The notes under the pieces: generated by a model | Told to the model about the DNA's origin: nothing | Seen by the model: only the letters and a program-made list of their open reading frames with translations | Databases searched by the model: none | Made by a program: the position numbers and the translations under genes | In this document: one piece after another, positions 1-64,000 of the stretch | How positions within the stretch are numbered: position 1 is the stretch's first letter | How the letters are laid out: each line of letters opens with the position of its first letter | From: Amoebophrya sp. A120 | Taxonomy: Eukaryota > Protista > Dinoflagellata | Assembly (NCBI GenBank): GCA_905178155.1 | Contig: CAJINV010000003.1 | Span: forward strand, 4,215,253-4,279,252 | Direction: 5' to 3' | DNA: 64,000 bases

Positions 1-1823
1 TCAAGGAGGACTCCCACAGCGAAGAGCTTGTTGTCCAATCGTGACCACGCGTAGTTTCGTGGTTTGTTCCAAATCCAATAGCCGCGGTTACATAACGATA
101 ACACCAGACGACCCAGAGGACGAGACTGCTTCTACTTCTGTAACCAAACTTTACGGAGCATTTCAGTAATTTTGTAGCTGCGATTCGATGAAATAATGAA
201 AATCGGTTCGAGGCCGCGACGGGACTGCTTCATTTCAACTTGATGGCTCCACCTCGCCATGCTCGCGTCTTTCAGATTCGTTCCTCTGCGGATGAGATTA
301 GGGTACTTATTTTCGCTCGTTCGCCGCAACACGCAGATCCAAAGCGAATTCTGGAAAGTTCAAGTCGGAGATATTCTTCAACAGCGTGGTGTAATGTGAA
401 GGCACAGGCAGTCTGGTTGGATTCACACTGGAAACTCTATTCAGCTCCAGGTCGGTCCTCCTCGGAAAAACCTAAAAATACCCTCCGATCATGGCTCAAG
501 AAAACTTCAGAAATGACACGTTCGCGGAAAGTAGTTGAAATCCAAATCAGAGTCAATAGCAATAATTTAGTGGTACAAAGAAATAAAAGGAAATCCCAAA
601 TCGACAAAATGGATCGATTTGAGACCTTTCTTGTTCACCTCTGTCTACATACTCGAAAAGTCACGAAAAAACGTGGCCAACATTTTTGTATATGAAACTA
701 CACGAGGCATTTACATTTTCGGAAAAAAACCAAGTAACTTCCTAGGAAACCGATATATTTCTTCCTCTTCAGGGCTACTCTCTGTGGTCGCTGTGTAGTC
801 GGTGGTGTGAAAAACAATTTGACTCACAATCATAGTCATCATCGAAATCGATCTCCGTAAGAGCTCCAGGAACTGGTGGCACGATTAGGCCAGTCTCCAT
901 ACATGAAGGTCATTCGCGTGTTTGTGTTTCATAAACGCTAAACGCCATTTGTTGGATTGATTTGGAGCTGCGCGTTTGCAGCTGGTGAAGCAGAAGATCT
1001 TCAACGAAAGATCAAGATCTCGCTGTCGAACTCGCGCGAACTCGCACAAGCACACGGAAGAAAGTGCGAGTGGTGCCTTTCTTGTTCGTCTAGACAAAAC
1101 AAGAAGACTGTATTTCATTTAGATTTATCAATCTTTATGAGCCACTTGGACTTGCCGAAACAAGTAAATCAAAGGACCACCACGTCGATGTGGATCTTTT
1201 TGGTTCTACTCTTTCGAAGATCTTCTGCGACGACGACAAGCATCTGCTTTCGCACCGCAAAACGTGATGTGTACCTGCGAACAGCGATCACAGACACAGC
1301 GACCAAGATAGTATCGTCTGCATTTTCATTTGTTGAAAGGAGTGTATCACGGGTGATTTTTATCCTGCTTTCTGACCCTGTAACTTCGTGCGCGGCTGCC
1401 AGTTTATCAAGATTTATCCATGTCACTTGATGTGATCAAAATCGCCTGCGTTTTGTTGATGACGATGTTGACCAATCACATCCATAGATACTCTCGATGA
1501 TCATGGACACGGGTCACCAAATTTTATTCAGTTCCGCTATTTTTTGTCTTAGTTTTTGATCTTGGATCCTTGCCTTGCCTGCAAAGATCGGAAAAGAAAA
1601 GATAGAGAAGTAGAAGCTGAAGCGCGGGAGCTTACTTCTTGCGTTCACGACTATACTAATTTTTGTTTACTAAACTAAGTGAGATCTCGTTCTCGACAAC
1701 ATTTTCGGGAGGAAGAGGGAAGCATAGGGGGTTAAAGAACATAGGAACTTTATGTTCATTTTTTTACTTTATATGGGACGCAGCTAGTCCTAATTTAGAT
1801 TTACAGATAATAACGAACAAAAA

Positions 1824-4800
1824 CTAGAGTGCAAGCCAGAAGTTTTCGCGGTCTTTCGGCCCTTCTTCTAGCAACACTTCCCCGTCGAGCGTGAGGATGC
1901 GACCCGCCATAGGGCGCCCCGCGAGCTGCTGCCTGGCGAGTTTCTCGAGAAAGTCGAACCCCACGTCCTGCAGCGGCAGGCAGTTCATCACCAGCAACCG
2001 GAGCCGCTTGATGTTTTGCTCGGTGAGAACGAAACTTTCGACCATCTCGTTCTCCGTCGCCTCGTCCTCTTCGTACCGAGTTAAGGAACCGAACAAACGG
2101 AACCCCTGTGCGACGCAGTCCACATCCTTGACGCCGTTCTTCTATCAACCAAAAAAATTTCGTCACGATCACTCATGCGTATTTTTGCAATACAAAATTT
2201 TTTGTCATGCGTAGAAACGCACCACCGCCAAACTTCATAAGGGATCTCCCTAGTAGTGGTTCTGCAATACAAGGAAAAGCTGTGATGCAAAAAAGTTTGT
2301 AATGCAAAGCCTGCAAGTTAGTGACTGCGAGTGCGACGAACTTTTTTCTTTCCATATCTCCTCGAGGAGAACCAACACCCATTCCACGAAGTTGATGCTC
2401 TGCTCGCGCTTTGCCTTGCCAAAAAGCAGGTCGCGGACGCTGGTGCAGAACAGCAGGTTGGCGAACGTCGACAGCAGCTCCAGGCACAAGTTGGAGCTCG
2501 TGGAGCAGTACTTCTTCCCGGCCTTCAGCAACGTCGCGATACCATTGTTCTCTTGGAGAACCGTCAACAAGCTGACTTCTAACACAGGCAACCCACCGGC
2601 CATGGCCATTACCTTCGTGTTTTTATTTTTTTTAGAGTGACTAGGACTACGATAATCTCCGCCAGTCCCAGTTCTAATTGGAGTAGAAATGCGCTACTGG
2701 TAGTGGTACTGACGGTATACCACAAATACAAAAAGAGCAGCACCCAACAACAGCCACAATGACAATACATCAAATTGCGCAAGCCCGAGTAATATCGTCG
2801 ACTCATCCGCATGATCTCCATCCACCGCAAATCAATGATGATCGGTGAAAAGTGGATTGTAAAAGCTAAATGTAAATTTCATCAAGATCAGATTGCAAAA
2901 AAATCACATAAAAGCAAATCAAATCTACCTTGACGCAGTTGGCCGCTTTGGCCTGCACGGAGACGCTGATCCGGTCTTCGTTTAGAATGCGCAGGGGGTG
3001 TTTCATCCCGGGTAGCAAGTACTGTCGCAGCACCGCGTTCTCGTGGCTCAATAAAGCCAGTGTCTCGAGACAGGGAACGACGACGCTCGGGCTCTGCATC
3101 GTGTCCTCGTCCACGAGGAAGTGGTCCAACATGTTTAGGAACGACTGCGCAATGGGTTTCTCGTACTCGTCGATATTCTCGCTGCCCTCGGCGAGCACGC
3201 GGAGGGTGTTCACCAGATACTCCCGGCTCTCCAGGTCGTTCTTCAGCAGTCCACCCATGGTCAGGAGCGTACGGAACACGTCGGAGAGGCTCGAGCCCAG
3301 TCGCTGGTCGTGCAACGCGCAGGCGTGGAAAATTTGCAGTGCGTGCTTCAGCACCGACTGGGAGTCGGGGTGCCGTTTCACGGTCAAAATCACCGACCGC
3401 AGCGCGTAGTGTGCGGTGTGCACGATCTGGTATCAAATGTAAAAATGTCTGAGTCTGGAAACTTGTGATGCTGGGTGGCGTATCATGAGGAGGCCACAAG
3501 TGCTCGCTCAGCATGACAAGTTTCTGAGCTTCTAGGTGTTGCCTATTCTGCATGCCAAACTGCGTTTCTACATGACAGAAAAGTGGCGCTCTTGGGCAAC
3601 GTGCATGACAGATTTAAGAGTCATGCCAGACAAGCATGACAAACGTGCATTCTTCCAGACCCAGACATTTTTACATTTGATATCTGGGCCTTGGAGACGA
3701 CGCACAGCAGCGCGATCACGCGCAGAGTCGACCCACACACCTTCCGGTTTTCGGGGGACAGGTCCAGCACCTGGCAGAGCAGCTCCAGTAAGGAGGAAGA
3801 CCGTCCGTGCAGCACGGCATTGCCTTTGTTTCGCGTCATGCGAATGTCCGCACCGTCGCGGGCGATTTTTCGCAAGTGCTTACTGTTTAAGGCAGCTCCT
3901 GCGGCCCCATCGGCGGAAGAACGACCACCGCCATGGTCACTGTCTCCCCCGGCATCTTCGTCTTCGTCCTCATTCCGAAATCCCCCCGACGCCGCGGCGA
4001 AATCAAACAGCCGCCCGCCAGGCACCGATGCCGAGCTGAAGAGCGCGGAGGGATCGTCGAGCAATAGATCGGCGTCTAGCTGGCCCTCGTCCACCAGCAA
4101 GAGGTTCCCGTCGATCGCGTAGTGCAGCCGATCCAACTGCTTCTTCTGGGTTATCGCAAGACAAAAGTGCTACAGTCACGCATTGTGTTGCAAGGCCGGC
4201 AAGACTTCAGTGACTACAACCTTTGTCATGCAAGAAATGCTTGCGGGCCTTGTCCGTTTCATATTACGTGTCTGCTCATTCCATACGAAAAATGTCTGCA
4301 ATGCACGTTTTTTTTTGTCATGGAGCGAAAGCTTGTTTGTGTTTTCTGAACTTACAACAAATGCGTGGTACCTGGAGCACTTTCTCTTTACATATGGATC
4401 GGCGGTCGCACACTGGGGCGCGCGGCCGTCGAGTGCGGCCCGCCATTTTCCTCGGTCTCCGCCCGGGCCGCCATCGTCGGCCGCAGCAGGAGCCGGTCGT
4501 TCCCGAGATGATTGATCGTCAGCTCGTAGATGTTCCCCAAAACCAGCAGAGCGCGCACGAGCAGGCGCGGGCTCGCTTTGAAGCGCAGCAGCGCCCGGAG
4601 GCAGTACGCGTGCTGTTCGAGGACGCGGTGCGCCGAGCGACACACCAGGAGAACCTCGAAGAGCGATTCGTAGGACGAAAGCGTGAGGAATCGCTGGCGC
4701 TCTTGACGCGCGTTTACCTGGTTTGCCCCGTCGTCGTCGGCAGCACCGGTTGCTTCCGCGAGGGTCGACGAAACCAGATTCAGTTCGCGGTGGTTGGCGG

Positions 4801-7800
4801 CGACGGACTTGTAGCGGGTCCAAAACTCCTCCTGACCGCGGCCACCTGGGCTGTTGTTCGCCGCGCCCGCTCCGCTGTCTATCGCCACAACCTCGTCGAG
4901 CAAGTTTCGGTATTGTTGTGTTTTTTTCCGCTTCGTGCGGTCTTCCGCCTCCAGCCGCCGTGCGATGCGTTCTTTTCCCTCGACGAGGTCCAGCGCAAAG
5001 TCGAGGTGGTCTTGTACAATCAAACACTCCGGGTGGATGCACTCGGCGAGTGCGTCCAACACTTTCCATTGCAACATTTCCTCCTCGATCCTCATGGGCA
5101 CGTGCAGAGAGTGGAAAACCGCCATTTGAAACTGGTGTCGGTGCTCGGGGACGGGAACCGACGAGTCCACGTGGACGCGGTTGGCCTGTTGCAGAAGCTG
5201 ATCGACTTCCTGGTCGAGGTCCTTGGCGGCCTTCTTCGCGTCTTTTTCCTCGACGTCCTCGTCGTGCAACGTGTACCCGGCGACGACGTGTCTCCCGTCT
5301 ACTCCCTGGAAGGGGCTCCCGCGCCCGGCCAGGTTCTGGTTCAGGTTTATGATCGGTTTTTGTCCGACCGCGGCGGCGAAGCCGAAATCCGCAGTCGCGA
5401 GATGCGTTTCCTTCTTCAGGTCCTTGTCTAACTTATCCGTTTCCCGAATGCGGGACATCCACGCGGCCGCCAGGGGAGAGGGGCTCCACTTCACCTGCAA
5501 TGCCTTCCGCATGGACTCCGAAAACCCCCCCGACGCAGTACGGCGAAACAGGAAGTGCAGTGGACGCGCACTGTAAAACTTATCCAGCTTCTGGGCCATG
5601 AAAGAGAAATCCTTTTCCACGTGCGCGGCCTTGTTGGACGTAACGCAGTGGCTCACGACGAGTCGATCACCGACCTGCAGTGCGTTCTTCGCGGCCCAAC
5701 AGTCGGCTCCTTCTATTTGTGTGATGCTACCTGCGGCCGGCGGCACGGGCGGCTTGTAGTCTTCCGGGTTCGGTAGAGACGCGGGACCCCCGCGTAGGTG
5801 GAGGTCTCTTTCTTTCTCTTGGTCCTCTTTTGTCAGCTCGTGCCCGTTCGCGATCTCGAAGCCCAGGTGGCCGGGCTCGGTGACCTCAACTTGAACGTAT
5901 TCGGAAAAATTCTCCTTGCGCAAAAACATAAAGTTGCAGGCCGGTGGCTGCGGGTGCTCCTGCGCGGCCTTGGGATCTTTTTTTTGTCGTTCGTGGTGCT
6001 CCTTCTGCTCGTGAATGACGCGCTCAATCAGCGCATCGTCGGGGTCGCGCCCGGGCCACTCGTGGATCTCCGAGATGGGGTGTCCGGCGAACAAAAGCAG
6101 GACGTCGCCCGGGACCAGTTTGAATTTGTACGCTTGCGTCTTCCCGACCCCTCGGGGCGTCAACTTCTCGGCGCGCAACAACCGCACGAGCGGGTACTCC
6201 TTCCAGTACAACTGAAAGCCAAAGAGGTGCAGAAATTTATCTCGGCTGCTGAGGTGTGGGTCGTGGAGCGCGTCCACGTCGAGATCCTTGGCTTCGACCT
6301 GCCAGCCCACCACCCCGGCTTCCTTCGGACTGAGGCCGCGGGCGAGCTGCGACAGCAGGTAGGGCTTCATTCGCGGTGGCGGTCCTTTCTTGCCCTCCTT
6401 CCCCTTCCCCTGGCCTTTGGGCGGCGGCTTCGCCGGTTCGGGGAAAAACAGCATCCGGTTCCAGGGGATGCGCTCGGGGTCGTAACTATCGCGCAACTCG
6501 TGGCGATGAAACAGATCCACCACCGCAGGGTCCTTGTGACCGGGGACCTTCTTCCCGACGTCCGGGTGCTCCCGCCAGGCCTGGGGCAGTTGCAGCGTAA
6601 AATCCTCCTGGTTCTTGTAGTGCTCCCGTGTGTATGGCTCTCCACGGCGAAACAGCACCGATAACGGCCGAGGGCCAGTGATGTCCATTTGGTGCTGGAG
6701 GGACGCTTCCAAGGCTTCTTCGGTCTGGTAAAGACCGCCCTTGTCCGGGGGGATGAATTCGCACAGCGTGCGGCCGATGGCGATCACGCGATCACCCTTT
6801 TTCAGTCCGCGTGATTCGGCCCAACCCTTCTTGGCCATTCTTCGAACGAAATACTTCTGGAAGTCCATCTCGAGGCCATGGTCAGGGCGGTCGATTTCGA
6901 GTTGCAAGTACTGGCTCTCGAACTTCAACCGCAGAAACCAGAAGTTGATTTTCTTCTTCGCTGTGACCTGCTTCACGCAGTGATTCACAATGGCCTCGTG
7001 CGGGTCCTGCCCCGGCCAACTAACCAGCTCCGTCACAGGGCGGTCGTTGATTTTCAGCAACAGGTCCCCCTTGCCGACCTTTGCCTTGAAAGCGCGCGAC
7101 GGCTTGGTCGGGTCCATCACGTCCTGCTCCACCACTTTCGTGACGCGAATCTGCGGGAACTTGGTGAAATCCAAGGCCATTCCGAACAGACTCGCCAACT
7201 TCTGCCGCCACGTGACCTTTTTGTCCTTGATCACCTTTGCGTTCAAACTACTCTGCGCCCACATCGCCAGGCCGAGCTTTGGTCCTTTCAAGCTGTCGGC
7301 CAACAGCAGTATCTGCATGTAGGGTGCGCCCTTTGGGTTCAGCAGTGCGTTTTTGACCATGCGGAGATCCTGTTTTGTGAACACCTTTTCCCGTTCCGCT
7401 TTCACCGCTATGTCCATGTGCTTCTGCTGCCGCATCAGGTTCAGAAGCGCATCGATTCCCCAGTAGTGCAGCCAGGGGTTCCGCGGGAAGCGGCGCAGGC
7501 AGTCCAACAATAACGTGATCAGCTGACTCGCTAGGGAGCCGTAGGGAAGCCGCGGTTCCCGTGCCAGGGCGATCGCGTACTCGAGGACCAACTGTGCCTG
7601 GCTCTGCATGTCTCGTCGCTTTTGCAGTGCCGCCTGCGACGGCGACGATCCAGGTTTTATCGCCGCGGCGGAGGCGGTCCCGAGTCTGCCGTCGTGCTGG
7701 AGCTGGAACAAGGTGGAGTACAGCTCCCCGATGGTGTAGCGGAATCGTTTGAACGACTGGAATTCCAGTGTTTCGTACACCGTGTCGAGGCTGCGCAACT

Positions 7801-10800
7801 TTTCCAGGACCTGGTGGAAGTCCAGGGCGTCCTCCTTGTCTGGCAGTAGCTCCAAATCAAAGTCCTCGATCAAACAGGCACCGAGGTCGGGCTCCAGGGG
7901 GCGCAAGTGCGGGAGCGGAATTCCGACCCACTGAATTTTCGGCGGAAGCTTCAGTTCTTTCGGGTGCTGAATTTGGAAGGCCGACTCTTCGTTGCGCTGC
8001 GCACCCAAATCCCGCTCACGCAGCTCCATCTGTATCCTCTGCAAGCGCTGGGCTCGTTCCTGGTCCGCTTTCGTGGAGCCGCCGAGAAAGATTGCAGGCG
8101 GTTTCACAACGCCTGGTGCACCCTGATCGTCAATGCGGACTCGGCCGGCTCCTGGACTACCACTTGCTTGATGTAGTCCCGGACTACCTGCAACGCTCAT
8201 TTTCGAAGCGGTTCCCGGAAGCCCCGCAACCGCAGCTTGGATCGCGCTCCCGGGCCGTGACCCTCCTGCACCTTGGTTGTTGACAGCGGCAACGACCATG
8301 CCCTGCTCATGGTCGAACTCCATCATGCCCGCGCTCGCAAGCAGCGGCGAAGTTGCTGCGTCCTTCAGGTGCTGGTCATAGTGCTCGAAGGTCGTACCTA
8401 GCAGGACCTGTCGCTCCTCCAGCTCCTCCATGTGCTGGTTGTGGGCGTGCTGCGCACACTGCTGCAACAGGTTGACAGGAGGGATTTCGCCCGCTTCAAT
8501 CGTCTCCAAAATGTCGATTTCGGGCGGCGGGACCCGGGGCCGCGCGGTTTGGTTCTCCAGAAGCTGATCGCGCACCGCATTCTGCTCGGAGGTCAGGTTG
8601 TCCGGATGAAAATCCTCCTTGTGGGCTAGCTTGTGTTGATCGCCGACCAATCGCTGCATAGCCGCGGTTTGTCGCGCCACCTCCGCCTCTGCCTCGTCGT
8701 CGGTCGAAGAGTCAAAGCAGGAGAAAACTCCTTTCGGCTTCGTCTTCTTTGGCTTTGGCGGCGGGGGTAAATCAGCCTGGTGGGGCTGGTGTTTGTGCGC
8801 AACACCTGTAGAAGTTGCCTGACCGGCCTGCCCGGCACCGCTGTAATGTTCTACTGTTCCATGACGTTCCTGTGCAAGAACATCATCCTCGGGGTAGAAC
8901 AGAAATTCCGCCCGCCCATCCTTCCTCGAATTTTTCACGTCCTCGATAGCAACCTCCAGCACTTCTGTGTCTCGCAACGGGACGCGACCGTGCTGCGCAC
9001 GCTCTGCCTTCAAACGCCGCATCTCCGCCTGCCCCGCGGCCTTCACGGTTTGTCGCAGCTGCAATTTGTCCTCTGGCGTCAGCTGAATCGCTTCCCCTGC
9101 GTGCTTGGTACCATCAGCGCCCAGGTCGCGTTTGCTGCGAAGCTTCATCAGTTCCTCGGCCGCCTCCTTTTTCATGAATTGGCGCACCCGCTCCTCGTCC
9201 TTCCGATCGTGAACGATGTCCTCCAGCCGGACTCGCTCCGCAGGATCCTCCAACTTTCTTTTCGCTAACTCCTCGAGTGTCGGGCCCTTTTTTTTCTTCT
9301 TTTCCTTTTCCTCGTCTTCCAAGTCTTTGCGCTTTTTCGTCTCCAGCGCGTCTGCATCCTCCGCCCCTTCGCTGGAAATATCGCTCGCATCCTCCCCCTC
9401 CAGCAAAGCCTCGCTCTTGGAACGGACAATCTTGCCGCTTCCTCCTGCGTCAAACATTGCCCCGGAGACGGACCCTCGTCGTCCCCCTGCTCCTGCTGCA
9501 GCGGCGGACTTCTGCTTCTGCTTCTTTTGCTTTTGCCTTCGTCTTGCCTCCGCAGCGGCGGTGATGCCGCGGTACTCCTGCAACCGCTGCTGGTCCGCCA
9601 CTGCCTCGTGTTCTCGTTGGTCCAGCAGGTATTCGTCATACAGAGGCTCCGCGTCGCGTGCAAAGTGGTTTTCGCGAATGCTGTCCACCATGCCGCCGCC
9701 ACCCTCGACCACGATCTCCTCCTTTCCACTGGCGTCCCAGGCTTTCACCCGCTCCACAATACCGTACTGCGAGGCGACGGCTTCCCCGCTTTGGGCCGCG
9801 CTATCGTTCCAAGACTGGGGAAGATAACTCTTTCCCTGCGGGCTTCGTCCACGACCCGCTCCGGGCGTCATGGGCGACATGCCTCCATCTCGCGCGCCGG
9901 CAGCGGAGGAGCGGGAATCGCGGACGACGCATCTTGCTCGCAGAACCGCGTCGGATCCAAAGGCCTGCACCAGCCGTTTTGACTTACGCGACCAGATGGG
10001 CTGAACGGCATGAACCTTGCCCGACAACTCCCCATTTCGCACCCGGATACTCACCTGTGCCAGCGGGTCGGTTTCGTCGAAGGTCGTACGTCGGCTGTGC
10101 AGCGTTTTCCCTCGGCTGCCGGTTGGCCGCTGCTCGTCCGGGGAAACAGAGGACCCATCCGCCGCTTTTTCGTAGAAAACGATGTGGAACCACAGTACGT
10201 CGTTCGGGTCCGCACACTTCTTCTTGTCTAGTGGAAAGAACAACCGGCGGTAGAACGGCACCAGCGAGGGATCGAAGCTGGAACTGATAGTCGCAAACCG
10301 GCGCTCCGAAATGACGGCCTCGCGTTGACCCGCGTCAAGGGGCTCCCCACGCAGGTAGTGGCGCCAGGCGGTCGGATCTCCGGCCGTATCGGTGCACACA
10401 CGCAGTGACGCCGCAACGTCGGTAAGCTTCAGCCTGAAAAGGTTCGCAATCTTCTCCAGTGCGTGCACATCGACGTCAACCTGTGGACCAAGATCCCCCC
10501 GTGAATGTTCGCCAGCACCAGTTACTGCAGCACCTGCCGCCGACCCCAAGAAGCTTATCGCATTTGCCTGCAAGTCTGTGTTTCCACGGCTTTCATGATC
10601 CCTGCTTCTACTCAAGGGAGAATTCATCGCGATGGCTTGGTTTCGAATCTCCTGGCGCTCCGCTTTCATCGCGTTCGCGTTGATCAGTATCGGCGTCGGA
10701 TCCGCGTCCTGGTCTAGCTTTTCCTGCCAGCCTGCCTTCTCCGCGCGCTTCGGGATCTGCAGCTCCCCCGTGGTCGGGTCCACCGGGACCACGACGACAT

Positions 10801-13800
10801 CCTCCGGGTCTACTTCTACCCCAGTGTCGTCTTCGTCCTGCGGCTCGTCCTCATCTCCGCCGCCGCCGCCCGCCCCGCCGGCAGCCGGGATCGCGTACAT
10901 GGATTCGTAGTACTGGTTTCGGCTGTGCCTCTCCGCGTAAAACTGCGCCTGCTGTTCGTCCCGGACCTGCTCTTGCAGTTCCGCCTTGTAGCGCTCTTGC
11001 TCCATGCGCTTCTGCTCCTGATCGGCGATCATGTCCCGCTCATTTTGCGTGATGAAGTTGGCATCCAGCAGTTGCTGCGCCGTCATCTCGTTCAGCGCTT
11101 GGGTCACTTTGCGGCTCAGCTCCCCGGTGACGGATTGCAGACGCTCGCCCTGCGACCGGAGGTGCATGAAGGTGATGTCTAGTCCGTCTTTTTGCGTCAG
11201 CGAGTTGATGCTGGGAGGAATCGGCCGGCGATGCCGCTCCTCTGCTGCGAGTCGCGCAGCAGCTTCATCTCCGTCTGGATCGTCTGGCGCTGCGTTATTT
11301 CCACCAAATTGGTCGAATTGCATTCCCGGCACCTCGCCCGCGGCTCCGGAGAGGGGAAGAGTGGTGTTCGCAATTGAATTCGCCGCGCCAGATGCGGCGT
11401 TTGATGTTCCACCGTGGTCACCAGCCGTCTGGTACATTGGGGCATTGATGGTCGTGGCCGGCACGGTGTACCGCATCAGCTCCTGGAACCGCGCCAAAGC
11501 GTTACGGGACTGACACACAGTCTTGTACCGTTCCTGCAGTAGTGCGAGCTGTTCCTGTGCCTTCGTAGGGTCGTACAACTTCGGTTCCTGCAGCAGTGTC
11601 GCTAGCTCCGGTGCGGCGTCGGCGGCACTCGCGGATCGAGCCATGATACCGCCTCGCTGTTCGAGCGTCTGTAGATAGGAGGTGACGTACAACTGGCTCG
11701 CTTGCTCCTCCCGCAAGCGCATCTGCCCGGAAACAGTGGAGGAGGAAATCTTCGTGTCTTTCTTCACACTACTTTCGTCCTGACTCGCTCCGGTGAAGGG
11801 CTGAACAGGCATGCCCAAGGAGGGATGTTCTGCGGCCAGATTTTGGCGGAGTTGGCCTTGCATGCGTCGAGACGGATCGACTGCCTCTGCCACGTAGCGC
11901 TGCATGTCCGATACGTTCTGCATGCGTAGCAGCTGGTCTGCGGTGTACAGATCGTCAACGGACCGGACGTTGTCGTAGCCTGCCATAATTGCGTTCACAT
12001 CGTAGTATTGACCAACCTGAAAGCCCCCCGCCGCGCCAGCAGCGGGAGCCAATCCTGGTTGCTGCGCCCCCGCTGCCCCCACCTGCTGCTGCGGAGCCAA
12101 CGACTTGGCCGCGGCGATCGACGCAGCTGCGGTGGCGTTTGGCAGGTCGAAGTTTGTTTCTTGTTGCGACTGGTTATTCACAAACTTCCCCGTGGCGGTC
12201 TGCCCGCCACCGGTAGCTGAAGAGCCCGCCGCTGCTCCGTGTGGCCCTTGGGCAGGGCCTCCATCGAGGCTATCCACCATGGGCGGCACAGTTTTCCGCT
12301 TTTCCAGTGCGGCCTTCCAGTTCGACGGCAAACTTCGAAGCACGCTTTGCACCGCGGGGGATGTCAGTGCTGCACTGTCGAAACCGCCTCCGCCGCGCCG
12401 GCGTACCAGCAGACTGAGCGGTCGATGACCCTTGGAAGACAAGAGCGGCGCTAGTTCCTCTGGTTTGTGCTTCCGCGGGGGCTTGTCGTTGATGATCAAC
12501 AGTTGGTCTTTTGCCTTCAAGTGGCACTTCGCTCCAAACGTGCCGGATTTGGGATCTTCCTTTATTTCGCCCGTGCTGCCGCTGATTTTCAGTCCGAGGC
12601 TGATGTCGTTCGTGGTCAGGTGCACTTGAATGAACTCGTTTTCGAATTCCGACCGGAGAAACATGAACATGACCTTCTGGTACTTTTTCACCTTTCTGGC
12701 GAGGAAATTCAGCACCGCCGACTCGACGCTGCTACCTTCCATTTTGGGAATCGAGGTCGTTCGCTCGCCCCCCAAAACCAGCAACCGGTCACCAACTTTC
12801 AAACCGCGCGTAACGGCCTCACTTTTTGCTCCCCGGGCACGCGGCGTGGTTGGATGCACACGAACAACACGAAGGTTCGGGAAGGTCGCCCAATCCAGCT
12901 CAAAGCCAAACAGGAGCAGAATTTTCTCCGCCGAGCTCGTCGAAGAAGACATTTTCGAGACCTTCCCGACCAACTCCTCGGCGTCTGGCATCTTCTGCTC
13001 GTAGTACAACAGCGCGCTGCTCATGCTGTCCGCTGACTGCGTGGCTCCAAAAACGGACAAGAGAAATGGTGCGTCCGCTCCGCTGGCCGCGGCCGAAACC
13101 TTCTCGCCCCCGCCAGCAGGAGTAGTTGATGACGATGCACCAACCGCGCGAGAAGCGGTTGCGCTTGGAGGTGACGAGGAGCCTCCTTTGCCTTTATTCA
13201 AAGGCGCGTACACCTTGGCCCAGTGCGTCGCAATGTCGGTGGTGTTGCTGTGCTGGTTTTCCAACAAGTGTGCCGAAAACGCGGCGTGTGGCCGATGCAC
13301 AAAGAAATTCCGGCTGGTTTTCAGCAGCTCGACGATTTGCGAATCTTCCCGTCCGGTGCAGAATTTGTCGCCCGCAACCAAGAGCTCGTCACCGTCTTCG
13401 ATTTGTAGCCCCGAGGGATGCAGGTGTACGCCGTGGAAGGCGGACGTCTTCAGCATCGTTTTCTTGCCGTCCGGACCCTTGTGAAACATGCTTGCGAAAT
13501 CCGCGTTCTTGTCCAGAATTTCCACATTTAGGTAGTTCTCCGCCTTCTTCTTCCGGTGGAACACGAAGCCCCAGGAGGTCTGACTCGGGTCATTGTTTTT
13601 CTCCTTCACCTTTTGCCGCAACTTCCCGAGCAGCGCAGCGTCAGGGCTCTGGGGAACCGGGTCGCTCGACGACTTCGGAACGAAGCGGACCACGTCCGTG
13701 ATGACATACACGTCCGCTATGGTGGCCACCATGTCCCCCACCACGAGGCCGGCCTTGGCCGCTCGCGTGTCCTTGTCCACGGCGGTGAGCGCCACGCGAG

Positions 13801-14413
13801 GCCATTTGCTCCAATCCAGCTCGATTCCGAACAAAGAGCGCAGCGTTCCCTTAGGATCGTTGTTGATGTCATGATCTACATTCCACTTGTCGATGCTCCG
13901 CTGCTTCCAGCCCGTGAAACCAAACTCGCGCAGCAAGCTAGCCCCGCACTTGATCGCCAGCACGCCGGCAAGGTAAGGCTTGTTGCTACTACTACTGCCG
14001 GACCCCGACCCCGACTCTGGCATGAAAAGAAAGGGCGGGCCTTCTGGCTTCGCGGGCTCTAGGTAGCCTTGGTGCCGCCTTCTCTTACTTCCGTGACTCG
14101 AAGTGGAACTTGATGTCGCCGGGCTTTGGTCCCCGCGCCGCTTGCGAGCGGAAAACCGGATAGTTCTGGCATTTGCTGCCGGAGATGTTGTACTATCCGG
14201 TCTCGCGCCAAACCGGTCCTCCGCATCGATATCAGAATCGTCTGTGACGAGTACGGAGGAGGATGACGAAGTAGAGCTACCGGACAACGACGAGCTGCTC
14301 TCGCTTCTGCAGTCTGCCGTTCCGCGTTCGCCGGGCCCGCCCGCTTGTGCGGAACGCGTGGGGGCCCCAGACGGACGCGAAAACCCAATTTTGTAGTTGC
14401 CATGATACGCCAT
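1824..14413 (-). CDS. Giant (~3849 aa) protein with four tandem pairs of PDZ-like domains, a coiled-coil/low-complexity centre and a helical (ARM/HEAT-like) C-terminus; 5 exons
   Basis: 3341-aa ORF 4388-14413 continues through exons 14413-4395, 4146-3683, 3425-2929, 2612-2357, 2137-1824 (sum 11550 nt = 3850 codons, ends TAG). Repeated module LFG(F/I/M)xL(D/Y)(W/F)xx(W/F/Y)Px(V/L/I)...G(L/V)xxGDx(L/V) is PDZ-like. One GT-AG intron (2613-2928) and three TIR/TSD introns. Confidence 0.8.
2143..2356. mobile_element. Introner A: TAT...ATA MITE-like element acting as a non-canonical intron
   Basis: Degenerate TIRs (tatcaaccaaaaaaatttcgtcac vs rc tatggaaagaaaaaagttcgtcgc, similarity extends ~65 bp). 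TSD tcttc 2138-2142 / tctcc 2357-2361. Removing 219 nt gives LLEE-NGVKDVDC and removes an in-frame TAG. Confidence 0.8.
3431..3682. mobile_element. Introner B: TAT...ATA MITE-like element acting as a non-canonical intron
   Basis: 30-bp TIRs 3431-3460 / 3653-3682 (29/30 identical, TATCAAATGTAAAAATGTCTGRGTCTGGAA). Perfect TSD TCTGG 3426-3430 / 3683-3687. Removing 257 nt gives VSKAQ-IVHTAHYAL in frame. Confidence 0.93.
4152..4394. mobile_element. Introner C: TAT...ATA MITE-like element acting as a non-canonical intron
   Basis: ~43-bp imperfect TIRs 4152-4194 / 4351-4394. TSD tgggt 4147-4151 / tggat 4395-4399. Removing 248 nt gives VRPPI-QKKQLDRLHY in frame. A GT-AG alternative 4146-4411 is also in frame. 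Confidence 0.82.
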
Positions 14414-15508
14414 AGCTACAAACTGGTCGCCAAGAAAATTTCGGTGTCAGTCGGTCGCTCGAGGGGGTGCATGTGGCAGCACACACTCCGCCAAACGGCG
14501 GCCACCGCCAGCGGATTTAAAAATTCCACCAGCTGCTGAGAATGATGTACTGAATGTTCTGCGAAACGACCTCACCGACCCATCCTCGGTTAAATAAAGT
14601 TCCATGTCGGTCTGAATGGGAGAGATAATCATTGAAGTCAGAAAGAAGACGAAGATGCCCATTGCATTTGCAGGGTCGTTCCTCCGATTCGTCCAAAAAC
14701 AAAACACACTTTTTCGCTCACGAAAATCGCATTTTGAAGCCTACTCGCTTCTCAGATGAACACTTCTCTCTCGACAAGGCGACACTCAAATTGTCTTGTC
14801 CTCTGCAAGCAAGTTCCCTCGTCAACAGACAGTACAAACTTCACTAGGCACAACGGTAAATAGCATTCCCAACGGGTGTAGGCAGCGTACACCCGTGCAG
14901 GAGAATTAGAAGCGAAAAGGTTCCCCTTCAAGAAAAAACGCCGAAAAAAAATGGAAAACGATCGGCATCATGATCGAACACAGCGCTGCGCGACGTGGTG
15001 TTCCTCCTGTTGGTTAGTCTGCGTTGACCACGACATTCCGGACTCCATTCTCAACAACGAACAAAAAGTAAAAGCGAAATCCTCAACACTGTCCATACGA
15101 AACGATCCGGGAAATTCCGCGACATGTTGACACTCACGTCACTGCTTCTCCGGGAGCAGCATGATAGTTGTCACTCTGGCTACTGTAGAAGTGTAAGGAT
15201 GAAGTCACAGTCAGTGTCAACAAGTTAGAACGAACATTCTTCTCAAAGGTAGCAAAACAGTACAGATAAACGTCATATGCAGCTGCAGCTCGTCAGCCTA
15301 CATATATGCAAGAGAGTAGTGTAGCTGAATCGGTAAAAAATCTAGGTCTAGGTTACGAAGCAGTCGCAGATCGATGAAAAACATCCCGGGAGAGGGGGAA
15401 ATCAAATACAAATTCCCCGTTTTATACATCAAAGCCAAAACGAAAAGGGAAAGAATTACGGACTGCTAATGCTCTACACATGCTAACTGTACGATCGGTA
15501 GATCAGCT

Positions 15509-17912
15509 CTATGACTTCGTCCATAGATTCTGGAAGTCGCTGGAGGTTGACGCTACCCCGCGCTTCGTCGGAAGCCACGGCTCGTCCGCCGGTTGCGGGT
15601 AAGAATACGATCCTGCAGAACTTCCCCGTCGACCACTGTTGCTGGCTCTTACACTGCTTTTCTTTTTTTCCGGAACGGGCACACCCACTGCAACCTGCGC
15701 ACTTGAGCTGGTTCTCGTACTTCTGCGGGCCCCAAAACCCGGTGCGGGAGGAGACGAATCGCGCTCCGCGGGGAAGGCCCTGTTGATTACATACGATTTA
15801 CGTAAACGTAGTGAAGATGAAAGCATCAATGGAATCAACAGACGGAAACGGATTGACATACAAATTAATACTGAATCAGCTGCACTACAACACGCGCACC
15901 AAACTGCAATGCATCGTCGCCTTTCCATGTACTTATACCAAAACTCAAAAGAGCAAACAAACATAGTTAGAGTACCATCCCTCCGGCCCCCTGGCACGTG
16001 TTAGCTTTGCTCCGCCCGAGGCTATTGCCTTTTCGCGTACCTCCAAATCCGATTCGGCGGACACGGAGACCAAACAGTCGGACGTTGCGTCGGAGTCTGC
16101 GTCGAGCTGCATTTCCTTTGGGACCGGTATGATGGTTTGCGTCCAGTACTTTTCCTGGTCGAATTTCGGGCCGTCCAGCAAGGTCCACTTGGGACTCTGG
16201 CCCCAGGGCCGCTGTTCCCGATAATTAAAGCCCTGCGGAAGATCCTCCGCATGATCCCCGTCGTTGCTGGCCCCGCCGACTCGGGCTCCACCAGCGTTAT
16301 TGTAGCGCATGTAGGCCGCTTGCCCCGCACCGCCGGGTCCGCGACCCCAGGCGTTGCGACGGCTGGACTTCTGCTCCGGAGGCTGCAACTTTGCGAGCGC
16401 CTCCACCACGTTCAGCATCTGGCCGTTCATCAACTCCCACATGCGGTTCTCCATCTCCGCCTGCCGCTTTTCGTTGGCCGCGTGGAACTCGGACACGAGC
16501 AGGACCAGGTTGTCGTTCATCGCCTCCCGCTGCTTCAGCAGCTCCTCGCTGTCCTCGGACCGCAACTCTTTCAAGGCCCGCAGGTACTCCTCCTGTTTCA
16601 TCCGCTCGAACTCCTTGTAGGCGCTGTTTGCGTCCTGGATCGGCTTGGAGAAGTCCGTCTGCTTCAGCCGCTGCAGCTCGAGGAAAATGGAGTTGCGGTC
16701 CCGCTGCACGCCCTCGTCGGATTTCTCCATGTTCAGCAGTTTGTCCGCGTGCTCCTGCTCCTGGAGGAACAGGTCGTCGAACTTCATCTGGTCCTTCTTC
16801 ATCAGTGCGTGGTACCGCTTGTCGTCGGCGTCAATCTGCGCCTGCAGCTGCGCCTTGCCCTTCTGCTTCTCCTGCAGCAGGTCCGCCCGGTGCTGCTGCG
16901 CCAGCCGGTTCAGGATGGTGGAGAACCCGCGACGCTGGTTCCCCAGCTCCGTGCGATACGCCAGGTCCCGCTCCCGTTCCACCAGGTTCAACCGGTCCAG
17001 AACTTCGACGTTCAAATCGGCTTTTGTCTTCAGCAAGTAGTTGCTCTGCTGCTGCGACTGCTTTTCCAACTCCGCGAACGCCCGTTGCCCGGTCGCGTAC
17101 AGTTGCGCCACGTCGGCGGTACCCTGCTGTTGCTGCTGCTGCAGGTGCGCGGAGAGCACGTTCTCGAAAAGCTCGCCAGTCGTTTTCTCCACGATGGAAG
17201 TAGAGGGCCGGCCACTGGATGAGGACGCCGGAAAGTTTACAGTGCCGTGGTCCACCTGGGAAGGAGAAGTGCGCATGGTGTCAGACGCCGGAAAGTTCAC
17301 GGTGCCATCCTGCGAAGCGCGTATGTTGGAGGTTGAAGAAGCTGGGTAATTCACAGTCCCGTGTTCCTGATCTTGACTCGCCCGCATAACCATAGAAGCG
17401 GCCGGAAAGTTGACGGTGCTTTTCCGATTTCTATCTCCGACGAAGCTCGGCGGCTGCTCGGGCACTTGTTGCGTGGACCGCGGATTCTGACCTGGGCTGC
17501 TCACGCGTTCGGAATAAAAAAGATGGACGGCTTTACTGGTGCCACTTCTATCTTGGTCCTCGGTTTTTTTGTTCCGACCTGTCTCACCCTTCGCATTTAT
17601 TTTCAGAAGGCCCTTCGCTGCATCGATCTCACCCTCCTCCGCGGACGACTCCGAGCTAGAGGAAGCCACTTCGTCCTCCAAGTCGCTGGGATAGTCTTCT
17701 CCGAGGCCGATCAGCCTGTCGGCCTCCGAGAACTTTCCGACGACAAAGCGGCCGGGGCGCACGGCATTCCGCAGAACCTGGCGACGGAAGAACGTGTCGT
17801 TGAAATACCGGCGAAGGGGCGTCTTTTGCCGCGGAACTCTCTCCTTCGGCAGCTCCGCGACGAAGAGGTCGTCGAAGCTGGATTTTTCGTGTAGAGCCCC
17901 CTGTTGACTCAT
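15509..17912 (-). CDS. Coiled-coil protein of unknown function, 2 exons
   Basis: 655-aa ORF with a long Q/E/K/L heptad-like central region. GT-AG intron 15780-15975 (TG|GTACTC...CAACAG|G) joins PEGW-AFPAERD to the ORF ending at 15509. Confidence 0.72.
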
Positions 17913-19045
17913 GATTTTTTATGAGCTTTTATTTGTAGTTGGATGAAAGTAAGTAGTTGTTAATGCGTGAGCCTTATAATTTGATTTTGATACTCAAATT
18001 ATACTTATCAAGGTGATACTGAAGCTCGAGTGCATCTACTTGGAATCAAGTGAGCAAGAACTTAGTTATCTTCTTCTTCAGTGGGGGAATAAAAGGGCTA
18101 AAAGACTTACTTACACACTGGTCTTGTCGGACATGCTTCAAAAATGGTTGGAATTGACGAGCACAGGTTGGAACGAGAAAGACAGGAGGGGTCTTCTACT
18201 TCTTGTTCTTCTTTCTTAGTTACGATTACGAAAACAAAACAAGCTCGGTGCTGCACGACAGGAAAGCACAAATACTAGCGGCGGCCATTGTATCATGATG
18301 CACGAAGACGACCGATTTTTCAACAACGTAAACATACGATACACAGAACAGAATTGATCACGACAAGCATGGAAATGTCAACGGCACAAATAGAAATATG
18401 ATTATGACGCAACCGCAAGGCGGCCTAAATAAAATCGGCATGGGCATTATCCGAGTGCACGAGACGAGACGATGACGAGCATCCAAAGTAACAGTGAATT
18501 ATCCACGGCAATCAGAGCGACGAGAACGTGCACATTACTTAAATTGGACAGCGCAAGGATGACCCGATACCGCTACCGATTGAATCCACGAAAAGCCATA
18601 TTTTTAATTTTATTGGAGTACGAAATCCGCGAAATTCTAAAATTTTATTTTTATTGAGCCTCATAGTCGTATGGCAAATGTACACCCAAAATACCTCAGA
18701 AGGGAAGCAAGTGCAGGCGTGCGACCGCAAACTAACTGCGCATCCTGCGGCTCCAGAACCTAAAAACCGAGAGCCCGGCGCACGTCGGAGGTGCAATCAG
18801 AACACAGTCTGTGACATCCATGCATGCAGTCCGCTTTCTGGGCCACGAAAGTGGACTCAGCTTTTCGCGGACTTGCCTTGCTCAAACGTAAGCGACGAAC
18901 CAAGGAAACACACATGCAAGGCAGGCGCCCGGCGGCTCCCCCTTTGCTGCGCGGAAAAAAAAACACCCGGGGCGAAGCGGGGCGGAGCCGGTATTTCACG
19001 GGGCTGGAAAGCCGGCTCGCCCACAAGCGGGGGGAGACAGCCAGG

Positions 19046-20591
19046 AGGCGCGCGCGGCGGCTTGCGCCTCCCGCGGGCCCAAAAACCTACCCGGCCCACG
19101 AGCACGGAAGGCGCGCGCCCGCCGGCGCCCATTTTGGCGCGAGGAAAAGTAGGCCCGCGCGGCGGAATACGCCTCCCGCGGGCCCAAAAACCTAGCCGGA
19201 AGGCGCGCGCCCGCCGGCGCCCATTTTGGCGCGAGGAAAAAAAGGCCCGCGCGGCGGAGTACGCCTCCCGCGGGCCCAAAAACCTAGCCGGAAGGCGCGC
19301 GCCCGCCGGAGCCCATTTTGGTGCGAGGCAAAAAAGGCCCGCGCGGCGGAGTACGCCTCCCGCGGGCCCAAAAACCTAGCCGGAAGGCGCGCGCCCGCCG
19401 GAGCCCATTTTGGTGCGAGGCAAAAAAGGCCCGCGCGGCGGAGTACGCCTCCCGCGGGCCCAAAAACCTAGCCGGAAGGCGCGCGCCCGCCGGAGCCCAT
19501 TTTGGTGCGAGGCAAAAAAGGCCCGCGCGGCGGAGTACGCCTCCCGCGGGCCCAAAAACCTAGCCGGAAGGCGCGCGCCCGCCGGAGCCCATTTTGGTGC
19601 GAGGCAAAAAAGGCCCGCGCGGCGGAGTACGCCTCCCGCGGGCCCAAAAACCTAGCCGGAAGGCGCGCGCCCGCCGGAGCCCATTTTGGTGCGAGGCAAA
19701 AAAGGCCCGCGCGGCGGAGTACGCCTCCCGCGGGCCCAAAAACCTAGCCGGAAGGCGCGCGCCCGGCGGAGCCCATTTTGGTGCGAGGCAAAAAAGGCCC
19801 GCGCGGCGGAGTACGCCTCCCGCGGGCCCAAAAACCTAGCCGGAAGGCGCGCGCCCGCCGGAGCCCATTTTGGTGCGAGGCAAAAAAGGCCCGCGCGGCG
19901 GAGTACGCCTCCCGCGGGCCCAAAAACCTAGCCGGAAGGCGCGCGCCCGCCGGAGCCCATTTTGGTGCGAGGCAAAAAAGGCCCGCGCGGCGGAGTACGC
20001 CTCCCGCGGGCCCAAAAACCTAGCCGGAAGGCGCGCGCCCGGCGGAGCCCATTTTGGTGCGAGGCAAAAAAGGCCCGCGCGGCGGAGTACGCCTCCCGCG
20101 GGCCCAAAAACCTAGCCGGAAGGCGCGCGCCCGCCGGAGCCCATTTTGGTGCGAGGCAAAAAAGGCCCGCGCGGCGGAGTACGCCTCCCGCGGGCCCAAA
20201 AACCTAGCCGGAAGGCGCGCGCCCGCCGGAGCCCATTTTGGTGCGAGGCAAAAAAGGCCCGCGCGGCGGAGTACGCCTCCCGCGGGCCCAAAAACCTAGC
20301 CGGAAGGCGCGCGCCCGCCGGAGCCCATTTTGGTGCGAGGCAAAAAAGGCCCGCGCGGCGGAGTACGCCTCCCGCGGGCCCAAAAACCTAGCCGGAAGGC
20401 GCGCGCCCGCCGGAGCCCATTTTGGTGCGAGGCAAAAAAGGCCCGCGCGGCGGAGTACGCCTCCCGCGGGCCCAAAAACCTAGCCGGAAGGCGCGCGCCC
20501 GCCGGAGCCCATTTTGGTGCGAGGCAAAAAAGGCCCACGCGGCGGAGTACGCCTCCCGCGAACCCAAAAACCTAGCCGGAAGGCGCGCGCC
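19046..20591. repeat. GC-rich 92-bp tandem repeat array, ~17 copies
   Basis: Unit CCATTTTGGTGCGAGGCAAAAAAGGCCCGCGCGGCGGAGTACGCCTCCCGCGGGCCCAAAAACCTAGCCGGAAGGCGCGCGCCCGCCGGAGC. The identical 81-aa ORFs in the ORF track start every 92 nt. Edge copies are diverged, the interior is near-identical. Confidence 0.97.
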
Positions 20592-20896
20592 TCACAGCTG
20601 CTTTTAAAACAATGTTCAAAATGCTCCGGAACAGTTCTTGGCTTTGCCGCTTTCGTCGATGTCCTTGTTCTTCGTGACTGATGGGCTATCAATATGAGTA
20701 CCAACGTATTTCGGCATCAGCTTCTACGATACCCAAAGCAGGCCCTCGCACTGCCGTCAACACGAAGCAAATTGATTGCGACTGCGAATTTCAAGTTGTC
20801 GGATATCGTTCGTGACCTGATGATCAAAATAAAACACAGGTATATCACAGACACTATTTCTAATTAAGAAAGAATAATGAATAACTACATCAAGCT

Positions 20897-22273
20897 TCAA
20901 TCTGCAACAAAATCGAACGCAAGTAGCGGGAGAACTTCTGTTCCTGCAGCGGTGTCCTGCCCTACGTCGTGCTGATGGAAAATTGGCGTCGATTGTTTTG
21001 AGGCAGAAGCAGCTGTGGTTGGAATCAGCATTCGGCGGTCGACAAGGTCACGCAAACATGCAAAAACAGCGGCTCCGCCGCTCACATGTGTTGATGCTTC
21101 GGAAAATTTGAAGTCCTTCAAAACCCCGATGTCCGCGGCTTTTTTCGCTTCCTCGAGAAACTGAACCGGCGGCTTCGCACTTTTCAGCTTCTTCCCTGCA
21201 GCTTCGACTTCTGCAAGCACAGCTCCCTTCTTGGTAAAAACAGTTGTATCGGGAAAACTTTTGTTCCTTGCCTGCTCTGCTTCTCCAGCTTCCCGCGACG
21301 GGGCGTCGAAGTAGGTGTAGGACAAGTGAGGCATGAGAAGGCAGGGGAGGGTCTGATCGCAGTTGACGCGCTTGCACTGAAATAGGGCCTTCCATATGCA
21401 GAGTGCCGTGAGGAAACTGCCTATGGGTGAGGGGTGCGCGCGTCCGTCGTCGTGGTAAAGCCCGTCTTCATGAAACAAGCTGCTACTGCCTTCGTTCTTG
21501 GTACTAGAGGTGCCCCGTCCGCCGGCTCCAACCGCGGGAGGCGTGCGCAGCCGCTGCCGCTGGCAATACTGTCGCACCTCGTACCAGACTCGCCCGATAG
21601 GGAGTAGCTGCGCGTTGGGGATGTTTCCCGTCCGGCACAGTTCTACGTACTGCATACATCCGGCTTCCAGCGCTTCCATGTGCTCCCTCTCCGACGAGAA
21701 TGAGATGTTCATGTTGGCGTCACCACTTTCTACCAGCCCAGCCTTCGCTTTGCTGTTTTCGTCTGCAAACATGAAGCTTGCTCGCGCGTGAGTAGCGTAG
21801 AACAACACGCGTTTGGTCCGGTTGCGCGAGTCCCTTTCCAGGTCTGCGGCAGAAGACTCGAGGGGGATTTTCTTTTTCTTGTTTCGCTTGTCCAGTTTCC
21901 GCCGTTCCTCGTCCTCCGGAGTCGTCCCAGCCCACACGCGCAAGGCAGGAACGTAGACTTTCTGCAGGACTTCCAAACTTTTTTCCCTCATCTGGGGCAG
22001 GCACGGCCCCATGGAGAAGTCCTGCAGCACGATCACATCCGGGTCGAAACCGCCGCGCAGGATAGCGACAAAGTCCTCCGCGAAATCCTCCAGCGACTTG
22101 CCCCCTTCCGACAACTGCAGGATGCGCAGGTTGTACTTTTTCGCGCTTTCGCTTTTGCTGTTCGCGTTTTCAGCGGCCTGCTCTCGGCCTTGTTCACCAT
22201 CCCGGAAAACGCGGAGAAGGTGCTGCAGGTTGTGATAGTACAAGTAGCTATTACCAACAAGCAGCAGCTTCAT
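20897..22273 (-). CDS. SGNH/GDSL-type hydrolase (DUF4886-like)
   Basis: N-terminal LLVGNSY block, DVIVLQD block and C-terminal DGRAHPSPIGSFL catalytic-His block; intronless, 458 aa. Confidence 0.75.
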   Translation of the reverse strand: MKLLLVGNSYLYYHNLQHLLRVFRDGEQGREQAAENANSKSESAKKYNLRILQLSEGGKSLEDFAEDFVAILRGGFDPDVIVLQDFSMGPCLPQMREKSLEVLQKVYVPALRVWAGTTPEDEERRKLDKRNKKKKIPLESSAADLERDSRNRTKRVLFYATHARASFMFADENSKAKAGLVESGDANMNISFSSEREHMEALEAGCMQYVELCRTGNIPNAQLLPIGRVWYEVRQYCQRQRLRTPPAVGAGGRGTSSTKNEGSSSLFHEDGLYHDDGRAHPSPIGSFLTALCIWKALFQCKRVNCDQTLPCLLMPHLSYTYFDAPSREAGEAEQARNKSFPDTTVFTKKGAVLAEVEAAGKKLKSAKPPVQFLEEAKKAADIGVLKDFKFSEASTHVSGGAAVFACLRDLVDRRMLIPTTAASASKQSTPIFHQHDVGQDTAAGTEVLPLLAFDFVAD

Positions 22274-22951
22274 CTTCGTAATGAATTTACAACCAACGCG
22301 TTTTTCTTTTTGCTGTTCTAGTACTTGTTGACGAGCAGAAGCAACAATTTCAATAAAACTGTTATCTATACTGTATGGAAGGACAAATACACCTCACACA
22401 AAACGCAGTCGCAGCCGCACGCAACGTACAGAACGACAACCACAAACACAAAGAGAGCTCTAGTAGTCACAGGTTTAGATTAGAAGCATACTTGTACTTC
22501 ATCGAGGTGAATAAGTCCGTCGGTCGGAATCGAATTTTGAGAGGCTATACGTTACTAAAGAAAAAAAATTCAGCAACATCATCACAGCAAAAAACTACCG
22601 AATTCGAGAGTCTTCCTCTACTTGTACGTGAAGAAGCGAAAGAAAACCATAGCGGTGCTTCAACACCTTAGCGTCCGGCTCGGACGACGAGGTGGTCCTC
22701 TTTGGTGTCCTGGGGAACACCTGGTTCTTCGTCAGTAGTTGTACTTGGAAGTGTACAACAAGCACGGCTGCGCTATCTTACAGCTGCATCCGTAGTTCCT
22801 TGTTTGTATATTGTTCGTGCGTGCCGTCATAATTCTCGCCCAAGCCAGTGCATTCGCACGTAAGAATCTGGGACAGAGATGGAAAAGGAAGTTGTCGCGG
22901 TCGTGTTCGTGACTATCTTCGTTAGTCGGAGAACAAGCCCTGCTGGCTTGA

Positions 22952-24820
22952 TCAATTCATATCTCTCATAGATTTGTGCTTGCCTCCAATCGGGTTGCGA
23001 TATCGACGATACCACCCCAAGTTCGGAAAGTCGTTTATTTGGTCGTCAGCAATGTCCCGCAGCTGCTGCTGTACTTCATTTTCTACCTTTTTGTCTTCTG
23101 TCAAGCTGTCCTGTGATGAAGATGCAGATGCGAGGACGTCAACATTTCTGAGGCGCTCGTCGGACGTTATGGAACTGCCATGGCCAGCATCTGCCGATAC
23201 ATGCGCCTGTTCTTCGGGTCGCGGGGCAATGATCGGCCTGCTGTTCGCATCTAAATTCACTATTCTTCGCTGCGGTGCGGAAAGTGCTTGCGCAGCCTGC
23301 CTCTCTGTTTCCCATTTTTTGCGTTCCCCGCGCAGTTCTCTCGTGACCACATCGAGCATCTCGTCGATGCTCGTGCTCTTCCCCACTTTTTCCCGCAACT
23401 TGGGAAAAGTCTGCAACCCGGCGTAAAGCATGTGGAAGCAGTGCGCCTTGACACACTTGAATTTCGCGTCTGTTTGTTTTGCGTAGTGGGCGTATTCCTC
23501 GAAAATGATGTCCTGCGGCTTTCGCTGGTGGATTTTTACTCCCCCAGTGCTGACACCCCCGTTCGTACCACAACTCGTCCACGTCGGTCGGAATGCAAAC
23601 AACTGCGGGTCCTCGAGCAGTGCCTCGGAGCTCATGACCGCGTCGCAACCTGTGTACTCGAAACACCTCTCCACGTCCGCGTAGTTTTCGATTCCCCCAT
23701 TGCTGAAAATCGGCACCTTGTCCCCTCGGTTCCTAAACTTTTCCTTGATCAGCCGCGCCGCTTCCCAATCCACCTGCTTCACGTGCTGGCCCTTCTCCTC
23801 TTTGGTCCTTCCGTGTATGGTGATGGCGGAGACGCCGCTGTGCAGCAGCGACTCGCACAGGTTCAGCGTCTCCTGGTAACTGTTGCTGTTGTTCACCTTG
23901 CGGATCTTGCAGGTGGCGGGCACTCGTTTCAGATTTTTTGCCAGGGTGCTGATGACGCCGCATATCAGATCTGGCTCCTCCAAAAGGTAGGCCCCGTAGT
24001 GGCCCTTCTTCGCGATTCCCTGGGGACAACCGCAGTTCAGGTCCACGCCCGCAACGAACGGCTCCACCAGTCGAGCGGCCGCGAGCACCACCGACGGGGT
24101 GTCACCGCAAAACTGGGCGATCACCTTGTTTCTCTCTCTACTAGAAGTCGAAAACTCGCGCTCGAGGAACTTATTGACAACGCCGTTTGTAGTCGTCGAC
24201 GCCGCACGCGCGCCAATGCTGTTGTTAGTAATGGTGTTCGCAGTTGTGTTCAACATCGTCGTCCCCAAGTGGGCAGCTCCTCCTGCTGCGTCGCTAGTAC
24301 CAATCGAACTAGCTTCCATGGTTCTACTAGTACAACTTGTCCCAGGCGGTGACACAACGCTATCAAACACGGGGTTATACTGCCGCGCCACGGCTTGGTA
24401 TGACGAGGATGCCAGCAACAGATCTTCCACCTCCGAGCTGTAACTGCCGTGCTGCACTAGGTTCTGGTACAATCCTTGATCCACGGACTGCAAGACCATT
24501 TTCGAGTTAATCATCGGGGTGTAGCACAAGTCGGTCCCGTAGTCCAGGCACAACAAGCGAAAGGCGAGCTCGCTCTGGTCCACCATCGGAGCGCAAATGT
24601 GTCTCGGCGAATCCAGCACATTCTCGTACCAATCGAAGCCGTGGCGTTTTGTTCTTGATGTGGTACAAGAACTTGGAGATGTTGTAGGTCCGCACTTCCA
24701 CTTTGCTCCTTCCTGCTCGGTACTATGGTCTTGTTCTCGTGGGGAACAAGAGGTCGACGGGGTCTCCTCCACAACGACCTTGCGCCGCTTGCTTTCGTCA
24801 TCCTCGGAAGATAATGCCAT
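22952..24820 (-). CDS. DUS1: tRNA-dihydrouridine synthase, DUS1-like
   Basis: APMVDQSELAFRLLC, YTPM, QFCG, VDLNCGCPQGIAKKGHYGAYLL, TCKIR, HGRT, NGGI and DAVMSSE motifs. Start taken at ATG 24820 (ORF open from 24880). Confidence 0.92.
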   Translation of the reverse strand: MALSSEDDESKRRKVVVEETPSTSCSPREQDHSTEQEGAKWKCGPTTSPSSCTTSRTKRHGFDWYENVLDSPRHICAPMVDQSELAFRLLCLDYGTDLCYTPMINSKMVLQSVDQGLYQNLVQHGSYSSEVEDLLLASSSYQAVARQYNPVFDSVVSPPGTSCTSRTMEASSIGTSDAAGGAAHLGTTMLNTTANTITNNSIGARAASTTTNGVVNKFLEREFSTSSRERNKVIAQFCGDTPSVVLAAARLVEPFVAGVDLNCGCPQGIAKKGHYGAYLLEEPDLICGVISTLAKNLKRVPATCKIRKVNNSNSYQETLNLCESLLHSGVSAITIHGRTKEEKGQHVKQVDWEAARLIKEKFRNRGDKVPIFSNGGIENYADVERCFEYTGCDAVMSSEALLEDPQLFAFRPTWTSCGTNGGVSTGGVKIHQRKPQDIIFEEYAHYAKQTDAKFKCVKAHCFHMLYAGLQTFPKLREKVGKSTSIDEMLDVVTRELRGERKKWETERQAAQALSAPQRRIVNLDANSRPIIAPRPEEQAHVSADAGHGSSITSDERLRNVDVLASASSSQDSLTEDKKVENEVQQQLRDIADDQINDFPNLGWYRRYRNPIGGKHKSMRDMN

Positions 24821-25787
24821 GGTCTTTATTCTTGAGCTTGAGCTTGTCTGAATATTCTGGAAAATGTGAAGCGAAAACAAGTCTGAATATTAATTCAGGG
24901 GTAGGTCAAAGTAGCTCGGGCAAAGTTGGCACTACTGCTCACTGGTATCGCCAAAAGAACTGATCCTGCTGTAAGTTTGTGGTATTGATGCATCAACTCA
25001 TGCCCACGGCGCAGGGTGACTTACTATCCATAACAACATGATGAACTTCTGACTCAGTTTTGCTTTGATTTGGATCTTGACATCTACCCGGAACTGAACG
25101 GAAATCATGTGGCGTGGTAAAAATTCGGATCTATGTCTTTTCGGATCTTTGTGCTTGTAACGCTTCTCATACACTCGGGGGGCGTGATTACGTACGAGGG
25201 CCCAGACATGCCGACTGCCACACAGCTGCGCAAAAAGACACATCTTCTCGCAGCTTCGCATTCTTTTGTCTCGACCCTGCCAACATTCTACTACCTAGGG
25301 ATCTTCAATATATTTTGCTTCAACTCGACACGAGAGCAACACATCGTTCGGGAGGACATGAGACCGCAGCGCTGCTCCGTTAATACTACGATCAACACAG
25401 GCAGTGTTTACCCTCCTTGGTTTCGTGGGTCTAGATTAAAGCTCCTTGTTGTCGTGGATCTAGAACGAGCAACAAAAGCCATACTCCGTCCTGTGTTGGA
25501 ACGCTACTAGTTGCCTGCTTTCGTCGGTTTCGTTTCCTCCTCAGGAGGAAGATCGAGATCTAGATGTGTAGTGGCCTATCTTCTGCTTACGAGGTGTTCA
25601 TGATCTTGAATCTTGTTCGGAAAGACATCTTCAAAAATCAAGTGTACAAAACAATACATCTAGACCCGAAAAATCGGACATCTCCATCTACTGAGGATAT
25701 CCGCAGGGATAATTTCCGAAATCCGTTGTATGATCATCCACCTGAGCGTCCTCTACTTCATCCACAATCTCGTCAGGAGCGGCCCCG

Positions 25788-27180
25788 CTATTTGTCACTT
25801 GGAACAGAAAGCAAGGTATTGATCATCATCAATGCCGTCGATACCTGAGGTGTGATTATTTTTCTTTCTACTTCTTGTGCGAAAAGTTGATTCGATGAAA
25901 TGCTTATGCTTGCAAATCCATTGGTGGTCCTATCTCGCCTTCCAGCTCGTCTACATCAACAAGTTATAAATACGTAGAGAGAAACTTACGTGGGGTACGA
26001 AGCCGCGGACTTGCACCTCGCGCATGCCGTCGTCGCGATCTCCTTTCTTGTCCGTGGTGATGGCGCACTGCGAGGACGCGCGAATTTGTTTGATCGAGGT
26101 TCCCTTCTCGCCGATGATCCGGCCAATCGTGTTTTCGCCCACGTGGATCGTGCAGACGCACTCCATCTCCGCCACCGTAGACACACCACCGCCGGCCGCC
26201 CCGTTGCTGGTGGGCCCGTCGACCCGCCTGCGCTTGTCTTGGTTGTCGCTCATCGAGGGGGCGAAGGGGTTCGCAGGTTCGTTGCCGGAAGTGAAAGCGG
26301 AGTACTGCGGCGGATCCGCCTCCTTGCTCGAGGCCTGCTCGCGCTGCCGCCCGCGCTTGTTCTGCTGAGTACTGTTGTTGTTTCCCGGCCCGTTCGCGTT
26401 CTTCTTGTTGCCGCCCCCTGGTTGCGCGTTCATCAAGGCCGCCTCTAAAACGTCCGCGATAGAAACCGCGGCCTCGCACAGGTCCGGGGATGGTCCAATC
26501 AAGTGAAAGTACCTGTTGATGCGTTATCATGGCTTGCTCTTGCTGAGAAATGCCGGAGAAACAAAATGATCACGAAATCAAGTTCTTCGCAATTTACTTA
26601 AACTCAAGATCTAAATCTATTTCATTCACAGATGCAGACTCACAGTAGTCACGACGACCTGTAAATGAATTTTCCGCCATCACATTGATTCGCGGAGTTG
26701 GACGACGAGTTCCTTGCAAACAAGAAAAAAGTGGCTGCGCCGTTACAACTTCGAGCAAAAATGAAAATACCGGTAAACATTGTCGGTATCCTCGTGCTTC
26801 AGCTCAAACTTGCAGTCTGGCCACTTTTCACGCCACCCGTTCAGGTTCGCGCCCCCACGCCCGATCAAGGCGCCCGCGCACCCAACCGGAATTCGCATCT
26901 GTACCGCGAACTTCTCGAAGAGGTCCGGGTGGTCGACCTGGAACTTGTCGTCCTGCTGCACCGACTTGATGAGGTCGCAAAACGCGCACCACATGTGCAC
27001 CCACTCGCCGGCAATGGTGATGCGGCGAAACCCCCCGTCCTTGAGTTGGTCCTTCGCATCGTTGGTGATGCGCACATCATTGTTATCCTTGATCGCATTG
27101 ATGCGTTCCCCGCGGGGGCCGATGATGCAGCCGAATGCCTGCTGCGGAAAGAAGGCCTCAATGGTTTGCAAGCTCGTCAT
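25788..27180 (-). CDS. Triple KH-domain RNA-binding protein (PCBP/hnRNP-K-like layout), 3 coding exons
   Basis: Three GxxG KH motifs: GCIIGPRGERI, GALIGRGGANL, GRIIGEKGTSIKQI. GT-AG introns 26513-26770 and 25845-25989 give an in-frame product ending VSTALMMINTLLSVPSDK*. Confidence 0.85.
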
Positions 27181-28717
27181 AGAGGGCAGCTGCGGAGGTG
27201 GAAAAGTGCGGGCGGGATGAAGTAGATGAATGTACTTGAAACGGTGGATAAGGAGCGTAGTTTTTTCAGCGAAAGCCAGCGGCGGACTGAGCAGGCACAA
27301 CAATTATCGGGAGGACAGCAGGCAGGCGTTGTGATTGGATCTAAAAAGACGTGAGTCAACGATGAACAATGGCTGCTCTTTCGAGACGAGATAAAGAATA
27401 CGCACAATTGCTCGTGGGAGTAGATAAGAGAGGCAAACACAGATAATCCAATACCTAAACCTAGAGGGACGAGAGACAGGTTTTTGATGTTTGTAACTTT
27501 ACTGCTACGTTGGTAGGTTGGTAAAGGTTTGATGGAGGTGGGAAAAAATTCAAGGACAAATGTTGGGCTTTGAGGGATTACCTGCTTTTGAGGAGAGAGG
27601 TAAGGTTGGACCTGCGAATCAAAAGCAATCTCTAGATTTGGATTTCAAAACAAAAAAGTAGAAAATTAGGAGCGACTCAGGTTCGATTTCGGGACTCTAC
27701 GGAAGGAACGAATCTGGCTCAAAGGCGAACGAAGGTGGAAGCTGAGTCTGATTTCGATTCTCGTCGTGAAAGCACAAGAGCAAAAGGCGTGAAAATCGAT
27801 GCGGATGGAAATTTAAAGCATTTTCGAGCTGCGGGCTGAAGGCAGGCTGTGTGATTTTGTTCTCCTTTTCGCGATAAAGAAGTGGATCAATTTTTTTCTG
27901 TCTCAGTCGTTATATATAGTTTCCGTGTACGTGTTCGAAACGTGCTTTGTTTTCTGTGCTGTTCCTTATCGTAGCACGAAGTCGGTGCGTCTGTTCAATC
28001 GCAAGACTCCTCACAGCCCACACTTCATCTGTAAGTGTGAGCGATGGCTTTGGTCACATGTAGTACGTACTACGCTTTTCAAACTGTGGACACAAGATCT
28101 AATCTATCTATCATGTACGATTGATGCGCAAACTACCAATTGATCCAGATCTCGATCTCTTCTCACTTTGCATATTGATATTTCGATTTCTGCAACGGAG
28201 ATGGAGATCCACATCCAAGAACATACAAAACAACGAAAACCTGCAGAACTGCGTGACTTCTTTTGGCCCAACACACAACTGATTCCAAAGCTTATCATGC
28301 GAGAAGCGGACTCATCAAAACAAAGTGGCCCATATTTTTTCAAAAGAAGTACAGGTGGAGGCTCTCGTGTTTTTTTCTGGAGGTTTTTGTTTTTTCCATA
28401 GTATTTTGATTTTCGTTTTCAAGAATGACGTCAATTTCCAATTGTTTTCCTTTTCACTAATGACGTCGACTGTCCGGAATTCGTTCAGCAAAAAATGACG
28501 CAGCACTCACCGTAACCGGGGATGGCGGCGTTTCAATAACAAAATACCACTCTATTTTTTGCACTAAACCAAGAGGCGCTACGCTTCGTGTTTCGACGTG
28601 CGTTCCAAACATGGGAAGAAAAAGACAGGACTACCGATGTCGTCAGGAAGTCAGTCCTCCTACACTAATTGTAATTTCCAAGTCCATCTCTATTAATTTA
28701 TGTATTTGCAAAAAATA

Positions 28718-28830
28718 ATGCAAAATTACGTGGTTCAAATAAAGAACAATTTGTTTCCAAAAATTGATGCAAACTTACGTGGTTTAAAAGAGCAATTAAT
28801 ATGCAAAATTACGTGGCTAAAAAGAACAAT
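28718..28830. repeat. Three imperfect direct repeats ATGCAAA(A/C)TTACGTGG...AAAGA(A/G)CAAT
   Basis: Copies start at 28718, 28767 and 28801 in AT-rich intergenic DNA. Confidence 0.8.
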
Positions 28831-28944
28831 AAGTAACAGTAAGCGAAAAAATTATTTTGAAAAGAAGCTGAAGCATACTCATCTATATAAATTTGAGTTC
28901 TGACATACAAAAGGTGGTCACCAAGAATTGTATGTCTAGGTATA

Positions 28945-29500
28945 TCAAATGTACCCTGTACGTCGGCGCTCTCTCGTAATCAAGGACGAGCGGCACCCAG
29001 TGGCTTTCATCAGTTCAAGTTCTTTGACTTGGTGTAGCTGTAAGTTCGTACTTGTTATTTCTACTTTTTCCCATAGTACTAGTAGCACCGGCAATGTTGA
29101 TGGAGCTACATTACTTCTTTCTCCTTCAAGCCCCCCAAAATAGGTCATCCATGTTGGCGGACGCTTGTGTCCACGCGATCACGTGAGGCCGCCCTGTTGT
29201 GTCCGCGCTTGTTGTGCCCTGGTGCACGTCCTCTCGTTCAAGTTCAAATAGTAGTGGCTCGTGGTGGGCTGCAACGGCGGCGGAGGTCTTGCAAGCTGGG
29301 ATTCAACACGAAGGGTGTGAATATCCTATTTTCCCCGCGGGTCGTGCTCTGATCGCATTCGGATTCGTCTTCGGTCGCGTCGGCTTCCTCGTCCGCCTTG
29401 TCACTCCTAGTATCCTGTTCACCCCGCGTTGTAGAACGCAACTCCCGGACAGCAGCTGCTTCACTTTCACTGCTCGCCCTTAGTTCCTCGTCGTGGAAAA
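28945..29500 (-). other. Coding-like 3' segments broken by apparent +1 frame changes (cryptic exons or a decaying gene end)
   Basis: Acidic protein-like stretches (HDEELRASSESE..., HEPLLFELERED..., GGLEGERS...) follow each other in successive +1 frames. Confidence 0.3.
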
Positions 29501-30336
29501 ATAAGCAGTTCCCCCAACCGCGATTCGTGGATGTGGTCCCTACTTCCGTGGTGGTCGCGCTCTTCCGGCGGGTGCGCAACCAGGAGCCGGTGGCGTCCCT
29601 GCAATGAGGATGAAGACGACGCTCTTGTGAGACCACTTCCCGTCCCGAATGCGCCTCGTGTTGGCGAGGCGCTTCGAGTGCGGCGCTTGTCGTGCTTGGA
29701 TTTCGGCCTCTGAAGACCTCCTGGCGACAGGGCATCTGTGCTTCTGGCGCCATCGTGACTAGTGCTTCTTGCCAAGAAGCGACTGGAGATCCTGGAATTC
29801 CTTCCAGTTGTGCCACCGCTTAAGTTGTAGACTCGCCTTCCCAGCAGGAGATCTTCCTTAATCTTTTGTCGCTCCTGCCAATTGCTGAGTTTCTTCTTCT
29901 CTTCTTCTACTTTCTTGTGTTTCTTACTGAAGCGGTTCAGGTCCAGCCTCCCGCGCCCAGCGGTGGAGGAGGAAGCTCCTGCTCCTCGACGTGTAAAAGT
30001 CGTTCCGCGTTTGGTCGATCCAAGATAATTCTTGCCCCTGCTAAACCTGGCGCTTGTACTCGTTGGTGTCGAAGAGGAGCAGCCGGGGCAAACACTATCA
30101 TCTGCGTCATCCTCTGGCTTTCGACGTTCAGTCCTCGCTTCCACGACTGCGATTGGCGAGCCCGGAGGTCTGCTTTCCTCCTGCTCCTCTTCCGCGACTA
30201 TCGAGAGAGCCTCTTGATCTTCAAAGTAGCTGCTCGGGCTGCTCTCCGCATCTGCAACTTCATCCTGTTCACGGGTAGGCTCAGGAGCACCACGACCCCT
30301 GGTGACGTTCGTCATCCTCGGCAATATTTGTTCCAT
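29467..30336 (-). CDS. Low-complexity hypothetical protein segment, probable continuation of 30281-32224
   Basis: 289-aa ORF overlapping the upstream ORF in the +1 frame; can be joined by a 79-nt GT-AG intron 30265-30343. Confidence 0.5.
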   Translation of the reverse strand: MEQILPRMTNVTRGRGAPEPTREQDEVADAESSPSSYFEDQEALSIVAEEEQEESRPPGSPIAVVEARTERRKPEDDADDSVCPGCSSSTPTSTSARFSRGKNYLGSTKRGTTFTRRGAGASSSTAGRGRLDLNRFSKKHKKVEEEKKKLSNWQERQKIKEDLLLGRRVYNLSGGTTGRNSRISSRFLARSTSHDGARSTDALSPGGLQRPKSKHDKRRTRSASPTRGAFGTGSGLTRASSSSSLQGRHRLLVAHPPEERDHHGSRDHIHESRLGELLIFPRRGTKGEQ

Positions 30337-32224
30337 TTTTTACTTCAACAAGTCTTTCGGGGGATCTCGTAGTCCCAGTTAGGAGCAACGAATTGGTTGC
30401 TCCTTCCCCTTGCTGTGGCTGCGCATCCTTTCTCGTGGTACTTAGCAGTGCAACCGACCTGGCTAGCACGTCGCTCAGAGGGCTCGCAGCTTTTCTACTT
30501 TCGCCGTCTAGTACAGACGAAGGATTGCTGGTGTGCAGCAGTGATTCCTCTAGACCAAGTCGTGCTCCTGCATGTTGCCGCGACATTGTATCGTCCTCGA
30601 GGTCCGCGTGATCGTGCACCTCCTGGCCGCCCAAGGGGAAAGGGTCTTCCTCATGCGCCGGTGCGGCGGCCTGTGGGGGAAGAACCAAAACCGGGATAAT
30701 TGCAGAATCGGCGCTATAATCTACCGGTGCTGGAGTGGCGCCTCCAAGACGTGAAACCCTTGCCGGAATAGGCAGCCTCACCTTGTTCTTAATTTCAACC
30801 AGCTCCTCCTGCAGGCCCCGAAGCTGCGTGGTGCAATTTTGCAGCAACGGTTGATCAGATTGTTGTACACACGATGACGCGGCTACCGCTCCCGTAAATT
30901 TTGTTCCTTCTGAACAAGATCGAAACCGATTTTCGGATTCGACAGTGTTCGTTCCAGAATAAAGGGAAAACGTTGCAAGATTACTTGCTTTTGCTGGATC
31001 TGGTGCTGTTGTTGAGACATTTCTTACGAAGGCCGGATGCATGTCTGAATCGAACACCGGGTGACTGGTCGATGACGACGCGACAGAGGAGGAGGAGGGT
31101 GGTAGCAACTCTGGCGGTAGCAACTCTGGGACGGAGGCCAAGTCGTACTGCTGCCCTTTTCTTCTTTCATCTTCTAGTTCTACCCCGCCCGCAGCGACGG
31201 AACAATAACAGGAAGTGCTGCCCGAAGATGGATTCTTGTCCTCAGTGAGGACCGCAGGTAGTTGGAAGGAGCAGTGCTCCTTGAACCTCCGCAACCAGAG
31301 GTTGGAAGGAGTAGAGCTCCTTGCACGGCTTCGGTTGCTGCACTCGAAGCCGCTAGGCGGCAGCATCGGAGCAGGGGTCGTCGCCAACTGATCCAACTCC
31401 TCCATCACCATCGATGTTGAGTTGGTGGAATTATTGCTCGAAAACTGCGCTCTGAAGTAGTAGTGCTGCTCCGAAAACAAGTGCTCCTGGGCGTCGGGTG
31501 TCGCCATTTCCGACTTCTCCTCGCCGAAGTGGTAGCCTCTTCCCTGCAAAATAAAAGCGTCATTGTGTTCGTGGGGCGCTTCGTCGTCCCAGAAGTGGGA
31601 CGACGGGCTCGTCCGAGCCTGCTTGGTCAGTGGGGTCTCCGTCTCTTCATCATCGTCCAGGGAAAACGAAAAGCTAGGCGGAAGCGCAAGGCCGCTTCGG
31701 CTTCTCTTGTTTTGCTGATTGCAGCTGGAGGAGCAGCTCGTGCGGCCGGGCGTTTGGGAACCAGGAAGCTGCAGCTGCATCTGCAAGTCAGGCAGACCGC
31801 GCGTCGCATCTTCATCCGCAACATCAGCGGAAGTGCGGAGCGGCTCAGCGATAGGAAGTACTAGGCCAGCTCCTGCACCAACAGAAACATACGGGGACGA
31901 CAACGCTTCACCCACAGAGGACACACACGCAGAAAAATTAAAATACGAGCAATCATATGAGGACGACGATTTTTGCTCAAGTTCAGCAGCAGCTGCGCGC
32001 AAATAAGTGTGATGTTTACTAGCAATGCTACTGCTCGAGCTACTCTTCGTCCTCGCGTGCACAGGCAACGGCAATAGAGTCCAATAAATCAGTGTAAAAA
32101 AGGCAGCACGTGCGGACCATCTACATTTTCGTCCAGCGGGAGCTGCGCCTTTGTCTCCGCCCTGCAACAGCGACATGACAGAGCTGCATTCCATTACAGA
32201 TCGCAAAACCACGGCGGACAACAT
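30281..32224 (-). CDS. Ser-rich hypothetical protein with a recessed hydrophobic signal-like segment
   Basis: 647-aa ORF; AAFFTLIYWTLLPLPVHA near residues 41-58; no recognisable domain. Confidence 0.55.
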   Translation of the reverse strand: MLSAVVLRSVMECSSVMSLLQGGDKGAAPAGRKCRWSARAAFFTLIYWTLLPLPVHARTKSSSSSSIASKHHTYLRAAAAELEQKSSSSYDCSYFNFSACVSSVGEALSSPYVSVGAGAGLVLPIAEPLRTSADVADEDATRGLPDLQMQLQLPGSQTPGRTSCSSSCNQQNKRSRSGLALPPSFSFSLDDDEETETPLTKQARTSPSSHFWDDEAPHEHNDAFILQGRGYHFGEEKSEMATPDAQEHLFSEQHYYFRAQFSSNNSTNSTSMVMEELDQLATTPAPMLPPSGFECSNRSRARSSTPSNLWLRRFKEHCSFQLPAVLTEDKNPSSGSTSCYCSVAAGGVELEDERRKGQQYDLASVPELLPPELLPPSSSSVASSSTSHPVFDSDMHPAFVRNVSTTAPDPAKASNLATFSLYSGTNTVESENRFRSCSEGTKFTGAVAASSCVQQSDQPLLQNCTTQLRGLQEELVEIKNKVRLPIPARVSRLGGATPAPVDYSADSAIIPVLVLPPQAAAPAHEEDPFPLGGQEVHDHADLEDDTMSRQHAGARLGLEESLLHTSNPSSVLDGESRKAASPLSDVLARSVALLSTTRKDAQPQQGEGATNSLLLTGTTRSPERLVEVKNGTNIAEDDERHQGSWCS

Positions 32225-33109
32225 CGATCGCGATATTCACGACATCCACAACCTTCTGTGAATCTTGCTTTTGACTTCCAAAAAATACCGATTTGATGAT
32301 GAAATAAGAAATACGATGCTGTACGGATCAAAGATCAGAATTATGATCTTGATACTTGTTTAATTACAAGGAGTTTGCCTTTGTATTTGCTCGAAGGAAA
32401 GAAAAAAATCTTCAAATTCATTGCACATCAATTTTCCTTGATAGCAACAAATGAGGTTGCAACGACAACAAAAACTACAAACACAAGTAGACGACCGCTA
32501 CATGTTGTATTTCAGATTTTTATCAGATTGCCGATTTGATTTAACTTAGGTATTGTTCTTTTGTGAGAAGCACCATGCATAGAACGATACACAAAAAAAA
32601 TAGCACCAATCGTTTTGGTTTTTCTTTATATATATGCACCTTTTTCGACCTAAGCACTGACGATAAATTGAAAAAACAAGCCACGGAGCGAGAGAACCGA
32701 AAAGAGGACCGCAAAGAGCAGATCTGCGCCTTGTAAGAGCCCCTGCTGATCTTCGTCGTCGTGAAAAAACAAAACCATCAAGATCGACCAAGAAAAGAAT
32801 CGAAAGAAGTGCAAGGGGCGGAAAAAAAATGAAGAACCAAAAATAAAAAATGCCGACACTGGACTACACAGACTGAATTCATTTGCCTTCTTCCCGGTGT
32901 CGCTCATACTTAAGTAGAACAACAGCAATTTTGCACAATACTGAGTGCTGCAAAGGGTCGCAAGACGCTAGCGCAGAAATTGGCTTCGCTTACTTTCGCC
33001 TCTCTCGGCGGGCGGTTTCCGCGAAAGCAACACTCCGGAGTTCTTGGAACGGAAAGCGTGTCAACACTCCAAGCAGTGTGATGATATAGCTCTAGTACTA
33101 CAACCTCCC

Positions 33110-34576
33110 TCAAACACTGTTTTTGATCTGGTTCACGCTGTCCAGTTCTTGTTTATTACGGAGTTCCGTCTCCCCAGCTGCGGTCGTGTGCTGCCGTGCC
33201 CCGCCCGCATCGGCGCTACTATCAACCTTATTTTTAACGTGGGTCATGTCACTGACGCCGTCTTTGCCAAGCAGAGACAGATTTTCTTTCTCTAGGTTTC
33301 GCAGAACATCAGCACTACCAACGTCACCTCGCTTTTGCTCTTCGCGCCACGGAGAGAGTCCCAGATCGTCGAACCGGTCCCAAACCCAGCCAAAAACCTG
33401 TCGCTTGAGCACGTTCTGCCGATCGGCTTCGCTCTGGGTCTGCTGCCACGTCTCCCGCCAGTCCGTCGTGCGCCACTTCTGCGCCTCCGGGCTGCGGTCC
33501 AGATACGCGCAATCCAGGCAGTTTCCGTACTTGAGCAAATAGGGCTCCACCAAGTACACGAGGCACAAACAACTGGCCCACCAACACCACACGCTCCCGG
33601 CCTCGGCGCCGAGCAACAGGTACACAAAAAAGCAATAGGTGTTGATGTGCTGGAACGCATACGGAATCAAGCTCGGACGGGTCAGGATGTTGAAGGCTCC
33701 AGCCATCGCGGTGTAGGCAGTGCAGAAAAACAACTCGATCACTTTATAGGGCCACGCTACCATCGACCAGACTTGGTGTCCGAAAGGGCCTCGGCTCGTG
33801 CAGCGTGCCACCCACAAACCCTCGCCGCCGCTCGTCATCAGAACCTCGCTCAGAGCAGCGGCACTAAGGTCCACCGGCGCACCTCCAGGAACTACAGCGG
33901 AAATCCCATCTGCCTGGTCGATGTGTCCAGCCGAGGACCCAAGTAAAACGCCGTTCGGTGCAGAAGGAGCTCCTGCAGCTGTAGGAGAAGGCACAGCAGC
34001 TGCCAGATCCACTCCACTGCGACTGTTGCTCGTCAGTTCACTTGATGTGTCAACAACTCGTCTCATCAAGTTGGGATTATCGATCAGCAGAAAATAGCCC
34101 AGAAAAATGACAAACACCCCCCAACAGCGAAGCACCAGCTGCAACGCCGCTCTCCGGCTCCGCCCGTATTGCCCCACCCTCTTGGAATCGTTCAACGGTC
34201 CAACCCGCACAAGCCAGTCCGGTGCGGTGCCGCTTTGCAGCTGCTTGTCATGGTTCTGGTGTTCCCAGTTAATGTGCATCTGCCAAACCACCATTGTCCC
34301 ATTCACCACGACGGCGATCAGCCACGAGAGCACGGAGTTCGCGTAGCTGCACCGGTGCAGCGCCGGATCTTCCCACGTCGCTTCCCACCAATAGTTGCCC
34401 ATGCGCGTTCGCTCGACGAAGGGCCACAGCAGGGCTTGCAGAATCTCCTGCAACACCAATGGAATTTGAAAATACACGTTGGAGCGGTCAAAAAGCCAGT
34501 TGCGGCGATACAGGTAAATCAGTATCAGGGTCTCGGCGAACGCGAAACCCCCAGCAACTTGGGGCGACCAACACAT
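33110..34576 (-). CDS. Multi-pass membrane protein (MCWS.../GSVWCW family, DUF5765-like)
   Basis: Starts MCWSPQ. Motifs LQEILQALLW, CSYANSVLS, GHQVW and AGSVWCWW; about 6-7 hydrophobic segments. ORF open from 34621. Family call is from motif recall only. Confidence 0.65.
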   Translation of the reverse strand: MCWSPQVAGGFAFAETLILIYLYRRNWLFDRSNVYFQIPLVLQEILQALLWPFVERTRMGNYWWEATWEDPALHRCSYANSVLSWLIAVVVNGTMVVWQMHINWEHQNHDKQLQSGTAPDWLVRVGPLNDSKRVGQYGRSRRAALQLVLRCWGVFVIFLGYFLLIDNPNLMRRVVDTSSELTSNSRSGVDLAAAVPSPTAAGAPSAPNGVLLGSSAGHIDQADGISAVVPGGAPVDLSAAALSEVLMTSGGEGLWVARCTSRGPFGHQVWSMVAWPYKVIELFFCTAYTAMAGAFNILTRPSLIPYAFQHINTYCFFVYLLLGAEAGSVWCWWASCLCLVYLVEPYLLKYGNCLDCAYLDRSPEAQKWRTTDWRETWQQTQSEADRQNVLKRQVFGWVWDRFDDLGLSPWREEQKRGDVGSADVLRNLEKENLSLLGKDGVSDMTHVKNKVDSSADAGGARQHTTAAGETELRNKQELDSVNQIKNSV

Positions 34577-35130
34577 GATGTTTGTCGACAACTTAGCAGT
34601 AGGACTCCCTCTCCTTTTCAACTAGCGCTTGAGAAAGAAGAAGAACGACTCGGCGACTGCTTCTGCATCACACCTACGTCTTTACTCAAACACAGCAAAA
34701 CTGACACAACAAGAATGGTATCTATCCAAAATCAGCTGCAAGCTTGCCGCCCAGAAGAACAGGCATGATATACAAAGCAGCGAATCCTCATCGCCCGCTC
34801 AAGTTCATTCGCGGCACTCGTCTCGGTCTCGGTCTCTCCTTTTGATTTCTTACTGCAGCTTGCAGACCGCTGGAGGCACAAGAACCATAGTTTGTTAGTA
34901 CAGTACCCACTAAAACACACTGAGACTCAAAGTCTTCGTTAAAGACATCATGATGCATAAACCTGTTTCTTATTTTTCATCCGGAATTCAGGGGCGTTTT
35001 CGGAACTCGAATAAACTAAAGTCGTGACGTAGATGGTGCCGCTTACGTGAGTAGGCATCACGGGCATTTGTGTAACAAGTATTTCTTTTTTATAAGGGCT
35101 GCGTACGCGTAGTAGCTTCGAATTTCCATT

Positions 35131-37830
35131 TCAGCCGTCAGAAAATTCATCCTCCTCCGCCGGTTCTTCGGCGAAAATGTCTTCGTCTGCAGCGTCGCCA
35201 TCTCCTGGCACCCCCTCGTCGGCGTCGTCGCTGTTCTCTAACGTTGGTGATACAACGAAGTTCAACTCACCACATTCGTGCTGCAGCGGCAGCGTAAAGA
35301 TCAGCGGGTACTCCCGACTGAGAAATATCAGCACGGTCTCGGCAACAGGGAGCCCCGAACCAACCATGATGATCGATTCTGTCGTAAGGAGAATTTTGGT
35401 TACTTCATTTTCGCCACTAAAAAATGTAAAAAAAATAGTTTCAACTTTTTGGCTCATAAAATCCACAAAACACTGAATGACACGACAGAACCTGAGGAAA
35501 ATAAAAAAGACATGCTGATGGTTGGATATGTACCATTTCTGAAGCGGCATTTCTCTTTGCTGTCGAAACCCTCTTTCCTGTTAAGGAATACTTGGTCTTG
35601 ATTAGGTATTTCGAGCTGCTGCTCTAACGTTCCAGCAACGATGAAGTCCACACTCATGCCACCGGTTGCGTTCTCGGAGCCAAACCGTATCATGTCCACT
35701 GGTTTCGATATTACAGTGAAAAGTGCCCCCCACCCCTGAAATTGCAAATATTTGTGATGCGCAGTTTCCAAATGAAAACTTTTTGTCATGCATGAAAGGA
35801 GTATGAATCTTTCTGATGCAGAGTCTAGTCGTGTTTCGCATCGCTTGCATGACAAGCACCGCTCTTCCTGGGATCTTTTGCAATACAAATTTTTGCTATT
35901 CACGATCGGAAATCTGTGATGCTGATACATGCAAGAGGGCGAATGTTTCATTTGGAAAGGTTTGCAATACAAATACTTTCAAGTTCGGGGGTGGGGGCAT
36001 TTTTCATTCTGATATTCGAAGTGCCGTCTTTCATGTCCGTGAAGTCCTCAGTGGGGCACTTATTGTGAGGAAAAATCCCCTCTCCCCATAAATATCCAAA
36101 ACGAAATTTGTGTTGCTGTATTTGAGGCGTGAGGCGGCAATGATCACACTTAGGGGAGGTGGAGCGGTCAGTTGCTGTATTTGAGTACACAAATCGATTT
36201 GTATTGCTAGAAGGCCAAGAGACGAAGCTGCTCCCTCGTTTGCAGGCAATTGGTCATGCTGTTTTCGGTTTCCAGTTGCTTTCTGTCATGCAGAAGGCGC
36301 AAGGCTTTCCTACGCCAGCCAGCACTACAATCCGCATCTCTTCCCTTCTAGCATGACAACGTGATTTGTGGCCACAAATCATGCTACACAAATCTCTCTT
36401 TCGGTATGGAGAGGGGGGATTTTTCATTTTGATAACACTGGACGTAAACCTTCGACTTTTTCTGGTCGGCTGTTGTGCAAGTTTTGCATTTAATCATCCA
36501 TGATCTGGGTGAGGATTTGACCTATCCGAAAAAAAATGAAAAAGAAGAACGCAAAGTAGCGGCTGGCCCAACAAAATTCTCCCTGGTGCTGGTCATTCAA
36601 CATCAACACTTTTGCTTTTCGTACAAATAAGAACATCAGGATCTCACGGTTCGCTAGTTCGTGCAAGGTGTCTTGGACATATCGGAAGCTTGCGACCGGC
36701 ATCTGGAGCCTTGTCGCGTCGTCTTTCTTGGGCGGTATTTCGAGCGCTGACTCGTTCCCGACTGGTAGTATCCTAATTTTGAATTCGTTCAGCTTGAAAC
36801 CGCTGCTTGCCTCTTGCTTTTTCTTGCTCTTCGGCGCTCCTGCCGCACCGTTTGCTTCGTTGGCAGCGTCGATTCCCTCTTGTATTCTTTCTCCCCGTGG
36901 ATCTAGCAGCGCAATCGACAGCGTTTCGCGGTCGACTTCCGTATCATACAGCAGATAGATTATCTGATACAGTAAACGCAATGGTTGTGTAATTGTGGCA
37001 GGCTTTCGTTTTTTGTTTTCACTTTACTTTCCATGATGAGAATGTCTAGCTATGTGCAACAAACATCGACCAAAATCGTCTCTACTAAACAAAAACATAC
37101 GATACACAAAGAAAGTCAGGGACATCACAAAACATAGAAAAATGGTACATCTCTTGTCTTGCAGATCTTGAGCACTTTGTTGATAAGCTGCAAGTCGACA
37201 GAGAAAGTGAATTCGCCGCTTTCCTCACCTTCCGCGGGCTTGTTTGTGGTCTCCACATCGTACAGGTCGAAAGCCTTGTCGGCTTCCAGCGACCATTGCA
37301 CGAGCGACACCTGTGGTAAAGCAAGTAGATCAAGCCGTGTAAATTCATGGCCAACTTTCAATCATCCATCTGTCCATCGCATCTATGTCTATGATTTCCT
37401 GAGTCTCCAGCGCAACATCGCACATTGTGCAATCTTGAAAATAGCAGTGAATGGTATGCTCGGCCTCGGCCTCAGACGCTGTGTGGGAATGAGAGCAAAC
37501 ATGAAGGCGCCCGAGCCCGACCCCGACAACACGGTTAAAAACGGGCATAGTATCTTATCACTCTCTTCATCACAGCAAATCCAATGCACTTACGTGGTTT
37601 GCATCTATCCCGATGTAACTCAGCCGTTTTTTTGTTACTTTCAGGGTGAGTTTTTGAACGTCGGAGTCGTTTTTCTTGTCTTGTATGCTCTGTGCGCAAT
37701 TCACAAGCGTCTTGAAGAGGAACTGGTCCTTGAATTTGCACTCAAACCGGTGCTTTACTTCTTCTTCTTCGTCCTCGTCGCCATCCTCCTGCTGTTCTTG
37801 CTTGATGAGAACATCGCCCTCGTCGGCCAT
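35131..37830 (-). CDS. PCNA: Divergent PCNA-family sliding clamp (~410 aa), 7 exons
   Basis: Exons 37830-37594, 37310-37149, 36963-36648, 36469-36435, 36055-36015, 35703-35534, 35402-35131 (1233 nt). GIDANHVSLVQ ~ SMDSSHVSLVQ; VDLQLINKVLKICKTRDII ~ VNLTSMSKILKCAGNEDII; LQMPVASF ~ VKMPSGEF; LPVAETVLIFLSREYPL...LNFVVSPTLE ~ TPLSSTVTLSMSADVPL...LKYYLAPKIE. The last acceptor is the least certain. Confidence 0.82.
35709..36014. mobile_element. Introner D: TAT...ATA MITE-like element acting as a non-canonical intron in the PCNA-like gene
   Basis: ~70-bp imperfect TIRs (35709-35778 / 35946-36014). Perfect TSD TTCGA 35704-35708 / 36015-36019. Removing 311 nt gives MKDGTS-KPVDMIRF in frame. Confidence 0.92.
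36061..36434. mobile_element. Introner E: TAT...ATA MITE-like element acting as a non-canonical intron in the PCNA-like gene
   Basis: 30-bp imperfect TIRs 36061-36090 / 36405-36434. TSD gcact 36056-36060 / acact 36435-36439. Removing 379 nt gives SKVYVQC-PTEDF in frame. Confidence 0.88.
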
Positions 37831-38836
37831 TTTCTTCTACTTGATTTACTTCTACTGTATTCAAGTGGGAGCGAGACAAGTAAAAACGATTTCACAATAG
37901 GAAGCAGCAATCTTGTCTGTGAAAGCAAATGAAACCGAGAAGTTGCCTCTTCTGCTTTTCACGAAAAGCCATACCACAATGAGACATTTCTACTAGTGTC
38001 GCTGAAGATGCAGGTCATGTACTTCTTGATCTATCATGTGAAAACGAAGCGAGCTAAGCTATTCACATTCAGTTTCATGTGAACGCGACATGTCAGCATG
38101 TTGATATTCTTCGCCGGGGCAACGAGTAACACCGGTGGCGACATTGGTATGGCTCAAACAATAACAGAACTCGTTTGCGGATAGAATGATCAAAATTCAA
38201 CGCAGATCTTCATCTCAACCTTTATTCCTCGGTGCTAACAACAGCAAGATTGCAGTGCGCTACCGCTGAAGATCGTAGAAAGTGGGCGACGAACACTGAG
38301 TATGGTTTTCCTTTTTTCTCCGAAAGCAAGGCAGCAGTAACTGGGTAGGCACGCGCGACTCCACCATTGCTTATTGATACTCTTGAAGTACATTCAACTT
38401 CGTCGAAACAACAAAACAAACAGAAACATGTTAAGAAGTTCTTCCGCAAATCTTGCGGGTAGAAAGCGTTTTGAGAGTTCAATTTACACACTAGAGATAC
38501 TAACGATACGTGAAGAGAGCGACCTGGTAGGCAGGCACACAATCATAAGCGTGGTCTAGTATCAAAAAAACGTAGAAAAAGATGACTTGGTCACCTGGAA
38601 AATGAATGACTTGCCCGAGCGTAGAAGCAAACATAGTTTTAATCCGAGAAAAAAGGAGCTGGAGTTCTTCCTGCAGCAGCCTCATATTCATATGTAGGAC
38701 GTAACTCAACAGACAAAAACTAGGGTCCGCCTCCAGGTTCAGATTGGTTTATTGGTTACAAAATGTCAAAACACTACACAAAGACTCCTCCAAAACTGTT
38801 CGTGTCTAAAATCGCACGACTGCAGATTTGCTATTA

Positions 38837-41800
38837 TTAGGGAACTTCTTGGTTGCCGGCAGACCCGTAGGATTCCGGCGAAGCAGTTGTAGACGGGAAA
38901 ATAAAGGCCCCGCCGGTATAATTGCTGTCTGCCGTTGCAAACGGGATCGACATCACAGTGGAGTCCGCCGATGATACGCCGGACGACGCTGAAGCGGAAG
39001 CAGAGGACGAACTTCGACTCAGTTCGCTCGCTGCGTCGTGCTCTATCAGTCCGGCGGCCGAGGCAGGTGGTATTTGCTCTGTCAACTGATTGTTGCGAAA
39101 AAAGCTAGACAAGCGACACCGCAACCCTTCGAGAAACGCGGGCAGGCGGTGCGGTAGACACACCAACCCCGTCGTTGCACCACTTCGAGCAGCAGCTGGA
39201 GCACCTGCTCTAGTCCCGCTTCCGGAGGAGGCGCTGCTACTACTTTCCCCCACTGCAGCCCCCGTAGACGAGCCACCGCCGTGCTGCTGTCCGCTGGAAG
39301 ATGCGTTGCTTGCTGGGGCCACAAGGTACTGGTAGAGATACGATGCCAAGTTGTTTCCCCCGGCGCTTCCGGAACTGTTACTCGCACTAGTACCGGAAGC
39401 GCTTCGTCCCCGTTGGTCCGCAAGTCTGTTACCCGAGTTTCCTATGAGGCCGCTCAGCATACCGTCACTAATCGGATCTACTTCAGGACAAACGGTTTCT
39501 TCTCCGGTAGCGCACCTGCGACACAAGTCGAAACCGAACGGGTGTGCGCCGACCCGCTCCGCGGGACAGTGATAGAGCTGTGTCCGCCCTCGCACAGCAC
39601 GGTTGCACATATCGCACTCCACCGGGCACCTGCATTTTTGCCAGTCAAAATCAGTGTAAGCACCAAAGGCGGGCCCGAATTTGATGAAAGTGTCAAGAGA
39701 AGAAAGAGGGACAAGAAAGACAAACTGAAAAATCAACTTCATCAAATGGAAACAAAAAGCAAGCCAGATGTTTGACCAATTTCAACGATGTAAGTACTTA
39801 CCCTAAACTCGTCGAGTAGGCAGACCGTGCGGAGACAAGCTGCATCGTCTCTCCGCATGGACAAAGCACGCGGCGGGAGTCCAGCAAAACGTCCTCAGAG
39901 AAATGCAAATCCTCTACCAGTTGGTCGAGTTCCGCGCGTAAGTCCGCATTTAAGTGCACGGTTACATCGCTCGAGGAAATTCCCGGCGCCGTAGTAGATG
40001 ATTCGTTCGGTGGCGCTGCTACAACTTCTAAGGTCGCATGCTCCGTGACGTCGACCATCTCCGCATCTTCTTCGAACTCCTGCAGCTCAGGGGGTGTGGT
40101 ACTGCTCGACGGTAAAGAGGAAGGTGCGGTGCCTAGAGTGTTCGACCGTGAACGCGTTCTTGATGTCGTTGAGGACACATTATTAGATGCTTGTTCAGTT
40201 GCACTTAAGTCTATTACAAGGCTGACCGCGTCATTCTGGTTTTCACGATATGCTGCACCATTCCTGCTGCTGCTATCCCCGCCGAGAAGCGGCTCTGACC
40301 TACTATCAAAACCTGTGTTCGCGAAGTCACCAAGTGGACTGATGTCAGCTCTGGTTGCATTCAGCGATGATGCCGGTGGCATTCGTCGATGCAAGGATTG
40401 CTGTGCCGACCGCATTTCTTCCCTTGCTCCAGCGGCCACGTCACTGTGCAACTCCACAGACTGCCGTGAGCCGCACCTTCTTCCGAATAGGCCCTGCACA
40501 AATGCCGCTATGCGGCTTTGTTCTCCGATTGCTGCGCCGGCAAACAGCCGCGGACTGGCAGGGAGGTTATTCTGGTATTGAAGATAATTATCAGTCGATG
40601 CCGCACTGCTAGAGGAAGAAGAAGAGATAGTTCTATTTGCTGATACAACTGCGGGATCGTAAACTACAACAGCTGTGCTACTTGAGGAACTGCTGCTTCC
40701 CGCGCTGGAAGGAGCGCGTGTTGCCCCAGACTGTGCTGCCCTGCTTGTTGCGCGGCTGCCGACGGGGAGAGTTTCCTGTTGCAGATGGGTCCGGAAATCG
40801 CGGTACCGCTGAAAGGTTTGCCGCAGATCGCGATACAAGTCCAAGTCGCTGGCACGCAGGATGCCCAGGGCCGTCGCGGACGTGTTGGCATCCAGTTGAG
40901 CAAGCTCGGCCGCACTGATGGCCGTGTACATTCGCGAATTCTTACCCCGCTGCGCCGAGCCGTGTTTCTTGTTTCGGTTCTGCAACACCATCTTTCCGTC
41001 CTTCGGCGCGCCCAGTTCCCAATCCGCTCGCGTGTCCCGGGCGCGGGCTGTGATCTTGGACGGAGTCGCGCTCACAACGGGGCTGTCAGGTCCTGAGTCG
41101 TCCGTGGTCGCCGTGGAAAGTTTGCTTTGATCTCGATGATGATTATCGGTCATGAGTTCGTAGCCGTCGTGGGGAACATGATTGGATACGGAGAGACTGA
41201 TCGCGTTGTTCGCATGATGATCCCCGTTCTGCACAAGATTCTTGTCGTAGGTCTCGATTTCCTGTTCTGTACGCTTCCGAAAGGGCATCCGACAGTACGG
41301 ACAACGGGCATACACCTTCGAGACCAGTTGTGTCGCGCAATCGGCGCACATATTCGAATGACCACACGGCAAGCAGTGCGCGGGATCAGGTTCTGAATCC
41401 AAGCAGATACAGCATAGGTCCTGCTCAAGCTCTCTGCTTGCGCCCCTCTCTTGCACGACCTTGTGGAGGGTTGTTGTCCCAGTTGGTGAAAGCGTTGCAT
41501 CATGATGAGTTGTGGAGGTTAGTGTGGTACTGCTCTCTACTGTCTCCATAATACGATCGCCCAAATCTTGCAGGTCTTGATGGTCTTCCACAAGCAACGG
41601 AGATGTTGGTGCGGCGTTCTTCCTACTGCTTGTTGCCGTTGCAGCTATTATTTTGCCCGGTTCAACAACATCAATATTGGTGAAGTCAGCTGTCGGCAGA
41701 ATTCCGCGCCTCGCGAGGGCTGCAACTAAGGTTTCTCTGGTGTCGAGCACGGGCGCTTTGTTCGGCGAGGGCAAAGTAGATGCACCGAGCGCCAAATCCA

Positions 41801-42647
41801 GATCGAGACCAATCACCATTGGTTCACTGGCGACACTCGCCACATCCGAGATATTGTCTCCCGTTCCTGACGTGCACTGTGCCAGTGCATCGACATCGTG
41901 TGAAGAAGAAGAAGAACATGCTGTTGTATGAACAGGAGGATAAATGGAGCTGCCTTCACTGCGAATCTTGATTGTTCGGCTCTGATGACCGTCGTGCGCT
42001 ACTGGGAGATGAACCTTTGTTCTCACGGTAGCCGCTCCCTGGAGGTCAACTTCTGCGGCTTGCATGACGTTGCTAGTAGCGCATGCTACATCATCAACCA
42101 TGTGGTCTCCTTCGTCTACATTGTCATCTGGCGTAGCTGTATGCGAGGTGGGCGACAGTGTGAACCAGTGTGGTCCTCCGTCGGAAGTCGGCGAAGGGGC
42201 CGTTGACGAGGTGGGTGTTGTACTAGGTCCCACTGTCGCGGCAGGCGACACGGCTAGGAGCTGCGGGTCGCCGTGCTTTCGACGCTTCAGCATCATGCCA
42301 GTCGGCGATGGATCGTCCTCGACGTCGCTGTCTGGCTGAACATCTATCGCATTTTCCTCACTTCGCCAGGAAGGAGGAGGCAAAGCAGTACTTAGCGTCC
42401 CGATTCTGCTTGTGCTTTCTGTGTTAATGTTATCGTCATTCTGCATCTGCTCATTCCATCGAACAGCTTGCTCCATAATCTCTTCTTTGCTGCGTTTCCG
42501 CTGCTTCAGTCTCGGAGAGAACAAAGTGCCGGCAGTAGTAGGGCGTCTCGTCGGAGAAGTACTAGCCGGTGCTGTGTGCTCACTTCGTCCCTGAGACGAC
42601 TCCAGAGGGGGAGCAGCGGCTGATGAAGTCGTCCAATCTCGATTCAT
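38837..42647 (-). CDS. RING-finger (C3HC4) protein with a C-terminal ZZ-like zinc finger, putative E3 ligase; 2 exons
   Basis: CCICLD...CLPCGHSNMCADCA...CPYCR. GT-AG intron 39630-39801 joins CPCG...SAYSTSLG-CPVECDMC...YHCP...HPFGFDLCRRC. Confidence 0.82.
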
Positions 42648-43658
42648 TCGTTGCTGCGCCGACCAGGCTGCATAAGCAGGTTTTCACCAATTCTTTCGAA
42701 GAGGATACCGGTGTTGATTCACAGCACGAGAGAGATGATGTTGTAGGGGGGACAAAACTGTTGCAATCGGTTATATGTCTAAGCACCAGAGGCACACTAG
42801 AGGGGGTCATGGGTACAACAAAGAAAAAGGCACGGAAGTTAAAGGGCAAAGAGCTATGTCGCAGAAATTCAAAACTTGACCTTCCAAAAATGAACGACTA
42901 AATAGCGGGGCGGCTACTTGGTAACAACTAACAAGTTGAGTTTTATCATATTCCTATTGCTATCGCTATCTCTAATGATGAGGGAGAGGTGAGTCCGTGG
43001 GTCTTAATGCGTTCAGAGATATTTTGGTACACCACCACGACCTGTGCTGGAAAAAAAAAATCAGGGGGGCTCTGAAATACGCTTCCACGTATAGACGACT
43101 GCTTTGACGGCGGGATGCCGGTTTTTGTTTTTCCAATATGTGTTTCACTTTCACCGAGGACAATGCAGTGCTGGCGTTAGTCTACTTGTCACAGGTGCAT
43201 ACATCACCGAAGCGACACTACGTCTTTTTCTTCAAGCATGTGGCAGCACCGATCCGTCATGTTCATCACAATTCGACCGCGACCGAAAAATACTCAAAGT
43301 CACGAGGTAAAACGAGCATACAAGTTTTGAACGACACATTGATCACCGACACGGATTCTCATAATCGAGAAGTTTGACCGACTCGTTCTGTGCAAACTAC
43401 TTCAACATCTTGATTATGATTTAGAAATCATGTGGTCACGACATATTACAGACCATGATTGGCTGAACGAACACAGACAATGTCTGTACTGGGTTAGAGG
43501 GGTCGCTGTATATGAGTTGTAGCACGGTCGTTAGAATTATGGTCGCTGTAGCAGATGACTAGCTACTCAAATTTATTTGCGCTAGTACTAGCCGTACCGA
43601 TATCCTCCATCGATCCGGATCTGATAAAGGAATGTGATGCGTTGGCGTTCTCGGTGTG

Positions 43659-46007
43659 CTATTCTATCGGAGCGAGTAGCTCGGTGCGAATGACGTACTT
43701 CGACCCTTCCAGCACCGGGGAGCCTTCGTGGAGCAGTGGAGGCAGACATTCGCCATGCGGAAAAACCAACACGGCACCCTTGACGGGTTTCACGGGGATT
43801 GACACCATACGGCCTTCAGTCGCTGGAACGAAATACCGGGTGCACCCGCCGGAAAAATCGTCGTTCAGGTAAATCAGAAAAGTGAAGTGAGACGTCTTCG
43901 CTTTTGCCTTGTCTTCCGTCAAGTAGCCGGGGCTTGACCCTTTTCCATTTTGTGCAGCTGCCCAGTACGGCGATTTTTCATATTTCTGCACGCGCCCAGC
44001 CTCGTAATACAACCCGTCCGCAGTCAGCTCCGAATTCGGCCAAGCACCGTCGATGTGCGGTCGGTAGTAGCGGCCGGGGACATACCGATAGCACCGCCAG
44101 CGACGGTTCAGGCTATCCACTTTTTGCATCACCTCCGTTCCGCTACCGTCTTCGCGAAGTTTCTTCGTGCTGTCAGTTGACCGCTGCAGCAACGGTTCTA
44201 CTCTTCGGAAAATCTCTCGCTCGATGTCCTCCGAAACCATCCAGACGCATGCGTGCGCCAGTTTCGAATCCCCGGGCTGCCCTTGCAAAGGTTCGTCGGG
44301 GTGATATCCTGCAGTCTCGGCGCAGTGGCGTAAGTTATCACACTCCCAGGGCCGCAACACGTTGTGCAGCAAGAACGCACCCGGCACAAATGGGACGTCA
44401 AATCGACTCATGTTGTCTGGCGCGGTTGCCCCCAACACCTCAGACGAGCGAAACGCATTGCGCATAATCTGCAGCGGGTACTTGTTCGGGGGACGGCGGT
44501 CCCGCGCCGCTTCTTCGTAACAAACGTGAAACTTTGGCTCAACTTTCATCTGCTTTTCATCAGCAGCAGCACTCGCCCCCTCTACCGAGTCCTCACAAGG
44601 GGCTGGCTCGCAGCGATTCCGAAACTCGTGCGTTTCCAGGAGAACAAGCTCACTTGCTCCTCCGTCTTGCGCTGTGGGTCTCCTTGACGAAAGACCTTCG
44701 ATCTTCGCGTGCGCATCGCAGTAAGATTGTACTTCCTTCAGAGCCGGCATCCGATGGACGAATTTCTCTGCGCTTTGCCCCGGCGAGTTTTTATCCGCTT
44801 GTGGTCCTTTCCTTTCTCGAGAATCTCCTTCGTAGTAGCAACTCAAAAGCGCATGCAACAGTCTCCACCGCGCAGTGCTTTCGTTCCTGCTCTTGGAAAT
44901 GTCAGTTACACTCCTTTTACTACCATGATTCTCTACTTCAGCTTGCTTGCCGGTTTGGTGCAAGGAGATGCCCGCGGCGTCGATTTGACGGATCCAGCGC
45001 TGCAAGGCTCCAAGCTTCGGCATCTCGTTACGCGGATGAAACTGGGCGCGGAGCAAGGAGACTGCGGCATCGTAGTCGCTGCCGTCAATCATGACGCTCA
45101 CCGCCTCGTGCATCTGCCGCCGCATGGCAGCAGTCACTGTCACGAGGGACGAGGCGGAGGAAGAAGTAGATGCCGGTGATTCTAGAAGTGGTCCTTCCCG
45201 CCCGGAGGCGCCGATCTCCTCTTCTTGGGCCGAAGCAGCTAGTGCCTGGTGCTCTTGCAGATTCTTTTTTTGATTAGCAAGAATACTGTCCTGAATGAGC
45301 TGAAGCGACTGCTGATTTCTTGGCCTTTTATGCGCAGTCATCATACCACCGGCCCCTGATCCCGCCGATGCTCCACTCGTCGTGGGTTGCAAGTGGCTCA
45401 GGACGCGGTAAATTTCCCTGCGCAGGTCTTTGAACCGTTTGTCCGTCCGTAGTTTTTGTGGCTCCACATTCGTTGCTAAATGCCCCAACGTGCGAACAAC
45501 CTGGACAAGGCACGCATCACTCAAGGAGGATTCTTCTTCTGGCTCCACCTTGTCGTTACCATTTTCATCTTGCTTCTTTTCTTCTTCTGCTGATAAAGAT
45601 GAGCCAGTAGTCCTCTCGCTTTCAACGTGTGCGCGAGGACTTTCTGCAGATTCGCGACTCTCGGTGCAGCTGCTTTGGCATGATACTACTACTGCTGCAT
45701 CCAGCCCTTTTCGCTTTTTGTACAGCGGCCCTTCGTCGTCGTCCGAGCCGTTTTTATCGTGGTCGTGGTTCTGAACCACGACGCAGCTCCTGCCTTGTTC
45801 CACAAGAACGTCTGCCGGCGTAGTTGTACTAGACATGATAGAACTTCCCGCATTCTTTGTCAAGACAGAAGTAGTAATTTGCGTCGGGGTCGTCGCGATA
45901 TTTTTCGGCGCAGTGTGAATGGCGTACGGATCCCGATCCGCCAATCTGTCTCCGCTGCTCTGACGAGTGACGGCATCCTTCTTATTCTTGTTTCGCTTCT
46001 TAGCCAT
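43659..46007 (-). CDS. 2-oxoglutarate/Fe(II) dioxygenase (prolyl 4-hydroxylase-like)
   Basis: FLLHNVL..EC, RWRCYRY..G..YRPHIDG (HxD), TFLIYLNDDFSGG.T, PVKGAVLVFPHG, LLHEG and KYVIRT. Confidence 0.9.
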   Translation of the reverse strand: MAKKRNKNKKDAVTRQSSGDRLADRDPYAIHTAPKNIATTPTQITTSVLTKNAGSSIMSSTTTPADVLVEQGRSCVVVQNHDHDKNGSDDDEGPLYKKRKGLDAAVVVSCQSSCTESRESAESPRAHVESERTTGSSLSAEEEKKQDENGNDKVEPEEESSLSDACLVQVVRTLGHLATNVEPQKLRTDKRFKDLRREIYRVLSHLQPTTSGASAGSGAGGMMTAHKRPRNQQSLQLIQDSILANQKKNLQEHQALAASAQEEEIGASGREGPLLESPASTSSSASSLVTVTAAMRRQMHEAVSVMIDGSDYDAAVSLLRAQFHPRNEMPKLGALQRWIRQIDAAGISLHQTGKQAEVENHGSKRSVTDISKSRNESTARWRLLHALLSCYYEGDSRERKGPQADKNSPGQSAEKFVHRMPALKEVQSYCDAHAKIEGLSSRRPTAQDGGASELVLLETHEFRNRCEPAPCEDSVEGASAAADEKQMKVEPKFHVCYEEAARDRRPPNKYPLQIMRNAFRSSEVLGATAPDNMSRFDVPFVPGAFLLHNVLRPWECDNLRHCAETAGYHPDEPLQGQPGDSKLAHACVWMVSEDIEREIFRRVEPLLQRSTDSTKKLREDGSGTEVMQKVDSLNRRWRCYRYVPGRYYRPHIDGAWPNSELTADGLYYEAGRVQKYEKSPYWAAAQNGKGSSPGYLTEDKAKAKTSHFTFLIYLNDDFSGGCTRYFVPATEGRMVSIPVKPVKGAVLVFPHGECLPPLLHEGSPVLEGSKYVIRTELLAPIE

Positions 46008-47425
46008 CTTCGTTTGGCTTTTTTGTCACTTTGCCTATCGTCGTTGTTTTGGCTCCAGCTTTGAATCGGACTCGACGTTATTTTATTCCTTACATGATCA
46101 GTAGCGTTCGTAATGTCGTAATAGTAAACAGATCCACGCGTTCACTGTTTGTCTCAATGTCAATCGCGAGTTGCGGCCGAAAATTTATCAACATGTGCGA
46201 TGAAGCGGGAATTCAAAGTGATTTCCTCCCACGTAGCAACCGGAACTGTTCAAGGAAACGAAAAGGGTATTTCGACTGAACATTTAGATCGCGATCGTGG
46301 ATCCATAGTACATCCGTCGAGCTCTATCTAGCAACAATGATCACGTGGATCCAGTTTCTTGTTAAAACATAAACTTCACACAGGATTGCAACAAGCTCCA
46401 CGCGCCTTTTCTCCGATAGCTTCGAGGACCGTGAAAATTAAAGCCTGCGCCACACAAGACCTCCAACACGTTTGCGATGGCCAGTGCATTATTCATTTTT
46501 GATGATCTCCGCATTTTCCTTTTCGTCGGAACTGCTTTTAAATCGGTAATCTTGATCTTCCTGTTCCTTGTTGGTCATCTTGTATGGTACATCAAATGAT
46601 TGGTCACCAGTTCACGGCTCCATGCAATTTTTTAGTGCACTAGCTCGCTGCCAGAACATCAGCTGTTCTTGCAACAGGTGGCAAACAAACCTGGCGACAT
46701 TTTTTAGCAACACTTCAGCATCGCCGGGGTTACTACGCATTCCTTTTCCAGGTGTTCCAGATGTCCGTCTTCAGGGTCAGGGCACGAACTACCTAGTAAC
46801 CAAAATTTCTTCTGATCTTCTTCGAAGTTTTCCTCCTGTGTTCTCGCGATAAAAAAAATTGCAACTAACAACCCGAAAAAAATGCCGACTAATCATCAAT
46901 TTTTGTTTTGCTTTTGAGCATGGTTCGTTTACACGGCATCGATCCTATTCCTAACACATGCCACCCGTATCTGATACTGAGCTCACCCTAACACTTCTTT
47001 TTCGTGAAACTAAAGCGTGCGAGGATACTTAGTTGTCAAGATTCCATTCGACTTAGCCCTCAGCGTCAGATGCACATGCAGTAGTAGCTCCTACTTTTCT
47101 TCGACGTGTTCCCGAAAGTATTTGATATCATCGCTTGCTAGAATCGAAAATCAGAGTAAGTAAAGTTCGTGTTGAAAGTCAAATTGAATGCCAATTGTTT
47201 TGAAAACGTGTGAAAGACAGCCACGATCGTTCTTTATTAACAAAGCTCACAGCCAGTGCGATCTCTCAGAGTCGCGGTCTCGTCAACTCAAACTCATCAG
47301 AAAGTAAAAAGTTCTGTCGTCGTTATGTGCTCCCACCAGCCACAGCACAACACTATTTATTTCACTTTCGAACAATAGTTCCCCCGTCGTGCCGGTCGGC
47401 GGTACTATCGCACGTTCCCCTACAA

Positions 47426-48778
47426 CTACTTCTCCCCCTCCTCCTGCTTATTCTTTTTTTCCTTCTCCTTTGCCGCATCTGATGCGAGTGAGTCTTTGTG
47501 CACGAGCGTGACCGCCGTGCCCAGGAGCGGGTGCGGAACAACGCCGCGATAGGGGAACAGCCGCGGGCGGTACATAGCGGACACGATGGCACCCAGCAGG
47601 ATGTTCATCCAGAAAGGCATCCCGATGCCGAACCAGAGCGGGAACCAGCCCAGAAGGCACATCAGCTCCCACATGTTGCTGAAGGAGGAGCACTGCACGC
47701 ACCAAAGCACTACGGCCAGCATCGTACACCCCTCGTAGTTGGTGACCGTGCAGGCCGGGCAGAGGAAGAGACAGGGGAACTTGGGGAATTTGCGCTTGTC
47801 GCAGGCGAACATGCCGATGGGCTCGTAGATAGTGAAGCAGGCGCCCTCCACGATCCGGCGGTTGCGCGTGGGGCCGAACAGTTTGTTCGGGTGCGAATCG
47901 TCGCGCCACGAGTGCACGTGGTTGTCCACAACGCGGTAAAACCCCGAGCCGTACAGCCGCTTGTCCGGGTCCTCCTCGAAAATGTACCCCGGGTGGCCGT
48001 GGTGGAAAACCTCCCCCTGCTCGTGCGCCACGAAGTCCGGACCGCGGTAGCTGCGCCGCAGCGCGGTGAGGATGAGCCACGCGAGGATGCCCACCGTGGC
48101 CACGAACACCTCCCACATCCAGGTGTGCCAGAAGAGCTTGCTGGTGTCCTGCTCCAGGTCGATCTTGTGTCTCGACGGCCGAAACGGATTGCCGTAGAAG
48201 TCCAGCGTCGTGGTGGAGCCGTCGCTCAGCCGCGTGGTCCGCGAACTCCAGTGGATATCCATCTCGTCGAGGGTCAGCGGCTCCTTGTAAAACTCCTGGG
48301 GGGTCTCACCCCAAGCACCAATGTACCGGCACTGCAAGCCGCACCAAGTTTTCACGTCCTCGGGGTTCATGTTCAGCCGTTTCGTCACGAAATTTTCCGG
48401 GATCGTCAGGCTGTTCACCGGTGGCGTCACCTTGATTTGCGTCACGAACACCTCCATTACCAGACCCTGGGTGTCGCTGCCTTGCCGCGTACTCGAGGCC
48501 TTTTTTCCGTTCGTTATGTTGTGGCTGCTCGGTGGTGGTGTGTCGGTGTTGAGCTTGTTTTTCAGGGTACTACTCCAACTGCGAACATCACTTGCGTCCA
48601 GTAGTTGCTGTTTCCCTGCTTGTAGCAACGATCGCATGCCAGTGGCGGCCGCGGCGCTTCGCTGACGGAAAAGTGACAAAAGGGACGGCGGCGGAGCCCG
48701 GGTTGTGCTACTGGACGACAGCTGCCTCTGTTCCAATTCACTGCTTGCGGTAAGAATTCCAGCCATCGACCCGCCCAT
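47426..48778 (-). CDS. Membrane protein with a Cys-rich (PLAC8-like) segment
   Basis: 450-aa ORF with GC3-rich core; TM WEVFVATVGILAWLILTAL; GMFAC...PCLFLCPAC followed by further hydrophobic segments. Confidence 0.62.
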   Translation of the reverse strand: MGGSMAGILTASSELEQRQLSSSSTTRAPPPSLLSLFRQRSAAAATGMRSLLQAGKQQLLDASDVRSWSSTLKNKLNTDTPPPSSHNITNGKKASSTRQGSDTQGLVMEVFVTQIKVTPPVNSLTIPENFVTKRLNMNPEDVKTWCGLQCRYIGAWGETPQEFYKEPLTLDEMDIHWSSRTTRLSDGSTTTLDFYGNPFRPSRHKIDLEQDTSKLFWHTWMWEVFVATVGILAWLILTALRRSYRGPDFVAHEQGEVFHHGHPGYIFEEDPDKRLYGSGFYRVVDNHVHSWRDDSHPNKLFGPTRNRRIVEGACFTIYEPIGMFACDKRKFPKFPCLFLCPACTVTNYEGCTMLAVVLWCVQCSSFSNMWELMCLLGWFPLWFGIGMPFWMNILLGAIVSAMYRPRLFPYRGVVPHPLLGTAVTLVHKDSLASDAAKEKEKKNKQEEGEK

Positions 48779-49003
48779 CTGTGCCTGATGAAGTCATGAT
48801 TTTTATGGCTGCTTTTATTTCGTTTTTCAAAAGCTACAATTGCATACATTTACATTCATAATACTCAAACTACTTGTATATTCATTGACCACGTGCTGTT
48901 GTATCTTCCTTTCCATAGACTCTAAAAAACTGAATGCCATTCAACACGAAAGCCAGTACGATCTAGATCTATTTCGTGGTTGTACTAGTACTTCACATAA
49001 TTT

Positions 49004-52000
49004 TTATACTAGAAGCTTTCCGAGCACCGAATCCTGCGGTGCTCTGACGGCCTTCTCGTCCTGCGATTCTATTTCTTGGCGTTCTGGCGTAGTCCCGACA
49101 TCCGACGAACCGTTCAAATCTTCCAAGCGAAGATCTGTTTCCTCCGCAAATGACGACGGGGCACTGGAACCCACCGAGGAGGTCGTTCCAGTTTCGCTGT
49201 CGTACGAGAGCGTGTGAGCTGATGGCTTTGCGGGTGGGATTCCTTCCGGGGGGATGCCGGCACTGCTAACATATTGCATTAGCCGGCAACCGTACACCTT
49301 CTTGAGTTGCTGCACCACGGCGTTCACGTTTGCCACGGTGCCCACGGCATCATTGATCAAATCATGGATGTGCGGATAGTAGCAGTACAGCCCAAATTCC
49401 CGCAACTTCGCGCTGTTCAGCATCGTCACGCCCAGGTTCGTCAGATCCTCTATGGCCTCGGTTTCAGCTCTCTCCAAAGACATCTCCACGACTTTTTCCT
49501 GTTTGTATTTATTTTCGAAGATGATGCAATAAATCCGTCGTGTGTGTGCTTCTTTTTGCGGCGCGGACGACGTGCGCAAGTAGCTATTGGGTTGCTCAAT
49601 GCTGCGTAGGAATAAGTACTCTGCGCGTCTTCAAAGTTGTCACTCGATCAAACAAAAATGTAATAACGAAAAAGTACCCCCATCATTGTTAAGAGCGCTT
49701 CTTCGGACAAAATGTTCAGGTGGAGCTCGTCCCGGCATCGTTTCAACTCGGCCAGCTTTTCGTCGGGCTTGGACTGCCAGTCCATCGAGGCCCACTGGTC
49801 GGTCATCGCGTGGATGAGCGCTGCGAAGGCGATGACCTGGGCCTCCAGGGTCTGCAACCTCGTGGCCTCGGTGCTTGTGTCCTGAAAGGCCAGGGAACGC
49901 GGTAGAACGCCGTGACTAGCCAAGGATCCCGTCGCGGACATCAGCGCTCCCTGCGTGGTCATGTGCTCCTCGAATGCGTTGTGGAAGTCTTTGCGGACGT
50001 TGAACCATTCATCGGAGGAGAAGCACTCCACGTGCTCCACGACGCACAGCAGTCCCGCTTGACACACCACATTTGAAGCGACCGACTGCATCGCGTCCTG
50101 GACACCGTGCTTGCCCTGGTGCCCCTCGGGGTACTCCACCTTCAAGAACGAGTACGCCTGGGGCACTTCCGGCACCTTCGAGGAAGTAGTCGTACCAAGG
50201 CTTCCCGCGGAGGAAGACGCTGACGTCGCTGCCAGCTGGTTTGTTTTGCTGTCTTGCAGCAGAAGTCCTCGTTGTTCGCTCTTGCGAGGACCGTCGCCGG
50301 CCAACCGCGTCGAGAAACTCGTGGTGTCATCTTCCGAGGCTGCAGCTACCGATGATGTTGCCACCGTGGCAGAAACGCTCGGACGGCTGTGAATGATCGG
50401 CAAGGCAGATGCGCGATCCAGGCCTCGCGGCTGGTTGTCGACCACGTCCCTTGTAGTTCCCCTGGTCGTCGTGCTGTGTGACTCTGCTTTTCTATCTTGC
50501 TTTTGCATCAAGACCTGCAGGAACGCTAAAGCTGTTGTTGCGCTGTTCGTCGCGCTCGTCGTGTGGTCGGCCAGGTTCATGGTACAGGTCTCCGCAGAGT
50601 ACACTTCGGGAAGCGAGGCGCCCATCTCCCGGATTACCTCCTCACGGAAGGCCTCGGAAGCGAGGACCTCCACAAAGGGAGCCTCGTCGGTTATGTGCTT
50701 CACCTCCACGTAAAATTTCACATCCACAGGCACGGAGGGGTTGGTGGCGTTCGGTGGAACAGTCAAGCTGCCCGAGGACTCTCCACTAGGTGTAGCTTCT
50801 TCTCTCTGCTGGACGTGCAAGCCCGTGATATGAATCCAGTGATGGTCGCCGGCGGCTTCTGCCGTCGCAGTGATGTTCTGTCCGCTAATAGCGGACGCCG
50901 CCTTTACCGTCAAAGAGCTCCGCATCATCGTTTCGAGCGCATCTTCGAAGGGCTTGTGGCAGGCGCTCGTTCCGGTGCCGGCATCGTCTATGCAGAACTT
51001 TGGCACCTTGCCAAGGATGTGATTCTCGCCGGTCTTCAGTGTGTACCGCTGCGCGTTGATTGATACGTCGTACACGTTCGGATTGTCCTTTATGCTGTCC
51101 GCTGCTCTGCCGTTTTTTACCTCTTGTCTTTGAAAAAAAGCCGGGGAAGTTTCTTCTTTTGATTCGGTTTTTAGCTCTTTCGCTTCGCTTTCCAGCACCC
51201 CGATTATGGCGTCGAGAGTCGCCAATAGACTCTGACGATTCCTAGCCTCGCTCGACATTGGACCAATATGATCCAGCAGACTACCTTCCTTGCCGCCAGT
51301 GCGCGCCGATTCTATCTTTTTCTGCAAAGCGGCCGCTTGAGCGAACGCCCTGGTCAGGGTGTCCTCTACGCCTTTTGCACTTTTCCCATCGTTGCCAGTA
51401 TCAGGAGCAGCTGCGACTGCGGAGGTCGACGGCGTGCTACTTTCTTGCGAAACAAGTGACGCAGTGCTGCTGCCGCTGTTTGAAAAAACGGATTTTGTTT
51501 CTTCTGCAATTTTTCGTCGCAGTGGTGCGAGTTTTTCCTCTGCGCTTTTGTCTTCAAGCAGCTTTGACACCATACTAATGTCCTGTGCGAATGAGCTCGT
51601 TCCCTGCCCTTGCTCTCCAGCTGCTTGTTGTACTTCGTGTAATTGCAGACCTTCTTTCCTTGCCGCAGCCGATGCCAAAAGCGAGCTGATGCCCTCGAGT
51701 ACCTTGCGCTGCTTCTCCTTCACGCTCGCAATTTGTTTTTCTACCAGGTTGCGATCGTGCTTCAGTCGTTGTAGCTCTGGTGATGTACCAAGAGATCGCA
51801 TGTGCGCCTCAAGCGGTCCAACACTCGTCTCCGCTGCGCTTTCCTGGATTTGCGCCACGCCAACATCAGCGGGCTTGTTTTCCAACAGCGTCAGCTTACG
51901 TAGGGCGTCCAGCTTTGCTGCCATTTTCACCACTTGCGTGTCTTGCTCGTCTATTGCTCTCCGCGTCACGCCTATGGCGTCCGTGACTCCGCTTCGCAAC

Positions 52001-54295
52001 AGACGCAATGTCTCCCCGAGCTCCTGTGTCCGATCCCACGCACTCAGGATGGTCGCCGCAACGCTAGTACTGGGAAGAAGATCGTGCTCGTGCATTTGAT
52101 CAATTTCAAATGATGGGCTTCTGCCAGAAGATTCGGGAGGAGCGAAGCCGTGCGTCCGGAAGACACTGTTGTGCAGCCCAGCGAGGATTTTCTGCTTCAC
52201 TTGCTGATTAGTGCGCTCGACTACCGCGATCTCCTTCTGCAGGTGATCTGCGTCTGATGTGGTTGCTTTCTCAGCTGCTTGGCTGTCAGCTCCTCCAGTC
52301 GTTCGGTTTTGCAAGGTGGGCTCCTGTCTATTTTTTGCCTCTAGAAGAACTTGCTGGCTTGATGGTGCCAACGTTGTCGGGATTTTTGTTTGCTGTAGAA
52401 GAGCACTGAGGTCTTCAATGATAGCTTCCTGGTGTTTTCGCAGCTCTGCAACAGCTTCCTGTAGACCCTGCCCCTTCGCGGTTAGAGCTCTGATGGACGC
52501 AGTGATCGCCCCTGTGCTACCAAGTGCCGCTTCTGTTTTCAGTTTTTTGTTTCCGCGTTTGGAAGGAAAGCTCTAATGAAAAAGAACGAAAGAACGATAA
52601 CGAGGAAAAAAGGACCATGATAATTCTCCACATCGCCTCAAGGTGAGGACTAGCAACAGCTACAGTACCACAAATACCTGCTTTCTCTTGTTCTGCGCGA
52701 CTCCTATGATCTGTCTGCTCCTTGTGCTTCTCTCGTATTTGGATGAACGACGCCGCTGTGCTATTGGCTGACGCAGTCTGTGCGTGTGCAGCCGTTTCCA
52801 GCTTCTTGTGCGTTCGTGTGGCACCAACGTCTCGGCGCTCTGGGACGAGCACGCCCACACCCGTTTCATCGGCGACCTCTCTTCTGTCCCTAGTTCGGCT
52901 GCCGCTCCTCCCCTCCCATTCGCGATCGGCCTCCGAAACGACAATATCGTCATCCATCAGCTCATTGTCCGAGGGAACAGTGGCTCCACTGGGGAAGCGT
53001 TGCAGCTGTTCCGTTTGATCGATGTAGCGCCCATCACGCTGGTGCCCCCGGCGCTCGCTAGCGGAAACGCGATGTCCGGAGGCGGGCCAGCTTGCGCGAG
53101 CTGCTTCAGTGCCACGAACCGTAGAAGTGGTGCTGCCCCCAAGGGTAGCGTCCCCCTCGGCCGCCGCCGCACCTAGAGACGACAGTACCCGCCGCATTCC
53201 GGCCTCCGTGTCGGAGATTGACGCTTCCAGCTGCTGTCGTTTTCGATGCAAAGCGAGCTCCTGCTGTCGCAGTGTTGCGACTTTTGCTGCGGAAGTTTCC
53301 ATCTGTCTACGCGCTTCCTGTGCCCGATGGCTGAGCATCTGCGCCTCCGCGGCAACACGCTCGGTAAAAGAGGAGGACGATGGTGGCCCAGGACTTGGAG
53401 CATCTTCGCCCGCACGCCGCTCTTCATCATCCTCATCGTCAGCGGATGTTGCTGCACCACTACTAGGTCCTCCGCCATCATCTACCACAACGTCATCCTC
53501 TGTCAAATCTCTTCCACTTCCACTATCACTATCTGCGCTGCTGGTATAATCTCCTGCGGGCGACGGCACATCGGGCAATGGAAGAGAAGAGTCTTCGGAC
53601 TTCTCGATATCACGAGACTGCTCTGCTGCATCTGTTAAACGAAGCTGCTCCTGCTTCTCCGCCTCGATACCCTCAACATCTTCTGCAACTGGAGGTGCGC
53701 CGGCGGAAGTATCTTCTTCAGCAGTGGTAGTTGAAGCGGTGCCGTCGTCTTCCGAGGCAGCTCCTCCCGCACCGCCACCGGAATCAACAGGCGGCGGCTC
53801 TTCCTCTTCTACACGACCTCCTGCTTTTGAGGTAGCTTCCCTCGTCGACCCTTGTGCTTCGTCCGCTTCGTCTCCTGGCTCTGTTCCTTCTTGCGCGCCG
53901 GCCGCCGCTGAAGAAGAACTGGAAGCGGTAGCGGAGCCGCTCGGGCTACTGTTTTCATCCTCAATCCCCCCGGTTCGATCGCCTACCTCCGGTAGGATGT
54001 CGTCGTCCTCCTCGTCTCCGAAAGCCCCCGTTCGGTGCACCCGCCGCATCAAATCGGACCGCGCACCAGCATAGGCTTGTTTGGCGCCGTTGCAGGCGCA
54101 GAGCGAAAGTACGCCGAACAGCACAGGCGGCCCCCTCCGGCGGCATTTTTTGGTTCTTCTTGAAGCCACTGTCGTGGCACGAGAACTGCTGGAACAAGCA
54201 GGTCCAGTACCGACACGCAGCTTCATGACAACTTCTCCCGCGATGCTTGCTTCATGAGGCTCGTCCCGCGATGGTGGGTCGCGTTGATACGGCAT
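49004..54295 (-). CDS. Large putatively secreted acidic/coiled-coil protein, 3 exons
   Basis: ORFs 52517-54295, 49648-52371 and 49004-49579 join in frame via GT-AG introns 52533-52677 (EQEKA-EAALG) and 49499-49677 (LTMMG-EKVVEM). Hydrophobic PVLFGVLSLCAC near the N-terminus. Confidence 0.7.
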
Positions 54296-54922
54296 TTTTA
54301 TCGCGCCACGTTGGCGAGTAAGCTAATCTGCTCTAGAAGTACACCACAAACTCCCGTCGCACCAGGGAAGCGCGCACAACTGCTGGGTCTGTGCCCAGTT
54401 CGCGTTTGGTGCCCATCTTCATCCACAACAAACACGACTCATGTTTTATTCTCTACAGTTTGGTTTCCATTATTGCACCCGCTAAGTAGAACCAAAGATG
54501 TCGATGTGTTCTATCTGTTCGAAATCACAGAAAGAATCGAAATCCAAGTTGCTCTCGAAAAGAAGAAATCGAACTCCTCTCGTCGTCGTAGCAGTTCTCC
54601 GACACGTTTTGCTGCGCCCTCACAACTCTCTGACAAATACTTGGCCGCCCAGCAAGAACGGTATCCCATGTAGACGACTTTCATCTCAACATGACTTGAG
54701 ATTGATGAGAACAATTCATCTACTGTGCTTGAGCGAACACCAGGACGAGTTTCTTGACTGCATTTCGTGTAGAAATTTAGCACGCGCTCCGCGCGCACGA
54801 CAACTCCATCAGAATTCATTAGACACTTCTCCCGAAGAAACGTCAGAAACCTCAATTTTCTTTCGGGTGCAGCAAGATTTTACACAAGTCGAAAGAAATG
54901 GCATTGGCATGATCAAGAGAGT

Positions 54923-54972
54923 TAGTAGTAGTAGTAGTGATTCCCAGCAAGGGGAGTAGTAGTAGTAGTAGT
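54923..54972. repeat. (AGT)n microsatellite, two short tracts
   Basis: tagtagtagtagtagt and agtagtagtagtagtagt in intergenic DNA. Confidence 0.7.
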
Positions 54973-55567
54973 TACAACAATAGAAACATTTATACTTAAG
55001 TAAACGAGCCGAGTGCTGATGATTTGAATCTGTTCGACTCTAAGCCTTAGATTGTCCCTGTGCGATTCACTCCTATTCTTTTTCGTCCCTGGAGTCTTCG
55101 CATTTGCTGAATAGGAGTAATTTGCTCTTGGAAGGACGCAGCGGAAGAAATGCTGATGCTGCTTGCTGTTTGTTGTACTAGTACAAATAGAAATAAAGCT
55201 ACTAACTATCAGCTCCTGCTTCGATAGAACGAATTTCGTGCGTTTGAACTTGCGATCGTGATTGAGATTGTAGGACTGGAAAATGAATCAGAGGGCAGGA
55301 GCGAAAGCGGGAGAGGGCATTATTGTGCAGAGAGTCAAAATTGTACTGAAAGTCTTTACGCAAGACAGATTTGCTTTTGAAGAGAAGGGGAGAAGAGAGG
55401 AATAGGAACGAGCAGAGCACTTCATGATCAATATCGCTTTCGATACATTGATCGCAAGTATTCACCATACATTGCAGCGGAAACTACGAAATTTTTATTT
55501 TATTGCAGTATCACTTCGAACGACGACATCATACATACTAGGAGCCTGCTCCGTTACTTGGACGCAT

Positions 55568-58500
55568 CTAGAGCAATGTGACGGTCTGCTCGTCTAAAGG
55601 TTCAACGACGGCTGAAGTGAGAGTGACCACTGCAGGAGGCTGCGGATTATCTTGTGGTGGTGGAACTTCTACAACTACAGCCGCAGCGCTTCCTGTTGGT
55701 GGCGCAGCAGCAGGTTTGATGTCCCCTTCCGTCGGTTCTTCGTCCAACCTTGTTACTGTGAATCCCCGCTTGGGACGCGCGGGCTCGCCGTCTTGCTCCT
55801 CTGTAAACTTGGTTACTGTCATGCCGCGCTTAAAGGTAAGCGGCAGGGGCGCCTGCTGCGCGGGTGGGGCTCCTTCGGCTTCCGCCGCGTCCCGCAAGTC
55901 ACCAGTCTTGCTGTCCGTGTCCCGAGCCGCCCCGGAGGACGGCTCGTCGGTACTTTCCGCACCGTCCTCGTCGCACAGTTTCATGTGGAGCAAATCTTCG
56001 TCGATGATCGTGAGTTCCACAACTGACCCGTCCTTCGTCGGCTCTCCGCCCTTGATGGTTTTCCCGACCCCGGGTCGGGGTGTCCACTCCCGCCCCGGCT
56101 CCGGTAGGGGTTGCGGGATAATCTGCTGCGCACGAGATAAACGCGCACCTGCGGCGTCGTCTTTCGCCGGGGGGCTTTCGTCCTCTGCGTCTGGAGGCGG
56201 GTCGAAACCGAGCATCTTCATTTGGCGGATGTACCAGCGGCCGACGACGTTTTCGTACTCGGTATCCACGTAGTAGGCGTCGACCACGCCGAACGGCTTG
56301 GTCAGCTTCTGCCACATGGTCAAAAAGGCCGCCACCATGCCGATGTACCCGATGTAGGCGCCGACGAAGGCGAGGAAGTTCTTCAGCTCCAAAATGGGAA
56401 TCTCCTGGAACCGCTGGCTGCCCGGGTCGATCTGGAAGAGCAGGCGGACGCTGCAGGACGAACGCATCGTGTAGTCCGCGTCCGCGTAGTTGATGTCCAG
56501 CGAGGAGATGCTGGTCGCCCAGCGGTCCAGCACAATGCCGCCTTGCCACTTGTCCACCACGTAGATCGGGTTCACCTGCCACACTAAGTTGATCTGCACG
56601 ATGCTCATCGGTTTGATCGCGATGAACCCGTCCTCGGCGGACCCGAGGGTGCGCAGCCCCGAGTGCAGATCTAGGTTGAGGTTGTCCAGCTGCGCGAGCA
56701 GGCTCTCCAGTTTCTCGCCCGAGTCGTGCGCCGGCCAGTACTTGGGCTCGATCTGCTCCAGCAGCGCCTTCGTGCGCTTGTGGTTCACGTTGATCCTCAC
56801 CCCGGGTAGCAACATCGGGGGGTTGGCCGGGATGCCCTGCGCGCACCCGCGAATCTTGTTCGTGCAAATCGCCCGGCCCCGCGCGAGGGGCTCCGCGGCC
56901 CACAGTCGCGGCTCGTTGTTCACGTAATCGCCGCCCTCCGCCATGTACTCTTTCTCGACTTCGAGGAATTTTTTGTCGAACGTCAGGTAGTACGTGGCCT
57001 CCAAATCCACGTTCCATTCCGGTAACGTGGCGGAGTAAGACTCGTCGGCCCTTTCCTTGGGCAAGAGCCACTGCCCCGTCAGCGGCCCCGCGATCTCGAA
57101 CAGCATGTGGTGGCCGGGGAGGAAGTCCTTGGAGCAGAACATGCGGTACTTGTCTCTGCTGTCGGTTCTCAGTTCCGCCTGGGATTTGCAGTGCTGGAAG
57201 GCCTGCGTGTCGCTAAACTGCTTGACCGTGCAATTCTGGACGGAAAAGTTGTCCTCCAGCGTGATCCCCCACTTCCCCCAGAACTGCTTGAAAATGCCGC
57301 GGCCCGGGCTGTTCGCGAAGGCGTTCGTCAAAAATTCGCCGTCAATGGCCTGGCTCGGACAGAGGTCTGCGTACGGGGTGCGCTTGGGCATCACGAACAC
57401 GGCCATGTGTGCGTCCAGGGACTCGGGGGAGCGGTAGGTCTCCGTGGTGGTGGACCCGTGCCGGTTTTTGGGGAGGTACACCGAGCTGGGATCGCGAAAG
57501 AGGTTCACCTTGGAAATGGACTGCACCACAAACGAGATCACTTTCTTGTCGGTTTGGCTCGAGGATGTGGACGAGGCGAACAGGGACAGAGCGTCCTCCA
57601 AGTTCAGTGCGCTCTTCGTGCCGCCCTGGGAAGCGAAGTCGTAAAACCCGAGCTCTTCGAGCTGGGCCTCGTTCAGGAAGGCCCTTGCGCACACCGGAAC
57701 CATTCCAATGACGGCATTCGGCGGCCACTGGGTGGAATCCGTCCAGTTTGCGGCCACTGGACACAACGTCAAATTCGCGGCAGAAGCTGTTAGCGATCGA
57801 AGGTTTTTGGGCCCGTCTGCATTTTCGTCTAGTACTTCGTCTTCGGTGAGCAAGTACGGAAAATAAACCTGCTCATCTCCCACCATCGTGGGAACCCATT
57901 TGGTGTTTGTGCTACGTGCCTCCTCCTCCGCCCCAGCCCCGCTCTGATGTCCTCCTGCTTCGTCATTCGAAAAAATCATAGAATTTTTATCCCGTGCGAG
58001 TTGCAGTTCTTCGCTTGCTGGATCAAGAAGCATGCTGCGGTACTCTCGCTGCAGCATTTTTATTTCGAGTTCCCTTCGCTTGCGCAGCGAAAGTTCTCGG
58101 TTATTCCGGTCCACGTGGTCACCAGAACTACTGATCTCCTCGCTAACTTCGTCGTCCAGCAGCCGAAGGCGTTCGTTACCGCGATTCGCCTGCTCTCGAC
58201 GGAGCGCCAGCACCTCGGCTCGCGTACGAGCTCGGCTTGTTTCGTAATCGGGAACCTCGTTATAATGGAGCGCGGCGTACACATCTTCATCTGCACCGTT
58301 GAGAGTTCCTCGTAGTCTACGGTTCCGACGATAGAGCTGCTGATATTCTGTACTGCTGTAAACGCGCTGATAAAGACTTTCGGCCAGCACCAGAGCATCA
58401 CTGCTCGTCTCGGTGAGTTGGGAACTGTCTGGGCCGCTTGTCTTGAGGTCCACTTTGGTAAACTCCGCCGCCATCCAGGGAAATTTCTCAACCATGCGCG

Positions 58501-61500
58501 AATGTAGGTCCCGCTTTTCAGTTGACGTCAATCGACGGGGCGTGGCTTGCTCAATCAATTCCTGTACGACAAGGCCAGCGGGATTCACCGCTTCTATATC
58601 TATTGTGTTTACCGATTTCTTCTCGTCCTTCCTCCTCATCTGTGCAGCAGGAGGTTGTGCGAGCTGACGTCGCAGATCGATCTTCTCCTTAACGTATTCC
58701 GGCGGGGTTCCAGTATCAAGCTCTTTGAGCTCAACTTTCCACTGTGGTATGCTAGTGCCGTCGCGGGTGTCGGCCCACTGCTGCACCCTTTGTATCGTGG
58801 CCTGTGCGATGTTGCCTCTCTCGTCTTCGAGCTTTTGCATCAATCGGTTTGCCGCGGGAGTGCTGTTGTCTTCGTCCGGTCGAAAGCGAAACGTTATGAG
58901 AATGATTTTCTCATTATCTGGGGGCGTGCCGCCATCATCCTGGTACTGCAAATCGTCTATCTGGGATTCCGTGATCTCCGCCCAGTTCTGAAACGGACGG
59001 AGCATAGCCGCCTTGAAGAGTTGCGTCTGCCTTATGGTTACGATTGCCACGTTTGCCGGTTGCGCTGCTCCGCCTCTTAGTCGCCACTGGTACGTGGCTT
59101 TCACGGCCATGTAAAAATTTGCTGCACCTGCGCCGCCACCGGCGGGAGCAGGGGTCGGATCCGGACCGGCTGGAGCAGGGGTCGGATCGGGCTTCCCCGC
59201 GTCTGGAGCAGGAGTAGGATCGGGCTTCCCCGCGTCCGGACCGGCTGGCGCAGGAGTCGGATCGGGTTTCCCCGCGTCTGGACCGGCTGGAGAGGGGTTT
59301 GGATTGGGTTTCCCCGCGTCGGGACCGGCGGGAGAGGGGTTCGGATCGGGTTTTCCCGCGTCCGGATTGGCGGCAGGAGATTCGGGCTCACGGTCCGTGC
59401 CGGCCGCCGGACGAACCGGGCGTTGAGTTGGGTCGGCATAGTCGTAGCCAGGCTTCATCGCGTTGGGGTCGCTGTAATCCGGATAAAGGTTGGCCGGATC
59501 GTCCTTGTAGTCGGTCCCTGGCATCTGTGGGTCCGCAACGCCGGGGAACGGCAGCGGCATGTTGTTGTACCCACCAGCCGGCATTAATGCACCAACCTGC
59601 GGTCGGGGCATTTCCACTTCCGGTTCCTTCAGCTTGCCCATTTCGAGCAGGGAAACTTTAATCGTCTCCACTTTGTCAAAACCCTTCTTTAACCTCTTCT
59701 GCACCTCATCCGGGTTATTCGTCATAGCTTTCGTCATCTTCTTGGCCATTTCTTCCGCGTCTTCTTGCGAATCTTGGACAACCTCCATAATGAATTCCAC
59801 CTTCATCTCCATGCTTCCCGAGAGCTGCCGCTGAGCCGAAGATGGATCGTTAATCTCGAAAATTTTTTCAGATGTTGGAGCCGCGTGAAGTAGATGTGAT
59901 CCAGCAACACTCTTTTGTTCCTCCTCGTCGAGAGAACGTCGTTGCCGTGCCGGGACCACATTGATGCCGGTGACCGTAACCTGATGCGGTGGAATTCCCA
60001 TGGTAGCCGCGAGGGAGCTCTGAAACGCGGGCACAAACTCCGGATCTTGCATCAGCTGCGCGCCCGTGGTCCCCGCAGGCAGTTTCATTTTCATTCCCAA
60101 CGCGGTCTTTATCACCGGGCTCGTGTGTACGATGGCTCCGCTCGCCGTCGTGATCTTGCCGCCCCCGCAGAAGGGCGGCGGATTGTCCACGAGACATGCT
60201 TGATCGATACCACCTCCCGCCTGCGTTTCCCGATCCCCCTCTTGCTCCTCGACGCTCTCCTGCATCAAACTGGTGTCCACGTAGGCGGAGGCGGTCGCCA
60301 GCGACGCGGACTGGAAGGCCGCCGCCGTCACCTCGGAGACCCCCAGCGTTTCCACCAGCGTCCCCACCGGTCGGTCCGTAACCAACGGGCAATCGAGCTC
60401 GATCACCTCCCAGAGGTACCGCATGTACGTCGGGGCCTGCAACCGCGTGCCGTTGAAGGAAGCGGACTGGTACATGTTCTCGCGGACCGACGTCGGAAGC
60501 CCGGTGGCAAAGTCGCAGTACCCGTATTTGGCCGGCTGCGCCTTGATCTGCCCACAAGTCGGGGGCAGCTCCCCCTCCGGGAGTTCGGGGACCTTCACGA
60601 CCACGTTGTTTCCCTTCGGGCAATTGATGTTCACGGACACAGTGGACGTCGGGTCGTCCAGCCGCTCCTCCACGTACAGCTGCGGAATACCGCGGTCGCC
60701 CATGCAGTCCCAATCCGGACGCCCGCAGTTGCAGTCGCAGATGCCGTCCGCCCACTGCTCGGGCTGGCAGATCCACGGCGTGACGCGGTCGTCCCCGAGG
60801 GTCCCGGTCGTCGGGTCGATCGAAGGAAACAGCCACTGGTACGCCTTCTTGATCTTGCGCACCTCCATGGGCGCGGTGGAAGAGGCGTCGTTGGCGCTGC
60901 CGCGCACGAGGAGCCGCATGTTCGAGTTTGGAGGGACCAACTGCTCGTTGGAAAACCCCGCCGCATTCACGACAAGCAGCCCGTCGTGGAGTCCGTCGCA
61001 AAAGATGGACGTCCTTCCCCTATACTCGACGCCGTCCGGGCCTACACCGGGAGACCCAGTGGCGGTGGACCAGTCGCACCACGGTTTTTCGGCCTGCACC
61101 GCTTGGAATTCCGAGAGGGTGGTGAAGTCCGCTTTTGCCGGGGTCTGGTCGTTGTTCTCGTTGAAACTGGGAAATCCAGCGGGCGTGTAGGCGAGGTCCT
61201 TGATCTCGGCGATTCGCGGGTGCGTCGCGAGCGCCGGCTTGAAGTACGTGTCCAAAAATTTCTCGCGCTTTTGCGCGGCCAACGCGAGTGCGCGACCGGA
61301 AGCATGCCGCTGGAGATCAATGACAAGGCGAATAGTATGTTCCGGCGAAGCGGATGTCAACTCTCGTGGCTTGTTCGGGTTGCCTCCCGGATTTGCTGGT
61401 GGCGGCATCCCGCCCAAGCCCGGTGGCATCCCTGGTATTTTCATCTTACCTGCAGCCATGTCGGCCTGACTAACGGAAACCATCTGGCCCGTGAGAGGAT

Positions 61501-64000
61501 CGTATATTTCTTGCACCCCAAAACCACCGGAGTCCGCGAAAGCTTGCACGGTCAAATCAGTCGGCGGCACCGCTGGAGAAACCCCCAGTTCAGCGCTGGC
61601 GTCCGAAAACGCCTGTTGTACCGTCTGCACGAAACTGGGATGCCCAACAAACTCCGCCGGCGAAACGTCTGCCGGAGTCAGTGTCAGTAGCACCTGCAAT
61701 TCACAGCTAAAATCGTACGCCATGGTGATGGTACTTGTTTCGGAGAGCCGGCGGGCTCCAAGATGTTGGTCGGTGCTCGAAGAGAATGATGCAGTGGCAG
61801 GGCTGCTGGACTTTTTGCTCAACAGCCGCGTTGCAGCCTCGGCCTGCTCCTCCTCGTCTAGCAGCTCCTCCTCGGAGTCGACCTCATCCACGTGCCCCGG
61901 ACCAGGCGTGTACAGCAGCTTTCTTCGCCGTTCTTCGCGCCGGAGCTGCCGGCGAGTTACCGGCTCTAGTGCCGCAACCTCCAAAACTCGGAAATGCTCA
62001 GTGTCGTCCACCAAGGGATTCTTCGGGTGCTGACTTGATACGTCATCGTACTCATTACCGTTCAGCAGGTTCCGGATTTCCGTGTTTTGTCGCAGCGCTT
62101 TTGAAATCGCCGTCCTAAACGTCATTGTGGGAAACGAGTTTGGCGGGAGGACCGCATCTACGAAGTTCGGCAACGAGTACCACTTGCGGAGCGTGAAGCG
62201 AATTTCGAGGTTGGCTGCCCGCTTCGAGAGATCTTCGGTGTAGGTGAGCGCCGGATTGGGGTTTCCGCCTACCGTGAAAGGGACGGTGCTGAGCTGAACC
62301 TCCGCAACATCCGGACTCGTCACGCCCGCCGCATTCGGCATGCCGAAGGCGTTCGCCAGGCCCTCTGCGAGGGCCTCCTTGACCCCATTCACCTGCATCA
62401 GACCGATGTTTTGGGGCGTGCCGCCTCCGGTGCCGCCGACTTGCACGCCGTCGTTGACCGTCCAAGCCTGATTCGGATCCAGTTGTCCACTCGCACCGTT
62501 CCACGTGGAAGCTGGAGGCGTCTGCAGGTACAGAAACATGCGATACGTCTTTTGCGTCACCCTGCAAGCCGTGGTGTACGGGGTCTGGTAGAAATCCGTG
62601 AAGCAGTTCGTTGCACCAGGGATACTGTTCGACGAGGAGTCCGCGAAGTACAAATTTCTCGCCGGTTCCGTCGCCGCGGCCGCCATCTCCTGGTTTGGAT
62701 AGAAGTACCGGTAAAGCGACACATCCTCCGACGGTACGTTTGCCGTGTACTGTCTCGACAGAATACCCCGAACACCAGCGGATTTTAGCCCCACGGGGTA
62801 GTTGTTCACGTCCAAGCGCTGCCGCTTCGGCGACGCCCGCGCGCACGACTGCACTGTGCTCACACTCAAAGTCGTCAGACCGAGGTTTTCCACAGCCTCG
62901 TCCGTCGCATTGCTCGAGTTTGTGCTGTTGTCCTCATCGCTAGAGGATAAAAACCGTCGCTGAAACAAATTCTGTTCTACTTGGGCCGCCGCTGGCGCTT
63001 GTAAAGTAGAGTACCACGAGGACGATAACCCCAACGTCGCATCCTCCTCCCCCGTACCAAAGCCTGGCTCCGAATCGTCAAGTGGGGGAAGTCCGAGTCT
63101 TTCCCGCTTGATCTCCAGCAGCTGCCGCCTGCTCGAGCCAGCCGAAGAGGAGCTGCTCGACGAACTGGTCGAAGAGTCTTCGCTGCTCTCCGCCTTCACG
63201 TTCGATCCCGTACGGATCACGATCTCGGAACTGTCTATCTGGATTCGGTAGGGCCCCGTGTTAGAAAACGGCTTAGTGTCGTCGTCCAACTGCATCACCA
63301 TGTCGGCGTAATCTCCAGTCATGCTACTGGCCATCTGCCCGGTCGCGTGGTGCTTGTAGCGAAACGCGAGACCGTTCGCCATGATGTGCAGCACCTGCGT
63401 CTTCTTCTCTGCGTTCACCTTCTCCGACTTGATCGCAGTTACCAGCTCGTGGATGCCCATGCCCTGGTCCAGCTCCACGGTGAAGTTGCTCTCGTTTAGG
63501 GCTTTCACGGGGAAGCCGGCCTTCGGCCCTAAGCTGGCCTTCACAATCCGGTAGCGGTCGATGATGGAAGCAATGGTGGCGTTGCCGGAGGAACCGTAGG
63601 TCTGAATGGTCGTCGGGTCCAGCGCCATGACTTCACTAGCCGGAATGTCGCCGTCCGGCCGGTATTGACAAACGTACTCGTTCTTCTCGTTTCGGTTCGT
63701 CCGTCCGGAGTACAGCTCGTCGTACGGGCAGACCTGGCACTGGTTGCCGTTGGCCGCGTATCCTCTGCAAAAGTATCGTATTCGTAAGGCAATCATGCAT
63801 TACAAATCTTTTCATTAAGTCAAATCCGCATTACAAATTTTATTTCTCATGCTGAGAAAATTTGTAATGCATTTATACGATTACGATACTTTTGCAGTTC
63901 ATACCGCGCGAAACTCCGTGGCGTGGCCAAAGTACCCGTGCAGAATGACGTCGCCGGGCATGTTCATGCGCTCGCACGGCTCGGACACCGCCACCTCGGA
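55568..64000 (-). CDS. Giant (>2750 aa, 5' end outside window) membrane-anchored surface protein
   Basis: 2742-aa ORF plus an upstream exon (64000-63904, SEVAVSEPC...HATEFRA) joined through introner F. WADGICDCNCGRPDWDC Cys motif, SEA-like segments, Pro-rich repeats, and one TM FLAFVGAYIGYIGMVAAFLTMW followed by an acidic tail. Confidence 0.8.
59140..59375 (-). repeat. Coding tandem repeat, ~42-bp unit (PAGPDAGKPDP(T/N)P(A/S))
   Basis: About 5-6 imperfect copies of GPDAGKP(D/N)PxP in the giant ORF. Confidence 0.85.
63759..63903. mobile_element. Introner F: TAT...ATA MITE-like element acting as a non-canonical intron
   Basis: 28-bp TIRs 63759-63786 / 63876-63903 (24/28). Perfect TSD CCGCG 63754-63758 / 63904-63908. 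Removing 150 nt gives HATEFRA-ANGNQCQVC and removes an in-frame TGA. Confidence 0.92.

Follow-up and report, generated by a model that had tools for sequence, protein, structure and literature searches.

Two questions are raised by the six inverted-repeat elements found within coding sequence in the 64,000-nucleotide stretch of Amoebophrya sp. A120 DNA analysed here (the window): by what are they mobilized, and by what are they cut from RNA? The explanation that we prefer, to which as a whole we give a probability of roughly 0.6, is that they are introner transposons of the A120 type that are removed exactly, with one shared transposase as the likely means of their mobilization and an altered spliceosome as the likely means of their removal. 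The element class itself is published; what is new here is an internal octamer that the elements share and the 31–33-bp phasing of that octamer.

Six elements with one end signature

All six elements lie where a first-pass annotation of the window had placed them, with the TAT...ATA ends that it described (Table 1). They are non-coding, and their arms read TAT-N7-AAA. A window-wide scan for TAT...ATA ends, a 5-bp repeat with at most one mismatch and aligned arms returned exactly E1–E6 and nothing else at an arm score of at least 6, and at a score of at least 8 it returned five elements compared with one hit in total over 20 block shuffles. No seventh element emerged when the window was searched more generally for repeats with arms and for motif clusters, and Rfam found nothing in positions 1–32000. 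The earlier description needs loosening in two respects. The 5-bp direct repeat ascribed to every element is exact in E2, E4, and E6 but carries one mismatch in E1, E3, and E5, that of E5 falling at the position adjoining the 5′ arm when read in the mRNA sense. Likewise, the long terminal inverted repeats (TIRs) ascribed to all six are near perfect in E2 alone (30 nt, 97%), whereas the arms of the other five are imperfect at positions 4–8; those of E3 are also offset by a 1-nt indel.

Table 1. Elements and host-gene features in the window
Feature	Coordinates	Strand	Length	Flanking repeats	Octamers	Remarks
E1	2143..2356	.	214 bp	2138-2142 + 2357-2361, 1 mismatch	5	TIR element
E2	3431..3682	.	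252 bp	3426-3430 + 3683-3687, exact	4, incl. one 31-bp pair	30-nt near-perfect TIR
E3	4152..4394	.	243 bp	4147-4151 + 4395-4399, 1 mismatch	3	
E4	35709..36014	.	306 bp	35704-35708 + 36015-36019, exact	6, incl. one 31-bp pair	excision predicted
E5	36061..36434	.	374 bp	36056-36060 + 36435-36439	4	excision predicted
E6	63759..63903	.	145 bp	63754-63758 + 63904-63908, exact	3, incl. 31-bp pair	
GT-AG intron, ordinary	2613..2928	-	316 nt			same gene as E1–E3; skipped in X3 and X6
Large upstream exon of E1–E3 host gene	4395..14446	-				PDZ domains; Pfam, transcript contig

For every one of the six, the fetched loci, which total 386 kb and gave a set of 327 related elements, contain one or more relatives that align over at least 60% of its length. 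E2 belongs to a high-copy family, with 81 such alignments (some of the loci overlap) and with at least 130 contigs of a DNA run, X1, in which its arm exits into other flanks; relatives of E4 are up to 95% identical to it. Among 263 elements found by their arms alone, the 5-bp repeat is exact in 206 and matches at four or more of its five positions in 238, and repeat registers of 3, 4, and 6–9 occur near chance. A profile of 474 arms in the loci agrees with the TAT-N7-AAA signature, and 490 of 511 non-ascertained arms begin TAT and one begins TGT. No base is preferred at any of the five repeat positions, over which mismatches are spread flat (8, 10, 8, 8, and 7). Small size, lack of coding content, multiple copies, TIRs, and target-site duplications (TSDs) of constant length together are the properties of MITEs. 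We suggest that the elements are DNA transposons, short and non-coding, whose insertion into exons creates a 5-bp duplication, and that insertion could be the work of a DDE enzyme of the integrase/Ginger type making a 5-bp staggered cut with no sequence preference. Three matches to a degenerate arm pattern in viral contigs had neither repeat nor motif cluster and were taken as chance.

Exact removal and its possible catalysts

The gene that holds E1–E3 lies on the minus strand and is represented by a 12,225-nt transcript contig in X3. X3 and X6 are assembled contig sets from one study whose RNA label was guessed, and they behave as RNA; X1 served as the DNA comparison. The gaps that the first-pass annotation predicted at these three elements (219, 257, and 248 nt) are skipped exactly in both X3 and X6 and are absent from X1; for E4–E6 the predicted gaps would be 311, 379, and 150 nt. 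DNA-level excision, as in the eliminated sequences of ciliates, was rejected for the sequenced DNA on the same comparison, as X1 reads through the junctions and has none of four joints. All six elements have in-frame GT/GC-AG alternatives no more than 20 nt away, and the use of these at E1–E3 is ruled out by the exact skips. The ordinary GT-AG intron expected alongside the elements is present in this same gene.

The prediction of exact excision thus holds in the contigs for three of the six elements and is supported by homologues for E6, whose excision product can be aligned across the junction with five of them and needs no gap. A GT-AG register of the same length 11 nt upstream of this junction was set aside, as it would replace a Phe kept in four of the five. 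The E1 product gives an ungapped alignment with P0001, which, like P0002 and P0003, continues through the junctions; these sequences are possibly transcript-derived, so an empty genomic site is not implied. When a related element is deleted together with one repeat, the frame, called independently on each side, is restored in 96 of 98 cases, and the removed lengths are divided over the three phases (30, 34, and 34), from which exact excision of these relatives would be expected too. One 972-bp element sits between residues 1091 and 1093 of RPB1, in a conserved block. If kept, each of the six would introduce stops in every frame; the frameshift proposed as an alternative does not arise at E1 and E6, where the removed lengths of 219 and 150 nt are multiples of three, so these two disrupt the gene by stop codons. 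A PCNA-like host for E4 and E5 may be correct but was not confirmed, with Pfam giving no family for three ORFs around them (unspliced pieces) at E ≤ 0.05.

How the exons are joined is harder to read from the elements. As the first-pass annotation maintained, none of the six exact excisions has a GT-AG or GC-AG register; in the loci such a register is possible in 15 of 171 elements, and in no register are the terminal dinucleotides conserved at both ends, a situation that is hard for a spliceosome. We propose that the arms fold back on each other so that the element ends meet, and that one repeat copy would leave with the element, the cut lying within the repeat, 2 nt or more into its upstream copy. 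In X3 and X6, it is the upstream copy that is retained at repeat position 2 of E1 and E3. The loci do not place the cut: codon scores at repeat mismatches were too noisy, flanking exons of related elements had a Pfam match in only 3 of 38 cases, and in an enoyl-CoA hydratase the critical residue is outside the alignments. Elements occur in both orientations relative to the host gene, and either would be removed because both ends carry the same signal; arm decay has no significant 5′/3′ asymmetry (non-TAT, 6 versus 10; first base, 1 versus 6). The arms do not demonstrate selection for an RNA stem, as they have no bias of G·U over A·C (114 versus 122); E1 and E3 fold weakly (z −2.0 and −2.4) and E2 strongly (z −6.1).

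The single most likely catalyst, at a little under even odds, would be an altered spliceosome that is directed by the ends of the element instead of by GT-AG. A search for U1 snRNA drew a blank in the two strains that have such introns but succeeded in a strain with canonical introns. The lack of base preference in the repeats and the scarcity of GT/GC-AG registers could also be explained by excision without a spliceosome, in which a protein endonuclease and a ligase, or a domesticated end-binding protein, cuts in the repeats, joins the exons, and frees a linear or circular RNA. The occurrence of both orientations and the exact removal of E3 despite its arm indel and repeat mismatch fit this idea, and the euglenid nonconventional introns, as far as the excerpted text of PMC11282704 describes them, offer a precedent. 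However, the loss of U1 goes together with this intron type, no enzyme emerged as a candidate, and there is no circle junction among 15 of the 31 joints listed for the RNA-labelled contigs, which rarely hold excised RNA. We consider excision by such proteins rather unlikely; a second splicing route separate from the spliceosome, as the first-pass annotation supposed, may nevertheless exist.

A phased octamer as a candidate transposase site

The octamer TGT[ACG][AT]TGC is present in all six elements and in 324 of 327 related ones, where it occurs 909 times compared with 22–40 times in shuffles. Within the window it has 34 matches, nine of them outside the elements, that is, in 97.6% of the bases. 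Pairs in the same direction lie 31–33 bp apart, or three turns of the DNA helix, in 274 of 568 cases, with about 33 expected. In non-redundant sets of 36–42 elements, 13–24 such pairs were counted against a null mean near 2, and the observed value was reached by 0 of 200 shuffles in each of 20 draws. Phasing is present in 9 of 12 multi-copy groups and across 49 distinct spacer classes, motif and spacing being kept while the spacer sequence differs. Octamers start 33–34, 41–44, and 72–75 bp from each end. The view that several families obey one rule overlooked the shared octamer and its phasing.

With octamers every 31–33 bp at fixed distances from the ends, bound proteins would align on one face of the helix. 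The phased octamer likely marks a candidate binding site of the mobilizing enzyme and points to one DNA-binding transposase serving many families. One transposase binding both the TAT-N7-AAA ends and the helically phased octamers would explain why many families share one end rule, as a single recognition code would then extend across unrelated bodies; the pattern is observed directly, and this function for it seems fairly probable. The octamer is more conserved than the body (1.5 versus 2.9 singleton changes per 100, p = 1.5e-4) yet no more so than the repeats (4/340, p = 0.81), which fits a role in transposition and none after insertion. A role on DNA alone does not account for the octamer-rich strand being the sense strand more often (103 versus 65, p = 0.004).

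The array could instead serve a host chromatin protein as its site, or be what remains of a single ancestral element. Of the 327 elements, 167 fall into one group, the groups may share remote ancestry below BLAST detection, and no enzyme was found. The rarity of the motif outside the elements in the window, the persistence of motif and spacing over changing spacers, and the fixed positions relative to the element ends all argue against these two origins, which we judge to have a minor share of the probability. A Pfam scan of 120 of 221 long stop-free stretches from the loci found no transposase or integrase domain, none is evident in three long elements (631, 972, and 1045 bp), and the 386 kb contain no autonomous partner in which the same ends enclose a transposase. 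In A120, Farhat et al. likewise detected no transposase, and they rejected transposases as the general means of mobilization (PMC7789003). The mobilizing enzyme was considered unresolved by the first-pass annotation; a candidate type is, however, in print, as A120 family 38 is labelled Ginger, with a 5-bp TSD, TA/TA termini, Copia-integrase-like homology, a length of about 810 bp, and coding remnants (PMC12130899).

In a bolder and improbable version, all TAT-ended introner families of the lineage would form one superfamily, and the single protein that reads the phased array, or a domesticated copy of it, would mark the element on DNA during transcription and direct its exact removal from RNA. 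If this version were true, transposition and splicing would share one recognition code, and exon insertion would be harmless in either orientation.

The strand symmetry and helical phasing of the signals would also suit a process without splicing, in which proteins bound at the phased sites would draw the DNA into a loop, and the nascent RNA of RNA polymerase II would hop from the first repeat to the second. The upstream repeat copy kept in E1 and E3 and the absence of an RNA-pairing bias agree with such skipping. We think it very unlikely, as mismatches are spread evenly over the five repeat positions, a mismatched repeat does not prevent removal, and arm-plus-flank sequence of other loci occurs in RNA-labelled contigs and raw RNA reads (DNA carry-over is possible); in the raw RNA run X9, coverage was of the E2 arm only, on a different flank than that of the window genes. 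Finally, a hairpin with a short direct repeat is a known recipe for reverse-transcriptase template switching, E2 folds strongly, and all transcript data here are cDNA-derived contigs, but skips that arise only in this way, with no removal in the cell, are scarcely credible given the stops in every frame of each element, the element within the conserved RPB1 block, the coding frames kept on both sides in nearly all related elements, and a spliced form that is the main contig even for the weakly folding E1 and E3 with their mismatched repeats.

Significance and comparison with known systems

The phased octamer provides a concrete DNA bait for finding the mobilizing protein and suggests a single code for the roughly 2,000 reported families. 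The excision mechanism is narrowed as well: no junction bases are read, either orientation works, a change of one TAT end or one repeat base is tolerated, and elements of up to about 1 kb, as in RPB1, must be accommodated. A system able to remove an insert exactly, wherever in an exon it lies, would amount to a new rule of splicing and might be used as a tool to interrupt genes conditionally.

Among known introns, those of U2 type have GT/GC-AG termini, found in none of the six elements. The introners of Micromonas, Aureococcus, and Symbiodinium are also non-autonomous TIR/TSD transposons that become introns and leave mRNA length unchanged, but in the excerpted text of PMC9860276 they carry or co-opt GY and AG splice sites, which these six elements lack. 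Closer in form are the euglenid nonconventional introns, for which the excerpt of PMC11282704 gives TIR fold-back, TSD-like repeats, no GT-AG, a probable MITE origin, and excised RNA that is linear or circular. These share the first four properties with the elements here; their pyrimidine|purine junction rule and CAG/CTG pairing contrast with junctions that show no base preference.

Among transposons, the integrase-type Ginger2/TDD group (Bao et al. 2010, PMC2836005) resembles the elements in having TIRs and, in TDD-4 and TDD-5, a 5-bp TSD, within the 4–5-bp range of Ginger. Ginger termini read TGTNR, as opposed to the TAT ends here, and Ginger2 prefers RTATAY targets, in contrast to the absence of any preference and of a transposase in the scanned loci. 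The A120 TIR introner families of about 150–320 bp reported by Gozashti et al. 2025 (PMC12130899, supplementary file 8) are likewise short TIR DNA elements, compared here by description, not by sequence; family 38 differs in its length and coding remnants from the six non-coding elements.

By arm sequence, the class is already known as the Amoebophrya A120 introner elements (Farhat et al. 2021, PMC7789003). These have inverted repeats of TAT, seven variable bases, and at least three A, and they are about 240 nt long, belong to many families, lack GT-AG, and are mixed with canonical introns in one gene. Their border direct repeats are given as 3–5 nt (5 bp in the Fig. S19 legend), compared with a fixed 5 bp flush with TAT/ATA in most arm-found elements here, and the text consulted describes neither an internal motif common to the elements nor a rule of spacing. 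The link that the first-pass annotation made to Amoebophrya introners is thus tighter than claimed: arm signature, mean length, border repeats, non-GT-AG removal (E1–E3), and dispersed families all agree.

Anatomy of the window elements and evidence for removal

The first-pass annotation had claimed six TAT...ATA elements (E1–E6), and each was found where it had been placed (see the table). When the whole window was searched for TAT...ATA ends with aligned arms (inverted terminal repeats) and a 5-bp direct repeat with at most one mismatch, exactly these six were returned at an arm score of at least 6; at a score of at least 8 there were five elements, compared with one match over 20 dinucleotide block shuffles. 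All arms begin with TAT, followed by seven variable bases and a run of A. The direct repeat, said to flank every element, is exact in E2, E4, and E6 and carries one mismatch in E1, E3, and E5. Every host frame lies on the minus strand, and stop codons interrupt all three sense frames of each element. As had been proposed, none of the six permits exact excision through a GT-AG or GC-AG register; in-frame GT-AG/GC-AG alternatives are present within 20 nt of the elements.

Features of the window
Feature	Coordinates	Strand	Details
E1	2143–2356	minus (host frame)	same host gene as E2 and E3
GT-AG intron	2613–2928		316 nt, in the E1–E3 gene
E2	3431–3682	minus (host frame)
E3	4152–4394	minus (host frame)
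Tandem array	19105–20591		92-bp GC-rich unit, 16.2 copies, 99% identical; no Rfam family found
Unidirectional cluster	20897–63799	minus	every long ORF on this strand
Dus	22955–24889	minus	Pfam
KH	25954–27303	minus	Pfam
E4/E5 host gene	35131–37023	minus	small multi-exon gene
E4	35709–36014	minus (host frame)
E5	36061–36434	minus (host frame)
RING	39801–42683	minus	Pfam
2OG-Fe(II) oxygenase	43662–46025	minus	Pfam
E6	63759–63903	minus (host frame)	

Four sequencing runs were mapped to window positions 1500–6500. Two of them, X3 and X6, are assembled contigs from two samples of a single study whose RNA status is guessed; zero depth within the ordinary intron indicates that both behave as RNA. In each, one contig has gaps of 219, 316, 257, and 248 nt. 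Of these, the 219-, 257-, and 248-nt gaps are those predicted for E1–E3, which are thus removed exactly from transcripts, and the 316-nt gap is the GT-AG intron, bearing out the expectation that ordinary introns occur beside elements in one gene. In the DNA run X1, none of the four joints was seen over the same interval. At the mismatched repeats of E1 and E3, the contigs retain the upstream copy at position 2, and the cut therefore falls at least 2 nt inside the repeat. The spliced product of the E1–E3 gene aligns with a homologous protein at 51% identity, gap-free at every junction, and deleting E6 plus one repeat likewise gives a gap-free junction alignment to five homologues.

The raw RNA run X9, labelled as the same species, contains about 90 reads over window 3651–3684 in which the E2 arm is joined to a different flank, with zero coverage of the E1–E3 host exons. 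These reads represent a copy at another locus, either retained in RNA or carried over as DNA. The PCNA-like label was not confirmed, as Pfam was blank for three ORFs around E4 and E5, which are unspliced pieces; the E4/E5 host gene may resemble sliding-clamp proteins.

Frame restoration in related loci

The E2 arm matched 134 loci (386 kb in total) in a metagenome collection; among the matches listed, 80 of 80 lie on contigs prefixed JACKZZ01. Because one arm selected these loci, the E2-arm family is over-represented in them. Detection through arms alone gave 263 elements, with an exact 5-bp repeat in 206 and one mismatch in 32; repeat lengths of 3, 4, and 6–9 were near chance. With the first three bases excluded from detection, 21 of 511 arms are non-TAT, the partner arm being intact in every case. 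Flanks of 90 nt were available for 251 elements; 107 were confidently framed on both sides, 98 of these on the same strand, and deletion of the element plus 5 nt restored the frame in 96 of the 98 regardless of length modulo 3. A 972-bp element (L034:3001–3972) sits between RPB1 residues 1091 and 1093.

That RPB1 gene holds five detected elements within 6 kb, plus ordinary introns. The 972-bp element and two other long ones (L021:3862–4492, 631 bp; L074:1176–2220, 1045 bp) have normal ends, exact repeats, and unrelated interiors, with short tandem repeats inside the last; they are possibly captured DNA, or else what is left of a longer parent. Element density is about 1 per kb in L001–L080, loci chosen for holding one, compared with six in the 64-kb window, where very long exons (3352 and 2743 codons) lack elements. 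Across all 134 loci, 203 insertions could be oriented; the initial base of the repeat occupies codon position 3 in 90 of them, compared with 63 and 50 for the two other positions (chi-square p = 0.002), and no target-site base preference that could explain this bias was found.

A phased internal octamer

Of the 34 window matches to the octamer TGT[ACG][AT]TGC, 25 fall within E1–E6, which span 2.4% of bases. The octamer is present in 324 of 327 unique locus elements and all 12 multi-copy groups, with 909 occurrences in the locus elements compared with 22–40 in shuffles. Among same-direction pairs at most 70 bp apart, 274 of 568 are spaced 31–33 bp (compared with 31–40 such pairs after position shuffling), an excess that persists in 20 non-redundant draws, 9 of 12 groups, and 49 spacer classes; E2, E4, and E6 each contain a 31-bp pair. 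Three turns of B-DNA measure 31.5 bp, and such spacing is the pattern expected for a protein that binds double-stranded DNA. Inward-facing octamers mostly start 33–34, 41–44, 64–65, or 72–75 from the element end, and arm positions 7–13 resemble the 3′ half of the octamer. On small numbers, the octamer is conserved relative to the element body but decays after insertion like the repeats. With 203 of 327 elements oriented, the octamer-rich strand is the sense strand in 103 compared with 65, an excess that does not fit a DNA-only role. No published description of the octamer was found in the paper listings and text passages covered, which does not establish its absence from print.

Mechanism and relation to published introners

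Of 303 locus elements, 171 could be oriented relative to their gene. Among these, there is no base preference within the repeat, repeat mismatches are spread flat across the five positions, any GT/GC-AG register is available in only 15, and both orientations occur within families. Arm mismatches of G·U type (114) and A·C type (122) are similarly frequent. The two arms often differ at positions 4, 5, and 7 and match at 9 and 11–13, indicating that each end is conserved independently. We tentatively favor excision that is guided by the element ends and performed by an altered spliceosome, to which we assign a probability of about 0.45. Farhat et al. (2021, PMC7789003) report no U1 snRNA in A25 or A120 and no transposase in A120; U1 is present in a strain with canonical introns, according to PMC12005148. 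Removal by a nuclease and ligase seems less likely, and skipping of the element by the polymerase is very improbable.

The 5-bp stagger suggests that a single integrase-type transposase might mobilize the elements, as does A120 family 38, labelled Ginger, with a 5-bp TSD and TA/TA termini, by Gozashti et al. (2025, PMC12130899; rows 1–41 of the 58 that supplementary file 8 lists for A120). In those same rows, most A120 introner families are TIR DNA elements with no assigned superfamily. Pfam found no transposase or integrase in the 120 stretches scanned out of 221 long stop-free ones from the loci. The phased octamer makes the hunt for the mobilizing protein directly testable.

According to PMC7789003, A120 introners have inverted repeats that begin with TAT and run through seven less-conserved bases to at least three A, with direct repeats of 3–5 nt, and non-canonical introns average 240 nt. 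E1–E6 carry the same arm signature, in agreement with the link to Amoebophrya introners drawn at first pass, and it is on this match that the window is tentatively assigned to a taxon. The six elements are real and that first reading was right, yet they are an instance of an already published class, to which the phased octamer is an addition.

Follow-up and report, generated by a model that had tools for sequence, protein, structure and literature searches.

Introner-like elements of the window

The window (the whole stretch of 64 kb of DNA that was analyzed) contains six short non-coding elements, A to F, which lie as introns in genes and match the published introners of the Amoebophrya A120 type. 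The nearest named relative of a protein encoded in the window comes from Amoebophrya sp. A25 (57% identical). The elements end in TAT...ATA, are bounded by a 5-bp target duplication (exact in three of the six) and carry copies of a 9-bp motif, GCAWNACAA or its complement TTGTNWTGC. They are given here together with two canonical introns that served as controls.

Element A: 2143..2356, 214 bp, TAT...ATA, 5-bp duplication with one mismatch; strict motif sites 2187+, 2202-, 2264+, 2297-; relaxed site 2280-
GT-AG intron (control): 2610..2925, minus strand, in the gene that holds A and B and lying between them, without the motif
Element B: 3431..3682, 252 bp, 30-bp inverted repeat, exact 5-bp duplication; strict sites 3463-, 3511+, 3634+; relaxed site 3603+, 31 bp ahead of 3634
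Element C: 4152..4394, 243 bp, 5-bp duplication with one mismatch; strict sites 4156+, 4183-, 4223-
Element D: 35709..36014, 306 bp, exact 5-bp duplication; strict sites 35752- and 35783- (31 apart), 35847+ and 35880+ (33 apart), 35964+; relaxed site 35914-
Element E: 36061..36434, 374 bp, 5-bp duplication with one mismatch; strict sites 36108-, 36199-, 36351+; relaxed site 36283-
GT-AG intron (control): 36470..36647, minus strand, adjoining E in the same transcript, without the motif
Element F: 63759..63903, 145 bp, exact 5-bp duplication; strict sites 63797+ and 63828+ (31 apart), 63862-

A search that was blind to the motif and accepted any TA ends recovers the identical six elements, with lengths totalling exactly 1,534 bp. 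The pattern of TAT, seven variable bases and an A-tract is found at 11 of the 12 element ends, the left end of C having one extra base. The inverted repeats had been described as different from element to element; they are indeed variable but not unrelated, with TAT-N7-AAAA-R-T in common, as has also been published. The interiors have no more than 16-19 bp in common. Contigs of run X1 pile up in number on elements D and E, which points to genomic repetition. Neither a long TAT...ATA element with a duplication nor an Rfam family was found in the window.

Elements A, B and C are skipped as 219, 257 and 248 nt in contigs of runs X3 and X6. Elements D and E, whose gene is not spanned by contigs of X3 and X5, are skipped as 311 and 379 nt in contigs of X6. 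For these five of the six elements the skipped length equals the element plus 5 nt. That the contigs represent RNA is our guess; the same contigs skip GT-AG introns too. Run X9 contributed only 95 reads, on the repeat of element B. For element F, deletion together with one copy of the duplication leaves an open frame on the minus strand, a result read from the frame and not from a contig. Reading element C as a GT-AG intron was rejected, since the contigs skip 248 nt, the element plus 5. No GT-AG reading fits the removal of any of A to E, and such a reading is possible for 10 of 204 elements. The text of the genome paper reports that U1 was not found in these Amoebophrya genomes (Farhat et al., 2021; PMC7789003), and with GT-AG ends absent as well some new signal is needed.

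A motif common to the elements

All 20 motif positions listed in the original prediction are exact matches (20/20), and one more, overlooked there, lies at 4156 within the left inverted repeat of element C. Across their 1,534 bp the six elements thus hold 21 matches, whereas 2,000 dinucleotide shuffles average 0.37 and never give more than 3. The prediction had put this expectation at about 0.1, which is too low, and its conclusion of enrichment stands. The prediction also noted that the motif occurs in both orientations, as the coordinates above show, and that many sites are subterminal. The whole window contains 26 matches against 4.90 expected (100 dinucleotide shuffles, largest 13). The five outside the elements (23474, 31707, 37154, 46903 and 50241), four of which are the low-complexity form GCAAAACAA, represent the chance level, since the window shuffles average 4.90. 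The motif was said to be missing from GT-AG introns, and the nine seen in contigs (1,889 bp) contain 0 strict and 0 relaxed sites; 29 further joints fall outside this count, so these nine are not all canonical introns. The ninth base of the motif is A or G, and the improved consensus is GCATSACAR. The best model of a random-seed motif search is a looser near-palindrome with a likelihood almost equal to that of the asymmetric motif; we report the asymmetric form, which was chosen over the looser one.

We extended the counts to held-out elements from 457 kb of loci belonging to a different assembly, of unestablished relation to the genome of the window. The class of element B served as bait for these loci, and four viral loci plus L095 and L126 (from other assemblies) were removed ahead of all counts. 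The element finder did not use the motif, required TAT and selected for a 5-bp duplication. The 332 elements include relatives of all six window elements, full-length for five of them. The motif is present in 321 of the 332, at 9.7 per kb versus 0.13 per kb in coding cores, and in 116 of the 120 elements outside the bait class; at least one relaxed site is found in 328. TAT-N7-A-tract ends are found in 266 of the elements, the other 66 having no tract at one or both ends. An exact 5-bp duplication flanks 272 of the 332 and an exact 6-bp duplication none, the finder having selected 5 bp. A few pairs of families have 15-153 bp of interior in common. As had been anticipated, the motif unites divergent families (40 of 43, including classes without an A-tract in their inverted repeats) and is present in most of the other introns with inverted repeats that were checked. 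A further 225 strict matches (0.77 per kb, 165 of them clustered) lie outside the called elements of the loci; these are taken for missed elements, not all having been shown to be such.

Orientation, position and spacing of the sites

In 251 oriented elements, with gene orientation taken from reading frames and not from RNA, we found 289 sense and 324 antisense sites (P 0.17). Strict sites are solely antisense in 59 of these elements and relaxed sites in 39; among the six window elements none is without a sense copy. In one family of 29 members all sites point in one direction (0.1 versus 3.7 per copy); 10 of its copies lie along the gene and 12 against it, and nine have no sense site at all.

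The sites avoid the first 35 bp of the elements. A profile site of at least 8 bits is found 33-62 bp in at both ends of 284 of the 332 elements, against 0 in shuffles, with a position profile trained on the same 332 elements that it scored. Of 31 families, 16 have same-direction pairs at 31-33 bp, compared with a null that averages 3.4 and peaks at 10 in 5,000 trials; the spacers of these pairs are only 31% alike, against 0.25 for other pairs. A general periodicity of 10.5 bp was not seen, and there are no peaks at 21, 42 or 52 bp.

Conservation of the sites

The motif is protected on internal branches and decays on terminal ones. In the nine largest families, the rate on internal branches is 0.0046 changes per site for the motif core, 0.0173 for the inverted repeats and 0.0376 for sites elsewhere; the core is about 8-fold slower than its neighbours in 9/9 families. 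On terminal branches the core changes at 0.028 versus 0.075 elsewhere, a rate near that of duplication mismatches (0.036). The terminal/internal ratio is 6.1 for the core versus 2.0 elsewhere and 3.2 (2.5-4.1) for rate-matched columns, so that rate matching cuts the contrast by half. Even on terminal branches the cores change 2.7-fold less than other sites do, which leaves room for some selection after insertion. Copies with a mismatched duplication carry 12.8 relaxed sites per kb versus 15.3 in the others (P 0.005), while the same age test with the strict motif is not significant (P 0.11). The original prediction of a site in double-stranded DNA is supported by the indifference to strand, the fixed distance from the ends, the pairs at 31-33 bp and the protection on internal branches.

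Long elements and elements without the motif

No transposase or integrase domain was found in 18 frames of the window, nor (DDE and hAT included) in 148 of the 398 long frames of the loci, the total DNA being less than 0.6 Mb. The long elements of the loci have no coding interior. Two elements look like recent insertions: L072:6255-9194 (2,940 bp, a perfect 43-bp repeat and an exact duplication) and L034:1404-1789 (386 bp, repeat 25/25). Both contain weak profile sites only and no relaxed match; the former is the only long young element seen and has no motif match. Deleting either of them, or L057:2287-2743, which also has no relaxed site, restores the reading frame (a frame-based result). The text of Farhat et al. 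(PMC7789003) reports no transposase in A120 and rules out general mobilization by a transposase.

Interpretation of the motif

We consider it probable that the motif is a site in double-stranded DNA that is needed for mobilization of the elements in trans, rather than a splicing signal in RNA. Docking of a transposase, or of its partner, would take place at the first site, 36-50 bp from either end, and often at a second one 31-33 bp further inward, about three helical turns. The docking protein would most likely be integrase-like, of the IS3EU/GingerRoot-type group. New copies would arise only from copies with intact sites and, because only these are recopied, sites would be kept in spreading lineages and decay once the element has become established as an intron. 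The paired ends, and not the motif, would govern removal from the RNA. That families share a single motif, conserved and at set positions, points to one mobilizing system, and we infer a single protein, a transposase, as the binder of all sites.

The class of element is already known. We found no report of this motif in the literature and supplement text searched, figures and two supplement files excluded. The motif bears on how Amoebophrya gained its tens of thousands of non-canonical introns and on what moves them, the text of the genome paper describing about 2,000 introner families and excluding a general transposase (PMC7789003). It offers a bait for protein pull-down and a sensitive marker for introners with decayed ends. 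It also sets the spreading signal apart from the splicing signal and directs work on splicing to the paired ends.

Alternatively, a host DNA-binding or architectural protein might bring the ends of the short element together by bending it, or might tag the DNA for cutting of the transcript, with redundant sites and hence tolerance of single losses; we regard this as unlikely. Strand indifference and spacing would suit any DNA binder, and the retention of a relaxed site in 328 of 332 elements, the residual slowness of cores on terminal branches and the report of no transposase in A120 agree with it, as does the absence of sites from L072:6255-9194, a long element for which bending would not be needed. 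However, the three elements without relaxed sites restore the frame on deletion all the same (frames, not RNA), and the strongest protection falls on internal branches. Moreover, the 62,466 bp of the window outside the elements hold the motif no more often than chance predicts, so that it is not a general host site. A combined role, with a single DNA-bound protein that spreads the elements and also tags them on the chromosome so that they are cut out of nascent RNA, seems quite improbable. If true, an intron would be recognized by its double-stranded DNA and not by the sequence of its splice sites, and this would account for the removal of tens of thousands of randomly bounded introns, whichever way they face, in a genome where U1 is not detectable.

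It is very improbable that the motif is a functionless leftover of one ancestral element with internal repeats from which all families descend. Such descent would fit the TAT ends and 5-bp duplication common to the families, the stretches of interior common to a few family pairs, and the slightly greater likeness of the spacers of 31-33 bp pairs (0.31 versus 0.25). Conservation by column contradicts it, however: on internal branches of all nine families the cores change eight times more slowly than their neighbours, and more slowly than the inverted repeats. Nor do the window interiors have more than 16-19 bp in common.

The original prediction also named a splicing factor as the possible binder, and a single-stranded RNA site standing in for the missing U1 or for recognition of the branch point would suit removal without GT-AG ends and the sense copy in each window element. 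It is not supported: there is no preference for the transcript strand, antisense-only elements (with orientation taken from frames) occur, and the one-direction family includes nine copies without a sense site, so that we hold this reading to be highly improbable. That inverted copies of the motif pair and extend an RNA hairpin joining the intron ends is scarcely credible. Predicted folding of 249 elements does pair 77% of motif bases, versus 60% for the rest of the interior, and for 37% of motif bases the partner is another motif. Yet pairing requires complementarity and not one fixed sequence over about 40 families, the fixed sequence is retained with no compensatory changes seen, one entire family has same-direction copies alone, and the chief spacing signal is between same-direction copies.

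Comparison with known systems

The A120 introners described in the text of Farhat et al. (2021; PMC7789003) are likewise non-canonical, with inverted repeats of TAT, seven variable bases and at least three A, direct repeats of 3-5 nt (the legend to Fig. S19 gives 5 bp) and a length of about 240 nt. They differ in that 1,954 families are reported there and the text, figure logos aside, gives no internal motif across families. Introner family 38 of A120 has inverted repeats, a 5-bp duplication and TA/TA termini as well, and is labelled there as TIR DNA, Ginger, with frames of Copia/Gypsy integrase-like homology; unlike the elements described here it is about 810 bp long, with 5 copies (Gozashti et al., 2025; PMC12130899).

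IS3EU and GingerRoot elements resemble ours in their TA...TA termini and in having no target sequence preference. The fungal termini, TAYGG...CCRTA, match several families of this study, and an integrase-like DDE transposase suits short duplications. Their duplications are of 6 bp (IS3EU) or 6-8 bp (GingerRoot), whereas ours are of 5 bp, and no subterminal motif is described for GingerRoot, in whose text the word does not occur (PMC10045372, PMC12730594, PMC6839031). The TG...CA termini of Ginger2/TDD are not those of the window elements, which end in TAT...ATA. The duplication reported for hAT5 is 5 bp (PMC12730594), as in the elements here.

The closest parallels to the sites themselves are the subterminal motifs bound by the transposases of Emigrant/Lemi1 (PMC1636448) and the hAT element Hermes (PMC10368747). 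As described in these papers, they are short motifs repeated inside the inverted repeats in both orientations and needed for the transposase complex. Those motifs are each confined to one family and have a known binding protein, whereas the motif described here spans about 40 families with differing inverted repeats and the elements are introns. The sites of this study have in common with transposase-bound subterminal repeats a fixed distance from both ends, both orientations and conservation in spreading lineages.

The motif in the window and its six elements

A motif-blind search of the window returned six short introners with inverted repeats, together 1,534 bp, each with a TAT start, an ATA end and a 5-bp flanking duplication.

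Introners of the window (window coordinates, forward strand)
Element A: 2143-2356
Element B: 3431-3682
Element C: 4152-4394
Element D: 35709-36014
Element E: 36061-36434
Element F: 63759-63903

The strict motif, GCAWNACAA on either strand, has 26 exact matches in the whole window versus 4.90 in dinucleotide shuffles (n = 100). Each of the 20 positions listed in the original prediction is an exact match, and a 21st in-element match, absent from that list, lies at 4156. The enrichment in the six elements therefore stands (21 matches), but the expectation of about 0.1 was too low, being 0.37 with a maximum of 3 in 2,000 element shuffles. The remaining 62,466 bp contain five strict matches, which is chance level. 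In line with the original prediction, the nine GT-AG introns (1,889 bp) among the joints listed have no motif match, with about 26 expected at the element rate and about 0.1 at chance.

Removal of the elements from RNA

Presumed-RNA contigs of sequencing runs X3 and X6 skip A (219 nt), B (257 nt) and C (248 nt), and those of X6 also skip D (311 nt) and E (379 nt). Each skipped length equals the element plus 5 nt, and GT-AG introns are skipped by the same contigs. None of the joints listed for run X1 skips an element. The joints of A-E allow no GT-AG reading at any slide. Elements A-E are introns by their contig joints; F is probably one too, its removal leaving an open frame. The element ends fit the description of strain A120 introners in PMC7789003.

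The duplication copies differ by one base in A (2138-2361), C (4147-4399) and E (36056-36439). Contig joints retain the second base of the upstream copy in A and C and the fifth base of the downstream copy in E, so that a common 5' cut would fall 1-3 nt before TAT (n = 3). In X9 (RNA, raw reads), 95 reads match B only in the inverted repeat (window 3651-3684) and run on into another locus carrying a motif copy; at least one such element is thus retained in RNA or present there as DNA.

The motif in a held-out sample

The end of element B, used as a pattern, retrieved 134 stretches, of which 130 loci from one other assembly (457,471 non-redundant bases) were kept. Using TAT...ATA, end similarity and the 5-bp duplication only, for elements up to 600 bp, the finder called 332 elements; on shuffled loci it made 1-4 false ones. 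Deleting the element plus 5 nt leaves a continuous frame in 227 of the 332, versus 98-122 with 3, 4, 6 or 7 nt. No sequence preference was seen in the duplicated five bases of the 332 elements. Element lengths cluster near 150, 210, 252-262, 280 and 305-325 bp; these lengths reflect family sizes, and the sample is skewed to B's class.

The motif is not missing from most other TIR introns of this 457-kb sample: 321 of the 332 elements carry its strict form (9.7 per kb) and 328 the relaxed form (A or G as last base), with nine strict matches in 68,664 bp of coding cores. The bait skews the sample toward B's class; outside it, 116 of 120 elements have the motif (first, stricter element set). Its presence in 40 of 43 families bears out the claim that it unites divergent families. 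Without any prior, the commonest 8-mers over the 43 family representatives are GCATGACA (34/43) and GCATCACA (25/43), and the family consensus is GCATSACAR. Of the motif clusters that the first calls had left out, 19 in number, 11 are also TAT...ATA elements, flanked by a 5-bp duplication and carrying another type of inverted repeat, one without the A-tract. After a second pass, 225 matches (0.77 per kb), of which 165 are clustered, still lie outside calls. The motif finding is real and general within the sample. The element class is already published; no description of the shared internal motif, of its geometry or of its conservation pattern turned up in the text of the literature and supplements searched.

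Geometry, strand and conservation of the sites

Only five sites are centred within 35 bp of an end, with peaks at 36-37 and 44-50 bp. In the range 33-62 bp from the end, a profile trained on the same 332 elements places a site at both ends of 284, at one end of 43 and at neither end of five (0, 19 and 313 on shuffles). Same-direction pairs peak at a spacing of 31-32 bp, which would correspond to three helical turns; no other helical multiple was seen as a peak. A 31-33-bp pair occurs in 16 of 31 families with at least two sites (null mean 3.4, maximum 10 in 5,000), in a bin picked after the data were seen, every other 3-bp bin reaching at most seven families. The pair spacers are 31% alike (10 families contributing), so the pairs are not recent tandem copies.

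The original prediction also allowed for a splicing-factor site, which we read as a single-stranded RNA signal. Gene direction was assigned for 251 of the 332 elements; of the 60 loci that have more than one call, 58 are consistent. Strict sites are sense in 289 and antisense in 324 cases (P 0.17), relaxed sites in 422 and 488 (P 0.03, sites not being independent), and 59 of the 251 elements have antisense strict sites only. In one 29-member family all sites point one way (0.1 vs 3.7 per copy); ten copies lie with the gene and 12 against, and nine have no sense site. Neither the strand counts nor this family fit such a single-stranded RNA signal. In predicted folds 37% of motif bases pair with another motif, but such pairing cannot account for the 29-member family because its sites all point one way.

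Changes were placed by parsimony on trees of the nine largest families. On internal branches, motif cores have 37 changes (0.0046 per site and copy), other interior columns 1,423 (0.0376), and inverted repeats a rate of 0.0173; on terminal branches the figures are 227 (0.028), 2,830 (0.075) and a rate of 0.056. Motif cores have a terminal/internal ratio of 6.1, compared with 2.0 in other columns and 3.2 (2.5-4.1) in rate-matched ones. Their terminal rate is near 0.036, the mismatch rate between duplication copies, a rough clock whose range is clipped by the finder's own criteria. Relaxed sites are fewer in copies whose duplication is mismatched (P 0.005; for strict sites P 0.11). Sites are thus kept in multiplying lineages and decay in settled copies, as expected of a mobilisation signal. 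Terminal branches also include unsampled lineages and assembly errors, and redundant sites could mask a role after insertion.

Strand indifference, end distances, pair spacing and branch-wise conservation all back the predicted double-stranded DNA site, and a site of this kind serving mobilisation is the best reading of the motif and a fairly probable one.

Candidate mobilising proteins

Scans of 18 window frames and of 148 of the 398 loci frames of at least 150 residues gave no transposase or integrase domain, but this is too little DNA to prove absence. Against a transposase stands the report of Farhat et al., who found none in A120 (PMC7789003). The TA...TA ends point to IS3EU/GingerRoot, which share them but have 6-bp rather than 5-bp duplications (PMC10045372, PMC12730594, PMC6839031), while hAT5 has a 5-bp duplication as here (PMC12730594); both are candidate affiliations, from ends or duplication size. 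The best lead to the protein is the A120 family of ~810 bp described by Gozashti et al. (PMC12130899), with a 5-bp duplication, TA/TA ends and integrase-like homology. Transposase binding of subterminal repeats is established in Emigrant/Lemi1 (PMC1636448) and Hermes (PMC10368747), and the motif turns the hunt for the mobilising protein into a direct experiment.

Elements without the motif and long elements

The motif is not universal among such elements. Its relaxed form is missing from four of the 332 (locus number before position: L008:8317-8446, L034:1404-1789, L057:2287-2743 and L077:3933-4139) and from the 2,940 bp of L072:6255-9194. The latter is non-coding, has a perfect 43-bp inverted repeat and an exact duplication, and restores the frame when removed; it contains internal inverted blocks and a different repeated word, CCCATCCA. 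Weak profile sites lie near the usual positions in the L034 and L072 elements. Judged from these motif-less elements, the motif is probably not needed for removal. The ends of L072:6255-9194 are common to a motif-bearing 108-112 bp family (L060:1884-1991, L017:1008-1119).

Four elements of 496-1,045 bp (L021:3862-4492, L032:5001-5972, L072:3176-4220 and L033:8952-9447) combine the usual ends of their families with an interior that is almost unique and may stem from DNA capture or from expansion of repeats.

Other features of the window

Two open frames and two repeats were also recorded, one per line.
55568-63799, minus strand: single intron-free open frame, 2,743 residues, no Pfam match
4388-14446, minus strand: single intron-free open frame, 3,352 residues, several weak PDZ matches
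19105-20591: G+C-rich tandem array between genes, 92-bp unit, 16.2 copies, 99% matches
28707-28808: A+T-rich 49-bp repeat, about 2-3 copies, core TGCAAA-TTACGTGG

The window's Dus protein has its nearest named relative in Amoebophrya sp. A25 (57% identity).
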